From the IMG/VR virus record IMGVR_UViG_2648501839_000008: a stretch of DNA of 64,000 bases. One strand, given 5' to 3'. The notes under the pieces were generated by a model. It saw only the letters and a program-made list of their open reading frames with translations, was not told the origin of the DNA and made no database searches. Shown one piece after another: positions 1 to 64,000 of this stretch (positions within the stretch are counted from its first letter, which is position 1; each line of letters opens with the position of its first letter). Both the position numbers and the translations under genes were made by a program. The DNA comes from a virus (lineage: Duplodnaviria > Heunggongvirae > Uroviricota > Caudoviricetes).

Positions 1-982
1 CGTAGTCGACAACAACCATGTCAGGCACCATGCCGTTGGCTTTCATGCTGTTAAGCATACGGTCCAGATCTGCCGGTGACATACTTCCTGACGGACGCTC
101 AACCACCCACAAACTACCAATCCCCTTCGTGGCTCCCAACTCTGCCAACTTACGATGAACCTCATCGCGCCGTTCCACCAGCTTGGACATTTCCGTCTCC
201 GACAATCTTGCATCAAAACGGTCGGATAAAATGGTGGTGTGAACCTCCAGCGAGAGATACAGAACATTGTAGCCAGCAAGCGTTGCGTTTATGGAAAACT
301 CACCCATTGCGGTCGATTTACCGGATTTAGCGAACCCCATGAAGAGCACCATTTCTCGCTTCGCCCAGCCTTTTTGGTACAGCAACCTATCGAGCAGAGG
401 GAGTCCAGTTGTAATGCTGTTTGGCACATACTCCTCTGAAGCCTCATATTCACGCGCTTTCAATCGCTCACTTGCGGAGGTGTAGTAGTCATAGATTCCG
501 GTCGCTTCGTTCGATCCAATCTGCTGAACCTTGGCCATGATTGCCATCGCCCCCTGAAAGTCGCCTTTCTCTTTCAGTTCAGCAGCCTTAATCAGAGCAT
601 CATCAAACGCTACGCTTTTTGCGAAGGTTGATACTTGGTCAACCATGTACGAGGTATCGGACAATTTTTCTGCAAGGATGCGCTTAAACGCAGCAACAAC
701 ATCGGCGAATAGTTCCTCACGGATAGTCTTATCGCGTTTCGCACGCTTAAGCATATCCAGAATCGCAGATGAAGAGGGCGCGCTCTTGTACATACGGTAA
801 TAGCCCGAAACCATATTAACCAATATGGCATTGGCCGCATTGGCAAATTGGCTAGGCACAACCAGATCTCCCGCACGAGTAAGAAACTCGTGATCACGAC
901 AAAAATATGCCGTCAGTCTGTTCTGGAAATCTTCATCAAACTCTTCGGACAGCCCGCGTCCTGTATGGCAAAGTTCGGTCAT
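1..982 (-). CDS. DnaB-like replicative helicase, N-terminal part (3' end runs off the window)
   Basis: Minus-strand frame open from ATG at 980-982 to position 1; translation MTELCHTGRG... contains a Walker A-like MGFAKSGKST about 225 aa in; RBS AAAGGAAAG upstream. Confidence 0.5.
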   Translation of the reverse strand, partial: MTELCHTGRGLSEEFDEDFQNRLTAYFCRDHEFLTRAGDLVVPSQFANAANAILVNMVSGYYRMYKSAPSSSAILDMLKRAKRDKTIREELFADVVAAFKRILAEKLSDTSYMVDQVSTFAKSVAFDDALIKAAELKEKGDFQGAMAIMAKVQQIGSNEATGIYDYYTSASERLKAREYEASEEYVPNSITTGLPLLDRLLYQKGWAKREMVLFMGFAKSGKSTAMGEFSINATLAGYNVLYLSLEVHTTILSDRFDARLSETEMSKLVERRDEVHRKLAELGATKGIGSLWVVERPSGSMSPADLDRMLNSMKANGMVPDMVVVDY

Positions 983-1002
983 GTGCTTTCCTTTGTTTTT
1001 TT

Positions 1003-1034
1003 AAACAAATTGTTTTCTAGTATTAGTTAATTAG
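1003..1034 (-). promoter_or_regulatory. Class-A palindromic site (AAACAAnTTGTTTTCT) upstream of the helicase gene
   Basis: aaacaaattgttttct followed by gttaattag, about 20 nt upstream of the ATG at 982. Confidence 0.5.
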
Positions 1035-1776
1035 ATAGGGGATCAATAAACCGCCGTGCTTCTTCCAGTTCTTCTGGAAAGTGGGCGGAAATAAGGCGCT
1101 CTGGAACGATTTCCATTAGCCAGATAGCGGAGAAAATTGCGCGTATGCGCTTGCTGCGGGGGATGGCGCGTAAACGCTCCAGAATCCACTCAAAATAGCT
1201 TTCCTGAATCGGGTTGAACTGCATGTCTCCCATATGCTTAAAGCTAACCAGAGAGTCATCCAGACGGGTTGTTGCGCGTCTGGCTAATTTCTCTTCAAAT
1301 ATCTCAATCAGTTCTGGCTGCCACAAATGCTGTGGGCGAGGCAGCTTGTCCCACAAACGTCGTGCAGCTGCGGAAAGCACGGTGGAGATAAAGTAGTCGT
1401 ATGAGCAACAATAGCGGTCAGCAAACTGGCGTGCTTTCCATAGCGACGTTTTATTGGCAGTCGACAACTCCTGATAAGGCAGGCGTTTTAACCCGGTGGT
1501 GAACGGAGCTGTTTCAAAGTGTTCGCGACCGTGCGTCAGCATGATATTTGAGTACTGACGTTTGTATGCCTCCGTAAACAGACAGGTGGCCATAAGAGGA
1601 TGCATGTCGCGGTAATCAAACCACTTCGTATCGAAGAGTTCAGCCTCGTCTTTGCAGCGCGACAAACCAATGTTTTCAGCAACCCACTTATCCATAACAG
1701 CGGTATTCCACTCTGTCATGAAGTCGTACTGGTCGTTGTCGATGGTGTCGAAAAAGATTTGGCTCATGTGGCTCAC
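1027..1776 (-). CDS. Hypothetical protein (249 aa), upstream of the helicase
   Basis: ORF track; track start is GTG, probable ATG at 1765-1767; no recognisable motif. Confidence 0.4.
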   Translation of the reverse strand: MSHMSQIFFDTIDNDQYDFMTEWNTAVMDKWVAENIGLSRCKDEAELFDTKWFDYRDMHPLMATCLFTEAYKRQYSNIMLTHGREHFETAPFTTGLKRLPYQELSTANKTSLWKARQFADRYCCSYDYFISTVLSAAARRLWDKLPRPQHLWQPELIEIFEEKLARRATTRLDDSLVSFKHMGDMQFNPIQESYFEWILERLRAIPRSKRIRAIFSAIWLMEIVPERLISAHFPEELEEARRFIDPLSN

Positions 1777-1779
1777 CTG

Positions 1780-1800
1780 GTAGGTAGTTACTTACTTATC
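1780..1800 (-). promoter_or_regulatory. Class-B palindromic site (TAAGTAAGTA..TACTTACTTA family)
   Basis: gtaggtagttacttacttatc immediately upstream of the gene starting at 1776. Confidence 0.45.
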
Positions 1801-1884
1801 ACAATGAGCTGATGATAGCGATTGGTGGCAGTTTTTGGAAGTGGAAACGGAAGGGAGTTGTTCTGGTGGGTATCTTTTGAAAGA

Positions 1885-1939
1885 CCTGCTTCCGTATATT
1901 TAATAAGTTACTTATTATTTATATATATACAGAAACAGG
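1885..1939. repeat. 55-bp AT-rich palindrome, copy 1 (near-identical to 35506-35560)
   Basis: cctgcttccgtatatttaataagttacttattatttatatatatacagaaacagg; outer arms CCTGCTTC/GAAGCAGG-like, directly 3' of the KAP NTPase gene. Confidence 0.7.
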
Positions 1940-1949
1940 TCATGAATAC

Positions 1950-3644
1950 TTAATTATTAAGCAATCTGCTCACACGTAGTTTGTTAAGACTTGATCTAGA
2001 GGCCAGTTTCGTTAATGCACCTATTGCTTTATTCGTGATTTTTTGCTGTTCTTCTGTTAGTTCTTGCATACTTTTGAATCTGAGCAACCCCTTTCTCACT
2101 AAATCCAAAGCATCCTGATTGCGGGATAGTATCCACTTTAAATAATCATCTTCAGAGAAACTGTTAAGATATGCTATGTCACTATGATTAAATTTGCCTT
2201 CAATTATTTTGTATAAAACATTCTCTAAATTAGTCTCTTCAGGCTTCTTATCCATCAATTTTTTTTGAATTAGCAGACCTAACTTTTCGTTACCAAATAT
2301 CTCTACATACAAATTCCGAAAAGCAGTATAAGCATCATCTTGGCTAACAAAGGCATCTGCATATGCCTCTATATAACTATCACAATCAATCTCCAATCTA
2401 TTTAAGATATCAATCAAGCCTATGAAGTGAGCAACAGGTATGTGTGAAAGATTGTCGTTAATTACACATTTTATCTTAGAAATAAACTCAGATTCATTGT
2501 CCTTGAATGAGTCACTAAAAATATCCCAAACATTGTTAACATCACATAAAGCCTTGTGTTCTTTATATTGTTTATTTTTTTCTTCTATTATACCTCGAAT
2601 ATTGCTTTCAGTAGAAAGATAACCATTCTTGAGATAAAAATCTATGTCATCATCGAAAGCAATTTCCGCTCGTTCATAAATAACATCAAGACTATTAATA
2701 AATGAATATACAGAATCATCCTTTTTATCATCTAACATGTAATCAAATACATGTATGTTTTTAATTGATTCTTTAAACAAGGCATAATCAACACCTGGAA
2801 CACCAGAATAGTAAACCACTGAAAACAGAACCAATCTATTGATAAAACTTTCTCTAACCTTATCCTCTGCCAAGCTTAGCTCATTCCTAAGATTAACCAG
2901 AGATGTTTTTATTTTATTTAATATACGGATATTTTTAATGCCTAAGTCATTTGCTAAGACTTTTAACAAAAGAAAATCAGAATCAGTTTCATAAAAAACT
3001 TTACGTAAGTTCTTCTCAGGCGTAGGATCGTATTTTATTTCGACATCAATTACTTTTTCTCTGTACTCTAAAAACTGTTTTTTTGCAGTTTCATCATGTA
3101 AATTATCTTCATTTAAAATTAGAACAACTTTGCAACCTTTTCTTCTTGCTAATTCATCAATTACCCCCATAATTTCTTTAACTTCTAGCGAATTACCTTT
3201 TCTTTCAACATCATCAATACAAACCAAATAATTATTAACAAATTTATACTCAAGAGATGACAGCAGGTTATCTGTTTTGAACCCAAAAAAATCGTTCTTT
3301 CCGAAATGTATTAAAAATTTTGACAAGGAGTTGTATTTCAACCATCCCCAAAACCCATTTCTATAACGAATCATAGTTCGATCCGTTTCAGATAAAATTA
3401 GTTCTTTATATTTCTTTTCATTAATTGGTGTGGCACAATGATAAAGAGCTTTTTTAATATCACCAATAGAGTTAACCCCAAACAAAGAAACATACGAATA
3501 TGCATTAAAATCTAATCCTTCAGAATGCTTAGTATAAAAACTATTCCAATAATGAGTTTTACCAACGCCCCAATCTCCTTTTATGACGGCAACCCGATGA
3601 TCTGAAACTAGAAAATTTTTTAGAAATGATTCTATCGATTCCAT
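1950..3644 (-). CDS. KAP-family P-loop NTPase (candidate defence or abortive-infection protein), AT-rich cargo gene
   Basis: N-terminal Walker A VIKGDWGVGKTH, Walker B-like LVCIDDVERKG about 140 aa later, long helical C-terminal region; AT-rich codon usage unlike neighbours; probable ATG at 3644 with AAAGGA RBS (track start 3653 is TTG). Confidence 0.55.
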   Translation of the reverse strand: MESIESFLKNFLVSDHRVAVIKGDWGVGKTHYWNSFYTKHSEGLDFNAYSYVSLFGVNSIGDIKKALYHCATPINEKKYKELILSETDRTMIRYRNGFWGWLKYNSLSKFLIHFGKNDFFGFKTDNLLSSLEYKFVNNYLVCIDDVERKGNSLEVKEIMGVIDELARRKGCKVVLILNEDNLHDETAKKQFLEYREKVIDVEIKYDPTPEKNLRKVFYETDSDFLLLKVLANDLGIKNIRILNKIKTSLVNLRNELSLAEDKVRESFINRLVLFSVVYYSGVPGVDYALFKESIKNIHVFDYMLDDKKDDSVYSFINSLDVIYERAEIAFDDDIDFYLKNGYLSTESNIRGIIEEKNKQYKEHKALCDVNNVWDIFSDSFKDNESEFISKIKCVINDNLSHIPVAHFIGLIDILNRLEIDCDSYIEAYADAFVSQDDAYTAFRNLYVEIFGNEKLGLLIQKKLMDKKPEETNLENVLYKIIEGKFNHSDIAYLNSFSEDDYLKWILSRNQDALDLVRKGLLRFKSMQELTEEQQKITNKAIGALTKLASRSSLNKLRVSRLLNN

Positions 3645-3695
3645 TAGTATCAATCCTTTAATTCATATATTGGGCGTAACAAACGCCCAATATAA

Positions 3696-4055
3696 TCAAC
3701 CTTTCTTCATCAACTCTCGTTTAATTTCATCGGTACGCATCGTAACGTCGGCAGCTGTGATCGCCTCGTTAAGCTTCACGATGTCCTCGATTTCCTGCGG
3801 TGACTTCTCTGCCAGATGGAAAATGGCTGCTCGAATCACGTCAGAACGAGTGAACTTCTCGAAGCGAGGGATGAACTTCATCATCTCCAGCAGTTCGAAG
3901 TATTCGTCTTCCAGTGACATTGTGCGGCTTTTAATTTTCTCTTTGCCACGAGTCGGGCGTCCCTGTGGTCTGACTGGTTGGCGCAAAGGAGTTGTGTTCT
4001 TAGCCGGTGCATCAGGCTCTTTGCGCTTTGCTAGGTCACCCATTTTCATGGACAT
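3696..4055 (-). CDS. ParG-like ribbon-helix-helix partition protein
   Basis: 119 aa, basic disordered N-terminus plus C-terminal RHH-like segment; start overlaps parA stop (TAATG coupling). Confidence 0.45.
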   Translation of the reverse strand: MSMKMGDLAKRKEPDAPAKNTTPLRQPVRPQGRPTRGKEKIKSRTMSLEDEYFELLEMMKFIPRFEKFTRSDVIRAAIFHLAEKSPQEIEDIVKLNEAITAADVTMRTDEIKRELMKKG

Positions 4056-4723
4056 TATTCTTCTTCCTCCAGACTCAACAGATAATCTACAAATTCTTCA
4101 AACTCGGCTTCAGCCTTTTTGTCGCGCTCGCTACCGGTCATTTCGAAGATAGAACGACCAGACTCTTCCGCATCATCGTAGACGTTGCGGTTATATAGAT
4201 TGACTGGCGCAGACTCGATGCCAAACGTCTCGACAATCTCTTTAGCCGCCAGAATGCGAGACACTTGTGATGGCAAAGCCGGGCACTGGTTCATGACCGC
4301 GCGGACCTTCACTTTATCGTTTACATTACGAACATTGTCGATAATAGGATCGATGTCACGCAGAGATTTCAAATCACGACGCTTAGGACGAAGCGGGATA
4401 ATGATAACGTCGGCCATCAGCATCGCTTGTCGCTGAATTTCGGAGTCAAAGCCACCAGCATCTACCACTACAAACTCAGCTCTACCCTGAAGCGATTTTA
4501 GGTGCTTAATGATGTCATCCTGGACGTATGCAAAAGGAATCAGCTCAAGGTCTTCGTTCTGTCGACGGTCTTCACACCAGCTCGTTGTCGTGCGCTGAAT
4601 ATCTATATCGGTAATATAAACCTTCTTCTTCTTTTTGACTTTCAGGCAAACGGCAATTTGCTGGGCAACGGTGGATTTGCCAGGCCCGCCCTTTGTGCCG
4701 CCAACCACAAAGATCTTGGTCAT
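4055..4723 (-). CDS. parA: ParA/MinD-family partition ATPase
   Basis: Deviant Walker A GGTKGGPGKST at the N-terminus; 222 aa, small type-Ib ParA size; RBS AAGGGA. Confidence 0.7.
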   Translation of the reverse strand: MTKIFVVGGTKGGPGKSTVAQQIAVCLKVKKKKKVYITDIDIQRTTTSWCEDRRQNEDLELIPFAYVQDDIIKHLKSLQGRAEFVVVDAGGFDSEIQRQAMLMADVIIIPLRPKRRDLKSLRDIDPIIDNVRNVNDKVKVRAVMNQCPALPSQVSRILAAKEIVETFGIESAPVNLYNRNVYDDAEESGRSIFEMTGSERDKKAEAEFEEFVDYLLSLEEEE

Positions 4724-4742
4724 TAGAGAGTTCCCTTTGCGT

Positions 4743-4774
4743 ATATAATTATCGTCTGAAACAACTTGTTTTCT
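4743..4774 (-). promoter_or_regulatory. Class-A palindromic site upstream of parA
   Basis: tataattatcg + gaaacaacttgttttct. Confidence 0.5.
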
Positions 4775-4871
4775 TATATGTGATATAGCCTAAATGCCTA
4801 CGGCTGCGGTGTAAAGGTTAAATGGTAGGTGCTGCCTTAGAATTTTTAGGCGAGAATCAATGGCTGTTAAC

Positions 4872-4893
4872 AAAAAAGGCGACCGAAGTCGCC
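4872..4893 (-). terminator. Rho-independent terminator (minus strand)
   Basis: GGCGACTTCGGTCGCC stem followed by TTTTTT on the minus strand, just 3' of the gene ending at 4900. Confidence 0.6.
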
Positions 4894-4899
4894 TAATTG

Positions 4900-5652
4900 T
4901 TAATCTTTTAGATATAAACCAACTGGGGTTCTTGTTTTGCGGGAGATGATAAGTACGATAAATTTCTCAACGTTAACTTGCACCTTATTTGGAAACCAAG
5001 AGCTTAATTCTGGATCAAGTAACAATCCTCTGTTCCACGGCAAAAAGCCGGTTTCTTTTCCCATCCCATATTCGCCTAACACATCCTCGAACGTCTCAGT
5101 TTTTGCGTTGTAAATTCTTACATCACCTGTTCGCATTAATGGACCGGCCCAGATTTTTGCGCCAGGAATGGTCTGATTGTAATCACAGACAAGATGTTCG
5201 TACCAATGAAGGAGGAAGCGATACGTGAGGTTGCACAGTCCCCTTTGCCTTATTGCTCTTTCTGTCTCAACACCTGCAATCTGATAGCAGTCAATCTCTA
5301 CCCCATCCTCGATGAATGTGTATTCACGCAATGCAATTCTGCCTGCTATCGTGTTTCTGCTCTGATCGAGCATGTCGGAACGCAGAATTGCTTGAATAAT
5401 GTCCGAATCAGACATTCCATCTTCGCCTCTGTCCAGAATGAAGTCCATCAGTTCACCCTGATCTCGTGCTCCAACTTTCTCCATCAGGATATACAGACAG
5501 ATATCATCATCAGGCTCGATAATGGTTATTTCGGATATTTTGAAAAGCGATGCTTCGTTGATGAGGTAGCCAAAACGTGAAACGCGAGTTTCCCCACGGT
5601 GAGGAAACTCATAAAGATTTTTAGAGTATGTGCGTTCTAGTGTAGGTGCCAT
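4900..5652 (-). CDS. Hypothetical protein (250 aa)
   Basis: ORF track; ATG at 5650-5652; overlaps the upstream gene by 16 nt (coupled pair). Confidence 0.4.
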   Translation of the reverse strand: MAPTLERTYSKNLYEFPHRGETRVSRFGYLINEASLFKISEITIIEPDDDICLYILMEKVGARDQGELMDFILDRGEDGMSDSDIIQAILRSDMLDQSRNTIAGRIALREYTFIEDGVEIDCYQIAGVETERAIRQRGLCNLTYRFLLHWYEHLVCDYNQTIPGAKIWAGPLMRTGDVRIYNAKTETFEDVLGEYGMGKETGFLPWNRGLLLDPELSSWFPNKVQVNVEKFIVLIISRKTRTPVGLYLKD

Positions 5653-6020
5653 CTTAGAGCAGTACCATCAGCAGTTGTATTGCTGACAATGCTACCATGA
5701 GTATTAAGAAAGCGGCGAATTGCACTCTCAATAATTTCAGAGAATTGGTCACTAAACCGTGCTAATTCAGGGTATTGTTTTGCTGGCTTCACAATGAAAC
5801 GAACACGATCGTTCAGGAAAATCGCTTCAGCCAACGGTTTTACACTGGCACCAGCATTCTCAACATCGTCTTTGAAAGTTACGATGAAGCGAGTGTCTTT
5901 TGGCGCAGTCGCATCGTTGTTAAGTTTACGCACCTCAAGTTTGCGCTTATTCAGCACATGAGTTGCGATAACACTCGTGCAATCGCGAATTGTTTGTATA
6001 GAACGTTTTTCGTTCAGCAT
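5637..6020 (-). CDS. Hypothetical protein (127 aa)
   Basis: ORF track; ATG at 6018-6020. Confidence 0.4.
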   Translation of the reverse strand: MLNEKRSIQTIRDCTSVIATHVLNKRKLEVRKLNNDATAPKDTRFIVTFKDDVENAGASVKPLAEAIFLNDRVRFIVKPAKQYPELARFSDQFSEIIESAIRRFLNTHGSIVSNTTADGTALRWHLH

Positions 6021-6197
6021 GTGTCCACCTTAGCCGGTATTAACTTAATGTCATAGCGGCGACCCTTGTCAGGGTTTAGAGGCTACGAGTATGCGTCGCA
6101 GCATTAATGCAAGGGATGATTTACTTGACATCCATGTGCCAAATCTACCTTGTGCTCTAATAATATGCAAATTTTATGTTAGAAAACTCCTCTTCTG

Positions 6198-6428
6198 TTA
6201 TGGTACTTTTCTGCCCCATCCACACAATCGCTCCCCTATCATATTGTGAAAAAGTACCTCTCTTTCAGTCTCTTCGGTCATGAGATCATCACGGCTGATG
6301 TATAGCGGTGTAGCCGCATCGCAGAAAAGCACACCAGCGGGTTGAGGCTTAATCACGCAACCACTTATTGTGCAACTCATGATGAACAGTAGAAGCATCC
6401 TTGCTCCGTAACTCATCAAGTGTTTCAT
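6198..6428 (-). CDS. o-spanin (Rz1-like outer-membrane lipoprotein), overlapped with the i-spanin gene
   Basis: Alternative frame across the Rz-like gene; signal peptide with lipobox ...FIMSCTISGC; start placed at internal Met (track ORF is 6198-6506). Confidence 0.4.
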   Translation of the reverse strand: MKHLMSYGARMLLLFIMSCTISGCVIKPQPAGVLFCDAATPLYISRDDLMTEETEREVLFHNMIGERLCGWGRKVP

Positions 6429-6600
6429 TTTTGACGTCCAATGTGCTTTGAAGTCGTTTCCTGTCTTCCTGTTTTGCCTTCTCTTCCATTGCTCGTCGCG
6501 CCGCATTTCCGCCCATCGTGTAAGCGCCGACCAGAACGAAAAGAACGGCAGCCAGCGTAATCAAAGCAACTTTTAGCTTTGTCATCAGGCTGCCTAGCAT
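6349..6600 (-). CDS. i-spanin (Rz-like)
   Basis: N-terminal TM segment (LKVALITLAAVLFVLVGAY) followed by a charged coiled-coil region; contains the Rz1-like ORF in another frame. Confidence 0.5.
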   Translation of the reverse strand: MLGSLMTKLKVALITLAAVLFVLVGAYTMGGNAARRAMEEKAKQEDRKRLQSTLDVKNETLDELRSKDASTVHHELHNKWLRD

Positions 6601-6601
6601 A

Positions 6602-7321
6602 TTAGACCATCCCTTTCTGGTGTCTTCTTACCTGCGACCAGGCAATGAATCCGGCCACAACAATAGTGGCAATGCCGAAGATGATGCGTACTGTATCCCC
6701 GCTAGAGATATGACCTTGTGCCTTATCCATAGCAGCGGAAACCTGCGGCATAACATCGGCCAGCTGCGCCAGACCAATACCTGCTGTAACAGTTGCGCCT
6801 GCAGTTTCTTTAGTTACAGGAACAGCCTTCACGGTTTTCACCGGCTTAACGACGCCAGCTCGACGCAGACCTTCCTCAATAACTTCTGCCGCATACCAGG
6901 TGTTCAGCGTTTTTAGCGGACCTCGCCCATTCTCATGGCGAATGATTGCCTCAACCAAAGGTCGAAGAATGTCGTAATCATGCAGATCGATGATCATGTC
7001 TGCGGTTACACCAACGGCTTTAGACACCTCATTAATGTAGGCGTCAGTGTTGTTTTCATTCGGCGGTGCCCAACGTTCAATAACTTCACGAATGGTATCG
7101 ATACTTGAGCCGTCTTTTGCGCGACGTTTGTCGTGGTAGGTAATTAGAGTCACCGCCAGCGCACGAATCCCCCAAACAGGGTCTTTAAACGTGCAAAAGC
7201 GCGGTTCGTCTGGATTCGCAATCAGACCTTGCCACGGTGATCCTTTATCAAGATTACCGGGGTTATTATTACGAATGCCTCTCGGAGTCTTCATCCTTGA
7301 TCTCCTGTTATTGCAGTCCAT
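6602..7321 (-). CDS. Putative lysis protein / peptidoglycan hydrolase candidate with C-terminal membrane anchor
   Basis: Lies between the holin-like and spanin genes; conserved-looking RNNNPGNL motif; C-terminal hydrophobic segment IIFGIATIVVAGFIAW; family not recognised. Confidence 0.35.
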   Translation of the reverse strand: MDCNNRRSRMKTPRGIRNNNPGNLDKGSPWQGLIANPDEPRFCTFKDPVWGIRALAVTLITYHDKRRAKDGSSIDTIREVIERWAPPNENNTDAYINEVSKAVGVTADMIIDLHDYDILRPLVEAIIRHENGRGPLKTLNTWYAAEVIEEGLRRAGVVKPVKTVKAVPVTKETAGATVTAGIGLAQLADVMPQVSAAMDKAQGHISSGDTVRIIFGIATIVVAGFIAWSQVRRHQKGMV

Positions 7322-7643
7322 TTTTTACGCCATACGCGGCTAACCCCAAAAGCAGTGCAGTAATAATGAACGACGTTATTTTAGAAACAATGCCGCCAAA
7401 GAACCCACTGGAGATGGAATCTAACCGGTTAAGGAGTTTGTCCAGGTTGGAGTGTTGAATACTATGTTGCGCCGGGGTCATATCACCAAAGTAGGTTTTC
7501 AGCTGATCATTGACCTCCTGGCCAATTTCTTCACGTAGCTCTTTACCTAATTTGCCAACAACCTCCCGAGCAACGATCGCGGCAATACGCTCAACTTGCT
7601 CTGTTGTAACGCCCGCCATCTCGTTCGACATGTTTTCCTCCAT
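7308..7643 (-). CDS. Small membrane protein (holin candidate)
   Basis: 111 aa with a single C-terminal TM segment; first gene of the putative lysis cassette. Confidence 0.3.
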   Translation of the reverse strand: MEENMSNEMAGVTTEQVERIAAIVAREVVGKLGKELREEIGQEVNDQLKTYFGDMTPAQHSIQHSNLDKLLNRLDSISSGFFGGIVSKITSFIITALLLGLAAYGVKNGLQ

Positions 7644-7693
7644 GAAAAGTCAAATCGGGATGGCGGATTTATATCACATTTCACCTTCTTGTT

Positions 7694-7714
7694 GTAGGTG
7701 TGTACTTACTTATC
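7694..7714 (-). promoter_or_regulatory. Class-B palindromic site
   Basis: gtaggtgtgtacttacttatc about 50 nt upstream of the gene starting at 7643. Confidence 0.45.
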
Positions 7715-7943
7715 ATTCAACATTGCAACGGACTGATGAGAAAGCACCTACTCCAACCCATCGCCAGTTATAGATGCTACCCGCTTTGTATAAGGTATAG
7801 TCGTTCACTTTTTTAACAGCATATATGGGTATGACTGTCTCCTGTCCACCAATGATAGCCTCACCATAACATATGGGTGTCGGCAATTTCTGACAGCCAG
7901 TAAGAGAGAGAACAACAGCTATTGTTAGAAATAATCTTTTCAT
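7713..7943 (-). CDS. Small lipoprotein (Cor-like superinfection-exclusion candidate)
   Basis: Signal peptide plus lipobox LSLTGC, 76 aa, located just after the tail fiber genes. Confidence 0.4.
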   Translation of the reverse strand: MKRLFLTIAVVLSLTGCQKLPTPICYGEAIIGGQETVIPIYAVKKVNDYTLYKAGSIYNWRWVGVGAFSSVRCNVE

Positions 7944-7953
7944 CGTTTACTCA

Positions 7954-8562
7954 TCAGTTATACAGATTTCTATTTATTACCGGTACTCTGCCATTTACGC
8001 TAAAACTATGGCCGCCATTAAGTTGGTTTACGAATATGGAACTAACAGTATTTCCATATGCCGCATATCCATAAACCATTGTCATGGCCCCGCCCGGTAC
8101 TGGAACCGCGAACACATTTGCATATGTTGGGATTATCGCTGGCGGGTAATCAAAAACATGCCCTCCAGAACTGTTCCACTCCGTATTATTAAGAAAGGTA
8201 AATGAAAGTGGGATATTTGCCGTATTATAGATCTCCTCTCCTCGCGCATTGAAAAAACTCATGCCCCAAGTTTCTTTTTTGGCTATACCTTTCGAAAATA
8301 CGTATATCGTGGCACTAGAGTCGCTACCCTGACCTCCGAAACTGTAAATCACCTGGTTGTTACGCACTATTCTGTTGGCTATTAATGAAACAGCTTTCGA
8401 ATAGGCAACAAAAATCATCGGTGAACGATCTGGAGATATTTGGGTGTTAAACTCTGTCCCGCCAGACAAAGAAACAACCTGCTTTCTCTGAAAAACGATA
8501 GGAGACAAAGAAGGAGACATCCAGACCTTCCCGTCAGATCGATATATCTTGCTTCCGTACAT
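7954..8562 (-). CDS. Hypothetical protein (202 aa), tail-fiber associated
   Basis: ORF track; start overlaps the upstream stop (TAATG). Confidence 0.35.
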   Translation of the reverse strand: MYGSKIYRSDGKVWMSPSLSPIVFQRKQVVSLSGGTEFNTQISPDRSPMIFVAYSKAVSLIANRIVRNNQVIYSFGGQGSDSSATIYVFSKGIAKKETWGMSFFNARGEEIYNTANIPLSFTFLNNTEWNSSGGHVFDYPPAIIPTYANVFAVPVPGGAMTMVYGYAAYGNTVSSIFVNQLNGGHSFSVNGRVPVINRNLYN

Positions 8563-8816
8563 TATTTTTGAAAAACCAATATGTTTAAATTGCCACTAGC
8601 TCCAGACCATGAAATGGTATTTCCAGAAACCGTAAGACTTGTGTATTTCCCATTGGTTACGTCCATTATGTAATAGTCGATTCCCAATCCCGCCTCAACC
8701 TCATATGTTCTACTTCCAGAACCAGAGGGAGTAAAATAATCGAGGTAATAAACAGGGGCCAACGCATCGACCATCTCCTGTCTTGATGGCGACCATACCT
8801 GTGCACCATAGCTCAT
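8562..8816 (-). CDS. Hypothetical protein (84 aa)
   Basis: ORF track; coupled to the downstream gene. Confidence 0.35.
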   Translation of the reverse strand: MSYGAQVWSPSRQEMVDALAPVYYLDYFTPSGSGSRTYEVEAGLGIDYYIMDVTNGKYTSLTVSGNTISWSGASGNLNILVFQK

Positions 8817-8876
8817 AAATATATCCTTATACTTTTAAGCAGGGGCTGGTTTAGTTCCAGCCCCGATTGAAGTTGT

Positions 8877-10499
8877 TTATTCTTTAGGTGAATTTAACTT
8901 CGTTTCAAGCTCCTCAACCCTTTTGGTCAATTGCTGAATATGATGAATGAGTGGTACAACCAAACGCTCATACATCACTCCTTCAGCGACCATACCATTT
9001 GAGGAAATATCTTCTGGAGAATCATTATTTGTTGGTTCACGCCAATGGACATATTGCGGGGCAATCTCACCAACCTCTTCAGCAATAAGGCCGTAATACC
9101 CCCAATCCTTTCGGTCACCTCGACAAATTGAACGATACCAAACAGGTCTTAATGACAAAAGTTCATCAGCATATCGATCTTGTAATGTTTCAATATCCTT
9201 TTTATAGCGCCTTGAAGATGTTGAACGCCAAACTGTATTGATACCTGGGTTTGGATCAATGTACATATTGGCACCGCTAGTAGTTGTGCCAATATCCCAT
9301 ATAGCAAACCCTCCACTACCGCCTGATTTGACAACCAGTGTTTCAGCAATAATATCCAGGTTGCCACTATAGCCTGTCAGTGATGATCTGCTTGCATAGG
9401 AACTTAGAAGGTTTGTTACCTCTGTTTTCGTATAAGCATTAAGGTTAGCCGCAGTCAAAGTAATATCGGCAGAGCCATCAAACGCCACACCAGCAATTTT
9501 CCTTGCTGTCTGCAATTTTGTGGCTGTTGCGGCATTACCAGTAGTATTCTGATTACCGGTTGTATTCACACCAGGGATTGAATCCTTAGCAGTATATACC
9601 TGCGCCCACGCTGACCATGCCGCATCTGTGGTATCTCTTCGTGAGCGAATGAAAACTGGCGCATGTGCACCGCTCGTACCACTCCAGCCAATAAGCAACT
9701 CGCCCTCACCAGCAGCACTCGCACCTTTCATGTGCAATACGTTGCCATACGTGGTCGGGTAGCTATTGTTGTACGCCTCGTACATTTGAATGCCAGCAGT
9801 GCCTTGAGTAGAGCCGCTTAATGCCGTAACTCGGCCACGAGATACCAGTGTATTAATGTTGATATCGCCTGAGCCATCAAACTTAACACCATTGATGTTT
9901 CTCGCTGTTTGCAACTTCGTAGCTGTTGAAGCATTACCGTTCAAACTACCATTTACGCCACCAGTCACATTTAGTCCATTACCAATTGATACCGCACCGC
10001 TGGTATTATTAATTGTAATAGGTCGCAAACCGTTCCATGAACCTAATGTGTCTCCTGATGCTGTTAGCATGAAATATGTGTTCGATCCATCATTACGGAT
10101 AAAGAACCCAAAGCTACCGTAAGCAATGCGGAAACCATTTGCATATTTTGAAATGATCTCGCCAGAAGATGTCAAACCTCCAGATAATGTACCACCGGTA
10201 AGAGGTAATGCACCGACATCAGAGGCTGTTGGTTTGTTTTTCGTGTTATATACTCTTCGCCATCCCGGAGAATAATCTGTGCCATTAAATACATAGATAA
10301 ACTCCGCATTAGTGAGAGCACCAGAGACACTCGTCGTTGTGGCCGTTGTTATACGGATCGTATAATTGTTTGAGCTACTACCGTTATTAAATACCTCTAT
10401 AACAGCTCCTGCCAATGGAATAACGCCACAACCAGTTTCACTATTTGGTATGGTTGCACTATTGGCATAGGCCCACGCACTTTGTGTTAAATGCTCCAT
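8877..10499 (-). CDS. Tail fiber/spike protein with C-terminal intramolecular-chaperone (peptidase S74-like) domain
   Basis: GNASTATKLQTAR tail-fiber repeat motifs; C-terminal ...RRYKKDIETL...GLIAEEV... resembling self-cleaving chaperone domains. Confidence 0.6.
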   Translation of the reverse strand: MEHLTQSAWAYANSATIPNSETGCGVIPLAGAVIEVFNNGSSSNNYTIRITTATTTSVSGALTNAEFIYVFNGTDYSPGWRRVYNTKNKPTASDVGALPLTGGTLSGGLTSSGEIISKYANGFRIAYGSFGFFIRNDGSNTYFMLTASGDTLGSWNGLRPITINNTSGAVSIGNGLNVTGGVNGSLNGNASTATKLQTARNINGVKFDGSGDININTLVSRGRVTALSGSTQGTAGIQMYEAYNNSYPTTYGNVLHMKGASAAGEGELLIGWSGTSGAHAPVFIRSRRDTTDAAWSAWAQVYTAKDSIPGVNTTGNQNTTGNAATATKLQTARKIAGVAFDGSADITLTAANLNAYTKTEVTNLLSSYASRSSLTGYSGNLDIIAETLVVKSGGSGGFAIWDIGTTTSGANMYIDPNPGINTVWRSTSSRRYKKDIETLQDRYADELLSLRPVWYRSICRGDRKDWGYYGLIAEEVGEIAPQYVHWREPTNNDSPEDISSNGMVAEGVMYERLVVPLIHHIQQLTKRVEELETKLNSPKE

Positions 10500-13017
10500 T
10501 ATTTTGCAATAACGTCACTAACTGTGCTGTTGTTATTGCTCCGCCATTACTTCCTGTAGTTAACCAACCAGTAGGAGATGCCGGGCAACCTATATTTGCT
10601 GGCGACAAGGAAATATTTGCCGAGCCGTCAAACGACACCCCATTGATAGTACGCGCAGTCTGCAACTTCGTTGCAGTAGCCGCGTTGCCCGTTGTATTCT
10701 GATTACCAGTCGTATTAACACCTGGCAAATTAATATTCGCAGTACCATCAAAGCTCACGCCGCCGATAGTTCTTGCCGTCTGAAGTTTTGTAGCAGTTGC
10801 AGCATTACCAGTGGTGTTCTGATTACCCGTAGTATTTACACCTGGAAGGTTGATATTTGCAGAACCGTCGAAACCAACTCCACCGATAGATCTTGCCGTC
10901 TGCAATTTCGTTGCTGTACTTGCATTACCATTTAATGTTCCGGTGATCCCACCAGTAACAGACAACGGACCTGAAACTGTTCCTCCGGTTGTTGGCAGTG
11001 CTCCAATATCTAACGGCGTCGGTTTCTGATGTGTGCTATACATCGTATAAACAACACCATCGGTAACGCTGGAAGGCTTACTCGCTGAATATGTTGGCGA
11101 TGTATAAATAGAAACTGTCGCATTTGCAGTACAATCCCAATGGATATTTACACTAGTCGCATAATTGCCAATCTCAACGTAAATATCATATGTATCGCCG
11201 GATGTGTTGATCCAGGCGAAATTCGTTAATCCGACGGCTGTACGCTTCCACAAAGCACCGGTAATCCCTTTGGGGTTTCCATTGCCTGCTCGTAGAACCA
11301 GTTCTGAAATGCCTGCCTGATGTGGGGAGCCGACGTTGTAACCAGCGCCACCAATCAATGCGATGTAAACGATGGAACTCGCTTGTGGCATGGTAACCGT
11401 AGCCAGTTTGAACCACCCAGCCCCGCCAGAGAAAGACATCGTTACTGAATTTAAAGTACCAATATCTTTCGGCGTTAATGTGATATCCGCAGTCAGTGCT
11501 TTACCGTTAACTTTTCGGTTAGATGGCACCCTGCTATTCGCATTGTCATTGGCTGCTTTAACTGCTTTTGGCGTTGCGGCCAGCGATTCACTGGTGCTGT
11601 CGACAGCACTGCTAAGTTTCACAACACCTTTGGTGGTAAGGCTTGCGTCTTCCATCGCAACGGCACCGGCAATCTCTTCAGCACGATCAGCGGCAGCTTC
11701 TGCACGGGTCGCAGCGGATTCAGCAGCAGCTTTGCTCTGAGATGCAGCCGTCGCACTGCCTGCCGCCTCTGTTGCTTTCGTGGATGCCGTTGAAGCACTC
11801 CCCTTCGCAGCTGATGCCTGCTTGGTCGCCTCATCTTTTGAAGCGGATGCCGAGGTGGCTGATGCAGACGCAGAACTTGCAGATTCAGCAGCTGCCTCTT
11901 TAGAGGAAGCGGCATTATCTTCAGAAGCCTTTGCATTTGTTTCAGAGGATTTTGCTGCCGATGCTGAATTTTTAGCGGCTGTAGCCTGATTCGTCGCCTC
12001 AGTCGCTTTTGCGGTAGCTGTTGTCGCTGACGACGACGCGCTTTCCGCAGATTTTCCTGCCGCAGTTGCACTTGATGAAGCACTATCCGCACTTGCTGAG
12101 GCTGCGCTTGCTGACGCTTCTGCCGCAGATTTCGAACTGTTTGCAGACGATGCACTCTGCCCGGCTGCCGTTTCAGATGCTTTTGCGTTTGTCTCTGACG
12201 CTTTTGCTGCCTTAGACGAATTTTCAGCTTCTGTTGCAAATGATGCAGCCGCGTTTGCACTCGATGAAGCGTTAGTCTCTGATGCTTTGGCTGCATCCTT
12301 AGATGCAGAGGCACTGGACGCAGATGTTGCTGCCTCCGATGCTTTGGTCGACGCTACAGACGCTGATTCTGCTGCCGCTAGATATGCTGATTCTGCGTTC
12401 GTTTCAGATTTTTTCGCAGCAGTTGCACTCGCACTTGCGGCACTTTGTGAGGATGCCGCAGCGGATGCACTTTGAGACGCTTGAGAGGCTTTTTCTCCAG
12501 CGGTATTGGCGCTTTCTGCTGCTGCGGCAGCACTGGCCGCCGCCTCACGAGCTTTGTCACCAGCGGCATCAATCGCGTCAGTGTTATTTTTATACCACTC
12601 AACGTTTTCGTTGTGCTCGTTGACGATCTGCATCAGCGGCTTAACGGTCACTTCTGTACCGTCTTCACGCTCGATTGTCACCTCATCCAGAGCAGTCAAC
12701 CAACTACGCATGGACTTGGAATCAGCCGACATACGCGACATTAGCGCGGTAAAGCGCGCGCTAAACTGTGTTAAGTCGCCTTCATAGGTAGTAATGATTC
12801 GGCACGGAACTTCAGACTGAGTTTCACCGGTATAAGGTTCTGAGAGAACAATGTTCGTATCGCTTGTTACGCGCTTGATCTCATACAGCTTATTGTCGGG
12901 GCCAATGACGATCATCCCCGGCAACACACCATTAGCTGTTACGTTCCAGGCTGTCCCAACCCCAACCAGAGTATTACTACCCTGTGTAAATGTGATAGTA
13001 CCTTCCCTGTACCACAT
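10459..13017 (-). CDS. Side tail fiber protein (852 aa)
   Basis: Conserved tail-fiber N-terminal region, long Ala/Ser-rich repetitive shaft, repeated GNASTATKLQTAR...FDGSANI motifs. Confidence 0.7.
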   Translation of the reverse strand: MWYREGTITFTQGSNTLVGVGTAWNVTANGVLPGMIVIGPDNKLYEIKRVTSDTNIVLSEPYTGETQSEVPCRIITTYEGDLTQFSARFTALMSRMSADSKSMRSWLTALDEVTIEREDGTEVTVKPLMQIVNEHNENVEWYKNNTDAIDAAGDKAREAAASAAAAAESANTAGEKASQASQSASAAASSQSAASASATAAKKSETNAESAYLAAAESASVASTKASEAATSASSASASKDAAKASETNASSSANAAASFATEAENSSKAAKASETNAKASETAAGQSASSANSSKSAAEASASAASASADSASSSATAAGKSAESASSSATTATAKATEATNQATAAKNSASAAKSSETNAKASEDNAASSKEAAAESASSASASATSASASKDEATKQASAAKGSASTASTKATEAAGSATAASQSKAAAESAATRAEAAADRAEEIAGAVAMEDASLTTKGVVKLSSAVDSTSESLAATPKAVKAANDNANSRVPSNRKVNGKALTADITLTPKDIGTLNSVTMSFSGGAGWFKLATVTMPQASSIVYIALIGGAGYNVGSPHQAGISELVLRAGNGNPKGITGALWKRTAVGLTNFAWINTSGDTYDIYVEIGNYATSVNIHWDCTANATVSIYTSPTYSASKPSSVTDGVVYTMYSTHQKPTPLDIGALPTTGGTVSGPLSVTGGITGTLNGNASTATKLQTARSIGGVGFDGSANINLPGVNTTGNQNTTGNAATATKLQTARTIGGVSFDGTANINLPGVNTTGNQNTTGNAATATKLQTARTINGVSFDGSANISLSPANIGCPASPTGWLTTGSNGGAITTAQLVTLLQNNGAFNTKCVGLCQ

Positions 13018-13061
13018 GTTGAATATGCTCCTTGATTTGGTGGGCTATCCTTGCCCACCAT

Positions 13062-13080
13062 TAAGTAAGTACATACTTAT
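13062..13080 (-). promoter_or_regulatory. Class-B palindromic site
   Basis: taagtaagtacatacttat between the J-like gene and the tail fiber gene. Confidence 0.45.
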
Positions 13081-13110
13081 TTTTACCGATATAAATATTT
13101 TTTTCTACCA

Positions 13111-16100
13111 TCACAGAAGGCCAATTCTTACTCGTAAGACGTTGTTATCGTCATAAACGTCAATCCGCTGACCATTTATAACCAATCGCCCATTGCCGCC
13201 GCTATTACCGTTGATCTCAAGCGTTCCATTTTTGCCGAACCGCCATCCAGATCTACCGCTAACAAAATTGGTAGATTGCAGATCGCCTACTTTTGCATTG
13301 GTGATTGTGCCATCCTTGATATACGCACCATTCATATAGGCGATACTGTTTTCGATAACAAATGGCGTGGTGATCTTCCCGTTAACAGAGTTGACCAAAC
13401 CAAATCTGTCCGCCTGCACCAAAAACTGAGAAAGACCGGTGGTGTCGATACCAAGCGCAATACCGGCAACATACTTCTGCCCTCCGCTCGTTGAAGTCTC
13501 CATTTTCAACGTCCACGCGGTTGAGACTTTTTTGTTGGTATCAGCAATGGCTGTTGCCTGCTGTTGAATTGTCGCGGTATTTCCATCCACCTCTGCTTTC
13601 AGAGTATCGATTCGCCCACTTAGAGCATTATCTGCCTGCGTTCTCGCTGTCGTTTCAGTTGTGACCGCCGCAGAAATGTTGGCTGCTGTTTGAGACTCTA
13701 AGTTTGTGATTTGAGTCGCCAATGCCGCATCTTGCTCTGTACGCGTTTTCGTTTCGGTTGCTACAGCCGCTTTAATATCCTCTTTGTATTGAGAGGTCAG
13801 CTTGGTGATCTGAGATGACAACGCCGAGTCAGCATCAGTTCGAGCCTGCGTTTCCACTGCAACGGCCGCACTAATATCTTTCGCAGTCTGTGCTTTTAAA
13901 CTTGAAACCTCTTTTGTTAAAGCGGTATCGCCATCTGCACGAGCCGTTGTTTCTTTGGCAAGAGACGCCTCGAGATCATTAGCTTTTGCTGTAAGAGATG
14001 TAATCTGGCTGGACAATGCACTATCGGCGTCAGTCCTTGCCTTTGTCTCTACAGCAACGGCTGCGACAATGTCAGTTCCGGTCTGCGCCCGCAGGCTGTT
14101 AATTTCTCGTGAGAGCGCCTCGTCAGCACTTGCTCTAGCCTCCTGCTCCTGAGTGATGGCGGCGGATATATCACCGTCAACCTTTGCTTGAAGCTGGTTT
14201 ATTTGTTTAGCTAACGCAGAGTCTCCGCTCGCACGCGCCTCCTGCTCACTGCGTATTGCAGCAGAAATATCATCATCAACTTTTGCCTGAAGTTGGGTGA
14301 TCTGGCTTGCCAGAGCCGAATCTTCCGTTGCTCGGGCTTCTTGCTCTTCCTTAATGGCTGCGACAATATCGTTGCTTACTTTCGACTCAAGCTGAGTTAT
14401 TTGTTTCGTCAAAGCTTCATCGGCAGATGTACGAGCCTCCTGTTCTGTACTAATCGCCGCGCTGATATCTCCTTCAAACTTAGATTGCAGCTGAGTGACA
14501 CGCTTTGCCAACGCTTCATCGCCATCGGCACGAGCGGTGGACTCTTCCAGAATACTGGCCTTAATGTCTTCGCCAATTTCTACGCGAATTTCCTCAACCT
14601 TCGTGGCCATTGCAGACATATCATCAGCAAAGGTTTTCTGTGTTGTTGCGATCTTCGCGTTATTGACCATCTGCTTGTGCTGGTCTTCATCTTGACGAAG
14701 AGCCAGGTCAATATTTGTTTTAGCTAACGCCTCAATGTTCGTAGTCAGTTCTGCACTGGCACGATCGACCTCTGCAACCGTCTTTTTCATTTCTTCAACG
14801 GCTGCGGAACTTTCCTCTACCGTCGACTGCAACACTTCCAGTTGTTTAGCGTTTGCGGCATCACCTTCAACACGAGCCTCGCTTTCCTTAGCAATAAGAG
14901 CCGCCGCTTCGTCTCTTGCAGCCTTTATTGCCTCGACTGTATTAGCGAGAGCTTTATCGTGTTCAGATACGGTGTTTTCGATTTCAACAATTGCAGCATC
15001 AGTAGCATCAATTTTTTCAAACGCTTCATTGACCTTGTCGATCGTTGCCGAAACCTCACCTTTAAGCTCGGTTTGTGCGTTCTCCAAAGCATCGCTACGC
15101 TCGTTGAATTTTATTTCAAAACCCGCGAGGTTATCGCTGAACTGCTTATCTAATTCAGCTATATCTTCCTTAACGTCGTTTACCGCCCCCTCCAAAGATT
15201 CGACGCTCTGGTTGATATGCTCATTTAACTCGTCAACTGCTTCTTGAGAGGCTTTGCTGTTGATGTCCTCAAGCAGAGCCTGACCAAGCTCGGAAGATGT
15301 AATTTTGCCAGCCAGGAACGACAGTACATCGCGAGTTGTCGCCTCTGTACCCAAGTTTGAGTTCGGAGGGCTTAACATACCTCGCTTGTTCGATGCTCGA
15401 ACCCAGTAATACCACGTTTCGCTATCCCCAAGACCAGCATGTGTAAAGGTGGTGCTTGCAGACTCTGCGATCAGTTTCGCCGTATCCAGATTGTTGGTCT
15501 GGGATGCGTAAACATTAATGTGATCAAGGTCTACCGAATCTGGATTAACCCAATTCAGTATCACATTACGATAGTCTCCAACGGCCGTTAATGACGTTGG
15601 TGCATCCGGCGGTGTCATTGTGCCCAGCACCTGATAAACGGTACTGATAATTTCTGTTTTTTTACCGTTGAATGAAACCGCATACAGTTGGAAGTCGTAG
15701 CGTCCATTCTCCGCGACATTAACGATTTCGTATTGCTCTTCGGTTACACGCGCCGATTGCCAGTTCGATACATTGTTTTCATCAGAACGTCGCCAACTGA
15801 TCCAATACTCTGGAGATTTCCCTTCCCATGTTGCAGTCAGTTTTACTGACAGGTTGCCCGGGCTTGAGAGGTAAGTCCCTTCAGTGATTTGCAAATTAGA
15901 CGGCTTGGAGTAAGTCGGGTCCAATACCGTCGTATTCTGCGGGATAAGCGTTGCACCATTGTCGATCGCCTCATATTTAGACGGATTGTTTTCAACAGCG
16001 GTGATGTCAAAGCTACCCGACGTTTCCCCCTGAGCGATGTTAACGATGCGAACGCGCATAGGTTCGAGATCTGGTTCTGTAATTGTCCAGACACCGTTCA

Positions 16101-17835
16101 AAACAGGCGTTTCCGCTGACGACAGAGCTTTTGAAAACGTAACCTTTGTTATGTTTTCGCCAGTTTCAAGAACATCGCGCTCAACGATTTTGCCTTCCTG
16201 ATTCAATATCCGAATAAAGCTGCCGCTTTTAGCTAACGACACAGGCGCATCGAGAGTGATGCTGTTTTTGGTAAACTCCACAATTCGACCGGAGTTACGT
16301 TTACCTGCACGATATTTGTTCTGAATCAGAACGGTTTCACCGGGCATCAGAAATGAGGCGTCTAAGCCGGCAGTAAATGTAATTACATCCGACTCCATTC
16401 TGGCGGTATACAAAAGCCACAAACCAACTCGGTGAGCCTGGCCTCGGCTTGTACATCCAAATGCTACGACTTCTGTTTTACGCTCACCATAACGGCGCAT
16501 TGCGTCCTGATCTTCAACGTACTCGATGTTTTGCTTATAACCGTCCTCCTTGTTGTTGTAGGTTACGAGCGCAACGGATGGGCGATCTTTACGCGCAGAA
16601 CCTTTATAGGTAAACAGTCCATCTTTGACGTTGGAGTTGGTAAACATCATTACTGGATCTGATGGGCTATCCTGCATGATGTTAACCATGCCACCAGCCC
16701 AAAACACCATGCCGCGGAATGCACCGGCAATATCCTGAATTAATCGGTATGCGTCTTGTCGACTGGTGATCTGCGTATTGATTGCAAAGCGTTTCTCTTT
16801 ACCCCCAAAGCCATCATCGACCTCTTCGTCACAATATCGACCAATCTGGTAGAGCTGGCCGAGGTCAATCATGGATTCCGACACAAATTGCCCAAGACCA
16901 TACCGAGTATTGGTAAGCAAATCGTAGAGAATCCACGCAGGGTTTGAAGAAGACAACAGCTTAAAAGTACCGTCCCATACGCCGACATAAGTATTGGTGT
17001 ATTCGTTGTAGTTTGACGGCACTCGAATTTTGATACCGCGCACCAAATACGAACGGGAAGGCATTGTGCTACCAAACTGCTCTGAATTGACCTTTAAGCC
17101 AACAAGTGCAGAGTTAGGGTAGTTCATGGGGGTATCTACAATCTCACCGATGGAATCAACCCAAGTATCGTTGTAGAGGTACTGGCTACTGTTATCATCC
17201 GTAAGACGAATCACCCGAACCTTGTATGCACGGCCAGGTTTAGGCAGTTTCAGCTCATAGCTACGGTAATACACGCCGGTTTTCTTTGCCGTTAGCGTGA
17301 TATCAACGCTTTTCTCACCTTCTGCCACTACATCAGAAAATGTTGCGTCTCCGTTGGCGATCTGGAATTTGTACTTCACCGTAGTGCCATTTGTATCGCC
17401 AGAGCTTTTATCAACGCTACGTAAAGAGGGGAATTTCATGATGACACGAACGCGATCAGCTTCATCGTTATCGATTGAAACCGTAACGTCGTGTGTTTTT
17501 TTAAGCTGAATATTTACGGACTTAGGCGTTTCGACAAAATCAAAACCAGCCATTGGCGTCTGGTCTTGTGAGCCGTCACGAAAATCCCATGTAATACCGC
17601 TGAAGTTGGAAGAGCCATCTTCATTCAAGATCGGTAAATCGTCGATGAAGATCGACTTTGCGCCATTTACCAGGCCACCGATAACCCCCTCGCCAAGAAG
17701 GTCGAGGATGGCTGCCATAGCACGAGAATTTACAGTATCATCAGCTTCAACCGGGGTACGGCTGGAGCTTTTACTTTTCTTGCCACCAGCACCGGCAATA
17801 AGAAGCGGTAATTTTTTCTTCTTGAACTGTTCCAT
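13111..17835 (-). CDS. Tail tip / central fiber protein, lambda J-like (host specificity protein)
   Basis: N-terminal about 800 aa align motif-by-motif with lambda gpJ (e.g. ...NYPNSALVGLKVNSEQFGS..., ...AFGCTSRGQAHRVGLWLL...); C-terminal GQKYVAGIALGIDTTGLSQFLV matches the J fiber region; probable ATG at 17835. Confidence 0.85.
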   Translation of the reverse strand: MEQFKKKKLPLLIAGAGGKKSKSSSRTPVEADDTVNSRAMAAILDLLGEGVIGGLVNGAKSIFIDDLPILNEDGSSNFSGITWDFRDGSQDQTPMAGFDFVETPKSVNIQLKKTHDVTVSIDNDEADRVRVIMKFPSLRSVDKSSGDTNGTTVKYKFQIANGDATFSDVVAEGEKSVDITLTAKKTGVYYRSYELKLPKPGRAYKVRVIRLTDDNSSQYLYNDTWVDSIGEIVDTPMNYPNSALVGLKVNSEQFGSTMPSRSYLVRGIKIRVPSNYNEYTNTYVGVWDGTFKLLSSSNPAWILYDLLTNTRYGLGQFVSESMIDLGQLYQIGRYCDEEVDDGFGGKEKRFAINTQITSRQDAYRLIQDIAGAFRGMVFWAGGMVNIMQDSPSDPVMMFTNSNVKDGLFTYKGSARKDRPSVALVTYNNKEDGYKQNIEYVEDQDAMRRYGERKTEVVAFGCTSRGQAHRVGLWLLYTARMESDVITFTAGLDASFLMPGETVLIQNKYRAGKRNSGRIVEFTKNSITLDAPVSLAKSGSFIRILNQEGKIVERDVLETGENITKVTFSKALSSAETPVLNGVWTITEPDLEPMRVRIVNIAQGETSGSFDITAVENNPSKYEAIDNGATLIPQNTTVLDPTYSKPSNLQITEGTYLSSPGNLSVKLTATWEGKSPEYWISWRRSDENNVSNWQSARVTEEQYEIVNVAENGRYDFQLYAVSFNGKKTEIISTVYQVLGTMTPPDAPTSLTAVGDYRNVILNWVNPDSVDLDHINVYASQTNNLDTAKLIAESASTTFTHAGLGDSETWYYWVRASNKRGMLSPPNSNLGTEATTRDVLSFLAGKITSSELGQALLEDINSKASQEAVDELNEHINQSVESLEGAVNDVKEDIAELDKQFSDNLAGFEIKFNERSDALENAQTELKGEVSATIDKVNEAFEKIDATDAAIVEIENTVSEHDKALANTVEAIKAARDEAAALIAKESEARVEGDAANAKQLEVLQSTVEESSAAVEEMKKTVAEVDRASAELTTNIEALAKTNIDLALRQDEDQHKQMVNNAKIATTQKTFADDMSAMATKVEEIRVEIGEDIKASILEESTARADGDEALAKRVTQLQSKFEGDISAAISTEQEARTSADEALTKQITQLESKVSNDIVAAIKEEQEARATEDSALASQITQLQAKVDDDISAAIRSEQEARASGDSALAKQINQLQAKVDGDISAAITQEQEARASADEALSREINSLRAQTGTDIVAAVAVETKARTDADSALSSQITSLTAKANDLEASLAKETTARADGDTALTKEVSSLKAQTAKDISAAVAVETQARTDADSALSSQITKLTSQYKEDIKAAVATETKTRTEQDAALATQITNLESQTAANISAAVTTETTARTQADNALSGRIDTLKAEVDGNTATIQQQATAIADTNKKVSTAWTLKMETSTSGGQKYVAGIALGIDTTGLSQFLVQADRFGLVNSVNGKITTPFVIENSIAYMNGAYIKDGTITNAKVGDLQSTNFVSGRSGWRFGKNGTLEINGNSGGNGRLVINGQRIDVYDDNNVLRVRIGLL
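13850..14850 (-). repeat. Tandem coding repeats (~84 bp, ~28-aa units) inside the J-like gene
   Basis: About 12 units of the form EQEARASADEALTKQITQLQAKVDGDISAAI...; coordinates approximate. Confidence 0.6.
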
Positions 17836-17852
17836 GTCCAAAAAATCCTTGA

Positions 17853-18443
17853 TTACATAAGCTGGTCGATGGTGATAGAAGAACTCACGACCTGTGAGCC
17901 AACTAAAATTTCCTCACCATAGATAAGCTGTACAGGGTTCCCCTGGTTTGTTGTGTTTTGAGGTCCATCGAAGTAATAAGAGTTCGAGTTATCCGCCTGC
18001 CTCACACTTTCGTTAGTGGCTTGCGGAGATATGATTTGCGCTATACCACCCATCATCAGTGACAAACCGAGAGGCGCAAGAGCGGGCACCCATATCGAGG
18101 CAACCATTAATACTGCTCCAACAACCGTCTGAAACCACCCAAAAGCAGATCCACCACTTCCTCGCGGAACAGGGGTAATGCGGATTTTGGCAATGTTGTC
18201 AGACTGCCCCATCATCTGATATTCACTCTCGTCCACAGACCACTTGTGGCCCTGTTTATTGGTGATCTGGATGTGGTATCTGTCATAGGTTTTGATGTTG
18301 CGCTTCATCCATGCTTTAAACCCAGGCTTGTTGGCCTCAATTAAATCCAGAGCCTGTTTTGTATTGCGCACCTTTAAATGCCAGTGGCGGCCAAAATGTT
18401 TGGCCATAGGGCCGCCAAGCTGCACATGAACTAACTCAGACAC
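17853..18443 (-). CDS. Tail assembly protein I-like
   Basis: Position after K and before J; hydrophobic C-terminal half like lambda gpI. Confidence 0.65.
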   Translation of the reverse strand: MSELVHVQLGGPMAKHFGRHWHLKVRNTKQALDLIEANKPGFKAWMKRNIKTYDRYHIQITNKQGHKWSVDESEYQMMGQSDNIAKIRITPVPRGSGGSAFGWFQTVVGAVLMVASIWVPALAPLGLSLMMGGIAQIISPQATNESVRQADNSNSYYFDGPQNTTNQGNPVQLIYGEEILVGSQVVSSSITIDQLM

Positions 18444-19228
18444 GTCTCATCTCCCTTGAGCAAGTCTCTGTGACGCAAGTGATGCGTCGTATGTTTCTGA
18501 TACATTCCGCCGTAATAAGCACGACAACTAAGGCGGTCGATCTGGTGATGAAGAATCATTCCATCGCCGATATAAACCGCGCAGTGGTCAGGCATTTTCC
18601 CGTATTGGATAAAGAAGATGTCCCCACGTTGAGGCTCTGTTCCGGGCGCAAGCCGTACCAATCCTTCGTTTCGGTAGTTCTGGTCGAGAATGTCGTTATC
18701 GCCGGTGTACCACGATGGAATATGCAGGTGTGCGTTCGGGTTTAGTTCGACGTTAAACTCACGCTTCAAATAGTCCCGACACAACATCCAGCAATCGAAT
18801 ACGCCAAATACATACGGTCTGCCCAGGTATGGCATTTCGAAACCATCAGGTGTGATCACATTCATCTCGCTAAAATGGAAAGGGGCATCTCCCTCAACAT
18901 TCTTGCGAATAGCCAGAATCATCCACGGAACTTCCGTCGCTTCGCAGCCTGCACGATCGGCATCAGATGCTTCTGCTGATTCATCAGTATGTGAATGCCA
19001 GATTGCGATAACATCACCCGCATCCTCTGCCGCCATAATGTCGTCAACGTGCATTACAAAAGTGTTCTGCGGGTTCTCCGAAACATTCCGCGCTTCCATA
19101 AAGCGATATTTGTCGCCATTAGTTCTAACCAGAAAGCCACACGCTTCATTAGGGTAGCGATTTATGGCGCAGAGATAGATTTGCTGCATAACGTCAGAGC
19201 CAAGCTCAGGGATTGCTTTATTACCCAT
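18431..19228 (-). CDS. Tail assembly protein K-like (MPN/JAB plus NlpC/P60 domains)
   Basis: Lambda gpK-like architecture and position; probable ATG at 19228 (track start is TTG). Confidence 0.7.
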   Translation of the reverse strand: MGNKAIPELGSDVMQQIYLCAINRYPNEACGFLVRTNGDKYRFMEARNVSENPQNTFVMHVDDIMAAEDAGDVIAIWHSHTDESAEASDADRAGCEATEVPWMILAIRKNVEGDAPFHFSEMNVITPDGFEMPYLGRPYVFGVFDCWMLCRDYLKREFNVELNPNAHLHIPSWYTGDNDILDQNYRNEGLVRLAPGTEPQRGDIFFIQYGKMPDHCAVYIGDGMILHHQIDRLSCRAYYGGMYQKHTTHHLRHRDLLKGDETCLS

Positions 19229-19919
19229 ACCGCGTAGCTCCAATAAATCCGCCAAAATGGATCACACCGTCGGCAAAATAATTCCGACGCGCATTACAGG
19301 CGTCATAACGTTTTGTGCAGTAATCCGCACCAGACATAGACGTCTGCTGGTTATTTTTGTCGAAATATGGACCGGTATATCCGCATTCTGGCCCTCGGTA
19401 TTTCCACGGGCAGGTGTTTTTAATGATCTGACGATACGGCAGTTGCACCCCCATCAAATCGAACACACTGGACAATTCAAACTCGACAACCTGATGAGTT
19501 TCGAGAGTTTTCTGTTCGATAAACCACATTTCATCAGGGAAATGTTGGTTTGGATCTGCTGTTGGGTTGCCGTCTTTAAAATTAACGGCATCGAGGAAGC
19601 GAGCCAGCGTCATCTTGCGAATAATGCGGCAGCCAACAAGATCGTCGTTCGCCTGAACTTCCGCAGAGACGGTTCCGGCAAAGTTCGATACCTGAATTTT
19701 TGGACGTGGCAACGTTCCCTGGCCCGTTTTGTCAAAGCCTGATGCTTTGATTGGCCACGGCTCGTATGTCACCCCTTGCCAGACGACCGGTTGCATCAGT
19801 TCGTTTGTTCCGGCGTGGAAGAATAGCTTCCCCCCTGAAGTTGTGTTCGACATATCCAGTACGAACAACTCAATGAGTGCAGAGGGAGATAAGCTCTGAA
19901 TATCAGCTTTAATTCCCAT
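19221..19919 (-). CDS. Minor tail protein L-like
   Basis: Shares with lambda gpL the ...ARFLDAVNF... and C-terminal Cys cluster (CPWKYRGPECGY...C...C); start at internal ATG with AAGGA RBS. Confidence 0.8.
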   Translation of the reverse strand: MGIKADIQSLSPSALIELFVLDMSNTTSGGKLFFHAGTNELMQPVVWQGVTYEPWPIKASGFDKTGQGTLPRPKIQVSNFAGTVSAEVQANDDLVGCRIIRKMTLARFLDAVNFKDGNPTADPNQHFPDEMWFIEQKTLETHQVVEFELSSVFDLMGVQLPYRQIIKNTCPWKYRGPECGYTGPYFDKNNQQTSMSGADYCTKRYDACNARRNYFADGVIHFGGFIGATRYG

Positions 19920-19981
19920 TGTTTCATCCTTGAAATAAGTAGGCGCTAACATCCTGTCAGCGCCACAATGATAGTAAATTA

Positions 19982-20004
19982 GTACTTACTTATCCAGATA
20001 CTTA
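19982..20004 (-). promoter_or_regulatory. Class-B palindromic site
   Basis: agtaaattagtacttacttatcc overlapping the M stop, upstream of L. Confidence 0.45.
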
Positions 20005-20337
20005 AGCCTCAAATACTTGTCTGAATGTAGCAGTTAAGACACAGTGCCCCTGATATCGCTTGACCGTATGACTGTCACATACAACTACAATCTGCTTGCC
20101 TCTTGGATTAACCCAATAGAACGATTCAACGCCTGATCGCTCAGTCAGGAAGTCATCGATTGCATTAATTTCGTTGTATGATCTGGTAAAGGTTAACGAC
20201 CATTCTTCTTTAATACGATTAAGACCTTGAGCCTGTCGCTGCTCGTAGTCATCACCAAAATTAAGTACCGTTACATTCGGTTTTACGCTTTTTTCAGATT
20301 CGTAATCTGGATACCAATTAAACGTTTGTCTTTCCAT
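20002..20337 (-). CDS. Minor tail protein M-like
   Basis: 111 aa with lambda gpM-like FGDDYEQR and FL.ERSGVESFYW motifs. Confidence 0.75.
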   Translation of the reverse strand: MERQTFNWYPDYESEKSVKPNVTVLNFGDDYEQRQAQGLNRIKEEWSLTFTRSYNEINAIDDFLTERSGVESFYWVNPRGKQIVVVCDSHTVKRYQGHCVLTATFRQVFEA

Positions 20338-20379
20338 CTCACATCCTTGTGAGACTGCCCCGACCGGGGCAGTCGATAG

Positions 20380-23300
20380 TTAGTTACGTTGAGTGTTTGG
20401 GTTGAGTGATCCGCCAGGGCGTTTCTCTTGAGCGATAGTCTCAAGCGCGATTGCTTTCATCCGTTGAGCGGCATTGTTCCATATGCTTTCTGTATCGCCG
20501 GATTCAGTTGTGCTACCGTCACTATGGACGTTGATCTCAATTGATACCGGAGAAAGAACATTTCCTCCTCCACTCATACCATCGGTACTGAGCGTTACAG
20601 GGATTGTTCGACCATCAGGCAATGGAACATACGCCTCATTCATATCGCCTTCCCCAAACAACGCCAATTGAGGTGAGTTGGCGATACCGCCTTTCTGGTA
20701 TGCCCGGAGCGGGATCACGCCGTCTTTTCCAAATATGCCACCATTTGCAAACTTCGGAATTGCAGGAATACCATTCGTGCCATCGGCAGCAGAACTGGTC
20801 AGATTGTTGAAGCCGGAAGTTGAGCCAGAAGAACCGGACATCAATCCATCGAATCCACCACCAGCCCATACTGAAACCAAACCAGATGCAACTGTCGCGC
20901 CGAAATTCAACCACTTATTACCAGAGCCGGAAGCATTAGCTCCAAGCATTGCAAACGCGGCTGACAGAGCGCCGGTAACAGAGCTGAGATTCTGCATCGA
21001 GAAGATGGAGTCCTTCACTGCTTTTGTCTCAGCATCTTTGGCTTCGGTGCTATCAAATAGCCCCGATACCCAGCTACCAATCGCATTTGTTGCTGTGCCA
21101 ATTGCGCTGGTGGTCTGCTGTGTTGTTTGCCCCAATCCAGTTACCGAACTGGACGTCTCCTTCGTGGCTTCTCCTACCGACTTGTCGCCATTAACAGTGT
21201 TGCCCATTCGTACACCTTGATTGGCAACGGCAGAAGCAACCCCGGTCAGCAAATTGCCACTCTGTGAACTACCAGCTGCGGTGGTTCCCATCCCCAACAT
21301 GTTCATTAGAGGCAGCGTGATTTGCGACTTCACGACCATATTGGTGATATCTTTCAAAATGGACTGAGATAGGCTGGAGAAGCTCATCTTCCCGTTAATA
21401 ACGAAATCAGTCAGGACATCAGTTAAGCCACTAAACAAATCAGTCCAGGTGCTTTCAATCTGCTCTGCCAGGTTTTCGTATTCCAGTGCCAACTTCTGCG
21501 TCGCAGTCCCCGTCTCTTTAATAAGCGCGGTATTGCCAGCAGCAATAAGTTGATTGATTTTCTTTGTATAAAGCGCCACGACTTTAGGATCAGACGCCTT
21601 ATCACGAAGTTCTATCAACGCTTTGAGATTGCGGTTGTAGGTGTCTTCGAAATCAGCAACTTTCTCTTCACGAGACGGCGTATAGCCAGCACTAATAATG
21701 GAATCCGCCTCCGGTGCCCAAGTGGAGATCATCTGCTCAACATTGCGGCGATTAAACATCTCGCGATATTCAGGTGTCGCATTTTTGAGGTCTTCAAGAC
21801 GTTTTTTCGCCTTGTCGATCATCTCTTGAGTGATGAACTCGTTAGGAACCGCATTAGCCAAATCAGTTAGCGATTTCGTTGTATCGCGAAGAGACTGATC
21901 AAACGATACCGTAGCCTTAGAGCTTTCACCCATTTGCCCCATAAGCTGATCGGCTTTATCCAGAGCCTTCTGATATCCGGCCGCCAGTTTCTGTTGCGCT
22001 GCCTGTTCTTTCTTGGCCGCACGCTGCGAGGCATTAGCTGATCGTTGGGCTGCTTTCTCGGCGGCTGCGGCATCCTGTTCACGAGCTTTAGTCAGTGCGG
22101 CAATGGCTGCGGCACGCTCTTCATCGCTCATTTTCTCCAGAGAGCTGGCACTGGATGCTTTCTGCAAATTAAGCTGCGTCTTGAGTTGTTTAGGCCCAAT
22201 AATCGGCTTACCTTCGAAGTCCTTCATCGGAGTGCCATCAGGCAAAGTACGCTGATAAGTCGCAGAATCCATCTGGTTTCGCATATATTGCGCCAGCGCC
22301 TTCTGAGCAGCTTTATCAGTTGTACCTAACCCAAGAACCGTCCCCTGGTTTGACATTACGCCCTTACCAGTTTTGGCCGCGTTATCTCTCTCGAACTCTG
22401 CCTGTGTCAGTTCCTGAGCAACGGCTTCCAAATGCTCCTGATAACCACGAATACTGCCTTGCAGTTTCTGGATTTGCTCGGTATTGCCATCTTTTTTGGC
22501 TTTTTCAAGCTGATCATTAAGAGTCGCTATTTGCTTCTCGGTAGCATTCTTACGAGAAGAAAGTGAATCAACCAGTTTTTGCGCAGGCTCCAGATAGCTT
22601 TTGTTTACCGTTTCACGTAACGGTGCCAATAGCTTGTTCTTTTCGTCATCTGAAAGTGAACCGTCATCATTGATTTTCTGGATCTTATCCAGAGCCTCCT
22701 GCCGGGCTTTCACGAATGTTGCCGCGAAAATCTGGTTTTCCGCTCGAATTTTCTCAATCTGAGATTCGGCAGCCTCTTTAGCCAAACGCTTTGCTACAGC
22801 GCCGTCACCAAGAGCTATCGTGCCGGTTATCTTTTGATACTCTTCCTGATTTTTTTTCAGGCGTGCTTCGATGTCAGCCTTCGACTCTTTGTGAGTAATA
22901 ACACCGGCAGAGTTAGATACGTAATTAACACCCTCACCAGTTTTTAATGCTCGTTGATCAGCAAGAATCTGCTTTTCGAGCTTTTCTGCGCGGTCGGCCA
23001 TTTGTGCACGTTTGGCCGCTGTCATCGCTTCTGGTATTTTCCTAATCTCGTCAACGACCTTTGAAGTTTCGCTGCGGAGCATGGTCATGTACGTGATTAG
23101 GCCAGCAACAGCTACAGTGGCAACTGTAAATGCTGCCCCTATAGGGTTTGCTGCAATGAACGCCGTTAATCCTGCAAAAGCGCCTTTCAGCCCCGTAATC
23201 GCCCCACGGATGGCGAAAATGAGAGAGGGGATCGGAGCCAACCCCATACGTGCCGCACGATTGAATCGAGTTACTGCTGTAGCGCCGAGGTTAAATGGAG

Positions 23301-24948
23301 TCTGTATGGCGGTTGCCATCGTGGCGAAGGTACTAACCATCTGGCCGCCAGCACCAACTACGCCCATAATCCCTGCACGCATCAGTTTGAACGCAACCAT
23401 CGCGGCCACGACCTTACCGAGATTAATTACCAGCTCTTGGTTCTTTGCTAACCATTGAGCAAGCTGACGCAACCCATCGATTGCCGTCGTTAACCCCGAA
23501 CCTAAAGAATTAGCAAACGAAATCCCTTCGGCGCTATTCATGATTGAAGCCAGTTCTTTCATCCCCTTCGATAGAGAATCCAGATATCCGGCCTGACCAA
23601 CCCGATCAGCAAATAACGTGAATGACGTCTGAAGTTGCGCCAGCGCACCTGTGTAGGTTTGCATCATGTCTTTCGCTGCGTTCTCATTCTCCGCACGCAG
23701 ACCAACAAACATCAGAGACAACGCCTGTTTTGCCTCAACCGTACCGCTGGCAACGGCTTTAGTCAGTTCCCCCATAGTGATGCCTGCGGCGTCTGCCATT
23801 GCCTGCATCGCGTTAGGAACGGCTTCACCTAATTGCTGACGTAGCTCTTCCATTGACACGACGCCCTTACCGGACATCTGCTGAACGGCCACAGCCGCAC
23901 GTTTCAACAGCTCACTATCACCACCAAAACGAGCAACGGAGTCCACCAGCGCCTTCAGAGAGCCATCGGTTGGATCTAAGCCAGCAGAACGAAACTTCAC
24001 GAAGGAATCTGTTAACGCCTGCATCGCGAACGGCGCATTTTGAGCCATGTCTACGATGTACTTCATGTCATCGGCGGCAGCCTGGCCAGGGTTAGACTTC
24101 TCCTTATTCAACCCACGAAGCATCACCCGCATACGTTCCATTTCGGCCGCAGCTTCAACAATAGGCTTCTGCCATCCAAACATGATGTCAGTAACCGTTC
24201 TGGCTGCATCTCCGATCTCGCCAAGCAGGAAAATGTTGCCACGAAGGCCAGAGAACATACCTCCTTCGTTACTTTTACCGCTATGGCCAGAGCCGCTACG
24301 CCGCCCGCTGCCACCATCGCCACTGCCAGATGTACGAACGCGTACCGGCTTGCTAATCAGTTGCTGACGTCCGATAACTTCGTCCATCTGCTCACGAACC
24401 TTTTTCAGTCCCTCGGCAGCCTGGCTCGTTGTGACACCCCAATTACTGAGTCGCTTCGTCGTGGTATTAAGGCGCGTATTCATGCCACTCACGGACGCAG
24501 AGGCCTCTTTGACCTCCGTACCAAAGCGGCTTGCGCTTTTGCTTGCATAGGTCGACCAATCAGAGAAATCATTTAGCTCTGATTGCACTTTACGTAATGA
24601 CGCGGTGAGTTTATCTACTGAAGAAGTTGTCGTATCGACGCGCTCAATCAGGGCTTTAAGACCAGAATTGAGGCTGGTGATGTTACCACGCATTTTACGC
24701 GTAGCATCTGAAGCAAGCTCAAAACCGGCAGCTACATCCTGTAGTTTATCTGCCGTAGAATCGAGCTTGCTTTCCAGAACGCGAATGATACGGGCGACCG
24801 AACCCAAAGAGCGTTCAAAGGTTTGGATTTTTTGAGCAGGCTTTGTTACCTGCTCACCAAATCGAGTAAGCAGTTTCCCCGCACGATCGATTGACGCTGT
24901 AAACTGTTTGTCTTCCAGCGACAGGATAAACTCTACGTTTTGTGACAT
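20380..24948 (-). CDS. Tail tape measure protein (~1520 aa)
   Basis: Very long helical protein between GT and M with a Gly-rich C-terminal segment; probable ATG at 24948, 8 nt after the T stop. Confidence 0.8.
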   Translation of the reverse strand: MSQNVEFILSLEDKQFTASIDRAGKLLTRFGEQVTKPAQKIQTFERSLGSVARIIRVLESKLDSTADKLQDVAAGFELASDATRKMRGNITSLNSGLKALIERVDTTTSSVDKLTASLRKVQSELNDFSDWSTYASKSASRFGTEVKEASASVSGMNTRLNTTTKRLSNWGVTTSQAAEGLKKVREQMDEVIGRQQLISKPVRVRTSGSGDGGSGRRSGSGHSGKSNEGGMFSGLRGNIFLLGEIGDAARTVTDIMFGWQKPIVEAAAEMERMRVMLRGLNKEKSNPGQAAADDMKYIVDMAQNAPFAMQALTDSFVKFRSAGLDPTDGSLKALVDSVARFGGDSELLKRAAVAVQQMSGKGVVSMEELRQQLGEAVPNAMQAMADAAGITMGELTKAVASGTVEAKQALSLMFVGLRAENENAAKDMMQTYTGALAQLQTSFTLFADRVGQAGYLDSLSKGMKELASIMNSAEGISFANSLGSGLTTAIDGLRQLAQWLAKNQELVINLGKVVAAMVAFKLMRAGIMGVVGAGGQMVSTFATMATAIQTPFNLGATAVTRFNRAARMGLAPIPSLIFAIRGAITGLKGAFAGLTAFIAANPIGAAFTVATVAVAGLITYMTMLRSETSKVVDEIRKIPEAMTAAKRAQMADRAEKLEKQILADQRALKTGEGVNYVSNSAGVITHKESKADIEARLKKNQEEYQKITGTIALGDGAVAKRLAKEAAESQIEKIRAENQIFAATFVKARQEALDKIQKINDDGSLSDDEKNKLLAPLRETVNKSYLEPAQKLVDSLSSRKNATEKQIATLNDQLEKAKKDGNTEQIQKLQGSIRGYQEHLEAVAQELTQAEFERDNAAKTGKGVMSNQGTVLGLGTTDKAAQKALAQYMRNQMDSATYQRTLPDGTPMKDFEGKPIIGPKQLKTQLNLQKASSASSLEKMSDEERAAAIAALTKAREQDAAAAEKAAQRSANASQRAAKKEQAAQQKLAAGYQKALDKADQLMGQMGESSKATVSFDQSLRDTTKSLTDLANAVPNEFITQEMIDKAKKRLEDLKNATPEYREMFNRRNVEQMISTWAPEADSIISAGYTPSREEKVADFEDTYNRNLKALIELRDKASDPKVVALYTKKINQLIAAGNTALIKETGTATQKLALEYENLAEQIESTWTDLFSGLTDVLTDFVINGKMSFSSLSQSILKDITNMVVKSQITLPLMNMLGMGTTAAGSSQSGNLLTGVASAVANQGVRMGNTVNGDKSVGEATKETSSSVTGLGQTTQQTTSAIGTATNAIGSWVSGLFDSTEAKDAETKAVKDSIFSMQNLSSVTGALSAAFAMLGANASGSGNKWLNFGATVASGLVSVWAGGGFDGLMSGSSGSTSGFNNLTSSAADGTNGIPAIPKFANGGIFGKDGVIPLRAYQKGGIANSPQLALFGEGDMNEAYVPLPDGRTIPVTLSTDGMSGGGNVLSPVSIEINVHSDGSTTESGDTESIWNNAAQRMKAIALETIAQEKRPGGSLNPNTQRN

Positions 24949-24955
24949 TCCCTTG

Positions 24956-25225
24956 TCATCCTCTGCCAAATATTTGCATCAGTTGCTCTTTGGCGTCAGG
25001 GTCTGCCTTATCCTGGCTTGGATCGTAGACTTTATCTGTTACGACTGGTCTTCCAATCCTGAGTTGCAAACCCTCCATGAACGCCTTCACAGCCTCGCCA
25101 TCCGCCTGGGACGCACGAGCGACTTGTAAGTTGCGGACATCCTCTTCCGCACGCAGACGGTCTATATTGCGACTGAGCATCCAGAACATCGTGAGAGGAA
25201 CGTTCAGTAGCTCTAATGGCGACAC
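24956..25225 (-). CDS. Tail assembly chaperone T segment (probable G-T -1 frameshift product)
   Basis: The T frame stays open across the 3' end of G and is -1 relative to G. Confidence 0.5.
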   Translation of the reverse strand: MSPLELLNVPLTMFWMLSRNIDRLRAEEDVRNLQVARASQADGEAVKAFMEGLQLRIGRPVVTDKVYDPSQDKADPDAKEQLMQIFGRG

Positions 25226-25305
25226 GGCGTAGTGAGCAACTACACGACTGAAATAGAATCCGAGATCTATTGAGACGGTCCTTGTCCCGGATTCATCACG
25301 GGAAA

Positions 25306-25623
25306 TTACTTTGCCCCTTCGCCAGCCGCTTTTTCGTTTTCTTCATCAATCACTTCCATAGCGAAGGTGAAGATCTGCTGGAGTTGCGGAACAGTCAGTT
25401 TTTCAAGAACTTCATCAGGCACTGAAGGGATAACCTTACGAACCAGATCTGCATAAGCTGTCACTTGCTCAACAGGAGACATGTTCATGAGATCTTTGCC
25501 TTCCATCTGCTTGATGGAAACGAACAAACCTACCGTCATTTCAACGATGGGATATTCCTGACCGCCAAATTTGATGCTTTTCTTCGGAGGCAGAATGGAA
25601 TCGAGATCGAGTAATTTGGTCAT
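25306..25623 (-). CDS. Tail assembly chaperone G-like
   Basis: 105 aa acidic protein between the major tail protein and tape measure genes. Confidence 0.55.
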   Translation of the reverse strand: MTKLLDLDSILPPKKSIKFGGQEYPIVEMTVGLFVSIKQMEGKDLMNMSPVEQVTAYADLVRKVIPSVPDEVLEKLTVPQLQQIFTFAMEVIDEENEKAAGEGAK

Positions 25624-25678
25624 TGGTTAAAATCCTTTTAAAAGAGAGGCTCATCCTGAGCCTCTGCTTAATTACTGA

Positions 25679-26425
25679 TTAACCTGCGGAGTTAATCGTT
25701 ACTGACTTAGTAGCCTTCTTAGAACCGCTATTGCTGGTGAAGGAGATGTTTGCAGTACCCTGCGCCACACCGCGCACAAGACCCGTTTGATCTACCGTGG
25801 CCTTTTCCTGGTCTTCGGATTCCCAAACACCGGTTTTGTCTGCGGCATCAGCTGGAGTGATTTCGGCTGTCAGTTGCACAGTTTCTCCAGCTTTTACGGT
25901 TGGAGATTCCGGTGCGATCGACACAGTTTTTACCGGTTTAGGGCCGCTCATTCTTCCCAGAACGCCTTCGTCATCAGGGTATGCGCTGAACTGAACAGAG
26001 AACACACGAACATCATCAGACTGGTAGGTCATAGTGAAGTTGCCCGCGGTTGCCGCTTTCGGGATGGTCAACACATAGTCGGTGGTGTCCTGCGGAGTCA
26101 GAACCAGCTCCTTCGCCACATCAATCAGGTTAACGCCCTGTGCAGATGTGATCGTGACAGAGTTGTCATCTTCGCTCAGAGTAGAACCAGGCATCAGGTC
26201 AACCATGTTTTGGAGTACAGACTCAGCCAGAGGCGCGGTGATGGTAATGTTGCGCCCCTGAACTAATTCGGAAATTACGGTCTGCCCCAACTGATCGACG
26301 GTGACTTTCAGCGTTTCAGTGGCTACTTCAACCTGAACACCACCTTTGGTGTAACCCAAATCCACACCACCAAACGACACCTTACAGGCACCAAGTTTGA
26401 TGTTTTTTACATGGGTATTAGACAT
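25679..26425 (-). CDS. Major tail protein with C-terminal Ig-like (Big_2-type) domain
   Basis: Position; C-terminal ...TVKAGETVQLTAEITPADAADKTGVWESEDQEKATVDQTGLVRGV... Ig-like domain; probable ATG at 26425 with AAAGGAG RBS. Confidence 0.6.
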   Translation of the reverse strand: MSNTHVKNIKLGACKVSFGGVDLGYTKGGVQVEVATETLKVTVDQLGQTVISELVQGRNITITAPLAESVLQNMVDLMPGSTLSEDDNSVTITSAQGVNLIDVAKELVLTPQDTTDYVLTIPKAATAGNFTMTYQSDDVRVFSVQFSAYPDDEGVLGRMSGPKPVKTVSIAPESPTVKAGETVQLTAEITPADAADKTGVWESEDQEKATVDQTGLVRGVAQGTANISFTSNSGSKKATKSVTINSAG

Positions 26426-26473
26426 TGATGGAAAACTCCTTTTTCCGTTAATTCTACGCATTCATTGCGCTAA

Positions 26474-26493
26474 TAGTAAGTATATACTTACTA
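26474..26493 (-). promoter_or_regulatory. Class-B palindromic site
   Basis: tagtaagtatatacttacta upstream of the major tail protein gene. Confidence 0.45.
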
Positions 26494-26499
26494 ATTGAG

Positions 26500-26856
26500 T
26501 TAATTCAATAAATAGCCAGCAAATTCAACAGGAATGCCTGCTTCTATTAATGCCCCATCATTTTTGGGATAAATGATTGGCATCGCCATCGGTCGTACAA
26601 GTCGAAAATAAACACCACCAGATTCCGTTTCCTCTACTGGAAACATCTCAATGATTTTATTGGCTTTCTCAACCGTCGTAGTAATTGACGAACCACGCAC
26701 AATGATTGTGAATGATTCGAGATAAAAGCCCTGTAGCTCATGATCGATGCTGATACCGGTATTTGGGTTAATAAGCAGGACGCCAGATTTCACATTGGCA
26801 GGCAAGTAGTGACAGAAAATGTCAGTCCCGACCGTGCCAATCTTTGCCTTCTGCAT
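26500..26856 (-). CDS. Tail terminator candidate (gpU-position)
   Basis: Gene order only; start trimmed to an internal ATG to avoid overlap. Confidence 0.35.
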   Translation of the reverse strand: MQKAKIGTVGTDIFCHYLPANVKSGVLLINPNTGISIDHELQGFYLESFTIIVRGSSITTTVEKANKIIEMFPVEETESGGVYFRLVRPMAMPIIYPKNDGALIEAGIPVEFAGYLLN

Positions 26857-26884
26857 CAAACTTGCAAACGCTTCAATAAACACA

Positions 26885-27358
26885 TTAACCTCTCGTAAAT
26901 CCGGCTTTTCTGGCAGCCTCAAGAATCGCTTCTGAGAACTGCTTCTCGCTAATTTCCACCGCTCTTTCCAGAAAGTGTGGCCCAACACGGGGTTTAACAC
27001 CGGCAATTGGTGGGTTTGTCACGTTCTTCATTCGAGAAAGATAACCGAGTCGGTATTTACCCAGCTCCATGTACTTAGCATAGTCACCTACTTCTACGCC
27101 CGGATGCCCCTGACGTGGTTTTGCTCCAGACACAGAAAGCTCAATACGCAGCCCTGAATAACCTTCTTTAATCACCCTGGCAAAGATGGCTGTCTCCAGA
27201 GATCCGGTTTCCAGCGGGGCCATTGCACGGCTGAGACGCTCAACCAAACGCGCCAGCTTTTCCATGTCCCGAATAAGATATCGCTTAAATGCTTTCTGGC
27301 TGTTGTTGAGTCTATTCCCCGCACGTTTGAACTGATGCGCATCGTATTTCAGACCCAT
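26885..27358 (-). CDS. Tail completion / HK97 gp10-like candidate
   Basis: Gene order and size (157 aa). Confidence 0.4.
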   Translation of the reverse strand: MGLKYDAHQFKRAGNRLNNSQKAFKRYLIRDMEKLARLVERLSRAMAPLETGSLETAIFARVIKEGYSGLRIELSVSGAKPRQGHPGVEVGDYAKYMELGKYRLGYLSRMKNVTNPPIAGVKPRVGPHFLERAVEISEKQFSEAILEAARKAGFTRG

Positions 27359-27693
27359 ATATTCGCCCCTACTTCAAGATGCCCAGGTCTTCCTCGTAGC
27401 CCCCAGCGGCGATGAACACTGGACACCTTTAATTTTTGACCTTCAAGGATCAGTACATCATCAAGTTGTACAGCCGCTTCCAAAGGGACAACTAACACAG
27501 CATCAAACAGCTCCAGACTCGCCTTACCACGACTACCAGAGCTATCAGCACGAACTGACGATTTCTCATTACTCTGTTCGAACTTAACCACGCCGACATT
27601 CGTCTTCCTGACGAATTGTAATTGCGCCTCACCGTAAACGTTCTTTGCGCCAAAGCGGTAGATCGCAATTTCTGTTTGCCATGAAATATTCAT
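27349..27693 (-). CDS. Head-tail adaptor candidate
   Basis: Gene order; start trimmed to an internal ATG. Confidence 0.35.
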   Translation of the reverse strand: MNISWQTEIAIYRFGAKNVYGEAQLQFVRKTNVGVVKFEQSNEKSSVRADSSGSRGKASLELFDAVLVVPLEAAVQLDDVLILEGQKLKVSSVHRRWGLRGRPGHLEVGANIWV

Positions 27694-27772
27694 GCTCTCT
27701 CCCTGTTGTTGTCGGTCGCTCTCATTACTGGCCAAAAACCCTTTAGACCAAAAGTAAATAATGCGACTGGCG

Positions 27773-28606
27773 TTACGCACGGCGAACAATCATACGGTTG
27801 TTGATGTAACTGACCAGCAAGCGCCAGGTACTACGAGCCACATGCACGTTTGCAGCTTTACCGGTACGGTACATGTTGGTTGTTTCACCGATGGACTCTG
27901 ACAAAATGCCATCCTCTCGTGCTGCGGCTACATCATTGCCATTTGCGATCTCACACGCTTCGTTGACAACGGCAAGCATCAACGCTTCTTTGAAGTAGTC
28001 AGGGAACTCTTCAAACTTCTCCTGCGTCATCTTTTCCCAATCGACTAAATCATGCCGGTACGCTCCATCTGCTCCCCACGGAATGTCATACACATTCAGC
28101 ATATTTTGAGGGCGATCGTATCGGTCAAAGTCGATACGTAGAATTTTGCGGATTGAGAACGGTAAAGTTTTAATTCGTCTGGTAGCCTCAATGAGACGCT
28201 TGCGCATTAAGCCTTCACCATCCGACAGCAAAGTGTCCCCATTCAGCATATCGATCGCCTGCATTTGAGCATCAGCGACAGTTGCAAACGACTGTTCTGG
28301 TATCGACAGTTCAAAACTATTCAGCAGAACATACATTTGCCGCTCTTCATGCGTCAGACCCGATGCAACAGCCTTCACAATGACGTACCGCAGATCTCGC
28401 TCTTTCACAGAGAGCTGGTTATATTCAGCCGACACGACAACCGGAATCGACATTTGACCGCTGGTAATTTCTAGCGGCTCGCCATCAACGAGAATAGCCC
28501 CGGTGCTGTCCTTTACTGTGTAGGTGGCAGATTCGATATCCAGCACGTTGAAGGCAAATGAAAGAGAAACAGCTTCACCGCTACGATACGAGTCGATCTG
28601 CGCCAT
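27773..28606 (-). CDS. Hypothetical structural protein (277 aa)
   Basis: ORF track; lies within the head-tail joining block. Confidence 0.4.
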   Translation of the reverse strand: MAQIDSYRSGEAVSLSFAFNVLDIESATYTVKDSTGAILVDGEPLEITSGQMSIPVVVSAEYNQLSVKERDLRYVIVKAVASGLTHEERQMYVLLNSFELSIPEQSFATVADAQMQAIDMLNGDTLLSDGEGLMRKRLIEATRRIKTLPFSIRKILRIDFDRYDRPQNMLNVYDIPWGADGAYRHDLVDWEKMTQEKFEEFPDYFKEALMLAVVNEACEIANGNDVAAAREDGILSESIGETTNMYRTGKAANVHVARSTWRLLVSYINNRMIVRRA

Positions 28607-29040
28607 TACTCACCGCCTTGTGCTTTCAGGATGCCGTCAATCATTTCGACAATTCCTTTCGCTTTGACACCAACCTGATTACCAATAACTCGTAGACCGG
28701 CAATACCTTCGTTGTCTGCAATTGACTCCAGCTCTTCTCGTGTGAAAGTCTGGATCTGTTTGGCCGGTTCATCTGGTGTCCCACGTTTCATTGGCACAAT
28801 GTCAGGCGCTGCTGGCTCGGTAATCAGGTCTGCTGTCAATTCACCACGATCACTGTATGCGGCAGACGGAGAAACATTTTTGCCCTCTACTGTTGACGCT
28901 CGCATTGAAGCACAAATCCTCTGCTGATCGATAAAAGGCAACTCCGCTACGGATACCCCGTTCTCGAACTGAACGCCACACAGCATTCCCGAATAACCGG
29001 AAAATTGCGGTTCTAATAAAACAATTTTTGCTGGTTTCAT
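28606..29040 (-). CDS. Hypothetical structural protein (144 aa)
   Basis: ORF track; coupled to the downstream gene. Confidence 0.4.
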   Translation of the reverse strand: MKPAKIVLLEPQFSGYSGMLCGVQFENGVSVAELPFIDQQRICASMRASTVEGKNVSPSAAYSDRGELTADLITEPAAPDIVPMKRGTPDEPAKQIQTFTREELESIADNEGIAGLRVIGNQVGVKAKGIVEMIDGILKAQGGE

Positions 29041-29084
29041 AACGCTTTCTCTCCACTTGGGCGGCGAAAGCCGCCCAATATCGG

Positions 29085-30005
29085 TTATTCCTGTGCGGCA
29101 GTAACTTCTACAGTTGCTGTCGCTTTGTGGCTACCATCTTGGGTAGTAACCTCGATTGTGGCAGTACCAGCCGCAACACCAGTTACAACACCGGTTTCGC
29201 TGTCAACCGTTGCAAACTCGGTATTTTTGGATTCCCAAGTAACGGTTTTATTTGTGGCTCCTGCCGGCTCGACATTTGCTGTCAGCTGAACAGTTTTGTT
29301 TGCCTCAACGGTTGTGCTATTTGGGTCGATTTCGACGCCGGTAACAGCCACAACAGGCGCAGTTACTTCCACCGTTGCAGTTGCCTTTTTGCTGCCATCT
29401 TGGGAAACGATCTCAATCGTCGCAGTGCCAACTTCTACACCAGTAACGTTCCCGCTCTGGTCTACCGTTGCCTTATCTTCATTTTTGGAAGACCAGGTAA
29501 CAGCCTTATTCGTCGCATTTGACGGCTGAACATTCGCTTTCAGACTGACTGATTTCCCTTTCTCAACAGACGTTGATTCTGGCGTTACCGTTACGGATTG
29601 AACGGCTACCGGATTTACGGTGACTTCCACTGAAGCGGAAAGCTGGGTTTCCTGATCAGTTGCAGTAATTTTTACTTTGCCTGGTGCTACGCCAGTTACT
29701 AATCCAGTGCCGTTAACGGTTGCAATTTGGTCATTGGCTGACTTCCAGGTGAATGAACTGGCACTCTTACCCATACTAATACCTGCACTAAGTTGAACAG
29801 TTTTCCCAACCAAAACTGACGGTGAAGCCGGGGTTATGTTTACGGATTGGGAGAGGGGAACCGCCTGCAAACAAGCAGATAGCTGACTTTGTTGCCGCTC
29901 GGTTAAAGGTTCATCGGAGATAGAATTGGTAAATCCGGCACGGCACATATGCCCCGTAAAATCCGAAAATGCCTCTTCCGTAATCTTCATCTTTTGTTCT
30001 GGCAT
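29085..30005 (-). CDS. Ig-like (Big_2) repeat protein, head decoration/fiber candidate
   Basis: Three tandem Ig-like repeats (...VTPESTSVEKGKSVSLKANVQPSNATNKAVTWSSKNEDKATVD...); directly follows the capsid gene. Confidence 0.55.
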   Translation of the reverse strand: MPEQKMKITEEAFSDFTGHMCRAGFTNSISDEPLTERQQSQLSACLQAVPLSQSVNITPASPSVLVGKTVQLSAGISMGKSASSFTWKSANDQIATVNGTGLVTGVAPGKVKITATDQETQLSASVEVTVNPVAVQSVTVTPESTSVEKGKSVSLKANVQPSNATNKAVTWSSKNEDKATVDQSGNVTGVEVGTATIEIVSQDGSKKATATVEVTAPVVAVTGVEIDPNSTTVEANKTVQLTANVEPAGATNKTVTWESKNTEFATVDSETGVVTGVAAGTATIEVTTQDGSHKATATVEVTAAQE

Positions 30006-30016
30006 TTCTCGCTCCT

Positions 30017-30044
30017 ACAAAAAGGGTGGGCGTATAGCCCACCC
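30017..30044 (-). terminator. Rho-independent terminator/attenuator between capsid and decoration genes
   Basis: GGGTGGGC...GCCCACCC stem followed by TTTTTGT on the minus strand, about 15 nt before the downstream RBS. Confidence 0.55.
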
Positions 30045-30053
30045 TTTAACATA

Positions 30054-30070
30054 GATAACTACTTATCTAC
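30054..30070 (-). promoter_or_regulatory. Class-B palindromic site
   Basis: gataactacttatctac. Confidence 0.4.
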
Positions 30071-30078
30071 TGCACTGA

Positions 30079-30954
30079 TTAAATTTTTACATTGGTCAGT
30101 GCAGCGATAGCCTTATCGTGCTTATTCGCCAGAGAGCAGTACCACTTCACACGGGTACGTACTGCGTCTTTGTTCTGTACAGTACCAATGTTTTCAACAA
30201 CGATACCTGCGTTATCGCCGCCATACAGACCAGTAACGCCGTTCTCTTCTGACAGATGCAAGCAGTAGATGCTTGCTTTGCCAGAATCAGTCGGGATGAA
30301 GTCGTTGATGATGAACGGAACGCCGTTATGACACAGCATCGGACGACCGAAGTTCTCCATCATGATTTCAGACGGACCTACGTTTACTGTACGCAGCAGC
30401 GCACGGTAAGCACGAAGGTGCTCTGAACGCATCATGATGCAGTCAGCACCAAGATCTTTCACCGCATCGACCAGTTCGTCGAACATAGAGAAAGTCATAG
30501 ATGCACCGGCGATATCGATCTTCTGATCTGCGTGCATCAGGCGTGGAATGCCGTCAAACGCTTTGTTGTTGGTGCTGGAGTCACCCAAAATCAGATTGCG
30601 ACGGAACGCACGAGCCAGACCTTTAACTTTCTGACGAACCTGAATAGCCAACTGGTTATTGGTGTCGGCCATAGTGGTTGCCAGGAATTTATCAACGTCT
30701 ACGTCACCAGCCAGAATACGCAGTTTCGCAACGCATTCTTCGAAGGTTGCTGCACCTTCCGGGATGGTGTCGTTAACGTCGATGAAGGTAGCTTCACTCA
30801 GCGTTTTTTCACGGTTGTACAGATATGCCTTTGAAGTAATTTTCATAAAAGGCAGGATGGCAAACAGGTCATCGCGATCGATGATGGTTTCAATCACGCC
30901 CTGTTCAAGTTCGTTGTTAGACAGCTTTTCAGCTTCTTCACGCAGTAATGGCAT
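30079..30954 (-). CDS. Major capsid protein candidate
   Basis: 291 aa, located after portal and scaffold, followed by a terminator/attenuator typical of highly expressed capsid genes. Confidence 0.55.
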   Translation of the reverse strand: MPLLREEAEKLSNNELEQGVIETIIDRDDLFAILPFMKITSKAYLYNREKTLSEATFIDVNDTIPEGAATFEECVAKLRILAGDVDVDKFLATTMADTNNQLAIQVRQKVKGLARAFRRNLILGDSSTNNKAFDGIPRLMHADQKIDIAGASMTFSMFDELVDAVKDLGADCIMMRSEHLRAYRALLRTVNVGPSEIMMENFGRPMLCHNGVPFIINDFIPTDSGKASIYCLHLSEENGVTGLYGGDNAGIVVENIGTVQNKDAVRTRVKWYCSLANKHDKAIAALTNVKI

Positions 30955-30979
30955 CTATCAATTCCCTTTGATTTAGATG

Positions 30980-31867
30980 TTACTTAAGTCCAATTTTCCC
31001 CAGACCGGAGGCCAACTTATCCATAGTCGACTTGTTCTTCGGTTGGGATATTGTGTAGGTCGATTTGGAATGTGAGCCTACACCCTGCTTGGCTTCGCTA
31101 CGCATCAATGCGTCAGCTTCCGGATCTGCCCGCACAATGCGTTCAATCGCGGATTCAAACGGCAACGGCTTACCTTCACCGTCAACCAGAACAGCTCGTT
31201 CTTTATGACCTGCCGGTTTGTCATAACCCACTACGCTACCGTCTTCACCCACTTCAAAATGAGAACCGTAGATCACGCGGGCTTTTGCCGGAGTCATCAG
31301 AACTTTGTCACGTAGGAAGAGAGAGTTACTGAAGGAAGCGCCCACGGTCATCTCGACTAATTGAGATTTCAGTGATGCGTTTTCACTTTCCAGTGCTGCA
31401 TAACGTTCGTCACGCTGTGCCAGCTCTGCCTGGTGTGCTTCGATCATCTGTTTTTTAACAGCATCGAACTCACCACGACGCTCCAGTTCAGCTTGCTCCG
31501 CCTCACGACGTGCGTTTTCTGCGGCCTGTTCAGCTTCTAAAAGCTGGCGAGCACGCGCCGGGTCGATTTCACCGTACTGAGCAAGCTGATCGGCCAATGT
31601 GCGCTCTTTCTCTTTGCGCTTCATGTTCTCTTTCAGCAGTTCAGCACCAGCTTTCTTGGTTTTGCGAAGTTCGGCCAGTAACTCTTCATGAGTCATGCCA
31701 GCGTATTCGTCATCACCCTTCGGCTGCTCTTTTTGTTCACCCTGCTTGTCAGGATCTTGTGTACTCTGCTCATTATCAGCAGCTACACCGCCAGCGCCCC
31801 CACGCTCATGCGCTTCAGCAACATCCATCAGACCACGACGGGCCAAAAGCATTTGCCACAGTTTCAT
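30980..31867 (-). CDS. Scaffolding protein candidate
   Basis: Glu/Ala/Arg-rich coiled-coil protein between portal and capsid. Confidence 0.55.
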   Translation of the reverse strand: MKLWQMLLARRGLMDVAEAHERGGAGGVAADNEQSTQDPDKQGEQKEQPKGDDEYAGMTHEELLAELRKTKKAGAELLKENMKRKEKERTLADQLAQYGEIDPARARQLLEAEQAAENARREAEQAELERRGEFDAVKKQMIEAHQAELAQRDERYAALESENASLKSQLVEMTVGASFSNSLFLRDKVLMTPAKARVIYGSHFEVGEDGSVVGYDKPAGHKERAVLVDGEGKPLPFESAIERIVRADPEADALMRSEAKQGVGSHSKSTYTISQPKNKSTMDKLASGLGKIGLK

Positions 31868-31888
31868 AAAAATTCCCTTTGTTACTTA

Positions 31889-33463
31889 TCACTCGTTCTC
31901 TTGAGTAGATGAGTCCCCATTCCCTCGGGGTTGATCTTGCCCGCTTTCTTGGGCTGCACCACGATCATAAGTAAGTACTGACTTATTTTCAAGGGTATTT
32001 AGATCATTTTTTGGCGGAAAATTCAAGAGATCTTTATCAAATTCCTTTTTCATCGCCTCAGTAATGTTCGGGAAAATCTTCTCAATAAGCATTTCCATCT
32101 GGTGACGACGTACAGAGTCCGGTGCCTGAAGTAATGACAGTTTCTCGGCAACAGAAAATTCATCTGTAAGGCCACGAATATCGAAACTTTCTGGATACGC
32201 AATTAAAGAGTGGTCTTCGTCCAGATCTACCCCCATCCATTTCGCAACCAGTAGCATGATTTGGCGTTCAGCCCTTTCCAGACGCTCTGCTTTTGTGACA
32301 AGCAAGCTATTTACACGCTGGAAGTCATACATTTTTGCGGCACCAGATGAGTTATCAATTCCCTGTGCGTTGTCCTGCTTCGTTCGCTCACCAGCGACAC
32401 CAACTGAATGGTAGATTTCGTTAATCACCGTCTTAATCGTAGTGATGATCATCTGAGCTTGTTTCGGGTCTGGTGACAAATAAAACGGCTGGTTTCCACC
32501 TTCAGAATCGTAGGTGAAGACTCGCTTTGTGCCCATTTCAAGCACTTTAGTGTGGTTTTCATCACCAGGTAAAAGCGACTGTACCGGTATAGCCAACTGG
32601 CTAAATGTCTGATCCTGAATAATGGCATCAAGGTTTGACAGATAGTTTGCAACCGCACGATCAAGATAAGCGATATCATCGATCAACGATGGGCTGAAAT
32701 ACGGTGATTCACTTTCTCCAATACAATCAACAGGAAACACAGGAACTACGCCGAGATTATGCTCACCGCTATCCTCTAAAATAACTTTTGCCTGACGGCG
32801 ACCTGCTCCACCAGCGCCCTTCTTCACTTCCTCACGGAACAGATACCACTCGTTTTGTGTCCACAGACGATAACGTTGGTATTCCTGACCTGTAGAAGTA
32901 AAAGGATCTGCGTCATCACGAGCGACTTCCACAATTAACGCCCACAACATATTCCCGTCGTCGTCCCATGCCACATCCAGCATTTGCTGAGGTGAAATCC
33001 AGTAGGCGTAGGCGCGAGCATCTTTCTTTTTCTCGTCAGCTACTGACTCAACATCACCACTCATCGTGCTATCGACAACAACCCATATGCGACCGTAAAT
33101 AGACGACTGCAAATCAATAGCGGCCATAAATGAGTCAATAGAGGCATTCTGGCGAGTCGCACGTTTCCAGAAATTGCGGATCTGCTCTGGTGCCTCTTCG
33201 ATATTTCTATGAATGTCTTCTTTAAAGAGATATTTGTTGATGAGGTTTACCACCTCACGAGTGTGGTTGAAGCGATAAGCACGCTCAACTCGCTCCTTAA
33301 ACTCCTGATCTCCCTCTTTAAAGTAACGAAAGATATTGTCTGTAAACCAACCACGCCCGCCAGCGTAAGTGCTGGCGAGGAAGTCCCAATGTTCTTTTTT
33401 CTTTTCGTATTCCGGGTGGCGTCGCGCCACCAGATCCTTAATTTGTTTGTCGTTCAATTCCAT
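31889..33463 (-). CDS. Portal protein
   Basis: 524 aa, immediately downstream of TerL; size and position typical. Confidence 0.7.
   Translation of the reverse strand: MELNDKQIKDLVARRHPEYEKKKEHWDFLASTYAGGRGWFTDNIFRYFKEGDQEFKERVERAYRFNHTREVVNLINKYLFKEDIHRNIEEAPEQIRNFWKRATRQNASIDSFMAAIDLQSSIYGRIWVVVDSTMSGDVESVADEKKKDARAYAYWISPQQMLDVAWDDDGNMLWALIVEVARDDADPFTSTGQEYQRYRLWTQNEWYLFREEVKKGAGGAGRRQAKVILEDSGEHNLGVVPVFPVDCIGESESPYFSPSLIDDIAYLDRAVANYLSNLDAIIQDQTFSQLAIPVQSLLPGDENHTKVLEMGTKRVFTYDSEGGNQPFYLSPDPKQAQMIITTIKTVINEIYHSVGVAGERTKQDNAQGIDNSSGAAKMYDFQRVNSLLVTKAERLERAERQIMLLVAKWMGVDLDEDHSLIAYPESFDIRGLTDEFSVAEKLSLLQAPDSVRRHQMEMLIEKIFPNITEAMKKEFDKDLLNFPPKNDLNTLENKSVLTYDRGAAQESGQDQPRGNGDSSTQENE
31966..31989 (-). 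promoter_or_regulatory. Class-B palindromic site (inside the portal 3' end)
   Basis: cataagtaagtactgacttatttt. Confidence 0.4.
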
Positions 33464-33475
33464 TTGAATAACCTT

Positions 33476-33497
33476 AGATAATTACTTACCTATCTAG
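33476..33497 (-). promoter_or_regulatory. Class-B palindromic site (overlaps the TerL stop / portal RBS)
   Basis: agataattacttacctatctag. Confidence 0.4.
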
Positions 33498-34746
33498 AAC
33501 CACCAAGAATAACACGGTTTTTGACTGGATACCTACGATGTACTGGATAGCCCAATGCGTCTGCACTATGCTCAATGCCACCTGTCTTATCCATATCTCG
33601 TGTTCCAGGCTTGTAGATGACTTTTTCCAGTGAATCAATCAAATGCTTGCACTTCGGATCGATATACAACCGGATATCTCCAGATGCGGTCATCAGCATT
33701 CGGTTAACAGCATTAACACGATCCGCAATTGGCGGGTGCTTTTTCGAATAATCGACACGTAAGAATCCCTTCTCTTTGAATATGTCGACGTCAGACTCCC
33801 CGCGAGCATGTTGGCGATAAGCACCTGCCGGATCTGGAAATACCGTTATCTGTGATTTCCAGCGCCAGAAGCGTCTCTCAAGCTCATCACAAACCTCTGC
33901 CGTGTTAGAGGAAAAGAGCACCAATTCATCAATTGCCCATAGCTCACCATTTGGCTGAGGTTGCAAAATTACTGAAGACATCGGGTCAATGTTGAAGTCC
34001 TGCCCTACCCATATAGGCAACCGAGGGTTGAACTGAAGCGGTTTTACATGCACGTTACGATCGAACGGGTAGTAAACGCGCCCGGACATGTTCTCAAAGC
34101 TCGCCAGGTACTCCTGAGCGAACGATTTCGGGTCCATATCGTTCTTAGCAGCTTCAATTTCCGCCGTAGGCACAAACGGAGAATCGGCAGTTACAAACTG
34201 CCAGCTCTTCCACTGTCCCTTTCTTTGCAGCTCTACGTTCTGGCCTATAGTCCACAGTTTGTGAAATTCCGAGAAACCTTTTGGCGTACCAATGATAAGT
34301 GCACCGCCGCGTGTCGATGAAAGAGTAGGTCGTAACACCTTGTACCAGGTGTCAGCCTTCATATCCTGAAATTCATCAAGCACTACAAAATGCAACGCTA
34401 CGCCGCGCAGAGTGTCAGGCTTATCAGCACCTTTGAGGGCGATCTCCGAACCGTTCTTCAACACGATTGTCATCGTGGTGTCGTTCTTTTTCCTAACCCA
34501 CTTACGAGGCAGAACTTCCTGTAGATCGTCCCACAAAATCTGGCGAGCCATCTGGTAAGTAGGAGCGACATACCAGACCCTTTGCTTTTTTTCCTTTGCC
34601 GCCGCACGAATAATAGTGGAGATCGACAACCGGGATTTTCCCCAGCGTCGACCAGCACAAACAACTTTAAATCGATGCGGAGACTGGAAGACTTTCATCT
34701 GTCCAGAATGCAGTTGCACAAGACTGAGCGAGGACGGGATTGCCAT
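33490..34746 (-). CDS. Terminase large subunit
   Basis: Walker A-like CAGRRWGKS, Walker B VVLDEF, C-terminal nuclease-like half; 418 aa. Confidence 0.85.
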   Translation of the reverse strand: MAIPSSLSLVQLHSGQMKVFQSPHRFKVVCAGRRWGKSRLSISTIIRAAAKEKKQRVWYVAPTYQMARQILWDDLQEVLPRKWVRKKNDTTMTIVLKNGSEIALKGADKPDTLRGVALHFVVLDEFQDMKADTWYKVLRPTLSSTRGGALIIGTPKGFSEFHKLWTIGQNVELQRKGQWKSWQFVTADSPFVPTAEIEAAKNDMDPKSFAQEYLASFENMSGRVYYPFDRNVHVKPLQFNPRLPIWVGQDFNIDPMSSVILQPQPNGELWAIDELVLFSSNTAEVCDELERRFWRWKSQITVFPDPAGAYRQHARGESDVDIFKEKGFLRVDYSKKHPPIADRVNAVNRMLMTASGDIRLYIDPKCKHLIDSLEKVIYKPGTRDMDKTGGIEHSADALGYPVHRRYPVKNRVILGGSR

Positions 34747-35378
34747 TATTCGTCCTCCCCTTCACTTCCATCATCTGTCGCATCAAATTCGCTTAGAGCT
34801 TCTTCTTCCAACGTCTCAAGCAATTCGTCATCGATGATTTCAGGCTCGTCGTCTTCCTGACGTAATTTCGCCACCTGGGAAGGCGTAAGCTCACCAAATA
34901 CCAGGTTCGGAATTTCTTCCTCGTCATTTTCCGCATGATCCATGCCCAATGCTTTGGACGAAACTTCAAAGCATTTTGCAAGGGTATTACTGGCTCTCTG
35001 TAAGCTCTTGAGAGAATCCTCAATCGCCCCTAAAGGCTTACCCTCACGTTTGGCCGTAGTGACTTCGACCATCACCATCTGCCCCAACGCATACGCCCAG
35101 CCGTCATAACGTGTACGACGTTCTTCTATCTTTTCCGCACGGGCTTTAGCGCGAAGCTCTGCGTCAGATTTAAGAGACTCACGAACCATCTTCCCAACAG
35201 AGTCCGCGCCTTTCTCTAATCCTCGCTTTTTGAAATGTCTGGAGAGTGTTTCACGACGAATGCCGTACTCTTCCTCCAGCTTTGAGAGTGTATATTCGCC
35301 TGACGTCCATTTGGCTTCAGCTTCGGCCCACTCCGCTGGTGTCAGGCGAGTTTTTACCTCGTCTTTTTCGACCGTCAT
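34746..35378 (-). CDS. Terminase small subunit candidate
   Basis: 210 aa, HTH-like N-terminus, acidic C-terminal tail; stop overlaps the TerL start. Confidence 0.55.
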   Translation of the reverse strand: MTVEKDEVKTRLTPAEWAEAEAKWTSGEYTLSKLEEEYGIRRETLSRHFKKRGLEKGADSVGKMVRESLKSDAELRAKARAEKIEERRTRYDGWAYALGQMVMVEVTTAKREGKPLGAIEDSLKSLQRASNTLAKCFEVSSKALGMDHAENDEEEIPNLVFGELTPSQVAKLRQEDDEPEIIDDELLETLEEEALSEFDATDDGSEGEDE

Positions 35379-35417
35379 AGATCCCTCTAAAACACACAGA
35401 GCGCGTCCATGCGCTCT

Positions 35418-35475
35418 AAAACAACTTGTTTACTGCATTTTCTAACCAACTTGTTTTCTGGGTTGTTTAATTAGG
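35418..35475 (-). promoter_or_regulatory. Class-A palindromic sites (two) upstream of the packaging operon
   Basis: aaaacaacttgtttact and aaccaacttgttttct + ggttgtttaattagg. Confidence 0.5.
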
Positions 35476-35505
35476 TCTGGGCATGTCTTATTAAGCCTGC
35501 TTCCG

Positions 35506-35560
35506 TATATATTTAATAAGTTACTTATTATTTATATATACAGAAGCAGGTCTTTAAATA
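35506..35560. repeat. 55-bp AT-rich palindrome, copy 2
   Basis: cctgcttccgtatatatttaataagttacttattatttatatatacagaagcagg, directly 3' of the wHTH gene. Confidence 0.7.
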
Positions 35561-35574
35561 AGCTCCCAGACCGA

Positions 35575-35841
35575 TTACATCACCAGTAACTTCGCTTTGG
35601 CTCGACCTAAAGTGGTTAACCCAAGAGTTCGGCGGTGATAGCGATTGTCACTGCGTTGGCGCGTATGCCCTTTCTCCACAAGCCCCTTTTTTATCAGAGC
35701 GCGAATTGAGAACTGGATACTTTGCTTGGTTGTCTTGTACGGCAAAACTTCAAGCAATTCGTCCAGATCAAGTAGATGACCTCGCTCATAACCGAGATTG
35801 AGCGTTTTGATGATGTCCTTTTGTTTATCGGTTAACGTCAT
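35575..35841 (-). CDS. Small winged-helix-like DNA-binding protein (last gene of the five-gene operon)
   Basis: 88 aa, basic; ATG at 35841, 9 nt after the GNAT stop. Confidence 0.4.
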   Translation of the reverse strand: MTLTDKQKDIIKTLNLGYERGHLLDLDELLEVLPYKTTKQSIQFSIRALIKKGLVEKGHTRQRSDNRYHRRTLGLTTLGRAKAKLLVM

Positions 35842-35850
35842 GGCAAATCC

Positions 35851-36741
35851 TTATGCCGGTAAAGCAATTTCTAACGGTTTATCCAAAGGTTGTTTGTCGA
35901 ATGCCAGCAGTGGCAGCGTGTCAGGCAGTCGACGACCAAAGTCAGGGTTTCGATACACCCCATACAACGGAGACGTAAAGCTCAGGTTGTGAATGTCCTT
36001 GAGCAACTTCACAATGCTGGCCTCGTCCACCAGACTGTCGGCAATGTCCTGAATCGTCGTGCCACGATTCCGCCCAGCTTTTGCCAGGGAACTGTTCTTG
36101 TGGTAGTCCGCCACCAGATCACGCAGTGCACGGCGACGACGAGACTCGCTCATTGCGAACAACTCTTTGACGATCGCCTCGTTATCACCCGGGTCGGAAC
36201 GGAAATGGCGCTGGAATACACGCAGTGCACTTTCATAGCTCTTCGGTCGCTCAGGGCGGATGAACTTAAACCCTGCTTTCATGGCGAAGGGATTGTATTT
36301 ACTCATCGAGGACTGGATCTCAATGATTGGCCGGTCATGCATCCTGCTAACCAGGTTAATCATTCGATAAGAGACGCCTACGCCACGATACTGAGTATCC
36401 ACAACTGAGCGACTGATCACCGCAAAGTTGTTATTCACGTACCGACCCCAGTACTGGTTAGCCACGGTGGTATTAGTGGTTGGTTTCAACTTAGGAAACA
36501 TGCGGTGGCGAGGTGCCAACAGTAGTTTCGGGTAAGCCATAACCACGACGCCCACCAGACGGTCATCAAGTTCGCAGCGATAGTAAGTTGGCGCGAAAGG
36601 TTTGCCGTCTGTTTTGTAGTGAAGCGACTTAAGAGCGTGCCAGTCCTCTACAGTTCCCTTTGTAACAGTCATTCGCTCCAGAAAGTCCAGATGACGCGGA
36701 AACTCTTCAGGGCGGTAGCGTTTAATGATGATGTCCGTCAT
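35851..36741 (-). CDS. GNAT-like acetyltransferase-fold protein with C-terminal extension
   Basis: ...AVISRSVVDTQYRGVGVSYRMINL... resembles GNAT motif A (acetyl-CoA binding); 296 aa. Confidence 0.45.
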   Translation of the reverse strand: MTDIIIKRYRPEEFPRHLDFLERMTVTKGTVEDWHALKSLHYKTDGKPFAPTYYRCELDDRLVGVVVMAYPKLLLAPRHRMFPKLKPTTNTTVANQYWGRYVNNNFAVISRSVVDTQYRGVGVSYRMINLVSRMHDRPIIEIQSSMSKYNPFAMKAGFKFIRPERPKSYESALRVFQRHFRSDPGDNEAIVKELFAMSESRRRRALRDLVADYHKNSSLAKAGRNRGTTIQDIADSLVDEASIVKLLKDIHNLSFTSPLYGVYRNPDFGRRLPDTLPLLAFDKQPLDKPLEIALPA

Positions 36742-37403
36742 GAATGGACCTCATCGTGACTACCATTGTGATATTCCACCTTCACGCGTTCTTTGTAGTG
36801 CTTGGTGATCTGCATATCCGGGCGCAGCGCGTTCTTCAGGTCTTCGTGAGTCGTCGCCACCATTACCGTCGCACCAACCTTTCGAGCGGCACGCTGGAGG
36901 TTAGACGCCACAACCTGAGCGGTTACACGGTCGAGAACAGCGCCGAACTCGTCAGCAGCCCACACTTTAGCGCCTGACTCAATCAGTTTGGCAATCTTGA
37001 GACGATATTTCTGGCCGTCTGACATTTCAGAAGGCTTGCGAACAAACAGATATGCATCGTTCAGACCAGCCATAGATAACAACCCAAGCGCATCACTGGT
37101 CGTTTTGCCCAACTGATCGATGACGTTAACCTCATTATCGAAGGTAAAATCATCGATGGAGGCTACAGACAGCCCTTCATCCTTCATCTGTCGTTGCAAC
37201 TCGCGCAGCACAACGGATTTGCCGGAACCGGATTGGCCGGTGATGTACACCACATCGCCCTGCTTCACTTCCAGCTCCAGATTGTCGTAAAGCGTCCACT
37301 CTTTTTCGTCCAGGCCAAGCCCGAACGACTCAGCGATTTCCAACGTGCGCGTGGTTTTATTTACGCGTGTCTGAAACGATACGTTGATGATGTATTTGCT
37401 CAT
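36738..37403 (-). CDS. ABC-type ATPase (stand-alone nucleotide-binding domain)
   Basis: Walker A GQSGSGKS, signature-like SDGQKYR, Walker B VWAADEF, H-loop TTHE; 221 aa. Confidence 0.65.
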   Translation of the reverse strand: MSKYIINVSFQTRVNKTTRTLEIAESFGLGLDEKEWTLYDNLELEVKQGDVVYITGQSGSGKSVVLRELQRQMKDEGLSVASIDDFTFDNEVNVIDQLGKTTSDALGLLSMAGLNDAYLFVRKPSEMSDGQKYRLKIAKLIESGAKVWAADEFGAVLDRVTAQVVASNLQRAARKVGATVMVATTHEDLKNALRPDMQITKHYKERVKVEYHNGSHDEVHS

Positions 37404-38068
37404 GCAGCCATCTCCCCGGAAGAGATCTTCTCCGCATATGCCACAAATGCGTCTACCCCGCTTTCTCCCGTCATTTCTTCCATGTGGGCAAGCAAATCAC
37501 CAACAACAATGGCAGAGCCAGCAGGGAGCGTTTTAAAGCCCAATACGTCGACAACACGTACTTCTTCCGCTGCAACTTCACGACTGATCTCGGTGTGTTC
37601 ATCCTTCTGTCGTTTAGTTTCTTCGCCAAGATCGATAACTAGCGAGTCGGTGTCCATTTCTTCTGTCATACTGCCAACGAGAACATTCAACTCACGCTCT
37701 TCAAAGCCGAAAACCTCGATATCGTCCAGAACAAGCGACTCAAGCTCTTTCTGTAGCTTAATTGCATCGTAATCAATGCTGGCAAGTCGGTTATCTTCAA
37801 GGCGCTTCGCACGAACCTCGTCATCACTGAGATCATCGCGAACAATAACCGGTACGCGCTCAAGTCCAGCAAAAATTGCAGCCTCACGGCGGCCGTGGCC
37901 AGTAATAATTACGTCGTTCTTATCGACCGTAATTGGCTGGTCAAATCCGCGCTTTTTAATGGCTGCGGCTAGATCTCGGATCTGCTGTTCATCATGCTTT
38001 TTGGCATTCATCTCATAGGGAATAAGATCTGCCGGGTCGCGATATACGATTTCAAACTTTTTGGTCAT
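37400..38068 (-). CDS. ParB-like nuclease-domain protein 1
   Basis: ParB-box-like ITGHGRREAA; start trimmed to ATG 38066-38068, overlapping the upstream stop (TAATG). Confidence 0.6.
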   Translation of the reverse strand: MTKKFEIVYRDPADLIPYEMNAKKHDEQQIRDLAAAIKKRGFDQPITVDKNDVIITGHGRREAAIFAGLERVPVIVRDDLSDDEVRAKRLEDNRLASIDYDAIKLQKELESLVLDDIEVFGFEERELNVLVGSMTEEMDTDSLVIDLGEETKRQKDEHTEISREVAAEEVRVVDVLGFKTLPAGSAIVVGDLLAHMEEMTGESGVDAFVAYAEKISSGEMAA

Positions 38069-38748
38069 TACATACGCTCCTTGTAGTAGTCGACCAGCCA
38101 CACCAGAGCCTCACCAGCGTTCTCCATTTCATTACCGGTGTTAATAGCCTGCTCTTTGATGATGTTTTTTATGGTTTCTGCAACACGATCTGACGCATCG
38201 AAAGTTACTTTGAAGCGCATGGTCTGATGTTCCGCACCCACACGTTCGGTTTTCTCTCGTTTGTCGGTATCGACAGGCTCATCACTACCACGAGACAACG
38301 CCTCCAGTGCTTCAAGGTCGATTGCCGCCTCTTTTGCTAAAACCATCGAGATTTCGTCGTCATACGGGGCGATTTCAGACAGTTGATAGTCAAGTTCTGA
38401 CTGAATTTCTTCAATGAAGCGTTGCAATGCGATTTGGTCGTCTTCACCGTATCGCTCGTTGTCCACCAGTGACATCTGTTTAGCTACGACATCGCTAATT
38501 TTGCCCACAGAAAGCACCGGAACCGTTGAAATTCCTTGCTCAATAGCAGCACGCCAGCGATGTTCGCCGCCGAGGATTTCAAAAAATCCATCTTCAAGTT
38601 CACGAGCCAAAATTGGCTTAAAAAAGCCCAATTTTTCGATAGAACCTTTCAGTTTTTCAAAATTCTGCGCACCAACCGAATTGGTGTTCCAGGTATTCGG
38701 GCGAAGGTTGGCAACATCAACCTGCAAAATCGTGATTTTTACATCCAT
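38068..38748 (-). CDS. ParB-like nuclease-domain protein 2
   Basis: ParB-box-like EILGGEHRWRAA; 226 aa. Confidence 0.6.
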   Translation of the reverse strand: MDVKITILQVDVANLRPNTWNTNSVGAQNFEKLKGSIEKLGFFKPILARELEDGFFEILGGEHRWRAAIEQGISTVPVLSVGKISDVVAKQMSLVDNERYGEDDQIALQRFIEEIQSELDYQLSEIAPYDDEISMVLAKEAAIDLEALEALSRGSDEPVDTDKREKTERVGAEHQTMRFKVTFDASDRVAETIKNIIKEQAINTGNEMENAGEALVWLVDYYKERM

Positions 38749-38767
38749 TTTATTGCTACAATCTACT

Positions 38768-38791
38768 AGGTATTCACTTACTTATTATAAT
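38768..38791. promoter_or_regulatory. Class-B-like site in the divergent region between the ParB operon and the helicase module
   Basis: aggtattcacttacttattataat; contains a perfect TATAAT on the plus strand. Confidence 0.4.
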
Positions 38792-38830
38792 AGCCAAATA
38801 ACATACAAAAGGCACTAAGGAAAGAGGTTT

Positions 38831-40390
38831 ATGACTGTTCGGATTGTATCTAACGCAGTAAATGCGCTTATTTCTGGCGCAGATGACAAGGTAAAGCAAC
38901 TGGTGCAGCAAATGTTGAGCTACGAAGTCGAGACTGGCGACTGGAAGGGCACAAGCACGATGTTCAACTGGAGTAAAAACTCGTTCCCTGCTGGCTTTGC
39001 CAAGCCTGTAGCGGCGAACTTGAACAAGGCGGGCATCAAATGTGTTCATATCCGCAAAGACAAAGCCCCGGCGCTTGGTAAACCAAATCCGGCGGTTAAC
39101 CCATTCCCATACAATCCTGATTATGCGTATCAGGATCAGACTGTGGAAACACTGGTTCGAGAGGGAATGATGATTGCGCAGATCGCTACTGGTGGCGGGA
39201 AATCTAACGTTGCCTGCAAAGCAGCTGCACGTATCGGTCGAATGACATTATTTTTAACAACCCGCTCTGTTCTGATGTTTCAAATGGCCGAAAACTTCCA
39301 GAGATCCATCGACTACCGCGCCGAAAATGGCGAACCGTGGTTAAAAGACCAAAAGGTTGGAGTCATTGGCTCGGGTGAGTTCCAGGTATCACGACATATC
39401 AACGTCGCTACAGTTCAAACTCTTGCAAGTTTCCTCGAAGAACCACCACGCGATGCAACACCAGATAAGAAAAGCTACCACCTCAAACGTCGGGAGTTGG
39501 TGAAACGCTTCCTTTCAAGTGTCTCTCTTCTTATTCTGGAAGAGGCGCATGAGTCTTCAGGCTCAAATTTCTATGACATCGCCAGATTATGTGTGAACGC
39601 GGACTATCGTCTGGCGCTTACAGCCACGCCGTTCATGAAGGATTCGACGGAAGCCAACATGCGCCTGATGGCGGTGGCCGGGCGAATTGAAATTAAAGTC
39701 ACAGAAAAGTACCTGATTGATCGAGGCATTCTGGCAAAGCCGTACTTCCTTTATCATAAAGTTGCCTACAAGCCAGACGAGGCCAGAATCAAGGCCGAAC
39801 TTGCCAACAAACACCTCAATTTTAGAGTTGGTATGAGCACCGCCTACCAAAAGGCTTATCAGTTGGGGATCGTGTATAATTTGGGACGTAACGAGGCCAT
39901 TGTTCGCGAAGCATTGCTCTATAAGCAACATTCTCTCAATTGTATGACTCTGGTTCGTCTTAAACGCCACGGGCAAATCCTGATGGAAATGATGAAAGAG
40001 TCCGGCCTTAGAGTTGACTTCATCTATGGGGAATCTAACCAGGCGACAAGGCAAGCAAAGCTGAACAGTTTAGCGTCTGGAGAAATAGATGTTTTAATAG
40101 GCTCGACTATTCTGGATGTCGGTGTTGATGTGCCAAGCGTTGGTGCGGTCATTCTTGCTGGTGGTGGGAAAGCAGAAGTTGAAATGAGGCAGCGTGTCGG
40201 TCGTGGCTTACGAGCCAAAAAAAATCAGGCAAACGTGTGTTTTATCACTGATTTCATTGACATTAGCAACAAATACCTGTTGTCTCACTCTTATGAGCGA
40301 AAACACATCATCGACACCACACCTGGCTTTGCAGAAGGTGTATTGCCTATTGATGGAGCATTCGATTTTGGAGTTCTGAAACGAGATTAG
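38831..40390 (+). CDS. SF2 (DEAD/DEAH-box type) helicase
   Basis: Motif I ATGGGKS, motif II ILEEAHES, motif III LTATP, motif VI QRVGRGLR; RBS AAAGAGG. Confidence 0.7.
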   Translation: MTVRIVSNAVNALISGADDKVKQLVQQMLSYEVETGDWKGTSTMFNWSKNSFPAGFAKPVAANLNKAGIKCVHIRKDKAPALGKPNPAVNPFPYNPDYAYQDQTVETLVREGMMIAQIATGGGKSNVACKAAARIGRMTLFLTTRSVLMFQMAENFQRSIDYRAENGEPWLKDQKVGVIGSGEFQVSRHINVATVQTLASFLEEPPRDATPDKKSYHLKRRELVKRFLSSVSLLILEEAHESSGSNFYDIARLCVNADYRLALTATPFMKDSTEANMRLMAVAGRIEIKVTEKYLIDRGILAKPYFLYHKVAYKPDEARIKAELANKHLNFRVGMSTAYQKAYQLGIVYNLGRNEAIVREALLYKQHSLNCMTLVRLKRHGQILMEMMKESGLRVDFIYGESNQATRQAKLNSLASGEIDVLIGSTILDVGVDVPSVGAVILAGGGKAEVEMRQRVGRGLRAKKNQANVCFITDFIDISNKYLLSHSYERKHIIDTTPGFAEGVLPIDGAFDFGVLKRD

Positions 40391-40392
40391 TT

Positions 40393-40671
40393 ATGAGCGA
40401 AAAGAAAACAACTTATTGTCAGGTAGCATTGTCTGATAAGGCCAATGACAAACTTGGAAAGTTTCAAGTGAAACTAAAAGAAAAAAATATCAAAATGTCT
40501 AAGGCTGAAGTCATAAATACCATTCTGGAACAATTGACAATGGCCGACTTTGACAAGGTTATATCTTCTGTCGGGGCTTCCGCTAAGACTCGTGAGAAAA
40601 TCATGCGTATCTATGAGAACTCTAATATGACAAAGGAAGATCTCGAAACGCTATTAAGCAGATTAAAATAA
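40393..40671 (+). CDS. Small ribbon-helix-helix-like DNA-binding protein
   Basis: 92 aa; predicted beta-strand then two helices (TYCQVAL...KLKEKNIKMSKAEVINTILEQL). Confidence 0.4.
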   Translation: MSEKKTTYCQVALSDKANDKLGKFQVKLKEKNIKMSKAEVINTILEQLTMADFDKVISSVGASAKTREKIMRIYENSNMTKEDLETLLSRLK

Positions 40672-40697
40672 TCACGCTATCAATTAGGGAGACAAAG

Positions 40698-41162
40698 ATG
40701 AAGTCTCCCATACTGTTCACTTTCTGTTCTAAAACTATCATGAAATACTCGCTTCTCCCTCTACTAACGTTACCAGTGTTGATGCTTACCGCGTGCCAAT
40801 CACGCCCAATATCAATCCATGACGCCAAACCAGCACCGCAGGCCAAAGTGTTCAAGTATCAAAGCGCAGCGCCAGCTACGTTGGTGGTAATGAGAGACAC
40901 AGGTTTTGTAGGAGCTGGATGTGATGCTTCCATTTTCATCAACGGCGAAACTGTCGCAAAACTGGCTACAGGCGAAAAAGCGACTTTCCATTTAAATGCC
41001 GGAGAATTAATTGTGGGTGCATCTCTTGAAGGTGCAGGTTTATGTGCTCTAAACCCCGCTCGTCAAGAGCGAGAAACGACTCTGAAGAATGGAGACACAA
41101 AAGCGTTCAGGGTGTTCACCAGCAATTCTGGTGACATCGACATTCTGCCAACAACTCTGTGA
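40698..41162 (+). CDS. Lipoprotein
   Basis: Signal peptide with lipobox LMLTAC; GGGAG RBS. Confidence 0.5.
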   Translation: MKSPILFTFCSKTIMKYSLLPLLTLPVLMLTACQSRPISIHDAKPAPQAKVFKYQSAAPATLVVMRDTGFVGAGCDASIFINGETVAKLATGEKATFHLNAGELIVGASLEGAGLCALNPARQERETTLKNGDTKAFRVFTSNSGDIDILPTTL

Positions 41163-41166
41163 TGAC

Positions 41167-41691
41167 ATGACAACCAAAGATATTACCTACGGTATCCAAG
41201 CTGAACTCTGGCCGCGAGATTACACTAACGTTGAAAAACTACTGATGTTCTGGCGCAGAGAACAAATTCCTGTAAGGGTCACTCTCGAAGATGGCCAGGC
41301 GTTTTGCATGTACGTTTATGGCCTCATGCCATCTCGTAACAAAGTTGACCTTTGCCCAGCCCCTTTTGACAAAGAAAATCGTATAAGGCTCCCACTTGAA
41401 CGCATTAGTACAATTGAATCAGGTGTGGTTGACAGTATCGCTCACGATTTCAAAGGTCGACTAACAGTTCACCCTGATTATGTCGATAATCGGCCATCAC
41501 GCCGCGATTTTTTTGCAATTTGCAACCAAGCCTACAAAGCAAACAAATCTATAAGGGTGTACATGGCGGATGGCCGTGAAATTGAGGGGGTGTCAGCAGG
41601 CGCAGATGCTTGTCAGGTTACACTACGTGTCGAGAACGGTAGAAAAATAGTTGTTTTGTTCGATTGGGTTGAACGAATTTTGCCTTTTTGA
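41167..41691 (+). CDS. Hypothetical protein (174 aa)
   Basis: ORF track trimmed to the ATG at 41167 after the upstream stop. Confidence 0.4.
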   Translation: MTTKDITYGIQAELWPRDYTNVEKLLMFWRREQIPVRVTLEDGQAFCMYVYGLMPSRNKVDLCPAPFDKENRIRLPLERISTIESGVVDSIAHDFKGRLTVHPDYVDNRPSRRDFFAICNQAYKANKSIRVYMADGREIEGVSAGADACQVTLRVENGRKIVVLFDWVERILPF

Positions 41692-41694
41692 GTT

Positions 41695-42003
41695 ATGAAA
41701 TCGATATTGTTACCACCATTATTTTTACTTTGCTCAGTTGCGGCAAATGCAATGGACTATAAGCCTGTCATTCAGTCGCTGATGAATGACGTGTGCTCAA
41801 CGTCTCAGAATGTATCAGTTTGCATGTATCAATTTTCGGCAGCCGTAAAAGCAGGAAAAGCGATAGGTGAGAATGTGGAACTGTGTAAGAAAGTGGCAAA
41901 TGAAGAAAGGGCAATGTTGGATTGCGAATCTAGCGAGTCATCGGCACAGTTCGTTGATGCGCTATTTGACACCAATCGTAAGGCTGTAGAGTCTGTTCAA
42001 TAA
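41695..42003 (+). CDS. Small secreted Cys-containing protein
   Basis: Signal peptide MKSILLPPLFLLCSVAANA; 102 aa. Confidence 0.45.
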   Translation: MKSILLPPLFLLCSVAANAMDYKPVIQSLMNDVCSTSQNVSVCMYQFSAAVKAGKAIGENVELCKKVANEERAMLDCESSESSAQFVDALFDTNRKAVESVQ

Positions 42004-42194
42004 ATCTATAAGGTTAATAACCGGCTAAGTCCGGTTATTATTTTTCACATCACTTCTTTATATCTACAAATCAAATAACCTAAATATATATAAGGTCTAA
42101 AGCCGCAATCGATTATTTATTTAGGGAACACCTTCGACGATCTCGCTTTTATTTCTAGGACTTTCATCCCTGCAAAAAATTTTAAAAAAAACAC

Positions 42195-42222
42195 TTGCAA
42201 TCTTTTTTCGCGTATCGATAAT
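42195..42222 (+). promoter_or_regulatory. Sigma70-type promoter of the AT-rich moron
   Basis: TTGCAA-16 bp-GATAAT with an upstream A-tract (UP-like), about 65 nt before the ATG at 42288. Confidence 0.55.
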
Positions 42223-42287
42223 TGAACTCGTCGAAAGCGAAGACGCTAACGACAATAAATTTTAAATTTACATAAGGAAAAATTATC

Positions 42288-42938
42288 ATGGCTAACATTA
42301 TCATTTCTAAAAAATCCATCATTGAAGCTGCTTCCATTGTATCCGATGAACTGCGCGAAAAAGCAGATCTGGCAACTCAAACATATAACGAACATTATAA
42401 AAATGGTACGCACACTAAAGCAGACAAAGCAAATATGCAAGCTGCGACCACTAAACTTGCTTACTTCATCAACAACGTCGTAAACGCAGTAGAAGACGAA
42501 AAATTATGCTCTGTTTTCTACTATGCGATTAAAGCAAGCAAACAAGCGCCAGAAGTATTTTTCCGTGATGCAATGACTAATAGTTATTCTCTGGAAAAAC
42601 TGGTTTATCTGGTTAAATCAATTAAATCTGGTAAATGCGTTTATTCCATCGCTGATATGTCAGGATCTCGTGTATTCGCTTTAATCGATATGATTAACGA
42701 CGAGATCGACACGTTCACCAATGGCGCTGTTTTCGATTTAATGAATGAAGCTAAAAAAGCGTGTGAAATTAAATTGGACGCTGGCTATACTCAAGCCAAC
42801 CAGTTGATCAATCTTTGCGAACGTCTTGGACTTGTTGAAAAAGTCAAAGGAGCTGGGAGCGCGAAAGCTGGTACTCAGCAATATCGCTTCATTAAAAATG
42901 ATTTCTACAATTATTTAGCTGATGCTTTCAAAGCGTAA
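42288..42938 (+). CDS. Hypothetical protein (216 aa), AT-rich moron gene 1
   Basis: ORF track; RBS AAGGAAAAA; codon usage much more AT-rich than the flanks. Confidence 0.5.
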   Translation: MANIIISKKSIIEAASIVSDELREKADLATQTYNEHYKNGTHTKADKANMQAATTKLAYFINNVVNAVEDEKLCSVFYYAIKASKQAPEVFFRDAMTNSYSLEKLVYLVKSIKSGKCVYSIADMSGSRVFALIDMINDEIDTFTNGAVFDLMNEAKKACEIKLDAGYTQANQLINLCERLGLVEKVKGAGSAKAGTQQYRFIKNDFYNYLADAFKA

Positions 42939-42986
42939 TAAATGGAATCAAGCGCCCATAGTGGGCGCTTTAAAGGAGCTTTAAAG

Positions 42987-43190
42987 ATGGTCAGCTATGA
43001 CAAGATCCGCGCGGAATATCGCGCAAAGTATCGCGCTTATAAACTGGAATTAATCGATGATTTGATCGCGCAACGCGACCAATTAAATTTTACGTTTTCT
43101 GATTTGCTTAACAGCAAGCGAGATTGCAAGCGCAAACGTGAATACTTACGTTTAAGCGCATTAATCGGAAAACTTCAAAATTCTATTTAA
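42987..43190 (+). CDS. Small basic coiled-coil protein (67 aa), moron gene 2
   Basis: ATG at 42987 with AAAGGAG RBS; preceded by hairpin AGCGCCCATAGTGGGCGCT. Confidence 0.4.
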   Translation: MVSYDKIRAEYRAKYRAYKLELIDDLIAQRDQLNFTFSDLLNSKRDCKRKREYLRLSALIGKLQNSI

Positions 43191-43209
43191 TTTTTTAAGG
43201 AGCTTAATC

Positions 43210-43440
43210 ATGTTTGTTCTTATCGCTGGCGTTAACGTCCATAATGAATATTATGTTAATCGCATCGCTGGGATCGCTGGTTACGCTGGGCGCGCAGTCG
43301 AGCTTATAGATGAAACGACGCGCAAAATTGACTTATTGAGCGACCAGGAGCGAAAAAAAGCAGACGTGAACGACGCTGATATATTTTTAATGTTAAAAGC
43401 GTTTGTAGAAATGGGATTTAAAATCAGTTTACACAAATAA
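43210..43440 (+). CDS. Small protein (76 aa), moron gene 3
   Basis: ORF track; RBS AAGGAG. Confidence 0.4.
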   Translation: MFVLIAGVNVHNEYYVNRIAGIAGYAGRAVELIDETTRKIDLLSDQERKKADVNDADIFLMLKAFVEMGFKISLHK

Positions 43441-43445
43441 AATCG

Positions 43446-43470
43446 AGCGCCCACTATGGGCGCTTTTTTC
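43446..43470 (+). terminator. Rho-independent terminator of the moron
   Basis: AGCGCCCACTATGGGCGCT followed by TTTTTT. Confidence 0.7.
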
Positions 43471-43924
43471 GTTTCCAATACTCCCACCATAACGCGCCAT
43501 CATTAGCGCGTTTTTTATTGTCTTTAACTCACTCCAACAACATAAAAATAAGCGCCAAAATAACGCCATAGACGCGCTTTTATATCCTTACCAGTACATA
43601 CCCATTACTTAACACATTAACGCGCTTAAAACGCGTTATATTGCGCTATAGAGTATGGTTAATCATTGGCTTTTAGTCTTGCTTTATGATCCGCGTTTAT
43701 TTGTCGGCGCGGATCGGCATTTTGTTTTGTTCCGTATCCGCTCGCGTATTATGTGCGCGTGATTTTTCACATAATCACACCACTTAATCACGTATGTGAT
43801 TATGCTACGAAAGAAATCTGGATGTCTCAGGCGACGAAAGTCATCATAATTTTCGCCGCTCACCTGTCCGACAACCGCTGGTTGGATTCCACCAGCTTCC
43901 CGATGTTTTTTCTACATAAAGGCG

Positions 43925-44048
43925 AATGCAGCCGTTTCCCGAAAAAATCCTGGCCGTTTCCCGTCGGCTCATGAATGCTTTCCTCGCCGTTTCTGAAAAT
44001 TTCCCTGCGGCAGCTGGTGGCTATAGATAAAGGGCCGTTTCTGGCCCT
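43925..44048. repeat. Iteron-like direct repeats (GCCGTTTCCCG/GCCGTTTCTG family), cluster 1
   Basis: At least 4 copies (about 43930, 43953, 43985, 44033); same repeat family as 46820-46960. Confidence 0.5.
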
Positions 44049-44056
44049 CTTCTCAG

Positions 44057-44539
44057 TTACACGCCATCAAGGATGTGGATGCGGTTGCTTGCGTATACAT
44101 TCAGCATAAAGTTAGCGCAAAACAGTTTCCATGTGTCAACGCCAGCGGTATACGTAATGTTTTTGCATTTAATCGCATTGTTGGCGATCCGCATCCCCTG
44201 CGATACTGCTTCATCGTCGGAAAATTTGAACGACGATTGAGTTTTAATCCAGAAAGAAATCTGCGTAGCGAACTCAATCAGCTTGGACTGGCAGAATCGC
44301 CCGGAGCGCACCGGAAAGACGAACGTTCCGAATCCAGAATTTACCACATACGCTTTCTCAAATACCCGCGAGTAACGACGATTGCCAATGATGTCGCGTG
44401 CAATAATGCATTTTTCTTGTGCTGACAGTTCTACCGTCTCATTGTCGCGCCATGCACCAAGTACTCGTTTTTCAATGTCAGAGAACGTTACAGCGATATT
44501 GCCATGTGCGGGTGCGTTTACAGTAGCGATAAAATTCAT
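44057..44539 (-). CDS. Hypothetical early protein (160 aa)
   Basis: ORF track; terminator hairpin GGGCCAGAAACGGCCC just 3' of the stop. Confidence 0.4.
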   Translation of the reverse strand: MNFIATVNAPAHGNIAVTFSDIEKRVLGAWRDNETVELSAQEKCIIARDIIGNRRYSRVFEKAYVVNSGFGTFVFPVRSGRFCQSKLIEFATQISFWIKTQSSFKFSDDEAVSQGMRIANNAIKCKNITYTAGVDTWKLFCANFMLNVYASNRIHILDGV

Positions 44540-44560
44540 GATTAATTCCTTATCGTAAAT

Positions 44561-44593
44561 AACAAATTGTTTTCTTGTTTGTGTTAATTATCG
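44561..44593 (-). promoter_or_regulatory. Class-A site (palindrome plus extended -10-like element)
   Basis: aacaaattgttttct + gtgttaattatcg. Confidence 0.5.
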
Positions 44594-44743
44594 TTGTACG
44601 AATAAGGCGTCAAAGTGGAAAGTTGCGGTAGCCGGACGGGAACAGGTGGGTTTGTCGGTTGCCTGGAGGTAAGAGGTTGGTGTTTTTAGCCTGAGGGAAG
44701 CAGGATGGTCATTTAAGGCCACCAGCATTGGTGACCTTATTCT

Positions 44744-45031
44744 TCAGTGGAGCAGACCGATGTCGATGGTATCCCCTGAATCATCCACACGGATCATCAG
44801 CATGGCAAAGGCGTTTAGTGGATAGCTTGCGTGCCATTCAGGGAAGCGGTCATCTCGCATGAAGTCGGCAATGTCGTAAACGCATCCCTCAAAGTGGAAG
44901 AATCGCGTGCTTACCTGCTCATCATAATCCACATGATCCATTTCTTGCTGTTCTGTTTCCGGCAAGTCCAGCCATGATTCGAGGAATACATTTTGTGCTT
45001 TGGTGGTAATGGTGAAATCAGTCATGAGCAT
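44744..45031 (-). CDS. Small highly acidic early protein (95 aa)
   Basis: ORF track; about 20 Asp/Glu versus 5 Lys/Arg. Confidence 0.4.
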   Translation of the reverse strand: MLMTDFTITTKAQNVFLESWLDLPETEQQEMDHVDYDEQVSTRFFHFEGCVYDIADFMRDDRFPEWHASYPLNAFAMLMIRVDDSGDTIDIGLLH

Positions 45032-45044
45032 ATCCTCACTGCGT

Positions 45045-45110
45045 AAACATGTTGTTTTCTTGTTGTTGTAATTATCGCAGCGAGATAAAGGCAGAAAACA
45101 AATTGTTATC
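45045..45110 (-). promoter_or_regulatory. Class-A sites (two palindromes flanking TGCGATAATTA)
   Basis: aaacatgttgttttct + tgttgtaattatcgca + gaaaacaaattgttatc. Confidence 0.5.
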
Positions 45111-45153
45111 GGGCATAAGAAAATGGCGCGGTTTACGCGCCATTCAAAGAGGA

Positions 45154-45549
45154 TTAAGCGAATACGCTTTCAGGGATTAAGGTGCCGGCAGGAATGCCAG
45201 AGGTAATGCGCAGACCGTACTGGCCAATCCAGGTGGTGCTGGTGTTCAGGCTGGAGGCGAATACGGTGTTAACCATATTCATCATGGTTTCAAACACCTC
45301 TTCATCAACCTGGCGGAAGTAGTTCTCGATTTTCAGCAGCAGCGGGTCAGTTGCATCGAGAATGGACTGGTATTGAGTCGCGTACTCGCCGCCGGAGGCA
45401 TCACCTTTACGCACGATCGTACTGGCCTGGACTTCGGCACCAGTTTCGGTGTTGTACGTAACAACGGTGATTTTTGCCACATTCTTACCTTCGGCGGTTT
45501 CAGAGGCATAGTAAACATCAACTGTCAGTTTTTCGCGTTTAACGGTCAT
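45154..45549 (-). CDS. Hypothetical early protein
   Basis: ORF track trimmed to the internal ATG at 45549. Confidence 0.4.
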   Translation of the reverse strand: MTVKREKLTVDVYYASETAEGKNVAKITVVTYNTETGAEVQASTIVRKGDASGGEYATQYQSILDATDPLLLKIENYFRQVDEEVFETMMNMVNTVFASSLNTSTTWIGQYGLRITSGIPAGTLIPESVFA

Positions 45550-45591
45550 TTCACTCTCCGTAGTGTATTGGTTATTTTTATATTCTATGAT

Positions 45592-45613
45592 CGTAAGTAT
45601 GTACTTACAATAC
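45592..45613 (-). promoter_or_regulatory. Class-B palindromic site preceded by a terminator hairpin (45615-45641)
   Basis: cgtaagtatgtacttacaatac; adjacent GCCCCG...CGGGGC hairpin with a T-run on the minus strand. Confidence 0.4.
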
Positions 45614-45675
45614 AAAAAAGCCCCGTAAGGATGGCGGGGCTGTCGTACTGTCGACTAATTACCACTTGCACATTA

Positions 45676-45987
45676 TCAGGCTATTGCCATCACTGATGCT
45701 CTCTGAATTTCTTGCTGGGCCACGCGGTTAACTTCCATCAAGGCCAGTTCGAGCTGATGTTCCGGCCACATTCTTTGAAATGCCACCCATCCTTTTCCAC
45801 GCTGGCGACGAACATTCATTACATAACGAGTAAAGGTGTTTTTATCGAAAGACACCGCTGTTTCACGGAACAGACGAATAGAAGTTCCATTGGCAACGAT
45901 GTCTAGCAAAGTTAATTGAGCAACCAGTGCAGGCTTCTCTTTTCTCTTCTGGTCTTTGTCCAGACCAAGAACCAATGATTTTTTCAT
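45676..45987 (-). CDS. Hypothetical early protein
   Basis: ORF track trimmed to the ATG at 45987. Confidence 0.4.
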   Translation of the reverse strand: MKKSLVLGLDKDQKRKEKPALVAQLTLLDIVANGTSIRLFRETAVSFDKNTFTRYVMNVRRQRGKGWVAFQRMWPEHQLELALMEVNRVAQQEIQRASVMAIA

Positions 45988-45997
45988 CACAACTCCG

Positions 45998-46040
45998 TAA
46001 ACAACTTGTTTTCTCAATGGCGTAAATAATACCAGTAAGA
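45998..46040 (-). promoter_or_regulatory. Class-A site
   Basis: taaacaacttgttttct. Confidence 0.5.
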
Positions 46041-46140
46041 AAACGGCTACAAAGCATAATGATCAGGTGCATGATCGATATGCAGGTTCCTCCCAGCGGC
46101 TATAGAGAAATTAAGCCAGCAATGCTGGCTTTGGTTGGGA

Positions 46141-46470
46141 TTACGCGAATACCTCAAGAAACTCCTGAACGTCCCAATGCTGGACGAGGTGAAGATAGAC
46201 CTTAGAAATCACGTCATTTTCGCTATCGCATGTGAAGTAGTACTTCTGGCTGCGGTTGTATGTGTCCACACAAAATTCGCTCATATCCATAAAGTCAGCA
46301 TCTTCACCCATGTCGCAAATCATCAAAGCAGGTGCGTCATCACGAGTCATCAGCTCAAGCACCCACCGCGAATTGATCAGAGTGGAAGACCAACCTTCTA
46401 ACTCATAAAACTGATCAAACTCTTTTTGAGTTAATTTCTTGATTTGGTTGATGTCGATATTTGCAAACAT
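46141..46470 (-). CDS. Small acidic early protein
   Basis: ORF track trimmed to the ATG at 46470 (AAGGA RBS); the track start lies inside the class-A palindrome. Confidence 0.4.
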   Translation of the reverse strand: MFANIDINQIKKLTQKEFDQFYELEGWSSTLINSRWVLELMTRDDAPALMICDMGEDADFMDMSEFCVDTYNRSQKYYFTCDSENDVISKVYLHLVQHWDVQEFLEVFA

Positions 46471-46482
46471 AAAGCAATCCTT

Positions 46483-46520
46483 AAACAACATGTTTTCTTG
46501 ATGGTGTTATTATCGCAATA
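46483..46520 (-). promoter_or_regulatory. Class-A site
   Basis: aaacaacatgttttct + gatggtgttattatcgcaat (TGcGATAAT on the minus strand). Confidence 0.5.
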
Positions 46521-46819
46521 ACGCACAGGCGAAAAAGGATTTTATTCCGGTGAATGTGGTTTTGGCAGTGAGTTTTCAGGTTCAGTACCGAGTACACTTT
46601 TTACATTATTCTGATTTAGTGGCTGGTGGGCAGAATAATCCTCTCCCCGAAAACCTACTGAAATCGATTGTGACCCGTTGGCTGTCTGGCACAATTACGC
46701 TGTAGCTGGGCATTCAGAGGGAATCCAGCGGTAAGCAAGTCCGCCTACGTGAGCGCCTCTCTTCTTCCCGCACATTACAGGTGGGTAGCCGCAACTCTCC
46801 CTCTCGCTATACCGGTACG

Positions 46820-46960
46820 CCACCTTTCCTGAACCGGCATCGAGCCTTCTCCCGAAATCCACACAGGCAACTCGACCGTTTCCCTGAAAACCTCCAGCCG
46901 TTCCCCGAAGGCAACCCAGCCGTTTCTGTAGCGGGATGCAGCCTTTTCCCTGTATGGACC
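46820..46960. repeat. Iteron-like direct repeats with ~21-22 bp periodicity, cluster 2
   Basis: Five to six copies of cAGCCgTTtCCCtGaa-like units (46842, 46873, 46895, 46917, 46938). Confidence 0.55.
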
Positions 46961-46999
46961 GAAGGCTGACCGTAGGGGTGTTACGGGGGATAAAATCAG

Positions 47000-47960
47000 G
47001 AGTTGAATAAATACGAAAAAGGAGGCGACACCCCTCCTTCCCTCCCCACTTATACATACCTGGCTTCTTCGCTATGCATGTTGTGTTTTATCTGTCTCAA
47101 CCTCTCTATAGGCGTTAATGCTCACTCCTTCCAGAATGTTCTATACGGCGACTATTTCTGTTGGTGAATTGGGTGTGTTGTTTTCTCTGTCGGTGTATGT
47201 GGTTTCGTTCGTTTTGCGGTGGTTCTTCTATGGGGTGTTCTCGTCGTTTTGGTGATTGTTCTTCTCCATGTATGGAGTAATGGCAGGTGGGCGAATCCTT
47301 TCGTTATTGTGTTTGAGTTGTTTGTCTGGAGTGTGTGAAGGGCTTTTGTAGTTATTCGTGTATTGGGTAATGGCGTTTCCCGTGATTGTTATGTTTCGTG
47401 TCTTTTGGGATTGAGAGAATCCTTGCGGTTACAGGCTTCGTTGGGTTTTCAGTGATTCTGGTGTTTCTTCGCTGTTTGGGGAATGGCGTGTCGTGGGTAT
47501 CGCGCGTATGAATGTTTTCGGATTGCCTGTGAAAGTTAGGTTGGCTGTCCGGTAGCCTGGGGAGAAGAGGTGGGTCTTTTCGGTAGCCTGCCATAAAGAG
47601 GTTGGTTGTTTTGGGGAATGGCATGTGTGTTATTTAGTTGTTTTGTTATAGCTGAAAATAAGTTGTTTATATAGTTATGTAACGCAATGGGAGTGATTTT
47701 GAGCGTGTGTTTTTTCTTGGTAGTGTGTTGGGTCGTCTGTGGTGAAAATTGGACGCTGTGGCGCTGTCTGCTGCGTAGAATTACGGGTATAAGAAGTGAT
47801 GTGTGAATACGTCAATTTTTTAGACCAAATCGGGTGAAAGCGTTGACGTTTCGTTGATCTGTTATTTAGTTGTTTTCTTATTGGTATAAACAACGTTAAC
47901 CTATTGATATTTAAAGGTGTGATTGCAGGTATGGAAGAAGAGTAGTGGCGATCAACGGAT
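47000..47960. repeat. Noncoding, strand-biased (G+T-rich on plus) degenerate repeat region
   Basis: No credible ORF; recurrent GGGGAATGGCGTGT-like and CGGTAGCCTGG..GAGGTGGGT-like units; the latter also occur at 44615-44690. Confidence 0.5.
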
Positions 47961-48022
47961 TCTTATAGAAAAGAATCAAATTGTGACCGCCATTATCAAC
48001 TGATTGATTAAGCTAATTACAC

Positions 48023-49252
48023 TCAAACATCCCCGTTCTTAATCCACTGCCTGACTTGCTCGTCTTGTGCGACTTCTTTCTCATGTTTGGCAATATACAA
48101 GTCTGGCAATAGGGGTGGAGCGAATTCAGGCTCTGTCGCACGCCACTTTTCATATGCGTCACGCATGGATTTCTCAACATTCCAATGCTCCAACTCTTGG
48201 TATTCAATCGGCCAGTTATCCTGCAATCTCTTCACTGCATTAGCCAGGTCGTATCGGAAGTAAGGATTAAGACCAATGAAATTACCAGCCAGCATGTCAT
48301 CAACCTCCTTCACTCTGGCAATCTTAGAAAACTTACCAATAGCAATGTTGAGGTCCCAATCTGACACGAACAACAAAAGTGCTGCAAATGCCAGAAACTT
48401 AGCTTCCCCGTATGCTCTGTCGCTAACCGTTTTTGTCTGAAACTCAATGTAATTGCCCATCACAAAACTAGTAAGCTTACAGGTATTACTTATCTCGTCC
48501 TCCAAATGCGATGGATCGAGAATTGTGCGGTCACGATTATTGTTTATGTGTTCTAAGATTACAGCAATGTCTCTATGTGAGACTGAAATTTCACGCAATT
48601 GCTGGAGAGTCTTGATGTGAACTCTTAGCACCTCTTTGTCAATCGCACGCTTCCAAGAAAAACCAGGCACAGTAACCTGAATGGGCGCGAAAGGTAGAAT
48701 ATCAGGAGTTGTCCATGCTAGATATGCATCACGTAACCCACTAATATAATAAAGCCAGTCTAAATGCTCGCTTTCTAACCATATTTCAAATGTGGAATCC
48801 TTTCGCTTATTGAAGAACCATTCCCTCATCTGCCACATTTTTTCTTGAGTAAATATCCCTTCCTGTATGCCGGCACAGACCAGCTTTCGTATTACCTGCG
48901 AATACTTTGTTCGATCTTTTGTGAATGAGACAAGGTGCTGCTTCACCTCAGATGTTAGTCTATCTCCATAGAAATCACATGATGGATGATGGCCTTGACC
49001 ATCTTCACCGGTAAATCTGAAATGCGCCTTCTTGTGATAGCCACCATTCCTAGTGGCTCTAACGAACGAACCACCTCCAACTTTGCAAATGGGGCAGATG
49101 ATATCGTCACGGGCAATAGCATGAACCGAGCTGTCATCTAAATTCTTTAGCGCCAAGTACTGCTCAGGATCGACTTCTTTTTGTAACGATTTTGAAAAAG
49201 CGGTATCAGTCATTCCAAGCTCCGAGCAAGGGGTTATTTGTTCAATTATCAT
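48023..49252 (-). CDS. Hypothetical protein (409 aa) with N-terminal Cys/His cluster
   Basis: ORF track; ...CPICKVGGG...HHPSCDF... possible zinc-binding motif; AT-richer than the structural genes. Confidence 0.45.
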   Translation of the reverse strand: MIIEQITPCSELGMTDTAFSKSLQKEVDPEQYLALKNLDDSSVHAIARDDIICPICKVGGGSFVRATRNGGYHKKAHFRFTGEDGQGHHPSCDFYGDRLTSEVKQHLVSFTKDRTKYSQVIRKLVCAGIQEGIFTQEKMWQMREWFFNKRKDSTFEIWLESEHLDWLYYISGLRDAYLAWTTPDILPFAPIQVTVPGFSWKRAIDKEVLRVHIKTLQQLREISVSHRDIAVILEHINNNRDRTILDPSHLEDEISNTCKLTSFVMGNYIEFQTKTVSDRAYGEAKFLAFAALLLFVSDWDLNIAIGKFSKIARVKEVDDMLAGNFIGLNPYFRYDLANAVKRLQDNWPIEYQELEHWNVEKSMRDAYEKWRATEPEFAPPLLPDLYIAKHEKEVAQDEQVRQWIKNGDV

Positions 49253-49383
49253 TCGGAATTATTTACTGTCTCGCCCAGTTTCACGTCATTTTATTCCCTA
49301 GTCTAGCTTTTCTAGGGTATACAGCTTATTACAAGCTCCTCATTATTAACTGTTTCCGTAACTCATTGATCCGCTTATACACT

Positions 49384-49683
49384 CTACCAACACCAGCACT
49401 CAAGCCCTTCAACGATCGGCGCACCACAATCAAAATGTACAGAGTCAAAGCCTACATCAAGTACTTTCTGAATGTTAGCAATCGCGCCTTCGGATATACC
49501 ATATCGACGCAAGTCGTCTTTCCAGACATCATCCTGTAACCCGGCGTGGACAATACAACCGCCATCAATTTGTGAAACCCAATCCAGCTCATTGCTTGCG
49601 ATCATGAATCGGCGAGCATCTTCCTCTGATGTATGAGATGAACTGATCAATGCCACCTGGTAGGCTTGGGTAATGTTCAACAT
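49384..49683 (-). CDS. Hypothetical early protein
   Basis: ORF track trimmed to the ATG at 49683 with GGAG RBS. Confidence 0.4.
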   Translation of the reverse strand: MLNITQAYQVALISSSHTSEEDARRFMIASNELDWVSQIDGGCIVHAGLQDDVWKDDLRRYGISEGAIANIQKVLDVGFDSVHFDCGAPIVEGLECWCW

Positions 49684-49695
49684 TTCAACCACTCC

Positions 49696-49762
49696 GAAAC
49701 AATTTGTTTTCTTATGTGGCTTATTATCTCAATCAACAAAAGGTAGAAAACAAATTGTTTTA
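49696..49762 (-). promoter_or_regulatory. Class-A sites (two palindromes)
   Basis: gaaacaatttgttttct ... ttattatctc ... gaaaacaaattgtttta. Confidence 0.5.
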
Positions 49763-49797
49763 GGGCTTGTGTAAATCAGGAGGGATTGTGTCTATAT

Positions 49798-49825
49798 GAA
49801 AAATGCCCAGCGTGTTGCCGGGCAT
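49798..49825 (-). terminator. Rho-independent terminator of metG
   Basis: ATGCCCGG...CTGGGCAT stem plus TTTTT on the minus strand, 20 nt after the metG stop. Confidence 0.7.
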
Positions 49826-49845
49826 TGCGAACAGAGGTTGCTTAA

Positions 49846-51879
49846 TTACTTAACCTGGTGGCCAGGTTTAGCACCAGCATCCGGGCTTAACAGGAAGATA
49901 TCTTTCCCGCCGGGGCCAGCAGCCATCACCATACCTTCGGAGATGCCGAAGCGCATCTTACGCGGAGCCAGGTTAGCCACCATAATGGTGTGACGACCAA
50001 TCAGTGCCTGTGGGTCTGGATAAGCAGAACGGATGCCTGAGAAGACATTGCGTTTTTCACCGCCGAGATCCAGCGTCAGGCGCAGCAGTTTGTCAGAACC
50101 TTCAACAAACTCTGCGTTTTCGATCAGTGCCACGCGCAGGTCAACTTTGGCAAAGTCGTCAAAGGTGATGGTTTCCTGAATCGGGTCGTCTGCCAGCGGG
50201 CCAGTAACTGGCGCGGCAGTAGCTTTCACTTCTTCTTTAGACGCTTCCACCAATGCTTCCACCTGTTTCATGTCGATACGGTTATACAGTGCTTTGAACG
50301 GATTCACTTTATGGCCCAGCAGCGGTTGCTGGATGCCATCCCAGGTCAGTTCCGTATTCAGGAATGCTTCCGCACGTTCTGTCAGTTTCGGCAGTACCGG
50401 TTTCAGGTAAGTCATCAGCACGCGGAACAGGTTGATGCCCATTGAGCAAATCGCCTGCAGGTCAGCATCGCGACCTTCCTGTTTTGCGACTACCCAAGGA
50501 GCCTGCTCGTCGACATAGCGGTTAGCCAGGTCAGCCAGTGCCATGATTTCACGGATAGCTTTACCAAATTCGCGGCTTTCCCACGCTTCACCAATCACTT
50601 CAGCGGCATCAGTGAAGGTTTTGTACAACTGCGGGTCAGCCAGCTCGCTTGCCAGCACACCGTCAAAACGCTTATTGATAAAGCCAGCGTTACGGGACGC
50701 CAGGTTAACCACTTTGTTCACGATATCGGCATTCACACGCTGAACGAAATCCTCCAGGTTGAGATCGATATCATCAATGCGCGAAGAGAGTTTCGCAGTG
50801 TAGTAGTAACGCAGGCTGTCAGCGTCAAAATGATTCAACCAGGTGCTGGCTTTAATAAAGGTGCCGCGAGACTTGGACATCTTCGCGCCGTTCACCGTCA
50901 CATAGCCGTGAACAAACAGGTTGGTCGGCTTGCGGAAGTTGCTGCCTTCCAGCATGGCAGGCCAGAACAGGCTGTGGAAGTAAACGATATCTTTACCGAT
51001 GAAGTGGTACAGCTCGGCGGTGGAGTCTTTCTTCCAGTATTCATCGAAGCTGGTAGTGTCGCCGCGCTTGTCGCACAGATTCTTGAAGGAACCCATGTAG
51101 CCAATCGGTGCGTCCAGCCAGACGTAGAAATATTTACCCGGCGCGTTCGGAATTTCAAAACCGAAGTAAGGTGCGTCGCGGGAGATATCCCACTGTTGCA
51201 GACCAGATTCAAACCACTCCTGCATTTTGTTTGCCACCTGCTCCTGCAACGCACCGCTGCGGGTCCATGCCTGCAACATTTCGCTGAAAGAGGGCAGATC
51301 AAAGAAGAAGTGTTCAGAATCACGCATTACCGGGGTAGCACCAGAAACCACCGATTTCGGCTCGATCAGTTCAGTCGGGCTGTAGGTCGCGCCGCAAACT
51401 TCACAGTTATCGCCGTATTGATCTGGCGCTTTACATTTCGGGCAGGTGCCTTTCACAAAACGATCCGGCAGGAACATGCCTTTTTCCGGGTCGTACAACT
51501 GAGAGATAGTGCGATTTTTAATAAAACCGTTCTCTTTCAGGCGAGTATAGATAAGCTCAGACAACTGACGGTTCTCTTCGCTGTGCGTCGAGTGATAGTT
51601 GTCATAGCTGATGTTAAAGCCTGCGAAATCAGTCTGGTGTTCCTGACTCATTTCGCCAATCATCTGCTCCGGTGTGATACCAAGTTGCTGTGCTTTCAGC
51701 ATGATCGGCGTACCGTGGGCATCGTCGGCACAGATGAAATTAACCTCGTGGCCGCGCATTCGCTGGTAACGAACCCAGACATCAGCCTGGATGTGCTCCA
51801 GCATATGGCCGAGGTGGATTGAGCCGTTAGCGTACGGCAGCGCGCACGTCACCAGAATTTTCTTCGCGACTTGGGTCAT
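49846..51879 (-). CDS. metG: Methionyl-tRNA synthetase
   Basis: 677-aa translation from [26 protein letters not shown] (HIGH-type motif) through KMSKS to the C-terminal tRNA-binding domain; enterobacterial MetRS; true ATG at 51877-51879 (track ORF extended upstream). Confidence 0.95.
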
Positions 51880-52036
51880 AGTAGGCATTACTTCTTTGTA
51901 GTGAAAAGGGGCTTGATAGTAACAAAATGGCCTTATGTCTGCCATGTGATAACAGCATTTCTCATAAATGATTAAATGTCGCAGCTGGAGTACACTACAA
52001 GGCGACAATTGCGCAAATTAAAATAAAGGAGACGGG

Positions 52037-53137
52037 ATGAGCGAGTCCAAATCGCCGGATGCCCTGAGAGCAATGGTAGCCGGTACGCTGGCTAATTTTC
52101 AGCACCCAACCCTGAAACACAACCTGACTACGCTTAAAGCGTTACACCATGTTGCGTTGATGGATGACACACTGCATGTCGAACTAATCATGCCTTTCGT
52201 GTGGAATAAGCCTTTTGAAGACCTGAAAGAGCAATGTAGTGGTGATCTGCTCCGTATCACTGGCGCAAAGGCTATTGACTGGAAGCTGTCGTACAACATT
52301 GCCACGCTTAAGCGCGTCAAAAACCAACCAGGCATTAATGGTGTTAAGAATATTATCGCCGTAAGCTCAGGCAAGGGCGGTGTAGGCAAATCGTCCACAG
52401 CAGTAAACTTGGCACTGGCTTTGGCTGCTGAAGGTGCGAAAGTTGGTATTTTGGATGCCGATATCTATGGTCCATCAATTCCAACCATGCTGGGCGCGGA
52501 AAACCAACGTCCAACCTCACCTGACGGTACTCACATGGCACCTATCATGTCTCATGGCCTGGCAACCAACTCTATTGGTTATCTGGTCACCGACGACAAT
52601 GCAATGGTGTGGCGTGGACCGATGGCCAGCAAGGCGCTGATGCAGATGTTGCAGGAAACTCTATGGCCTGATCTGGACTATCTCGTTCTCGATATGCCGC
52701 CGGGCACTGGTGATATTCAGTTGACGCTGGCGCAGAACATTCCTGTAACTGGTGCGGTTGTGGTAACTACGCCGCAAGACATCGCGCTGATCGATGCGAA
52801 GAAAGGCATTGTGATGTTCGAAAAAGTCGAAGTGCCGGTACTAGGTATCGTCGAAAACATGAGTGTGCATATTTGCAGTAACTGCGGTCATCACGAGCCA
52901 ATTTTTGGCACCGGTGGCGCACAGAAACTGGCCGAGAAATACAACACGCAGTTGTTAGGCCAAATGCCACTTCATATCTCTCTTCGTGAAGATCTGGATA
53001 ACGGAACACCAACCGTTATTAGTCGTCCAGATAGCGAATTTACGGCTATTTATCGTGACCTCGCAGATCGCGTTGCTGCCCAAATGTATTGGCAAGGTGA
53101 AGTAATACCTGGCGAAATCGCATTCCGCGCAGTGTGA
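52037..53137 (+). CDS. apbC: Fe-S cluster carrier ATPase ApbC/Mrp
   Basis: Deviant Walker A SGKGGVGKSS, CxxC motif ...HICSNCGHH..., divergent from metG as in enterobacterial chromosomes; RBS AAGGAG. Confidence 0.9.
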   Translation: MSESKSPDALRAMVAGTLANFQHPTLKHNLTTLKALHHVALMDDTLHVELIMPFVWNKPFEDLKEQCSGDLLRITGAKAIDWKLSYNIATLKRVKNQPGINGVKNIIAVSSGKGGVGKSSTAVNLALALAAEGAKVGILDADIYGPSIPTMLGAENQRPTSPDGTHMAPIMSHGLATNSIGYLVTDDNAMVWRGPMASKALMQMLQETLWPDLDYLVLDMPPGTGDIQLTLAQNIPVTGAVVVTTPQDIALIDAKKGIVMFEKVEVPVLGIVENMSVHICSNCGHHEPIFGTGGAQKLAEKYNTQLLGQMPLHISLREDLDNGTPTVISRPDSEFTAIYRDLADRVAAQMYWQGEVIPGEIAFRAV

Positions 53138-53174
53138 TAAAAAGGTGGTGCAATGCACCACCTAAACAGTTCTC

Positions 53175-53564
53175 CTACATCACAGGACAATCATCAAACT
53201 CGCCACTTCTTGCGTCGTTGATAATGTGAGTGATCACACCAAACACGGCATTGCTGCCCGTGCATCCATCATCATCCTTTGGCAATGCTTCCTTCTTACC
53301 AGTTCTTAAATCCTCCAGATGCTGACGTGGATACTTCCGGTATCTTTTTACGCGATATTCCCCATCCAGAGCACATACAAGAAGAGATCCATCAACAGGA
53401 GTCAGTGAGGAATCGACCACCAGCAATGCACCCTGCAATATTCCCTCACGATGATGACTATCAGCCGCCCTCATGAAGTAGGTCGCTGAAGGATGTCTAA
53501 TTATCTGCTGATCAAGAGAAATACGGCTCTCAGCATAATCCGCCGCAGGAGAAGGGAAGCCCAT
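53175..53564 (-). CDS. UmuD-like (LexA/S24 peptidase family) protein
   Basis: C-terminal domain aligns with the UmuD/LexA catalytic core (Ser in ...AADSHH..., Lys in ...RVKRYRK...); SOS box immediately upstream. Confidence 0.65.
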   Translation of the reverse strand: MGFPSPAADYAESRISLDQQIIRHPSATYFMRAADSHHREGILQGALLVVDSSLTPVDGSLLVCALDGEYRVKRYRKYPRQHLEDLRTGKKEALPKDDDGCTGSNAVFGVITHIINDARSGEFDDCPVM

Positions 53565-53580
53565 AATACTCGCCTCTTAA

Positions 53581-53600
53581 TACTGTATATGCATACAGTA
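53581..53600. promoter_or_regulatory. LexA (SOS) box
   Basis: TACTGTATATGCATACAGTA = CTGT-N8-ACAG consensus, about 17 nt upstream of the UmuD-like start. Confidence 0.75.
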
Positions 53601-53894
53601 TATGTTGAAGCTATATATTTTTGAACTCTATCTCTTAAAAAAGATGTTAATAAGATGCTAACTATTGAAAGGCATAAATATATACAATTCCAACAAACGT
53701 TATTTTTAACAAATTTTTACTTCCCATTGACTTTCCCAGACTCCTTGTCTGAACTAATGTCCGCGGAAACCACTTTTTCCTTTACGAGTTATCCACAAAG
53801 TTATGCACTTGCACATAGTCTCTATAAATCCTATCTTAATTCGCAAGACACTGATGTTGCGGTATTGTGGGTACATTTGGTTAAAAACGGACAT

Positions 53895-53928
53895 TAAAAA
53901 AGCCCAGTTGACTAGGCTGGGCTTTTTA
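53895..53928. terminator. Bidirectional rho-independent terminator
   Basis: AAAAAAGCCCAG...CTGGGCTTTTT. Confidence 0.6.
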
Positions 53929-53959
53929 AAAGGAAACAGAGTTTGCGCCTCTGTTCCTG

Positions 53960-54157
53960 AGCCATAAGTATCTGGCGACTGAGCTAAGATTAACCGAATG
54001 TACTGGATTCATCAAGAAACGTTGAGCCGTCATGCTAGGTAATAATGACCATTTACCAAACATCGTTGTTCTCAAAGAAGATTTAAGTCCAGGTTTTTGG
54101 TGACTCTAAAACCTTACCTTAACTCGAAATCGTGCCGTAAGTATCTGGCGACTACAG
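53960..54157. repeat. Direct repeats (gtaagtatctggcgact x2; aaatcgtgccg x2) in a noncoding region
   Basis: Copies at 53965/54136 and 54126/54246. Confidence 0.5.
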
Positions 54158-54325
54158 ATATTGCAACTGCAAAGGCAAGCTCAAAGGTATTTGCAGCTAG
54201 GTGCGATAAAACTAAGTGAGGCCTATAGTGCTTAACTTACTTTTCAAAATCGTGCCGCCTATGTTCGCAATCATCGAAGCGATCATTGAGTACGTCAACC
54301 AGCGCCCATAATGCTAGTTGTTACC

Positions 54326-54350
54326 GGCCCCATCCAAATGGGGCCATTTT
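54326..54350 (+). terminator. Hairpin terminator
   Basis: GGCCCCATCCAAATGGGGCC followed by ATTTTATT. Confidence 0.5.
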
Positions 54351-54360
54351 ATTGTATTGA

Positions 54361-55032
54361 CTACATACTTTCTGATCTAATTGAGTTGTTCACTGCTCTG
54401 GCAATTTTCTCCCGCAATTGCTGCGTTCCGTGGTACTGAACCGCAATATCCCGCAACTCATTCACCAGTTCTCTAATCTGGTGATCTTTAAGCTCATTAT
54501 TTGGGTGATGGGCAACAACTCTGGTTAATTCACCCTTGTCTTTTGCTCTTACGTATGCAGCTCTTGTGCATTCGACCCATGTATTACCGCCTACATTAAC
54601 TTCGTAGATTAGGCTGGACTTATCTGTCAATTCGGAACAAATACGGGCCGTGGTCTGGCAACTAGAGCATTCGCAGTTATCGCGGAAACCGTGATCTACT
54701 GGCTTCGGTTTCACATCATCAACTTTTTCTACCCTATCGGAATTTAAATACTTCGAAGCCTTGCTATGCCAATCGCTGGTTTTAGGATCTTGTCCATCCA
54801 TCAAACGCCAGGCTTCAGCGATTAACTCATAACTAGTGACTGTAGCTTCCTGCGCATCACCAATAAGTCGTGTAATCTCTCTTTCAAGCCGACCGCCTAA
54901 CTCCGTTTTAGTGCAATGTTCTGACCAATCGCCAGCCTCAAGAAGCGCGAGAATGCTTAAAATATCGTCCAATAGAACGGTAGTATTATCGACTTCCTTC
55001 TGAAACTCACCGGCTACTGATTTATGCATCAT
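54361..55032 (-). CDS. Hypothetical protein (223 aa)
   Basis: ORF track; last gene of a coupled nine-gene operon. Confidence 0.4.
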   Translation of the reverse strand: MMHKSVAGEFQKEVDNTTVLLDDILSILALLEAGDWSEHCTKTELGGRLEREITRLIGDAQEATVTSYELIAEAWRLMDGQDPKTSDWHSKASKYLNSDRVEKVDDVKPKPVDHGFRDNCECSSCQTTARICSELTDKSSLIYEVNVGGNTWVECTRAAYVRAKDKGELTRVVAHHPNNELKDHQIRELVNELRDIAVQYHGTQQLREKIARAVNNSIRSESM

Positions 55033-55682
55033 TCGTCATCCTCATCCGAGTCATCCTCATCACAGGATGAGAGTAGTGGGTTAGTCATTCGCCCTACTTG
55101 AGTGGCGTAGCCACGCCGACAGAGATTGCGCAGCACACTGTATATTTCGAACATCTCGGTTCGTTCATCGCCAACATCAAGCTCAGATGCTATAGCGTGG
55201 CATTCAGTCGCGAGAGCCGATATTTTCTGAAATAACTCTGCATTATTCACTGTTCGACTCCTGCGGCGTTCTGGTAGTGGCATCCAGTGTGTGACATTGC
55301 TAATCAGACCATATTCATTAGTTTGAGGATGGTTGCCGTTATCGTCTCCGTATTTAAGACTCTCCATAAAGCCATAATGCCTATTACCATTAACGCTCAC
55401 AAAGCCGTAATAAGCAGGTATAACGCCGATCTCACACGTAACCAGTAAAGGAAAACTAGTTCTCCAATTTAGCTCGCCAATTACAGGCATTCGCTCACTA
55501 CAGCTTATCCAACCATCCTTAGATGCGGCTGTATTGGCATAGGCCTTACGGTGCTTCTGTAGCTCTGCTGCAATCGCTCTCACGACTTCAACTGGTGCCC
55601 TTGCAGCAAACTCAATGTTGGTGATCAGCTCATTAAGATATTTCTCGCTTGGGTAGCATTTCTTATTGTTAACGGTGGTCAT
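55029..55682 (-). CDS. Hypothetical prophage protein (DUF551-like WMPLPE motif, acidic C-terminal tail)
   Basis: ORF track; motif recognition only. Confidence 0.4.
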   Translation of the reverse strand: MTTVNNKKCYPSEKYLNELITNIEFAARAPVEVVRAIAAELQKHRKAYANTAASKDGWISCSERMPVIGELNWRTSFPLLVTCEIGVIPAYYGFVSVNGNRHYGFMESLKYGDDNGNHPQTNEYGLISNVTHWMPLPERRRSRTVNNAELFQKISALATECHAIASELDVGDERTEMFEIYSVLRNLCRRGYATQVGRMTNPLLSSCDEDDSDEDDE

Positions 55683-55867
55683 TAGGCAGCTCTCTCAACA
55701 ACAAGCAATTCGTCGTAGTCATAATCAGTTTCGGAACCATCCGTACCGAACAGAGTCACTTTGTCATTTTCCATCCAAAAAGATTTAACCGCACATTGTT
55801 GACCTTTAGATGTTATGAGCACATCACCAGGGATTACGTCTTCAGCGCGAACCTCTAGTGTTCTCAT
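55682..55867 (-). CDS. Small hypothetical protein (61 aa)
   Basis: ORF track; coupled overlaps on both sides. Confidence 0.3.
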
Positions 55868-56745
55868 CGTGCTGCCCCCTCTTTGGTGAAAATACCTGCT
55901 GCAATGCTGTTTATGATGCTGTCAGTGCATGGAGTAGAAAGCTGGGCATCTCCAGCAATTTTCATGACCTCAACATCCGCATATCGAATACCGAGGTGTA
56001 TCAGACCGGCTATACCTGACTTAAGTCGAACATTTTCCATAAACAGATCTTTTTCCCGCTGTTTAGCGGCTTCCAACTCCATCGACAATTTTTCCAACTG
56101 CTCTTTATGCTTCTTGTATTCCTGATACGCGTGCCAAGACTGACCTTTGCGCACACTATCAGTGATATCAGCAACCTGCTCTGGTGTTAGCGTGGTCAGT
56201 GGCTGTGATGGAAAAATCATCACTTGCCCGGCATCCCAATCAAAACCCGCCTTAATTGACTGAACCTCAACTGATGGTGTTGAACCGATGCGACCAGGCG
56301 AATGAACAACGATCGTTACATCCATATCGCGACGATGGCTGTGGTTGTTGGACAAAATACGATTCACCAACTCAGAAAATTTGGATAATTTCATGCTGAT
56401 CCCTCTTTCTCTCCCCGGATAATTCTGTTGCACACATCCACACTCGTCGCAGATGAAAACGGCGTCCCCAGCAATTAACTTTTTGACGGCGTACTGGGAT
56501 TTGTTGCAGAAGCTGCAACAAAGTGTTCGCCTGACTGATAAGGATGGAGCGCCAGATGTCAGCCGCTCCATATCGTTCTTGCGACGCAATATCACACGGC
56601 TGAACTCAACCAGTTTCTCCGGGGATATCTCCTCCTCCGTAGCGAGCGTCTCTAGTCGTTCGAGTATGTTGAAGGCTTTTTCTTGGTAATAGCAGAGTGC
56701 GATGTGGTCATTTTCTTTCACCTTCAATGTTCGTGGCGCTGGCAA
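55864..56745 (-). CDS. Protein with ClpX-type C4 zinc ribbon
   Basis: ...[29 protein letters not shown]... resembles the ClpX N-terminal zinc-binding domain. Confidence 0.4.
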
Positions 56746-57109
56746 GATTGTCCTTGCGAAGAAGAGCGGCTATGCGCTTACTTCCATCCGAGATAACGCC
56801 CTCGTAATACTCACGCTGCTCGTTGAGTTTTGATTTTGCCAACTCCAGTTGTTTTGTTAGTTCCGCAATACGGCAAACATCGTTGATACGCGTTTCCTCT
56901 AATGCGTTGATCTCATCCAGTAGTGCCAGCACGGTTTCTGGTCCGGCCAGAAATTTGAAGGCGTTGAGGGCATCAATATCAACACCGCTATCTTTAAGTT
57001 CCTGTTCGCTTATCAGATCATCATCAACTGGCAACATTAACAGGCGTTCCATTGCCGGAATTGCACGCTCTGCCGCCTCACGCAGTGCCTGATAGTCAAT
57101 CTTGCTCAC
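56708..57109 (-). CDS. Hypothetical coiled-coil protein (133 aa)
   Basis: ORF track. Confidence 0.35.
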
Positions 57110-57606
57110 TGGATGACTCCTTTACGAAGCTGTTCAGCAATACTTACGCATATCTCTGCGCCTCTAATCAGCCCCGGAACGTTCTTGTTTGGCCCAACTT
57201 CACCATCAACAAAATCAATCATCGCGTTACGAGCCATATCCACGCCCTGCGCACGTACTTCAGCCAGAAAAGCATCGGTGGCTGGAGTCTCCGTTAATTC
57301 GCTAACCCAATTATCTCCGTGTTCCTCGGCACACATCGCATCGAATGCTCGCTCAGATTCTTTCAGGGCTGCATTCTCCGCCGCTAATGCGTCTCTCTGC
57401 GCTCGCAACTTCTCAATTTCGGCAGCCATGTAGTAACCAACCATAGCGAAAGTGGCGAAAGGGTAGTCAGAATCATCAGGAGATACGGAGGCCATTAGCA
57501 GACCATCGTGCATGTTCTGGCTTCCATCAGTGATGGATACCGCATAAGAATCGCTGGTTTCCCGTTTATACAATACGACGACCGGGTTCTTGATTTTCTC
57601 TCTCAT
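57106..57606 (-). CDS. Hypothetical protein (166 aa)
   Basis: ORF track. Confidence 0.35.
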   Translation of the reverse strand: MREKIKNPVVVLYKRETSDSYAVSITDGSQNMHDGLLMASVSPDDSDYPFATFAMVGYYMAAEIEKLRAQRDALAAENAALKESERAFDAMCAEEHGDNWVSELTETPATDAFLAEVRAQGVDMARNAMIDFVDGEVGPNKNVPGLIRGAEICVSIAEQLRKGVIQ

Positions 57607-58160
57607 TACGATGCCTCTAACTTATCTAACTCTTTCAGCCCTTCACGTACCGCGTTCACAATGCGTTCCAGATACTGGTATTTCGGGTTTGGTACCGTTG
57701 GCCAGTCGGCATACCACGGATCATCACCAAAGAGATTCAGCAGTTTGTTACCGACGCCGAAACAACAGCAGCTTTCTTTTACGTCATCGGCGTTTTCCGC
57801 CTCGTCCCACATTTCACGAGCCAGTACGGCGTCGATTTCTCTCTCTCTTCGTAACTTTATGATTTCTGACTTCACGAAAAGCAGATTTGCATCGTTGTCA
57901 TCGTCGACCGTGCTTCGCAGTTGAGAGTCGAAATAGCCGATTAGATACTCGTTGCTGACCCGCTTAATGAACGTCTGCACATCATCACCGCCCATAGCAA
58001 ACCAAGCCGCAGTCCACGCTTTTCCGTAGCAGATGATGGTGATTCTTCCCTTACCAGGTTCGTAGTTTTCAATCATTACTCGAACCGGATCGAGGCGTTC
58101 CAGATCCGTCAGCACAAAGGAAAGAACATCTATTTTTTCGACCTTCATGCAGCCTCCCAC
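57606..58160 (-). CDS. Hypothetical protein (184 aa)
   Basis: ORF track. Confidence 0.35.
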   Translation of the reverse strand: MGGCMKVEKIDVLSFVLTDLERLDPVRVMIENYEPGKGRITIICYGKAWTAAWFAMGGDDVQTFIKRVSNEYLIGYFDSQLRSTVDDDNDANLLFVKSEIIKLRREREIDAVLAREMWDEAENADDVKESCCCFGVGNKLLNLFGDDPWYADWPTVPNPKYQYLERIVNAVREGLKELDKLEAS

Positions 58161-58786
58161 GCGCTCCAGATCAGCGATTTGTGTTTTTCATAACGTTTGA
58201 TGTGTACCGGTTTCAGAAGCGCAATACCTTCAGTGACTTTCGCCATTGCGCTTAATAGCAACGGGTGTTCTATTCCTATCCTCTCCATGTACTCGACAAC
58301 ATCAGCGTTGGCACCAATCTCTTTGCCGTGAAAGAGTACGTCCAGCATCAGTTCTTTCTCTGCGAGGTAGACAGCTGAAAACTCGGGATCGCGACTCACG
58401 ATAGAAGAGGTATTGTCGAGCAGGTCAGCCAGCTTGATCATGCGCGTCTGCATGTCGAGATTTTGCTCCAGCTCCAGGACATTGATGATGAAACGCTGTA
58501 TTCGATTGCCGTCTTCTGGCCTTGCAATGTTGGTCAGAGCCTGAACCATTTCAGCTACGCGCTCACCGAAGTGATCACGAACCATCTCTATGGTTACATG
58601 GGTGTCTTCGACCACATCATGCAGAAGCGCCGCGATTTGCATCTCCACGGTTCCGTCATGCAATGCAACAATCTCTCGGACAGCAACCGGGTGGTTGATG
58701 TAGTCTTCGCCGGTATATTTTCTTTTCTGACCAACGCCACCATGAGCGCCAGCGGCGAACATATGAGCTTCGGAAATACTAGACAT
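58145..58786 (-). CDS. HD-domain hydrolase, SpoT/RelA-hydrolase-like (small alarmone hydrolase candidate)
   Basis: ...HPVAVREIVALHDGTVEMQIAALLHDVVEDT... matches the HD motif arrangement of (p)ppGpp hydrolase domains. Confidence 0.55.
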   Translation of the reverse strand: MSSISEAHMFAAGAHGGVGQKRKYTGEDYINHPVAVREIVALHDGTVEMQIAALLHDVVEDTHVTIEMVRDHFGERVAEMVQALTNIARPEDGNRIQRFIINVLELEQNLDMQTRMIKLADLLDNTSSIVSRDPEFSAVYLAEKELMLDVLFHGKEIGANADVVEYMERIGIEHPLLLSAMAKVTEGIALLKPVHIKRYEKHKSLIWSAWEAA

Positions 58787-58795
58787 TCTTAACTC

Positions 58796-58854
58796 CGTTG
58801 TTTTCTAGTTGTGGTTATTTTCACAAATAAGAAAAGGTAGAAAACAATTTATTT
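58796..58854 (-). promoter_or_regulatory. Class-A sites upstream of the nine-gene early operon
   Basis: ccgttgttttct + gttgtggttattttcac + gaaaacaatttattt. Confidence 0.5.
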
Positions 58855-58905
58855 AAGGCCACAACTTATGGCCTTTATTTATTCATGCCGAAGGATTTGT
58901 AGCGT

Positions 58906-59286
58906 CTAATTGCCGGATAAAATGGGGTGAGGTGCTTGCCAGTAGGCTCCACCGGTCCATGTGAACCCCATGCGAATAAGAGTGTTTATTGCGGCTTTGG
59001 TAGACTCCGATTCGACACTGGCTTTTCGAAACTCTTGAACCTCTTTCGCCAACTTGTATGTAATTGTGCAGGGGACGATTGCAGCCCAGCCTTTCTCATG
59101 ACTGTTAATGACCATCTGGATGTGACCATCCAGAATAGGTTGATTAGGCATGTTATTGAAAATGTCTGCCTGTTTTTGAATGTGAAGAAAAAGCCTTGCC
59201 AGCTCCATTTGCTCACTACGAGACAAGGGATTATCAAGAGGGCTTTTTGCAAAAGCGGCTATACGCTGTGCGTCAATGCCAAACAT
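58906..59286 (-). CDS. Hypothetical protein (126 aa)
   Basis: ORF track. Confidence 0.35.
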   Translation of the reverse strand: MFGIDAQRIAAFAKSPLDNPLSRSEQMELARLFLHIQKQADIFNNMPNQPILDGHIQMVINSHEKGWAAIVPCTITYKLAKEVQEFRKASVESESTKAAINTLIRMGFTWTGGAYWQAPHPILSGN

Positions 59287-59990
59287 CAGCGCACCTCACC
59301 ATCTTTATGGCTGGAGTTAACTTCCGCCATTAAATGTCTGACGTAATCGACAAGAGAGCCACCTGGTGGAATCTGGCATTCCTCAACTAACTGGAAGTAG
59401 ATATCCGCTGCATTACGTGTATTGCTACCCGCACATATTCTTTCTTCCCGAAGTGCATGAAGCTCGTTGATCAAACGGTCACACTCTCCGTTACGCTGAT
59501 CCACAACGGCCTCAAGCTCTGCGACGCGTTCACCTGGCGTCTTACCTTCTTTGCGTTGGATGGTAACGACGAAATCGCCAATTGCAGAGACGTTGTAATC
59601 CAGCTCAAGGTAGTTTTTGGCACCGCTGCGGACGAACTCACCCGCGAACATGGTGGCGAACATCGCAGAGGCCACTTCGCCGTTGAAAAGTGACTCAAGA
59701 TCTAACGGAGTCCCGGCAGCAAGAGCCTCTTTTGCTGTATCCATTGCATCCATGAACCGATCAAACTCACTAGCGCGCTTTTCCAGGTCTTTCCATTGCT
59801 CGCTCCAACGTTTGGCAACGAAGTCTATGAATGTTTTCGCGGATTCATCAAAATTCCCCTCAAACTTAACGATGCCTTTATCAATAATGATCTGGCCTAC
59901 CGCATCCTCTGCATAACCTTTCAATGTAAACTTGAAAGGAAAATCAGAATGGCCTGTGACGTTAAAATGCTCTAACTGGAGGTTGTTCAT
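59286..59990 (-). CDS. Hypothetical protein (234 aa)
   Basis: ORF track. Confidence 0.35.
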   Translation of the reverse strand: MNNLQLEHFNVTGHSDFPFKFTLKGYAEDAVGQIIIDKGIVKFEGNFDESAKTFIDFVAKRWSEQWKDLEKRASEFDRFMDAMDTAKEALAAGTPLDLESLFNGEVASAMFATMFAGEFVRSGAKNYLELDYNVSAIGDFVVTIQRKEGKTPGERVAELEAVVDQRNGECDRLINELHALREERICAGSNTRNAADIYFQLVEECQIPPGGSLVDYVRHLMAEVNSSHKDGEVR

Positions 59991-60032
59991 GTGTTTTTCT
60001 CTTATCGTTTAGCCACTAAATTCTTACACAAA

Positions 60033-60053
60033 TTAAGTAAGTATTTACCTATC
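60033..60053 (-). promoter_or_regulatory. Class-B palindromic site
   Basis: ttaagtaagtatttacctatc. Confidence 0.4.
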
Positions 60054-61737
60054 ATTTAACGCGTTTGAAAACGTATACGCTGACTGTGATCCCTGTGTCT
60101 TCAAACTCGTTGGTAAACGACTTCCCTCTGGCATAAACGTAATTATCCATCGTCATCCAGTCCAGTATTGGCGCAGTGCCCGGCAATACTGCTACAAGAC
60201 GCCCGCCGACTTTCAGATGCCCCAGCGCAGCCATCGTGTGCTCTCTATGACGACCAAGCGAGTACGGCGGGTTCATAACGATTTTGTCGAACTGATAACC
60301 TGCGTTGTCCTCAGACCACTTTATGAAGTCGCAGCAAATCGTGTTCGTATACCCTTTTCCACGCAGGATATCAGCGAAGAGAGGTGCGATTTCTATGCAG
60401 GTAACATCTTCCAGATCGGCGTTAATATAGGCCAGAAGATCCCCACGTCCGGCTTGAGGCTCCAGCAGCTTCTCACCAGACTTCAATTCAGTGGCTCTGG
60501 CAACGTACTCAGCAATCAAGCGTGGGGTAGGGTAGAACTGGTGTGATTTAGTATCCGGTATTAAACCGGTAGCCACAATCGTATTTAGCGTATGGCCGAT
60601 GTCATACGGGAACTGCCAGTGCTTTTTCTCCTGCACGCCGCCAATGAAGCTCAGTGTGCGCTCAAGCTCTTCCACCTGCGACTTCTGGAGAGCTGAATCA
60701 GAGAAGTACCATACGCCTTTGTCTTTGCTCAATCGCCCGTCACGAAGCGCAGTGCGAACCGGCACAGAGATCGTCTTCTGGATTAACCCGAACTGCTTTG
60801 GTGCCCGTGTTTTTGGCGCAGTTCGGCATGGCGCGGGGATTGCAGCAGGCATACTGTAAGCCAGCACCTCATTCAACTTCCAGGCCACGTCAGGATGTAT
60901 TTCAAAGTGAACGTTGCCGTTCTTGAACATCTTCACGCGCATCAGATTTCCATCGACGTTCATCCAGTCACCGGTCTGGCAGTCGTTTGCCCTATACGCA
61001 GCTGATAGCACCTCAGCAGTGCGGTTGATGGTAATAAATTCTTTGTGCGCGAAGAAATGAAGCAAGACACGCAGATCGTCGATGTAGTCCTCTTTGCGAT
61101 AGTTCACGCTAACGCTGTCCCGCCAGAAATCAGAAATGCAGTCAGCGATTATCAGCCGCTCGCTGAAACCGTTTGTCTTATTTGTCTTGTGCGCAGGACT
61201 CAGCGCCTTAAACAAGCCATACACGCGCTCAGAGAGATATTTGTGCCTGTCATTCAGCAAATTAAGCATCGTGGGTATGACCGTTTCTGCTTTGAACTCC
61301 GGTACACCAACGAACTCTTTAACCTTCATCTGGTAGCCGGTTCTGTCAGTTTTGATGACTTCCTGTTTGCCCTCTATAAACTGCTCGCGCCACTCATCTC
61401 GACGGGAAGCTGGCATGATCAGCAAAACGTTAGTCATGTCCGTGACCTTCCTCCAGTACTCGGCCCAAATATTCTGTTTCACCCATTCCAGATCGACTTT
61501 ATCCAACCAACCTCGATTTAAACGCGAGCGATCTTCATCTGGTCGATGGTTTAGTCTCAGCAGGCGATTAATCATGTTGTGGCGTTCGTCGCCATAAACG
61601 AAGTCGTGTACCTGATACATGAAGGCGATCTCTTTCTCGCACTCGGCCACGATTTCGTGGATGACATTCATTTCCTGACGATAGTCGATAGCCGTGTTTG
61701 AGCTGGCATCGTCGATGATAGAAAGGGCTGTATTCAT
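60052..61737 (-). CDS. N6-adenine DNA methyltransferase with large N-terminal domain
   Basis: Motif I-like LEPQAGRGDLL and motif IV NPPY in the C-terminal about 200 aa; 561 aa. Confidence 0.65.
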   Translation of the reverse strand: MNTALSIIDDASSNTAIDYRQEMNVIHEIVAECEKEIAFMYQVHDFVYGDERHNMINRLLRLNHRPDEDRSRLNRGWLDKVDLEWVKQNIWAEYWRKVTDMTNVLLIMPASRRDEWREQFIEGKQEVIKTDRTGYQMKVKEFVGVPEFKAETVIPTMLNLLNDRHKYLSERVYGLFKALSPAHKTNKTNGFSERLIIADCISDFWRDSVSVNYRKEDYIDDLRVLLHFFAHKEFITINRTAEVLSAAYRANDCQTGDWMNVDGNLMRVKMFKNGNVHFEIHPDVAWKLNEVLAYSMPAAIPAPCRTAPKTRAPKQFGLIQKTISVPVRTALRDGRLSKDKGVWYFSDSALQKSQVEELERTLSFIGGVQEKKHWQFPYDIGHTLNTIVATGLIPDTKSHQFYPTPRLIAEYVARATELKSGEKLLEPQAGRGDLLAYINADLEDVTCIEIAPLFADILRGKGYTNTICCDFIKWSEDNAGYQFDKIVMNPPYSLGRHREHTMAALGHLKVGGRLVAVLPGTAPILDWMTMDNYVYARGKSFTNEFEDTGITVSVYVFKRVK

Positions 61738-61750
61738 AATTACACCATTA

Positions 61751-61784
61751 AATAATTTGTTTTCTGATTGGTGTAATTATCGCA
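61751..61784 (-). promoter_or_regulatory. Class-A site
   Basis: aataatttgttttct + gtgtaattatcgca (TGCGATAAT on the minus strand). Confidence 0.5.
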
Positions 61785-61839
61785 AACTTGAAAAGGCATA
61801 AAAGCTGCATTCATAGGCGTTACAGCAGATTTAAGGCGT

Positions 61840-61861
61840 AAAAATGGGGGCTTTCGCCCCC
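61840..61861 (-). terminator. Rho-independent terminator (minus strand)
   Basis: GGGGGCGAAAGCCCCC followed by ATTTTT on the minus strand. Confidence 0.6.
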
Positions 61862-61878
61862 TGTCGACTGGTGCAGTA

Positions 61879-62445
61879 TTAGAGTGCGTATTGCGTTTTG
61901 TGCGGCTGCTTATTCAAGTCATGGCGATGCGTGAGCTCCCGCATCATGTCTTCAAGGCGACTCTTTGTGTCGTCGAGCTGGTCGGCCATTGCACCTAAAA
62001 GCTGGCGAACGGCCATCGGATCGTCGCTGTTTAGTGATGGCATTTTATAACCTGCTTTAGAAGACATAAGGTTGATTGCAGACATCAACATCGTTAGAGA
62101 GGATTTAAGCCCGGCAATTTCACGATCTTTGCTGGCAATAATCGTCTCACTTTTGTTACCGTCATCAGTTCCTTGAGTCTCGCTCACCATATCCAAAGTC
62201 GCTTGCAACTTATCAGCTCTCTCTTTTTCAGCAAGGTAATGAACACCGAAATGGTGTGCCAAAGCTACAATCTGAGTTGGCTCTTCAAAGGTGGAATTAA
62301 AATTAAGTATTGTAAACAGTCTCTCAAATATGGAAACGTCTTCTATTCCTCGAAGAATGGATAACATTTTGACAAGTTCATTAGCATCCATTTCTTCGAA
62401 TAGGGCGTTTTGTTCATCAGCTATTGCTTTGCATTTCTCGCACAT
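61879..62445 (-). CDS. Hypothetical protein (188 aa)
   Basis: ORF track. Confidence 0.35.
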   Translation of the reverse strand: MCEKCKAIADEQNALFEEMDANELVKMLSILRGIEDVSIFERLFTILNFNSTFEEPTQIVALAHHFGVHYLAEKERADKLQATLDMVSETQGTDDGNKSETIIASKDREIAGLKSSLTMLMSAINLMSSKAGYKMPSLNSDDPMAVRQLLGAMADQLDDTKSRLEDMMRELTHRHDLNKQPHKTQYAL

Positions 62446-62463
62446 GTGTTTTCCTTAATGCTT

Positions 62464-62499
62464 AAACAAGTTGTTTTCTTATTGGTTTTATTGTGATGT
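62464..62499 (-). promoter_or_regulatory. Class-A site
   Basis: aaacaagttgttttct + ttggttttattgtgatg. Confidence 0.5.
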
Positions 62500-62584
62500 G
62501 GCATATAAGGGGAGCAAGCTAAACGTAAAGGTGCAAACTCTCTATTTCGGTCAACGAAACACAAGGGCCAAATGGCCCTTGTCA

Positions 62585-62743
62585 TTAACACTTTGCTTTA
62601 CGAACTAACGGATAAGCGAAGTAGATCGCCAAACCAATGAGGACGCCATCAGAAATGACAGACATCATCTTTCCCGTAAAATCCACCAACACCGCCATCA
62701 CCAGAAGAGCAATGACGATCACAAGCCGGAATCTCTCAAGCAT
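62585..62743 (-). CDS. Small hydrophobic peptide (52 aa, two predicted TM segments), not in the ORF track
   Basis: Hand translation MLERFRLVIVIALLVMAVLVDFTGKMMSVISDGVLIGLAIYFAYPLVRKAKC; ATG overlaps the TerB-like stop (TAATG). Confidence 0.35.
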   Translation of the reverse strand: MLERFRLVIVIALLVMAVLVDFTGKMMSVISDGVLIGLAIYFAYPLVRKAKC

Positions 62744-63168
62744 TAGAGATAAGCATCCAGTGACAACTGAAGCGCCTGGGCGATCTTTTTCAGTGCCTGC
62801 TCTTCTTGTTCACCAATGCCGTCCTGATCGGCAATATCAAGGCACAGACACAGAACATCGACCGCCTCTGGAGTACCCGCAATATCAGACAGCTCACGAA
62901 TAGCCTGTGCATTAGCAGAACGAGGGGACGCTTCGTAACGAGCACGGATATTGGCGCTCATTTGGGCAATTTCACCAGCAAACGGAGAAAACGCAGGCAG
63001 AGCTGCAATTGTCTTCTCAAGAATGGCAATTTCTTTTGCGTCACATGTGCCGTCGGCATAGGAGATCATGTACGCGCCCCACACGGTGGCCTCAACCGCA
63101 TCACGGTTCTCCATTTTTTTGACTTCGATAACTGCTTTACGAGTTTTCTTTTTGAAGAAACCTAACAT
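62743..63168 (-). CDS. TerB-like domain protein
   Basis: 141 aa with TerB-like paired acidic helices (...YADGTCDAKEIAILE... and ...DIADQDGIGEQEEQALKKIAQ...). Confidence 0.45.
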   Translation of the reverse strand: MLGFFKKKTRKAVIEVKKMENRDAVEATVWGAYMISYADGTCDAKEIAILEKTIAALPAFSPFAGEIAQMSANIRARYEASPRSANAQAIRELSDIAGTPEAVDVLCLCLDIADQDGIGEQEEQALKKIAQALQLSLDAYL

Positions 63169-63191
63169 GTGTTTTCCTTTTGTTATTTGTC

Positions 63192-63208
63192 AAAACAAGT
63201 TGTTTTCT
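63192..63208 (-). promoter_or_regulatory. Class-A site
   Basis: aaaacaagttgttttct. Confidence 0.5.
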
Positions 63209-63261
63209 AGTTAAATAAATTGCTTACGCAAAGACGGTCAATGCATATGCACTAACAACCG

Positions 63262-63450
63262 TCAGAAATAACCAAGTACCGAACCGACTGGAAAAATAAA
63301 AATCCCAACTACACGAGCCAAGGTCATGCCAGCCTGAAACTGGAGATCGCCAGAGCAAACAAGTTTTATAATGTTCGATACCCAACCGGCGGCCATGAGG
63401 GCAAGAATTGCCAGCCAAATTTTTCCAAAGTGATTTGAAAACCAGTTCAT
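63262..63450 (-). CDS. Small membrane protein (62 aa)
   Basis: ORF track; two hydrophobic segments. Confidence 0.35.
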   Translation of the reverse strand: MNWFSNHFGKIWLAILALMAAGWVSNIIKLVCSGDLQFQAGMTLARVVGIFIFPVGSVLGYF

Positions 63451-63698
63451 ACAACCGCCTTAGTCACAGCATGATCCTGAGTAACTGGATGAACTTGAGG
63501 TATCGCATCCACCGCCATCCCATCCAGAGTGACAGGACGCTCCACTGGAGTGGTGGTAATTGTCGTCGACGAAGGTGTGGTGATGGATGAATCCGGCATC
63601 AAAAGGCTCTGACCGGCTGGAACGGCTACCGTCGCCAGTGAAACTATAATGAGAACGTAGGCCATTGGTTTCAGCCTCTTTCTTTGAAAATTTTCCAT
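63447..63698 (-). CDS. Small secreted/Thr-rich protein (frame uncertain)
   Basis: ORF track; coupled (ATGA) to the downstream gene; overlaps 63460-63954 in another frame. Confidence 0.25.
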   Translation of the reverse strand: MENFQRKRLKPMAYVLIIVSLATVAVPAGQSLLMPDSSITTPSSTTITTTPVERPVTLDGMAVDAIPQVHPVTQDHAVTKAVV

Positions 63699-63954
63699 TC
63701 GAACTGTCCTTGTTGTTTTTCTCCTTCACTAAAGGCCGTGCATTTTTCGCTTCGCGTGAAGAACCAGAGGCAACAATCGCCCCCACGTTCGCAACAACTG
63801 ACGCTTGATTATCTAAACGTTCATTCAGCAACCGAACGGTAGTCTCTAGTTCATCAAGACGTGACATAACACGACCGCTAAATAATTCGGCCAAAATTTG
63901 ACGTAAAGAACGAGGACGTTTAGTTACAGAAGTGAAATAGGTTTGACGTGCCAT
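63460..63954 (-). CDS. Hypothetical protein (frame conflict with 63447-63698 over the 3' half)
   Basis: ORF track; the N-terminal about 85 codons are unique to this frame. Confidence 0.3.
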   Translation of the reverse strand: MARQTYFTSVTKRPRSLRQILAELFSGRVMSRLDELETTVRLLNERLDNQASVVANVGAIVASGSSREAKNARPLVKEKNNKDSSNGKFSKKEAETNGLRSHYSFTGDGSRSSRSEPFDAGFIHHHTFVDDNYHHSSGASCHSGWDGGGCDTSSSSSYSGSCCD

Positions 63955-64000
63955 GTGGACTCCATCCAGTGTCAGAAAGAGTTGCGGCTGGCGATTGCCA

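Follow-up and report, generated by a model that had tools for sequence, protein, structure and literature searches.

A conserved 16-base box before gene units of an SSU5-like phage-plasmid: the almost certain target of a single element-encoded regulator

Introduction

Plasmid prophages of the P1/P7 type carry about 20 promoter-proximal copies of one short site, the C1 operator, over a genome of 100 kb; these sites control early, replication and other operons and are conserved between relatives. Another kind of control is found in the phase variation of Salmonella, where FljA acts post-transcriptionally on the fliC mRNA (PMC2652032). Phage-plasmids of the SSU5/pHCM2/pMT1 type are common in clinical Enterobacterales, and no account of the silencing of their approximately 100 phage genes was found in the literature that could be searched.

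The window analysed here is a stretch of 64,000 nucleotides from the virus record IMGVR_UViG_2648501839_000008. A 16-base box, AGAAAACAAnTTGTTT, was found to open at least 13 gene units of this phage-plasmid. Both systems are relevant to it: the box resembles the C1 sites in its promoter-proximal copies, the element has a true member of PF03614, the FljA family, and the 8-mer CAAGUUGU is common to the box and the Salmonella fliC leader at a similar distance from the AUG. Comparative sequence evidence indicates that one regulator encoded by the element almost certainly targets the box, and the box provides a concrete regulon map, showing which units are co-controlled, together with two testable candidate regulators.

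Results

Judged by nucleotide identity and gene order, the window is a single SSU5-like phage-plasmid of the SSU5/pHCM2/pMT1 type. Its nucleotide identity is about 97% to Cyrano (a phage of E. coli LF82) and to CMS-2020a, with 71-85% of the queries covered; to SSU5 it is 87% in parts. The gene order ParB-helicase-orf92-fljA-like-...-terS is common to loci L008, L197 and L198 and to pMT1. The metG and apbC genes are the element's own (CYRAN_100 and CYRAN_99 in Cyrano), which bears out the preliminary description of this DNA in taking the boxes on both of their flanks as parts of one system. About 830 PLSDB plasmids carry both candidate regulator genes, orf92 and the fljA-like gene, including Y. 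pestis pMT1, S. Typhi pHCM2 and many Klebsiella plasmids; the fljA-like gene was counted on 341 Klebsiella and 62 Y. pestis plasmids.

Counts against shuffled sequence confirmed that one motif family stands ahead of minus-strand genes throughout the element. With up to two mismatches, AGAAAACAANTTGTTT had 25 matches in the window against 0.48 expected, a number reached in none of 100 shuffles, and TTGTTTTCT had 17 matches against 1.45 expected. Sixteen boxes in the window were strong (position weight matrix score of at least 19 bits) and 12 of these were intergenic, the intergenic fraction being 8% of the window by generous ORF calls. In shuffled intergenic DNA the count averaged 0.01 and never exceeded 1, which disposes of the objection that the motif might be no commoner there than by chance. 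Thirteen copies were forward, each co-oriented with a minus-strand gene and ending 4-40 nt before its start codon, and three were reversed, each paired with a forward one (Table 1). The reversed copies lie 48 bp upstream of their forward partners, over the -35 position, and have no genes of their own; the site positions had been given correctly to within 1-5 nt, but the claim that every site precedes a gene does not hold for these three.

Table 1. Positions of boxes, associated promoter elements and candidate regulator genes in the window
Feature	Position	Strand	Context
Forward box AGAAAACAATTTGTTT	1003..1018	-	20 nt before ATG (982) of DnaB-like helicase gene, which runs off window start; 9 nt past upstream stop codon, without good -10; Cyrano 32077 before CYRAN_32
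Forward box AGAAAACAAGTTGTTT	4759..4774	-	35 nt before parA (4055..4723); atypical, GATAAT downstream of box; Cyrano 29256 before CYRAN_28 ParA
terS leader, tandem forward boxes 35444-35459 and 35419-35434, 25 bp apart	35389..35459	-	Past the boxes, GC hairpin AGAGCGCatggacGCGCTCT + T-run (35389-35417), then SD and ATG; terS 34746..35378
Forward box 44560-44575 + GATAAT 44587-44592 + upstream TTGACG	44560..44592	-	20 nt before ORF 44057..44539
Paired module: reversed box 45093-45108, TGCGATAAT 45071-45079, forward box 45045-45060	45045..45108	-	Then ORF 44744..45025/45031
Forward box 45999-46014 + TGGTATTAT 46026-46034	45999..46034	-	11 nt before ORF 45676..45987
Forward box AGAAAACATGTTGTTT + TGCGATAAT 46509-46517	46483..46517	-	12 nt before ORF 46141..46470
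Paired module: reversed box 49745-49760, TGAGATAAT 49723-49731, forward box 49697-49712	49697..49760	-	13 nt before DUF5983 ORF 49384..49683
Paired module: reversed box 58839-58854, TGTGAAAAT 58817-58825, left half-box AGAAAACAAcggag 58791-58806	58791..58854	-	4 nt before HD-domain ORF 58145..58786
Forward box AGAAAACAAATTATTT + TGCGATAAT 61776-61784	61750..61784	-	12 nt before ORF 60052..61737 (DUF4942 in Cyrano)
Forward box, weak -10 CACAAT	62464..62479	-	18 nt before ORF 61879..62445
Forward box, no convincing -10	63193..63208	-	24 nt before TerB-like ORF 62743..63168
Box-like AGAAAACAACTTATTG	40403..40418	+	Inside orf92 codons 4-9
orf92 (CYRAN_117 homologue), candidate DNA-binding factor	40393..40671	+	RHH-like pattern by eye only
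FljA-family gene (PF03614; CYRAN_114 / SSU5_121 homologue), candidate RNA-binding factor	41167..41691	+	Profile match, model

The order of elements is TGnGATAAT(T/A)A, 8 nt and the box, with GATAAT ending 10 nt ahead of the box, and the distance from -10 to box is fixed at 10-11 nt at 6-7 sites here and in most ortholog groups among 422 distinct box contexts from about 85 related loci. A TGn directly followed by a -10 hexamer of the form NANNNT was present at 45045, 45999, 46483, 49697, 58791 and 61750 (TGCGATAAT three times, TGAGATAAT, TGTGAAAAT and TGGTATTAT once each) and absent at 1003, 4759, 35444, 62464 and 63193; site 44560 has TTGACG and GATAAT in place of an extended -10, and the remaining boxes have a weak nnnAAT. 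The unit previously described as an extended -10 plus box is thus correct in placing the box between a -10, often extended, and the RBS, but an extended -10 stands at just 6 of the 13 forward boxes; likewise the 8-nt gap is correct, but the 'cacc' falls within those 8 nt and not before them. Conservation extends beyond the box, as the block gCCTTTT..TGnGATAAT.ACACCAACA-AGAAAACAA.

The box contains a 13-bp palindromic core, AAACAAnTTGTTT, with perfect 6+6 symmetry. It starts 13-14 nt past the -10 hexamer, a dyad-symmetric site overlapping the core promoter or the predicted start, as in an operator. The left 9-mer, AGAAAACAA, is nearly invariant, and the right half, TTGTTT, is looser (1.2-2.0 bits per position). 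An invariant half-site and a palindromic character had both been recognised earlier, but the strong asymmetry of the box was overlooked: the 9-mer is kept where the SD replaces the right half, as at 58791, where the left half-box only (AGAAAACAACGGAGTT) is present, and also in L198 and L010. Half-boxes are also contained in a conserved CA-rich, ORF-poor region at 47.1-47.9 kb. Within orf92, the box-like sequence is kept in the E. coli/Cyrano lineage alone, with no match at that place in SSU5 or the pHCM2-like plasmids, and may be a coding coincidence.

The self-complementary core had also suggested a leader RNA hairpin, which could act as an attenuator or belong to a known RNA family. However, folding of the box by itself yields 0 to -1.8 kcal/mol, and the predicted 5'UTRs are no more structured than shuffles (z-scores about 0), with the exception of the terS leader (-13.2 kcal/mol, z -2.4), whose structure is the separate GC hairpin and not the box. 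Read-through RNAs with a reversed and a forward box form predicted 16-bp stems (-12 to -17 kcal/mol, z -1.6 to -3.6), but the variants TTGGTT, TTATTT and ATGTTT break pairs and none of them is compensatory. No Rfam family match was found in the window. The hairpin explanation is close to refuted and is given next to no weight here.

SSU5, pHCM2-like plasmids, Y. pestis pMT1 and 80 viral contigs all have the box at orthologous positions. It is invariant among elements from six genera, though the proteins of these lineages differ by 20-50%. The exact 48-bp spacing of the reversed copy also occurs in SSU5; the arrangement of the terS leader is repeated in Cyrano, SSU5, the pHCM2-like plasmids and pMT1, and tandem boxes were present in every relative examined. 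Such invariance over six genera could also point to a site for a conserved host protein, or the three modules, which resemble 16-bp inverted repeats round an 80-bp core, could be the ends of a small promoter-carrying mobile element. However, most copies are single, no target-site duplications are visible, and the distribution of the box is bound to gene starts. The box is not known to fit any enterobacterial regulator consensus, which also counts against a host-protein site. Explanations of this kind are considered very improbable.

The units fronted by boxes comprise small early-type genes, genes for a DnaB-like helicase, parA, nrdB, HD-domain, TerB-like and methylase-like genes, and the late operon of terS. 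Of 14 box-fronted genes in a table of per-gene counts for the LF82/Cyrano lysogen, 11 had values of 5.7-12.9, at or close to the background median (9.8). Among the conserved genes, orf92 was expressed most strongly there, with a value of 114, and the promoter of the helicase-orf92 operon has no box. The fljA-like mRNA was low in LB-grown lysogens (18 against 114 for orf92), with log2 values of 7-8 in other conditions.

These expression values bear on the possibility that no dedicated factor is involved, the box being part of a consensus strong promoter with an unstructured A/C-rich leader (a translation enhancer or a downstream promoter region, as in T5/T4 early promoters) that was spread by recombination, and the reversed copies being A/T-rich UP-like elements or scars of cassette exchange. 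The length of the conserved block beyond the box, the survival of the left 9-mer without the palindrome, the predicted lack of leader structure and the variable cassettes flanked by boxes (ydfZ at the pHCM2-like locus, CYRAN_108/109 in Cyrano) are all consistent with this. On the other hand, extended -10 promoters should fire with host polymerase alone, yet the genes are silent in the lysogen, and therefore something must hold the promoters down. Moreover, the informative right half TTGTTT completes a perfect palindrome, for which a leader or enhancer has no need. The absence of a dedicated factor thus appears unlikely.

Two candidate regulators were recognised. By eye, the product of orf92 (92 aa) looks like an RHH protein, with no Pfam or PDB sequence match, no PHROG function and a poor AF2 monomer model (pLDDT 57). 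Variation is seen in the strand residues that would face the DNA, with Y, H, F or L at position 8 and A, Q or H at position 12. The RHH and wHTH proteins named as candidate repressors in the preliminary description are putative in that role. The fljA-like product matches PF03614 over profile positions 1-170 of 170 (E 2.5e-84; 281.7 bits, cut-off 24), matches phrog_1444 'transcriptional repressor', shares 38-40% identity and 23 invariant columns with bona fide FljA, and is modelled as two tandem Hfq-like Sm domains. This nearby RNA-binding candidate had been overlooked in the preliminary description. The gene belongs to the core of all box-bearing elements examined and keeps its place in their gene order, and in Klebsiella its conservation is 79%, against 52% for orf92. 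The fliC leader of Salmonella and Citrobacter holds CAAGTTGT, which is the box core, about 20 nt before the AUG; the chance of finding CAANTTGT within 60 nt was estimated at about 0.004, and the 8-mer was not found in the E. coli fliC leader. The element also encodes two ParB_N proteins, with ParB_N as the sole domain detected; at values of 5.0 and 9.5, both genes count as silent in the lysogen. CYRAN_45, an HTH 'putative repressor', was rejected as it is absent from SSU5 and from the window, and no further candidate was found among 10 other Cyrano proteins.

Discussion

An operator for one repressor, as first suggested, is still the best single reading of the box. We give a little less than an even chance to a DNA operator over approximately +4 to +19 of sigma-70 promoters, bound by an element-encoded repressor. 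The box would then be the negative-control site of a promoter-leader cassette placed before many transcription units by SSU5-type phage-plasmids. Host sigma-70 RNA polymerase would use the -10, often the extended TGnGATAAT, ending 10-11 nt upstream of the box, and transcription would start about 3-4 nt ahead of the box, so that the core would be centred near +12, like lac O1. A dimeric repressor on the box would hold the promoters shut in the plasmid state and, at three promoters, would also bind the reversed copy over the -35 position. As a guess, the repressor is most readily sought among the products of the operon helicase-orf92-...-fljA-like (38831-41691), which lacks a box and is expressed in the lysogen; orf92 is its candidate for DNA binding.

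The enrichment and intergenic placement of the box, its palindromic core and its fixed distance from the -10 argue for a DNA operator, as do the reversed copies over the -35 position, the tandem terS copies in relatives, and the silence of most box-fronted genes while orf92 is expressed from a box-free promoter. The number of sites, about 25 per genome, also has the scale of the dispersed, promoter-proximal C1 operators of P1. However, no DNA-binding protein is tied to the box, and the residues of orf92 vary while the box is constant. The retention of AGAAAACAA without the right half is not explained by a symmetric dimer, an invariant box despite 20-50% protein divergence is unusual for an immunity operator, and no credible -10 stands at the terS, helicase and 63193 boxes.

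The box could instead be an RNA operator, a reading that we rate only slightly below the DNA operator. The FljA homologue would recognise the box in the leader of an mRNA (about +4 to +19), prevent translation of that mRNA and leave it open to decay, as Salmonella FljA does on fliC, in a RegA-like regulon of about 25 leaders. The full-length PF03614 match and the identity to bona fide FljA, the post-transcriptional action of FljA (PMC2652032), the box core in the fliC leader and the conserved synteny of the fljA-like gene in box-bearing elements all point in this direction. Every forward box lies between the presumed start and the SD and is co-oriented with its gene, half-boxes retain the A-rich 9-mer, the leaders are unstructured and A- and C-rich, and the higher conservation of the fljA-like gene is in keeping with an invariant box. 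Klebsiella and Y. pestis are non-motile and have no flagellin to repress; the fljA-like gene on plasmids of such hosts therefore needs targets within the element. On the other hand, the reversed copies lie upstream of promoters and would be transcribed by read-through only, and a self-complementary core with negligible hairpin formation has no obvious meaning for single-strand recognition. The lack of the 8-mer in the E. coli fliC leader and the low fljA-like mRNA in LB-grown lysogens also count against an RNA operator, the box never varies, so that there is no co-variation to read, and a lysogen silenced mainly post-transcriptionally would be unprecedented. The silence of box-fronted genes at the mRNA level does not discriminate between DNA and RNA binding, because FljA-type translational repression, in work of Yamamoto and Kutsukake from 2006, reportedly leaves fliC mRNA undetectable.

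In the fullest form of this reading, rated only marginally lower, the tandem-Hfq-fold FljA homologue may be a global post-transcriptional repressor acting on the first 20 nt or so of about 25 mRNAs, including those of terS, parA and the replicative helicase, and helping to hold the elements quiescent or to time the lytic programme; Salmonella FljA would then be a domesticated copy and the fliC leader a mimic of the phage box. The CA-rich region at 47.1-47.9 kb could in that case be a decoy RNA for the homologue. If recognition of RNA were true, it would provide a rare multi-target translational repressor governing a temperate element, a tandem Hfq-like fold for the long-known FljA and an evolutionary origin for this protein.

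The C1 operator of P1 is an asymmetric 17-mer, ATTGCTCTAATAAATTT, with no match in the window at up to 3 mismatches, and the annotations of Cyrano and SSU5 list no C1-like gene; the box core, in contrast, is palindromic, and the late terS operon is also boxed. FljA has one known target, against about 25 here, and the RNA binding of the phage-plasmid protein is putative. RegA of T4 would be a parallel as a phage-encoded protein shutting many mRNAs via A/U-rich sites near their starts, but its sites extend over the AUG and show little conservation, whereas the box is invariant and lies 4-40 nt upstream. One repressor (gp71 in L5) binds all the stoperators of cluster A mycobacteriophages, which are similarly many short copies in one orientation with respect to transcription in short intergenic gaps; unlike the box, which mostly follows a -10 directly, they are asymmetric roadblocks inside operons. 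The KorB/KorA system of the IncP plasmid RK2 resembles the box in its 13-bp palindrome, which has a free central base and occurs at a dozen plasmid promoters, and the element has its own two ParB_N proteins, but their genes, as noted above, are silent in the lysogen.

Identity of the element and conservation of the box

As judged from its sequence, the window is an SSU5-like phage-plasmid, ~97% identical to Escherichia phage Cyrano (the pLF82 phage of E. coli LF82) and to CMS-2020a; in parts it matches Salmonella phage SSU5 at 87% and Klebsiella phage-plasmids at ~79-81% identity. The box, a 16-base motif at the starts of gene units, occurs on both sides of metG and the apbC/mrp-like ATPase gene because both sit within one element genome (CYRAN_100/99), and the linkage of the two flanks in the preliminary description is thereby upheld. 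These two genes have a common box-free divergent promoter region, and the ATPase is expressed in the lysogen (92).

In Cyrano, 13 forward boxes (at parA, helicase, nrdB and terS among others) and three reversed ones are found at orthologous places. The box is also present in SSU5, a pHCM2-like plasmid, an Enterobacter element, Y. pestis pMT1 and 80 IMG/VR loci. Among the boxes of pMT1 (NC_003134) are those at about 37412-37427 and 37904-37919. The core AAAACAAnTTGTT of the box is unchanged even where neighbouring proteins are down to 53-57% identity; in the most distant lineages the sole change is in the flanking AG, which becomes CG, GG or AC.

Distribution and architecture of the box

At up to two mismatches, AGAAAACAANTTGTTT matched 25 times in the window (palindromic sites counted on both strands) versus 0.48 in dinucleotide-preserving shuffles, and the 9-mer TTGTTTTCT 17 times versus 1.45 expected. 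A weight matrix built from these sites recovered 16 boxes at >=19 bits in the whole window. Deliberately generous ORF calls leave 5.2 kb (8%) as intergenic; twelve of the boxes fall there, versus a mean of 0.01 in shuffled intergenic DNA, which bears out the recurrent motif family described earlier. Three of the four "coding" boxes touch over-extended ORF starts only, and the fourth is the sole truly intragenic one. Of the boxes, thirteen lie on the minus strand, and each of these ends 4-40 nt 5' of a minus-strand gene's start codon. The three reversed boxes each have a forward box downstream, with 48 bp between the two starts.

Coordinates of boxes and other features (window, unless another genome is named)
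Feature	Coordinates	Strand	Remark
Box-fronted helicase, parA, terS		-	two tandem boxes at terS
Box-fronted ORFs	44057-44539, 44744-45025, 45676-45987, 46141-46470, 49384-49683, 58145-58786, 60052-61737, 61879-62445, 62743-63168	-
Reversed boxes	45093, 49745, 58839
Box with 11-nt spacing to -10	45999
Box with TTGACG and GATAAT upstream	44560
Box with right half replaced	58791
Truly intragenic box	40403
Box-free operon	38831-41691
orf92	40393-40671	+	CYRAN_117 homologue
FljA-family gene	41167-41691	+	CYRAN_114 homologue
terS-leader hairpin	35389-35417	-
metG and apbC/mrp-like gene	49846-53137	metG -, apbC/mrp-like +
LexA box	53581-53600		17 nt 5' of S24 peptidase gene
UmuD-like S24 peptidase gene	53175..53564	-
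Second SOS-like box, L008	~18445-18463		directly 5' of gene 18171..18437
G-depleted region	47100-47900	read on -	left half-boxes at 47871, 47179
Low-GC stretch	1950-4000
567-aa ORF	1950..3653	-
Two adjacent ParB_N-domain genes	37400-38748	-
Variable cassette	58839-58875
Variable cassette, L008	18524-18860
Variable cassette, Cyrano	97190-97937

The box is asymmetric, AGAAAACAA being almost invariant whereas the TTGTTT half is looser (TTGGTT, TTATTT, TTGTTA, ATGTTT). Only the 13-mer AAACAAnTTGTTT is truly palindromic; AG(A) extends it on the left and is unmirrored at the other end, which is mostly followed by an A. Six forward boxes are preceded by an extended -10 element (TGCGATAAT three times, TGAGATAAT, TGTGAAAAT and TGGTATTAT), with 10 nt, once 11 nt, between the hexamer end and the box. 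One further box has both hexamers listed in the table, and the remaining forward boxes nnnAAT only. The spacer (A/T)ACACCAACA between -10 and box is also conserved. Transcripts would start ~7 nt past the -10 hexamer, i.e., 3-4 nt 5' of the box. Where the gene start is very close, the Shine-Dalgarno sequence replaces the right half and the left 9-mer is kept, as at orthologous sites in the related loci L198 and L010. A generic -35/-10 scan is blind to extended -10 promoters (16 matches versus 28.6 in shuffles).

The alternative offered in the preliminary description, a leader RNA hairpin, is essentially refuted: the boxes (0 to -1.8 kcal/mol, no meaningful hairpin) and the predicted 5'UTRs (unstructured, z about 0) fold without stability. 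No Rfam family matched in the window. Separately, the terS leader contains, downstream of its two boxes and ahead of the ribosome-binding site, a GC-rich hairpin with a T-run (-13 kcal/mol, z -2.4) that resembles a terminator or attenuator. Conserved in relatives as well, it suggests that the late operon is controlled by antitermination or attenuation.

Expression in the lysogen and mode of action

In the published LF82 transcriptome (PMC9928086, S1 Table), where the Cyrano background median is 9.8, most box-fronted genes are at or near background: terS 7.1, CYRAN_47 7.8, CYRAN_58 5.7, nrdB 12.9, CYRAN_85 7.0, CYRAN_87 7.1, CYRAN_93 6.3, CYRAN_101 7.5, CYRAN_105 12.8, CYRAN_106 12.2 and CYRAN_110 6.7. 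Over background are parA (50), helicase (21) and CYRAN_111 (25). In the box-free operon the UvsW-like helicase reaches 46 and orf92 114; the FljA homologue, matched to CYRAN_114 by tblastn, has 18 in LB and log2 values of 7-8 in other conditions. The silence of such good box promoters argues for active negative control, and the values fit transcriptional and post-transcriptional silencing alike. A consensus promoter plus leader acting without any factor is improbable, as it leaves unexplained both this silence and the conserved right half.

A DNA operator is ranked first, if tentatively, because the core is palindromic, the position of the box is fixed relative to the -10 element and the reversed copies cover the -35 position.

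Candidate binding factors

The box-free operon holds two conserved, syntenic candidates, orf92 and a gene of the FljA family. Boxes that would point to autoregulation are missing, in six lineages, upstream of both the fljA-like gene and the helicase-orf92 operon. The N-terminus of orf92 (KKTTYCQVALSDKANDKLGKFQ...MSKAEVINTILEQL) is ribbon-helix-helix-like by eye only. No Pfam match appeared for it with the E threshold raised to 10, PDB sequences searched by HMM contained no relative, and its PHROG is of "unknown function" only. Profile searching across 1.84 billion representatives yielded 27 matches, all of one small family, and the AF2 monomer model has a pLDDT of 57. Its strand residues putatively facing DNA differ among lineages, while the box is constant.

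The second candidate belongs to PF03614 (E 2.5e-84) and is better conserved than orf92. Against true repressors of phase-1 flagellin it shows 38-40% identity and 23 invariant columns, and in predicted structures the family models as two tandem Hfq-like Sm domains. FljA was reported to act post-transcriptionally on fliC mRNA (PMC2652032). The Salmonella/Citrobacter fliC leader reads ...AACAUCAAGUUGUAAUUGAUAAGGAAAAGAUCAUG, and CAAGUUGU is common to leader and box, the spacing to the AUG being similar in both; the shared sequence is absent from the E. coli fliC leader. The two candidates are each present in about 820-830 PLSDB plasmids, including 341 of Klebsiella and 62 of Y. pestis, and the FljA-family gene is a core gene of SSU5/pHCM2/pMT1-type plasmids. 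Klebsiella and Y. pestis are non-motile and without flagellin to repress; the homologue must therefore serve the element itself.

An RNA operator read by the FljA homologue is a close second and a real possibility. It brings together two conserved features that would otherwise lack a partner, and the fliC leader is a direct precedent. It also explains why the boxes are strictly oriented, why half-boxes are retained and why the box is invariant. It is poor at explaining the reversed upstream copies and the self-complementarity. Because the box is invariant across relatives, no co-variation with the FljA-like protein can be read.

The Cyrano paper names an HTH protein, CYRAN_45, as "putative repressor". 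SSU5, the window and the part of pMT1 examined all lack it; being lineage-specific, it is excluded as a family-wide binder.

Other features of the window and its relatives

A perfect LexA box, TACTGTATATGCATACAGTA, precedes the UmuD-like S24 peptidase gene, the Cyrano homologue of which is strongly expressed in the lysogen (148); ciprofloxacin induces Cyrano. The pHCM2-like locus L008 has a second SOS-like box, TACTGTTTATATGTACAGT, with no equivalent found in the window. The two ParB_N-domain genes are divergent from the helicase-orf92 operon. In the Cyrano lysogen the homologues of both are silent (5.0, 9.5), an unusual state for partition proteins.

An ORF-poor region of ~0.8 kb, the most G-depleted part of the window (70-74% A+C, 12-13% G), contains degenerate repeats ~110-130 nt apart and two left half-boxes, and is 70% identical to SSU5 over 940 nt. 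Possible identities are a rut-like region, a non-coding RNA region and an origin. The low-GC stretch (33.5% versus about 47% elsewhere) is probably an accessory or defence insertion; its 567-aa ORF has the parA operon on one side and the helicase unit on the other, and a different gene occupies this place in Cyrano.

Variable cassettes are flanked by boxes. L008 has a plus-strand ydfZ between two plus-oriented boxes, the window has one reversed box and a plus-strand terminator at the equivalent place, and in Cyrano two genes, CYRAN_108/109, come between a reversed box and the forward box paired with it. Recombination may use the repeated box cassette as a joint.

Comparison with known systems

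In the searchable literature, no paper was found with the box motif in a phage context, and neither an Hfq-like fold of the FljA family nor the FljA-family gene as a core gene of SSU5/pHCM2/pMT1-type plasmids was found. No description of the box or of a regulator-target pair was found for SSU5-type elements, a 2026 preprint on an SSU5-like plasmid being left uncovered. As a promoter-proximal site scattered over a temperate element and controlling its genes, the box is a further example of a type already known. The link between FljA and the Hfq fold, if confirmed, would make it considerably more novel. P1-type operators are absent from the window, and the preference for a DNA operator also rests on the parallel with the C1 operators of P1, which are dispersed as the boxes are here.

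What the first reader, a model, noticed from the sequence alone, without database searches (positions are those of the whole stretch)
1780..60053. Class-B motif family: TAAGTAAGTA / TACTTACTTA palindromes between structural gene blocks
At least 11 sites (1780, 7694, 13062, 19982, 26474, 30054, 31966, 33476, 38768, 45592, 60033) share ATAAGTAAGTA - 0 to 3 nt - TACTTAC on the coding strand. They lie at module boundaries (before the holin-like gene, tail fiber, L, major tail protein, decoration, scaffold and portal genes), sometimes overlapping the upstream stop codon or following a terminator hairpin. The sequence has no obvious -35/-10 pair, so it may be a late promoter read by a phage-encoded factor, or an RNA processing site.
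Basis: seen in the sequence. Interest (0 to 1): 0.6.

Follow-up and report, generated by a model that had tools for sequence, protein, structure and literature searches.

The report
Dispersed repressor operators in a phage-plasmid
The repeated TAAGTAAGTA/TACTTACTTA sequence is a real, conserved 20-22 bp palindromic protein-binding site scattered between genes of an SSU5-like phage-plasmid; it sits on top of ordinary host-type promoters, so it most likely acts as the off-switch that keeps the virus silent, not as a special late promoter.

Summary
All 11 sites belong to one family, consensus GATAAGTAAGT|ACTTACTTATC. It is far above chance, and 10 of 11 sites are intergenic.

The window is an E. 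coli SSU5-like phage-plasmid, 98.7% identical to phage Cyrano. Complete relatives carry about 25 sites each. These also precede replication and nucleotide-metabolism operons, so the motif is not specific to late genes.

The two halves vary independently with no pairing covariation, so this is a DNA site for a symmetric protein, not an RNA hairpin. Orthologous sites are 85% identical against 49% for their flanks.

The three best sigma-70-like promoters on the coding strand of the window all overlap motif sites, in varying register. That is what an operator looks like.

The best candidate binder is a 128-aa XRE-family repressor encoded just outside the window. It is expressed in Cyrano lysogens, it is preceded by the motif core, a homologue exists in an Acinetobacter relative that has the motif, and it is absent from virulent SSU5. 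No binding was tested.

The core also fits the published binding rule of the host nucleoid-occlusion factor SlmA. That is the most novel reading not excluded. A ParB-like binder is also possible.

The parts
1779..1800 (-). Operator-like palindrome (GATAAGTAAGTAACTACCTACC on the minus strand). It lies 11 nt before the start of the CYRAN_31-like gene that heads the helicase(-primase) operon.
   Evidence: orthologues in Cyrano 31295, SSU5 33599 and pJN2-26 74982
7693..7714 (-). Operator-like palindrome about 60 nt before the holin-endolysin-spanin genes.
13060..13081 (-). Operator-like palindrome between tail protein J and the tail-fibre gene. On the minus strand a GC hairpin (13039-13059) follows, then the ribosome-binding site and ATG.
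19973..19994 (-). Operator-like palindrome between minor tail genes M and L. It is embedded in a sigma-70-like promoter TGGATA-17-TATCAT (19968-19996) and followed by a GC hairpin (19942-19964).
26475..26496 (-). Operator-like palindrome before the major tail protein gene. It overlaps promoter TTGAAT-18-TATACT (26479-26508), the third best on this strand of the window.
30046..30067 (-). Degenerate family member just after the major capsid gene stop. An intrinsic terminator (30028-30044) follows, then the Ig-like decoration gene. The orthologue in pJN2-26 is a strong site.
31966..31987 (-). Operator-like palindrome inside the 3' end of the portal gene. It fills the spacer and -10 of the best sigma-70-like promoter in the window (TTGAAA-17-TATGAT, 31964-31992), 99 nt before the DUF6651 (scaffold-like) gene.
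33473..33494 (-). Operator-like palindrome in the 26-nt gap between the large terminase subunit gene (overlapping its stop codon) and the portal gene. This position is conserved in three deeply diverged lineages.
38765..38786 (-). Operator-like palindrome in the 82-nt divergent region between the UvsW-like helicase gene (plus strand) and the ParB-like operon (minus strand). A perfect TATAAT for the plus-strand gene abuts its edge.
45592..45613 (-). Operator-like palindrome overlapping promoter TTGTAA-17-TAGAAT (45582-45610), the second best on this strand. On the minus strand it follows a terminator hairpin (45614-45640) and precedes a CYRAN_107-like gene.
60032..60053 (-). Operator-like palindrome overlapping the stop codon of the DUF4942 gene. 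A conserved extended -10-like TGTAAGAAT lies 6 nt downstream, ahead of the Ead/Ea22-like gene.

Best explanation
The motif is a dyad-symmetric DNA operator about 20-26 bp long. It is present about 25 times per SSU5-like phage-plasmid genome and 11 times in this window. It lies on or next to host sigma-70 promoters at the heads of lytic transcription units: replication, nucleotide metabolism, head, tail, lysis and the ParB-like/terminase operon.

A dimeric phage repressor bound there would occlude RNA polymerase or block it just after the start site. That would keep almost the whole co-directional lytic gene array silent while the element lives as a low-copy plasmid. Loss or inactivation of the repressor, for example after DNA damage, would open all the units at once.

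The most likely repressor is the 128-aa XRE (Cro/CI-type helix-turn-helix) protein next to the integrase gene. It is CYRAN_45 in phage Cyrano. An identical copy lies about 11.5 kb outside the window start in the near-identical plasmid pUTAK-6-1.

Shown here: enrichment of the motif, its symmetry, the lack of RNA covariation, conservation across genomes, overlap with promoters, and the presence and absence pattern of the repressor gene. Inferred: that binding represses, and which protein binds.
For: - **Enrichment:**
- **Symmetry:** the information profile over 72 sites from three genomes is mirror-symmetric.
- **Not RNA:** pairing between mirror positions equals the expectation for independent halves at all 11 position pairs; Fisher p = 0.8 for positions 5/18.
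- **Conservation:** orthologous 22-mers are 85% identical against 49% for flanks, p about 1e-9 to 1e-10.
- **Location:** 10 of 11 window sites are intergenic, p = 2e-10.
- **Promoter overlap:** the three highest-scoring sigma-70-like promoters on the minus strand of the whole 64 kb (scores 13.1, 11.5, 11.4) all overlap motif sites, and a fourth scores 9.1. An independent tool calls two of them. The register varies between sites.
- **Lysogen expression:** in published RNA-seq of the Cyrano lysogen, the genes at least 5-fold above background are CYRAN_45 (listed as the putative master repressor), toxin-antitoxin genes and a few others. They do not include the operons behind the motif, apart from CYRAN_81, which sits behind a weak site. 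The element is induced 39-fold by ciprofloxacin (PMC9928086).
- **Repressor fold:** CYRAN_45 gives a weak HTH_19 hit and its model has a Cro/CI-XRE fold.
- **Autoregulation:** its own promoter (TTTACA-16-TAATAT) is followed by the core GTAAGCACTTAC in 38 of 40 distinct sequence variants (ATAAGCACTTAC in the other two) and in pUTAK-6-1.
- **Co-occurrence:** a homologue is present in pJN2-26 (56% identity) and in a distant Acinetobacter relative (38%) that carries 28 sites of a variant motif at syntenic positions.
- **Virulent relative:** SSU5, described as virulent (abstract of PMC5427195), lacks the integrase-repressor-cro block but keeps the sites.
Against: - No binding data exist for any protein.
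- The repressor gene is not in the window.
- The repressor family was found only on SSU5-like elements, so there is no independent test of the repressor-operator pairing.
- At several sites (1779, 7693, 13060, 33473) only weak sigma-70-like promoters could be found.
- SSU5 keeps well-preserved sites without the repressor. This requires a recent deletion or a second constraint on the sites.
- The ParB-like operon is also preceded by a site, and its first protein has a ParB/Noc-type DNA-binding region.
- The core matches the binding rule of the host protein SlmA.
- The site upstream of the Acinetobacter repressor homologue is poor.
Confidence: 0.55

Rival explanations
1. The sites are binding sites for the host nucleoid-occlusion factor SlmA, a TetR-family protein that binds as a dimer of dimers and, once on DNA, antagonises FtsZ. 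The phage-plasmid would then carry 20-40 times the chromosomal density of such sites. This could couple its segregation or lytic amplification to inhibition of cell division, or use SlmA as a co-repressor that is titrated out as copy number rises.
For: - Published specificity: consensus GTGAGTACTCAC, with strong preference for G, T, A, G at positions 1, 2, 4, 5, any purine at position 3 (G to A leaves Kd at about 60 nM) and any pyrimidine at position 6 (PMC3020112). The motif core GTAAGT|ACTTAC fits this exactly.
- The 24-mer consensus oligonucleotide used in vitro, AAGTAAGTGAGCGCTCACTTACGT (PMC4423959), shares the 18-mer TAAGTRAGYRCTYACTTA with the phage motif, flanks included.
- Counts within 1 mismatch of GTRAGYRCTYAC: window 7 (1.55 expected), Cyrano 14 (1.75), SSU5 17 (2.35), pJN2-26 18 (2.65). 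All 11 window sites are within 2 mismatches, the same as the validated sites SBS12 and SBS17.
- No SlmA or TetR homologue is encoded by the phage.
- SlmA can repress a promoter that carries its site, and it activates one in Vibrio cholerae (PMC5519180).
- Sites on a multicopy plasmid block division when SlmA is supplied (PMC4117426).
Against: - 0 of 72 phage sites have G at core position 3, although G is the SlmA consensus base there.
- The flanking ATA/TAT, outside the 12-mer, is as conserved as the core.
- Chromosomal SlmA sites are mostly in coding DNA and none is in a promoter. Here 10 of 11 are intergenic and several lie in promoter cores.
- A constitutive host repressor sitting on early promoters is hard to reconcile with virulent SSU5 keeping all its sites.
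- The same core is conserved in an Acinetobacter relative. From my own recollection, not verified here, that host may lack SlmA.
Confidence: 0.15
2. The sites are parS- or OB-like loading sites for the phage's own ParB-family proteins (window 38071-38748 and 37403-38068). These would act like KorB of plasmid RK2 or SopB of phage-plasmid N15, regulating many promoters from dispersed palindromes.
For: - Two ParB_N-domain genes sit directly behind site 38765 in every lineage examined.
- The first aligns with Spo0J (1vz0) over residues 23-171, which by my reading takes in its DNA-binding helix-turn-helix region, and also with the N-terminal ~100 residues of Noc.
- The sites are palindromic and dispersed at promoters.
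- These proteins are conserved in the Acinetobacter lineage and in the third lineage, both of which have the motif.
Against: - The ParB-like genes are not among the genes expressed in the Cyrano lysogen, so they are poor candidates for maintaining silence.
- SSU5 has them and is nevertheless virulent.
- No CTP-binding or clamp features were examined.
- The motif bears no resemblance to known parS, OB or Noc-binding sequences (from my own knowledge).
Confidence: 0.12
3. The motif is a phage-specific late or middle promoter, or an activator site, read by a phage-encoded factor in the way P1 Lpa-dependent late promoters carry an inverted repeat upstream of the -10.
For: - The sites lie at the heads of gene modules.
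- The right edge of the palindrome reads TATCAT/TATTAT, which resembles a -10 element.
- Some sites are followed by 5' stem-loops directly before the ribosome-binding site.
- A distant Acinetobacter relative encodes a sigma-70-family factor.
Against: - The motif is not restricted to late genes.
- Its register relative to the -10 varies.
- Complete host-type -35/-10 pairs are already present at the best sites.
- At the terminase/portal junction only 10-16 nt separate the motif from the ATG, which leaves no room for a downstream start site.
- No homologue of that sigma factor is found in SSU5-like genomes or in the window.
Confidence: 0.08
4. The palindrome acts in the transcript, as an RNase III or RNase E processing hairpin or a translational operator.
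For: - It lies in intercistronic positions and sometimes abuts the ribosome-binding site.
- The ideal sequence could form an 8-10 bp AU-rich stem.
Against: - Pairing across the dyad is no better than chance given the column compositions. A-C mismatches are common (16 of 72 at positions 5/18).
- Many window sites have one degenerate half.
- Conservation is of sequence, not of pairing.
Confidence: 0.02

Closest known systems
C1 repressor regulon of phage-plasmid P1 (many operators dispersed around the genome)
   Same: A plasmid-prophage is kept silent by one immunity repressor acting at many scattered operators that overlap promoters of separate operons. The repressor gene is itself preceded by an operator. 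This comparison rests on my own knowledge of P1 and was not tested here.
   Different: P1 operators are asymmetric 17-mers bound by a repressor of a different family. P1 late genes are controlled indirectly through the Lpa activator. Here the operator is a 20-22 bp palindrome, the candidate repressor is a small XRE protein, and operators sit directly in front of head, tail and lysis modules.
Cro/CI-type (XRE) repressor-operator pairs of lambdoid phages such as 434 and P22
   Same: A helix-turn-helix fold, palindromic operators that overlap -35/-10 elements, an autoregulated repressor gene divergent from a small cro-like gene, and virulence when the repressor region is lost.
   Different: Lambdoid phages confine their operators to the immunity region (OL/OR). 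Here about 25 copies are spread over about 105 kb. The protein has no RecA-cleavable peptidase domain, so induction would need an antirepressor or some other route.
SlmA-binding sites of the E. coli chromosome
   Same: The 12-bp core obeys the published SlmA rule, and the flanks match the 24-mer consensus.
   Different: Chromosomal sites are sparse (24-52 per 4.6 Mb), mostly in coding DNA, absent from promoters and often have G at position 3. The phage sites occur about once per 4.5 kb, are intergenic, overlap promoters and always have A there.
KorB-OB regulon of plasmid RK2, and dispersed SopB sites of phage-plasmid N15
   Same: Palindromic sites are scattered over a plasmid and read by a ParB-family protein that regulates many promoters. 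A ParB-like operon with a site in front exists here. The comparison systems are cited from my own knowledge.
   Different: The ParB-like genes here are not expressed in the lysogen and lie in the lytic array next to the terminase genes. No binding or CTPase evidence is available.

Membership tests
Repressor operator regulon (Cro/CI-XRE type, dispersed as in P1) | Dyad-symmetric site of operator length, with halves constrained independently (a DNA-protein site, not an RNA structure) | tested here: met
   Mirror-symmetric information profile over 72 sites. No covariation between mirror positions.
Repressor operator regulon (Cro/CI-XRE type, dispersed as in P1) | Sites overlap core promoter elements or the transcription start, in no fixed register | tested here: met
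   The top three sigma-70-like promoters of the coding strand overlap sites 31966, 45592 and 26475, and 19973 overlaps a fourth. Two are confirmed by the promoter-scan tool. Registers vary. Seven window sites have only weak candidate promoters.
Repressor operator regulon (Cro/CI-XRE type, dispersed as in P1) | A cognate repressor gene expressed in the lysogen and preceded by its own operator | tested here: met
   CYRAN_45 is 10-fold above background in the lysogen (PMC9928086). The core GTAAGCACTTAC lies just downstream of its promoter in 38 of 40 distinct variants, with ATAAGCACTTAC in the other two, and in pUTAK-6-1, where the protein is identical. The gene lies outside the window.
Repressor operator regulon (Cro/CI-XRE type, dispersed as in P1) | Loss of the repressor gives a virulent phenotype | tested here: inconclusive
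   SSU5 lacks the integrase-repressor-cro block and is described as virulent. This is a correlation only.
Repressor operator regulon (Cro/CI-XRE type, dispersed as in P1) | Direct, sequence-specific binding of the repressor to the sites | not testable with these tools
   Needs gel shift, footprinting or ChIP.
SlmA-binding sites | 12-bp palindrome obeying GTRAGYRCTYAC | tested here: met
   7 of 11 window sites are within 1 mismatch and 11 of 11 within 2. The validated sites SBS12 and SBS17 have 2 mismatches. Enrichment is seen in all genomes. No window site is an exact match.
SlmA-binding sites | Base preferences match SlmA (G or A tolerated at position 3) | tested here: not met
   Position 3 counts are A 66, C 3, G 0, T 3 of 72, and the flanks outside the 12-mer are equally conserved. 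The binder appears to distinguish A from G.
SlmA-binding sites | The host encodes SlmA wherever the motif is conserved | not tested
   Enterobacterial hosts have SlmA. I could not check whether the Acinetobacter hosts of the variant motif do (searches were uninformative).
SlmA-binding sites | SlmA occupancy in vivo | not testable with these tools
   Needs ChIP or gel shift.
Phage late promoters (P1 Lpa type, T4 gp55 type) | Restricted to late (virion and lysis) genes | tested here: not met
   About half of the sites in full genomes precede replication or nucleotide-metabolism genes. Four of 11 window sites are outside the late modules.
Phage late promoters (P1 Lpa type, T4 gp55 type) | Fixed spacing between the motif and the -10 element or start site | tested here: not met
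   The best -10 element starts at motif positions -16, -5, 13, 19, 22, 27, 30 or 36 depending on the site.
Phage late promoters (P1 Lpa type, T4 gp55 type) | A cognate phage activator or sigma factor | tested here: inconclusive
   The sigma-70-family gene of the Acinetobacter relative has no homologue in the window or in SSU5-like genomes. An Lpa homologue was not searched for.
RNase processing hairpin or RNA operator | Base pairing maintained by compensatory changes | tested here: not met
   Observed pairing equals the independent expectation at all 11 position pairs.
ParB/KorB-type parS or OB sites | An adjacent ParB-family gene with a DNA-binding domain | tested here: met
   ParB_N domains in both genes. 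Alignment to Spo0J (1vz0) residues 23-171, which by my reading takes in the helix-turn-helix region.
ParB/KorB-type parS or OB sites | The ParB protein is present in the plasmid state to exert silencing | tested here: not met
   CYRAN_119 and CYRAN_120 are not among the genes expressed in the lysogen.

The most novel reading that the evidence does not exclude
The roughly 25 operators per genome are at the same time, or instead, high-affinity binding sites for the host nucleoid-occlusion factor SlmA. A phage-plasmid present at about 5 copies per cell would then add over 100 SlmA sites. The chromosome has 24-52 mapped sites in total.

Three consequences are conceivable:
- The element behaves like nucleoid DNA, so the cell does not divide over it. 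This would be a new plasmid-stability principle.
- Runaway lytic replication floods the cell with DNA-activated SlmA and stops division.
- Rising copy number titrates SlmA off the promoters, giving a replication-coupled switch.
Probability: 0.15. Interest if true: 0.85.

Novelty: new variant of a known kind. Interest (0 to 1): 0.55.

Why it matters
SSU5-like phage-plasmids (pHCM2 of S. Typhi, relatives of Y. pestis pMT1, pLF82/Cyrano and hundreds of Klebsiella, Enterobacter and E. coli plasmids) are common in clinical Enterobacteriaceae and can carry resistance genes. My literature searches found no description of their gene regulation.

A single conserved operator placed before nearly every lytic operon, structural genes included, would mean a flat, one-repressor control circuit. 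It also gives concrete tools:
- a sequence with which to predict promoters and transcription units;
- a candidate master repressor to delete or titrate in order to cure or induce these plasmids;
- a simple explanation of why SSU5 itself is virulent.

The match to the SlmA site, if functional, would link a mobile element directly to the host's control of cell division.

Tried and rejected
0 hits. I replaced it with mismatch-tolerant scans.
- **Literature:** searches for the motif sequence, for SSU5 late promoters and for SlmA together with phage-plasmids found nothing relevant. The paper that defined the ChIP-derived SlmA consensus could not be read, and the other SlmA paper has no supplement held.
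- **RNA hairpin:** rejected because there is no covariation.
- **A phage-encoded SlmA or TetR homologue:** none found by tblastn. The query was the E. coli SlmA sequence written from memory.
- **A phage sigma factor:** found only in the Acinetobacter relative, with no homologue in SSU5-like genomes.
- **An independent test of the repressor-operator pairing in unrelated phages:** failed. All homologues of the XRE repressor lie on SSU5-like elements.
- **Other proteins expressed in the lysogen:** no DNA-binding domain detected. The gene annotated as MinD is an Mrp/NUBPL-type ATPase.
- **Whether Acinetobacter has SlmA:** could not be settled.
- **Structure match:** the repressor model has moderate confidence (pLDDT 76.5) and its matches to solved structures are weak (E at or above 6e-3). 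They support the fold class only.
- **Fur, TrpR, AcrR and other host operators recalled from memory:** none matches the sequence.

Full report
**What the window is.** The 64-kb window is an E. coli SSU5-like phage-plasmid. A segment of it (26000-34000) is 98.7% identical to Escherichia phage Cyrano (pLF82), 99.8% to plasmid pUTAK-6-1, 81% to Salmonella phage SSU5 and about 78% to Klebsiella phage-plasmids. The same segment matches 761 plasmid records from Klebsiella, Escherichia, Enterobacter, Yersinia, Salmonella and others. Mapping Cyrano proteins onto the window shows that most genes are on the minus strand; a block at about 38.8-43.4 kb and one further gene at 52037-53134 are on the plus strand. 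In minus-strand order the window carries accessory genes, the ParB-like operon, the terminase genes, head, tail, lysis, ParA and the start of the helicase operon.

**Checking the observation.**
The 10-mer TAAGTAAGTA occurs 6 times against 0.05 expected.
- Aligned on the coding strand, the 11 sites give ATAAGTAAGTA-c-TTAC-y-TA. This is the left and centre of a perfect palindrome, GATAAGTAAGT|ACTTACTTATC.
- Positions within 6 mismatches of that 22-mer number 8 in the window against 0.2 expected. Within 7 mismatches, three complete genomes hold 33, 34 and 41 against 2.4, 0.6 and 1.1 expected.
- A weight matrix trained on the 11 sites finds no further strong site in the window.
- 10 of 11 sites are intergenic where only 8.5% of the DNA is non-coding, p = 2e-10.
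Four sites precede genes outside the structural and lysis modules: the helicase operon, the ParB-like operon, a small hypothetical gene and an Ead/Ea22-like gene.

**The motif is not specific to late genes.** I scanned the full Cyrano genome, of which the window covers only part. Equally good sites lie before the SSB, RNR, ThyX, Dam, SbcD and CobS-like genes, before the tRNA cluster and elsewhere, about 24 in all. The sites are syntenic in SSU5 and pJN2-26. Orthologous 22-mers are 85% identical, while ungapped flanks 9-30 nt away are 49% identical (p about 1e-9 to 1e-10). This is a clear phylogenetic footprint.

**DNA site or RNA structure.** Over 72 sites the information content is mirror-symmetric from about position -1 to 24. 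It is highest at ATA, GTA, T|A, TAC and TAT. At every one of the 11 mirror pairs the number of sites that could base-pair equals the number expected if the halves vary independently. At positions 5/18 the counts are A-T 19, A-C 16, G-T 12 and G-C 12, Fisher p = 0.8. A structure under selection for pairing would not look like this. A site for a symmetric DNA-binding dimer would.

**Relation to promoters.**
- With a simple -35/-10 weight matrix, only three positions on the minus strand of the whole window score 11 or more. These are TTGAAA-17-TATGAT (31964-31992), TTGTAA-17-TAGAAT (45582-45610) and TTGAAT-18-TATACT (26479-26508). All three overlap motif sites. A fourth, TGGATA-17-TATCAT (19968-19996), scores 9.1.
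- The separate promoter-scan tool calls the first and third of these. It also finds fewer sigma-70-like sites than expected in the 26-34 kb region, 4 against 10.2.
- The same promoters are conserved in the relatives.
- The position of the motif centre varies between sites: about -12, -19.5, -22.5, -27.5 and about -30 where a conserved TGTAAGAAT follows. At sites 1779, 33473 and 38765 the motif lies just downstream of a candidate -10 element.
- At the terminase/portal junction only 10-16 nt separate the motif from the ATG, so no start site can lie downstream of it.

Varying register inside and just after core promoters is the signature of a repressor operator. It is not what a promoter element or an activator site looks like.

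[quoted passage not shown] They are CYRAN_45 (putative master repressor), toxin-antitoxin genes, CYRAN_29/30, 40, 43, 81, 99, 102, 109 and 117. The plasmid is present at 5.5 copies per cell and is induced 39-fold by ciprofloxacin (PMC9928086). None of the strong motif-preceded operons is on that list.

The case for CYRAN_45:
- It is a 128-aa protein with a weak HTH_19 match. Sources name it an XRE-family regulator. Its AlphaFold model (pLDDT 76.5) has an N-terminal Cro/CI-XRE fold, with weak matches to 434 Cro and repressor, SinR, C.AhdI, HigA and Stl.
- The other lysogen-expressed proteins show no DNA-binding domain.
- The gene sits beside the integrase and is divergent from a small cro-like gene. 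Its own promoter (TTTACA-16-TAATAT) is followed at about +1 by the core GTAAGCACTTAC in 38 of 40 distinct sequence variants; the other two read ATAAGCACTTAC.
- It has homologues in pJN2-26 (56%) and in a distant Acinetobacter phage-plasmid (38%). It has none in SSU5, which lacks the whole integrase-repressor-cro block and is described as virulent.
- The near-identical plasmid pUTAK-6-1 carries a 128/128 identical copy about 11.5 kb beyond the window start, again with the core site upstream.

**Depth of conservation.**
- The A. baumannii plasmid pAYP-A2 is a syntenic relative with 25-60% protein identity. It has 28 sites within 5 mismatches of TATTAGTAAGYRCTTACTAATA (0.15 expected). These include the terminase/portal, scaffold/capsid and ParB/helicase junctions.
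- A third lineage, a 103-kb IMG/VR contig, uses TTAAGTAAGTACTTACTTAA and again has a site between the terminase and portal genes.
- The 14-bp core AGTAAG-YR-CTTACT is therefore constant across the supergroup, while the outer flanks differ by lineage.

**The SlmA resemblance.** The core fits the published specificity of the E. coli nucleoid-occlusion factor SlmA. That rule is consensus GTGAGTACTCAC, with G, T, A, G strongly preferred at positions 1, 2, 4, 5, any purine at position 3 with unchanged affinity, and any pyrimidine at position 6 (PMC3020112). The flanks match the 24-mer consensus oligonucleotide AAGTAAGTGAGCGCTCACTTACGT (PMC4423959).

All 11 window sites are within 2 mismatches of GTRAGYRCTYAC, as are the validated sites SBS12 and SBS17. 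Seven are within 1 mismatch, against 1.55 expected. No SlmA-like gene is on the element.

Against SlmA as the reason for conservation:
- None of 72 sites has G at core position 3, and the outer ATA/TAT is as conserved as the core.
- Chromosomal SlmA sites avoid promoters and are mostly in coding DNA.
- A constitutive host repressor on early promoters is hard to square with virulent SSU5 keeping every site.
- The core persists in an Acinetobacter element, whose host may lack SlmA. That point is my recollection and I could not verify it.

I keep SlmA binding as the most novel reading not excluded. Multicopy SlmA sites are known to block division when SlmA is supplied (PMC4117426).

**Other rivals.**
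- The two ParB-like proteins behind site 38765 remain possible binders. The first aligns with Spo0J over a stretch that by my reading includes its helix-turn-helix region. They are not expressed in the lysogen, and SSU5 has them.
- A dedicated late promoter is disfavoured for the reasons given above.
- The sigma-70-family gene of the Acinetobacter relative has no counterpart here.

**Verdict.** It is a dispersed, family-wide operator overlapping host-type promoters. It is most likely read by the element's XRE-type immunity repressor to silence early and structural operons together. This is shown by sequence statistics, comparative genomics and published lysogen expression data. The identity of the binder and the repressive effect are inferred. 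The closest analogue is the dispersed C1 operator regulon of phage-plasmid P1, here with a palindromic operator, a different repressor family and direct control of virion and lysis modules.

Noticed in passing
window 1885-1941 and 35497-35550 (minus strand); also Cyrano 31174, 78098 and 108356: A second repeat family. These are long, near-perfect hairpins (CCTGCTTCTGTATATA...TATATACGGAAGCAGG) at module ends, with folding z-scores of -6.4 and -8.3. The apex carries a mini-palindrome, AATAAGTAACTTATT, that resembles the two outer arms of the operator joined together. They are probably bidirectional terminators or insulators.
   Followed up: partly
window 53581-53600: A near-consensus LexA box (TACTGTATATGCATACAGTA, 1 mismatch) overlaps a sigma-70-like promoter (53597-53625). 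It lies just upstream of a 129-aa S24-peptidase gene that looks UmuD-like (53178-53564). This is a possible SOS input for an element known to be induced by ciprofloxacin.
   Followed up: partly
window 26000-34000: Sigma-70-like promoter matches are depleted in the head region, 4 found against 10.2 expected from shuffles. Two of the four are the ones that overlap motif sites.
   Followed up: no
window 41173-41688 (+): A conserved 172-aa homologue of FljA, the repressor of phase-1 flagellin (Pfam Flag1_repress, E = 1e-80 for the Cyrano copy), with a weak Hfq-like hit at its C-terminus. It is present in SSU5 and in the Klebsiella relative. Its role in a phage-plasmid is unknown.
   Followed up: no
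window 52037-53134 (+): The gene annotated in Cyrano as the septum site-determining protein MinD is an Mrp/NUBPL-type P-loop ATPase (Pfam ParA PF10609, E = 2e-102), not a Min-system protein. It is expressed in the lysogen.
   Followed up: partly
window 49849-51879 (-): The phage-plasmid encodes a full-length methionyl-tRNA synthetase homologue, 99.9% identical to CYRAN_100.
   Followed up: no
L086 18800-19465 (A. baumannii plasmid pAYP-A2, 68800-69465): The distant Acinetobacter relative encodes a sigma-70-family sigma factor between the CobS-like ATPase gene and dnaE. No homologue exists in SSU5-like genomes.
   Followed up: partly
IMG/VR loci L012, L014, L026, L046, L049, L057, L072, L080, L083 (GC about 0.41): Metagenomic phages unrelated to SSU5 at the DNA level carry a long (AAGT)3(ACTT)3 palindrome in a conserved context. 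A second, related palindrome (CCTAAGTAAGTAGTTATATAACTAACTACTTACTTACC) lies about 2 kb away. Host and function are unknown.
   Followed up: no
SSU5 NC_018843 about 41.8-42.8 kb, compared with Cyrano 39.1-43.1 kb: SSU5 lacks the block of about 4 kb that holds the integrase, the XRE repressor and the cro-like gene in Cyrano, pJN2-26 and pUTAK-6-1. This would explain its virulent behaviour.
   Followed up: partly

Follow-up and report, generated by a model that had tools for sequence, protein, structure and literature searches.

Palindromes and hairpins between genes have been described in several settings. Intrinsic terminators stand at the boundaries of phage modules and morons; at lambda sib/tI a terminator lies inside a longer helix, the outer portion of which arises only upon read-through; T7 carries several related intergenic hairpins, its RNase III sites, in a co-directionally transcribed genome; REP/BIME, ERIC and the Neisseria Correia elements are imperfect palindromes that lie in transcribed intergenic DNA and are able to end or stabilise mRNA; and N15 has dispersed palindromes in its sopC-like centromeres. 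The element we report here, a palindrome present at three sites (i, ii and iii) in SSU5-like phage-plasmids, has something in common with each. Like intrinsic terminators, it forms a hairpin with a GC-rich base right past a stop codon, has a U-run after it at sites ii and iii, coincides with a drop in RNA over site ii and closes a cargo ('moron') slot. Unlike them, it has a very long stem (~25 bp) that is AT-rich, with (TA)n, at its top and has a further stem outside it; one sequence recurs at the three sites and in different genera, and site i lacks a U-run. It shares the terminator-within-a-helix layout of sib/tI and the related, co-directional intergenic hairpins of T7, but is related to neither in sequence and matches no Rfam family. 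It differs from REP/BIME, ERIC and Correia elements in having three fixed syntenic copies, in never being chromosomal and in showing no sign of transposition. As with the N15 centromeres and parS, the palindromes are dispersed in a phage-plasmid with genes for ParA and for ParB-like proteins, but the element is far longer than 16 bp, and its G·U asymmetry, its T-runs and its replacement by a terminator in one lineage point to RNA. Finally, one copy lies just upstream of the small terminase gene, as a cos or pac site might, but there are three copies per genome, the TerL is of T4 type, and the record and contig ends at these positions look like assembly breaks. The kind of element is ordinary, the family new; no description of it was found in the literature on SSU5 and on pHCM2 RNA-seq.

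The DNA analysed, hereafter the window, is a 64,000-nucleotide stretch of an SSU5-like phage-plasmid of E. coli; its genes lie on the minus strand. A first-pass annotation had recorded two near-identical 55-bp palindromes in it. Both are real; copy 1 lies exactly where it was placed, at 1885-1939, whereas copy 2 lies at 35496-35550 and not at 35506-35560, a shift of 10 nt. The differences recorded between the two 55-mers stand: copy 1 has one AT unit fewer in the left arm and one TA unit more in the right, and there is one A/G change. The inner AATAAGTTACTTATT matches the window at the two palindromes only, against a chance expectation of 0.12, and a match to the full 55-mer was never obtained in shuffled sequence. 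A covariance model built from the family likewise recovered copies 1 and 2, and no other member, on scanning the window. The family as a whole has three copies per genome, at syntenic positions:

Site i (window copy 2): upstream of terS.
Site ii (window copy 1): in the gap that separates the cargo/ParA region from the helicase operon.
Site iii: 3' of the Dam methylase, just beyond the window edge.

Cyrano and SSU5 have three copies each at the equivalent sites (window copy 1 is syntenic with Cyrano 31159-31211), spread around the circle at 0, 31 and 78 kb, and every palindrome instance that we mapped falls at one of the three. At all of them the element begins 2-25 nt past the upstream stop codon, on the gene strand, and lies ~108-117 nt ahead of the next start codon, the two genes being co-oriented. 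The relation to the 'class-B motif' claimed in the first-pass annotation amounts to an AT-rich 9-11-mer (AGTTACTTA) in common.

The element also occurs widely in other genomes, as the first-pass annotation had proposed to check: it is present in 798 PLSDB plasmids. In E. coli all 404 of 404 places are on plasmids and none is chromosomal, with at most three per genome, and among 185,579 species-representative genomes only eight stretches were found, all on plasmid-like Enterobacterales contigs plus one MAG. A mobile palindromic repeat of MITE, REP or ERIC type was rejected on these grounds (no more than three copies per genome, syntenic sites, 0 of 404 E. coli places chromosomal). In samples anchored on proteins, and so independent of the sequence pattern, the element stands at 78 of 80 loci for site ii and at 74 of 76 for site i, the exceptions being loci without upstream DNA, and at most site iii loci too. 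In the main clade the arms vary unusually little in sequence, whether between the three sites or between several genera; distant relatives have the same architecture in other sequences, with arms GCCTTGCTCCCATA/TATGGGAGCAAGGC and outer arms GCCGCAGTG/CACTGCGG. In divergent Klebsiella, G·U pairs hold the hairpins of site i together, and T8 or T5 comes after them. One lineage has had its left arm destroyed at site iii, and directly downstream stands a GC-rich hairpin that ends in a T5 tail. One K. michiganensis plasmid has been rearranged by IS26 cargo and is uninformative on the element.

Copy 1 and its neighbours are laid out as follows.

1885-1939, minus strand: palindrome core copy 1 (site ii), sense CCTGTTTCTGTATATATATAAATAATAAGTAACTTATTAAATATACGGAAGCAGG; sense RNA -19.9 vs antisense -13.1 kcal/mol.
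1874-1884, minus strand: T-rich tail directly 3' of core 1 in the sense direction, TCTTTCAAAAG.
1860-1869, minus strand: conserved 3' outer arm remnant of site ii, sense CCACCAGAAC.
1950-3653, minus strand: KAP-family NTPase cargo gene (PF07693), 31% GC; the slot ends at site ii.
1027-1776, minus strand: CYRAN_31 homologue, first gene of the next transcription unit (then helicase, primase).

The stop codon of the KAP NTPase lies 10 nt ahead of core 1, and on the other side the annotated ATG of the CYRAN_31 homologue, at 1767, is 117 nt past it. The N-terminal part of the NTPase, and that part only, matches the PADLOC candidate defence family PDC-S49 (E 2.8e-22). Homology with relatives in this region ends at the core edge, and in the window the cargo gene has replaced the 5' partner of the outer arm remnant. 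The tail reads TCTTTTT or TCTTTTAAAAG in relatives and TTTTTTTA in Klebsiella pJN2-26.

Across relatives, the upstream side of site ii shows 14 unrelated flank families and the downstream side one, and in 6 of the 14 the junction lies at the core edge. Site ii is the fixed downstream edge of a hypervariable cargo slot, the other edge of which is without a palindrome. Sites i and iii, in contrast, have a single flank family per side. The placement of both copies 3' of cargo modules is only half right: copy 1 follows a low-GC cargo gene whereas copy 2 follows a conserved core operon. The further proposal that the palindromes are recombination sites bracketing exchangeable modules is not supported in that form: the 33.6 kb between the window copies are the conserved virion and lysis module, flanks at sites i and iii are constant, and there was no excess of junctions at either in a lineage-switch test, in which the shift in relative identity to SSU5 vs Cyrano across the palindrome was set against control positions in the same loci (site ii offered too few alignable loci). 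Recombination between the copies does occur in the form of gene conversion, which was detected between palindrome copies and accounts for the near-identity of the two in the window.

One might still picture the elements as recombination hot spots that drive the exchange of modules or cargo, a reading we consider very unlikely. The many upstream families of site ii against one downstream, with junctions at the core edge, would agree with it, as would the gene conversion and the single insertion locus at which resistance genes have been reported in SSU5-like elements (PMC9600943). Selection for an intact terminator, however, explains the site ii pattern equally well; moreover, the lineage-switch statistic at the palindrome never rises above that of the same-locus controls, and neither the uniform flanks of sites i and iii nor the palindrome-free far edge of the cargo region is what hot spots would lead one to expect. 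An integron attC site was rejected on inspection, the ends (CCTGCTTC.../...GAAGCAGG) being without GTTRRRY, and a paper on integrons in phages reports no such site in SSU5.

Copy 2 has a more elaborate setting.

35496-35550, minus strand: palindrome core copy 2 (site i), sense CCTGCTTCTGTATATATAAATAATAAGTAACTTATTAAATATATACGGAAGCAGG; sense RNA -27.7 vs antisense -22.2 kcal/mol.
35563-35572, minus strand: 5' outer arm of site i, GGTCTGGGAG, starting 2 nt past the stop codon of the 88-aa ORF.
35474-35482, minus strand: 3' outer arm of site i, sense GCCCAGACC, the pairing partner of the 5' outer arm.
35575-35841, minus strand: 88-aa ORF, CYRAN_123 homologue (phrog_900, a function-unknown PHROG), final gene of the conserved ParB-like/ATPase operon, whose end copy 2 marks.
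34746-35378, minus strand: terS, small terminase/DNA-binding protein gene, first of the virion module, 117 nt past core 2.

The 88-aa ORF was missing from the earlier count of the operon upstream of copy 2. Neither Pfam nor PHROGs assigned a function to the small ORFs beside the elements, and an Rfam search of the copy 2 region returned nothing that reached its gathering threshold, only generic microRNA-hairpin matches (15-26 bits vs 70-211). Copy 2 is embedded in a longer imperfect palindrome at 35474-35572 (the extended palindrome of site i measures ~100-130 bp); the extended region, 121 nt, folds at -51.1 kcal/mol (z -9.6), and the flanks of site i are complementary at z < -2 in 25 of 27 variants. 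At site ii such outer pairing is found in only 3 of 39 variants, and it is absent from window copy 1. On the sense strand of site i no U-run follows the stem (CTTAATAAG in copy 2).

Folding of the cores, for which the first-pass annotation had suggested RNA energies as a check, places both minus-strand (sense) RNAs far below shuffled sequences, at z -7.2 for copy 1 and z -9.8 for copy 2. The core helix is ~24-25 bp long, and its 10 basal pairs, CCUGCUUCYG/CRGAAGCAGG, are 60-70% GC. Compensated double changes in the arms at positions 5, 6, 8 and 9 indicate, from comparison of the variants, that arm pairing is under selection. Variation in the arms also differs between the strands: by end-anchored pair counts over the unique sequences of sites i and ii, G·U outnumbers A·C by 39 vs 4 on the sense strand, and sense RNA is more stable than antisense in both window copies and in most variants. 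At site iii this asymmetry is absent or reversed (A·C 11 vs G·U 8), and in the SSU5-type, L366 and L434 variants it is the antisense strand that is more stable there. A T-rich tail follows on the sense strand at sites ii and iii, the latter in most variants. It had been suggested that the hairpins may be bidirectional terminators; this part of the proposal is not upheld, the sense RNA being the more stable at sites i and ii and the antisense tails not being T-rich.

MAFFT and RNAalifold on 110 extended sequences recovered the eight basal pairs and no more, because the (TA)n centre misaligns, and the covariance-model alignment was left out of the pair statistics because it mixes both strands of the palindrome. 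A simple terminator scan flagged none of the long hairpins, since its model requires an uninterrupted stem closing a 3-8-nt loop and their tops are long and interrupted; it also misses the L361 GC hairpin with its T5 tail, owing to a 1x1 mismatch in the stem.

Published RNA-seq of strain LF82 bears on transcription across the sites, as gene-level values from a close relative of the window genome, Cyrano/pLF82. There, CYRAN_28-30 stand at 50-89 FPKM (to ~2^10 in other conditions) and CYRAN_31 at 6, which is background (PMC9928086, supplementary table); in the 193-nt gap of Cyrano site ii the palindrome is the sole strong hairpin. At site i the fall is only ~2-5-fold, at near-background levels (PMC9928086, supplement). 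The drop across site ii bears on the read-through check proposed in the first-pass annotation, whose reading of the elements as terminators insulating operons is supported, best for copy 1, by the GC-rich base and the TCTTTCAAAAG tail, the compensatory and G·U changes of the arms, and this drop in Cyrano/pLF82.

We therefore suggest that the three-copy hairpins probably end or attenuate transcripts at block boundaries, mainly at the RNA level. This proposal draws on structure, conservation, synteny, covariation, strand asymmetry, the cargo boundary and, at site ii of a close relative, the gene-level fall in RNA; from these we infer that the hairpin is itself the cause of termination and that it would work in the same way at site i, which has no U-run. 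Nascent minus-strand RNA would fold into a hairpin of ~25 bp, with a GC-rich base (CCUGCUUC/GAAGCAGG) and, at sites ii and iii, a U-run directly after it, and this hairpin would end or strongly attenuate the upstream transcript and shield its 3' end. Site ii would close the ParA/cargo operon, active in the plasmid (lysogenic) state, and block its transcription from reaching the lytic replication genes, while at site i the terminase and virion operon would be set apart from the ParB-like/ATPase operon. A gene inserted just upstream of site ii would, since site ii closes the operon, be expressed and then insulated.

Several observations count against this proposal: the missing U-run of site i and the shallow fall in RNA there, the absent or reversed strand asymmetry of site iii, the near-constant arm sequence of the main clade, and the failure of the simple terminator scan to flag any of these hairpins. 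The outer inverted repeat also fits less well: it lies beyond the presumed termination point, and a plain terminator hence fails to explain its conservation. Site i, with no T-run and with its extended palindrome, may have an extra role, such as RNase III processing or a function at the DNA level. A version in which all the elements are two-state RNAs, of the kind known from lambda sib/tI and from the RNase III sites of T7, would have the core hairpin terminate wherever there is a U-run, and read-through let the outer arms pair into a ~40 bp helix that is cut by RNase III, separating or destabilising the flanking messages; at site i such processing would be the principal function. RNase III needs roughly 20 bp of helix. 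Near-continuous double-stranded RNA of at least ~20 bp is provided by the 24-25-bp core helix and, in addition, by the outer stem of site i. Complementary outer arms do flank the core beyond the T-run, most consistently in the site i variants and in the very stable 121-nt fold described above; outer and core arms have changed together in distant relatives; and read-through is to be expected where, as at site i, the U-run is missing. We nonetheless think this version unlikely, as site ii can do without the outer pairing, which few variants have there and the window has lost, and the covariation of the outer arms comes from essentially one divergent clade.

It is also conceivable, though quite unlikely in our judgement, that the elements are DNA sites, acting as a cruciform or a protein-binding palindrome, with packaging (a pac site near terS), lytic replication (an origin) and partition (dispersed sites, as N15 has) as candidate roles. 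The position of copy 2, 117 nt upstream of terS, would suit a pac site, and additional pac sites would be harmless to a headful packager; TerL, for its part, matches Terminase_6N/6C, the T4-like type, and not the cos types of lambda, HK97 or P2. The linear records of SSU5 and Cyrano are both cut inside the copy 2 equivalent, at site i, but plasmid contig ends occur in all three copies, so that the record ends have the look of assemblies breaking at an inverted repeat, and we infer that the Cyrano record was probably re-cut to follow SSU5. A cos site was accordingly rejected as a lead, given three copies per genome, the T4-like TerL, the probable re-cutting of Cyrano and the breaking of assemblies at all three copies. 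For partition, the three copies are well spread (0, 31 and 78 kb), ParA being encoded near site ii and ParB-like proteins near site i, yet the distance to ParA varies with the cargo. Conserved arms across sites and genera, around an AT-rich centre, would suit a DNA site in general; against this, the arm sequences differ in distant relatives, an ordinary terminator substitutes for the element in one lineage, and both the G·U vs A·C asymmetry and the weakness of the plus-strand DNA hairpin of copy 1 (just -5.5 kcal/mol) oppose a cruciform or symmetric duplex recognition.

More speculatively, the elements could be more than simple terminators and constitute a dedicated, sequence-specific boundary device of this phage-plasmid lineage, in which the core hairpin terminates transcription in the plasmid state, the extended form (either an RNA that RNase III cuts or a DNA that a phage protein recognises) serves lytic processing, packaging or replication, and the copies act as islands of homology that keep each other uniform and define a single slot for cargo capture; we regard this composite as improbable.

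The preferred reading, that of hairpins ending or attenuating transcripts at block boundaries, matters beyond the window. Klebsiella, E. coli, Enterobacter, Salmonella and Yersinia pestis commonly harbour SSU5-like phage-plasmids, whose resistance and defence genes sit at what is essentially a single locus (PMC9600943). The element provides a precise landmark for annotating that cargo slot, offers an explanation of why assemblies and deposited phage records break at these positions, and is a candidate insulator part for engineering. If site ii is indeed a terminator closing the cargo locus, it would explain how cargo comes to be expressed in the plasmid state, and why such expression leaves the lytic replication genes off.

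Both AT-rich palindromes reported by the first-pass annotation are real, copy 1 lying exactly at 1885-1939 but copy 2 at 35496-35550, not at 35506-35560. They differ by one AT unit per arm and one A/G change, and the inner AATAAGTTACTTATT is found only at these two places in the window (chance expectation 0.12). The window belongs to an SSU5-like phage-plasmid of E. coli and has nearly all of its genes on the minus strand; CMS-2020a, PhiR41_1, Cyrano (pLF82) and SSU5 are its nearest records. The two cores, or 55-mer hairpins, and their neighbours are as follows.

1885-1939: copy 1 core, 55-mer CCTGCTTCCGTATATTTAATAAGTTACTTATTATTTATATATATACAGAAACAGG; sense strand, minus
1950-3653: KAP-family NTPase gene, GC 31%, in place of Cyrano CYRAN_30; its stop codon is 10 nt before copy 1
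34746-35378: small terminase gene terS, downstream neighbour of copy 2
35496-35550, minus strand (sense): copy 2 core, near-twin of CCTGCTTCCGTATATTTAATAAGTTACTTATTATTTATATATATACAGAAACAGG
35575-35841: 88-aa ORF that closes a conserved ParB-like/ATPase operon, upstream neighbour of copy 2

Both palindromes had been placed 3' of cargo. This holds for copy 1, which follows the KAP NTPase (N-terminal 220 aa matching the PADLOC candidate defence family PDC-S49) and stands 117 nt ahead of the first gene of a helicase-primase operon, but not for copy 2, which follows the conserved operon. Hairpin formation is borne out by folding energy: as minus-strand RNA the cores reach -19.9 (copy 1) and -27.7 kcal/mol (copy 2), far better than shuffled sequences (z -7.2 and -9.8). 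A longer imperfect palindrome (35474-35572) encloses copy 2, and the 121 nt around it fold to -51.1 kcal/mol (minus strand) or -45.7 (plus strand). Folded as DNA, copy 1 gives a plus-strand hairpin of only -5.5 kcal/mol.

Three copies, equivalently placed, are present in Cyrano and likewise in SSU5. Site i is upstream of terS (copy 2), site ii precedes the operon of CYRAN_31 and the helicase (copy 1), and site iii lies directly after the Dam methylase gene, expected near 65.8 kb in window coordinates, i.e., beyond the window. All IMG/VR instances of the exact arm pattern map to one of these sites. In loci sampled by anchoring on neighbouring proteins, independently of the palindrome pattern, the element is present at 78/80 site ii and 74/76 site i loci, the exceptions being loci without upstream DNA; at site iii it persists until Dam identity drops to about 73%. 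It occurs in 798 plasmids of the PLSDB database (Klebsiella 313, Escherichia 237, Enterobacter 91, Yersinia 62, Salmonella 49) and in 259 of 5426 complete E. coli genomes, there exclusively on plasmids and in at most three places per genome, while a degenerate two-arm pattern retrieved only eight stretches from 185,579 species-representative genomes (Kluyvera, Buttiauxella, Y. pestis and one MAG). This distribution rules out a mobile repeat, and its restriction marks the palindrome as a lineage-specific fixture. The family appears to be described neither in Rfam nor in the literature searchable for this analysis, yet it is of an ordinary kind. The spacing between core end and following start codon hardly varies among the three sites (108-117 nt), over intervals dissimilar in sequence: it is 117 nt for both window copies, and the Cyrano cores end at 17, 31211 and 78138, with start codons at 135, 31328 and 78247.

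Core arms CCTGCTTCYGTATAT and ATATACRGAAGCAGG enclose an AT-rich centre of 21-27 nt with a variable (TA)n length, and an outer inverted repeat (GGTCTGGGAG ... CTCCCAGACC) lies some 12-26 nt away from the core. Flank complementarity is significant in 25/27 variants at site i, 11/30 at site iii and 3/39 at site ii, where it is rare because cargo replaces the upstream flank. Among unique cores, fully compensated pairs are seen at arm positions 5, 6, 8 and 9 (e.g., C-G / U·G / U-A, or T-A to G-C), and the Klebsiella pJN2-26 site ii arms read CCTGTTTC...GAAACAGG. Non-Watson-Crick cells of unique cores at sites i and ii comprise 39 sense-strand G·U against 4 A·C, the arrangement that gives G·U on the opposite strand; at site iii this bias is absent or reversed. 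Such sequence evidence suggests selection for base pairing, chiefly in gene-strand RNA. At site iii of distant relatives, in which Dam is 61-64% identical, a 79-80-bp palindrome persists although its sequences differ (arms GCCTTGCTCCCATA / TATGGGAGCAAGGC, outer arms GCCGCAGTG / CACTGCGG), and in one other lineage a longer Dam C-terminus overwrites the left arm, with a GC-rich hairpin and T5 tail directly downstream. G·U pairs hold together the site i hairpin of divergent Klebsiella plasmids, which has T8 or T5 after it, and in K. oxytoca a conventional terminator precedes a degenerate site ii palindrome.

A terminator or insulator, as first proposed, is the best-supported reading, strongly for copy 1, with its tail, pairing and RNA fall at Cyrano site ii, and more weakly for copy 2. 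The sense-strand tail is TCTTTTT or TCTTTTAAAAG at site ii (TTTTTTTA in pJN2-26) and mostly CTTTTT or CTGTTTT at site iii. An LF82 study gives 50, 89 and 55 FPKM for CYRAN_28, 29 and 30 and 6 for CYRAN_31 (background median 9.8); in other conditions CYRAN_30 rises to about 2^10 with CYRAN_31 near the floor (PMC9928086 supplement). The site ii palindrome is the sole strong hairpin in the 193-nt gap between these two genes. At site i the RNA falls only about 2-5-fold, at low levels, and for site iii the table is uninformative (PMC9928086 supplement). The site i tail, CTTAATAAG, has no T-run, though the palindrome is the most extended of all sites there; this, together with outer arms that sit past the T-run, the missing or reversed sense-strand bias at site iii and arms almost invariant inside the main clade, would allow a second role, one candidate being an RNase III substrate that would form on read-through, as in lambda sib.

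Across 75 site ii loci, 14 unrelated families account for the 400 nt upstream and a single family for the 400 nt downstream, so that site ii borders varied cargo on its upstream side. An outer-arm-like TCTGG motif is retained in 8 of the 14 upstream families and lacking in six, including that of the window, in which cargo abuts the core. According to a published survey, insertions of resistance genes into SSU5-like elements cluster at one locus (PMC9600943), which may be this one. Bracketing of an exchangeable module by the two copies finds no support: each side of sites i and iii shows a single flank family, and lineage switches across the palindromes show no excess over control positions. 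Within a genome the three centres are usually site-specific, with identical copies at sites i and ii in 3/20 genomes and at sites ii and iii in one, a sign of exchange between copies by gene conversion; Cyrano sites i and ii are about 87% alike. In the window, copy 1 combines a site ii location with a centre of site i type, which is why the two copies looked near-identical.

Other elements are listed here, the first three with sequences of the gene (minus) strand.

998-1031, 4754-4787, 35415-35459 (two copies), 44555-44588, 45995-46014, 46478-46511, 49692-49776, 62459-62492, 63183-63211: palindromic motif AGAAAACAAnTTGTTT
1780-1801, 7694-7715, 33474-33495, 38766-38787: class-B motif TGATAAGTAAGTAACTACCTAC; related copies at 13060, 19973, 31966, 60032
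35397-35418: small GC-rich hairpin and U-run, TAGAGCGCATGGACGCGCTCTG TGTGTTTTAG, directly before the terS ribosome-binding site
53894-53930: conventional, bidirectional-looking terminator, TTAAAAAAGCCCAG...CTGGGCTTTTTAAA

Many minus-strand operons have the AGAAAACAAnTTGTTT motif a short way upstream, and two copies of it lie between palindrome copy 2 and terS; it has the appearance of an operator or promoter element in dispersed form, comparable to the dispersed C1 operators of P1. The class-B motif, to which the palindromes had been related, shares with their centre an AT-rich 9-11-mer but nothing else; it is found some 15-35 nt ahead of start codons, predominantly those of virion and lysis genes, precedes the CYRAN_31 homologue in Klebsiella relatives, and its TAAgTAAgTAA places stop codons in all three frames. 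The pre-terS hairpin, conserved in SSU5 and pJN2-26 and with analogous GC hairpins (T6-T8) at the corresponding position in Aeromonas and Acinetobacter phage-plasmids, may attenuate the late operon. Upstream of terS in Acinetobacter baumannii plasmid pCFSAN093707 (L476, ~985-1030), a perfect 14-bp palindrome, AATAAGCGCTTATT, stands right after the upstream stop codon and before a T-rich stretch, similar to the inner AATAAGTnACTTATT in elements of SSU5 type. The terminator at 53894-53930 indicates that the genome also uses ordinary short terminators elsewhere. The stretch 47001-48000 is ORF-poor, of extreme strand composition (GC skew +0.32, AT skew -0.32), and contains two direct copies of a 55-nt repeat, at 47628 and 47860.

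A DNA-level function at site i is another option for a second role. The deposited linear SSU5 (L001/L002) and Cyrano (L003/L004) records begin and end inside the site i palindrome, and several IMG/VR contigs (L138, L151, L228) start or stop within or beside one of the three copies. This option is, however, weakened by the strand asymmetry, by a terminase of the T4 type and by circular-plasmid assemblies that break at all three copies, which also leaves the ends of the SSU5 and Cyrano records without diagnostic value. Ends at the palindromes most likely reflect assembly breakage at an inverted repeat, and they are a trap when genome termini are inferred.
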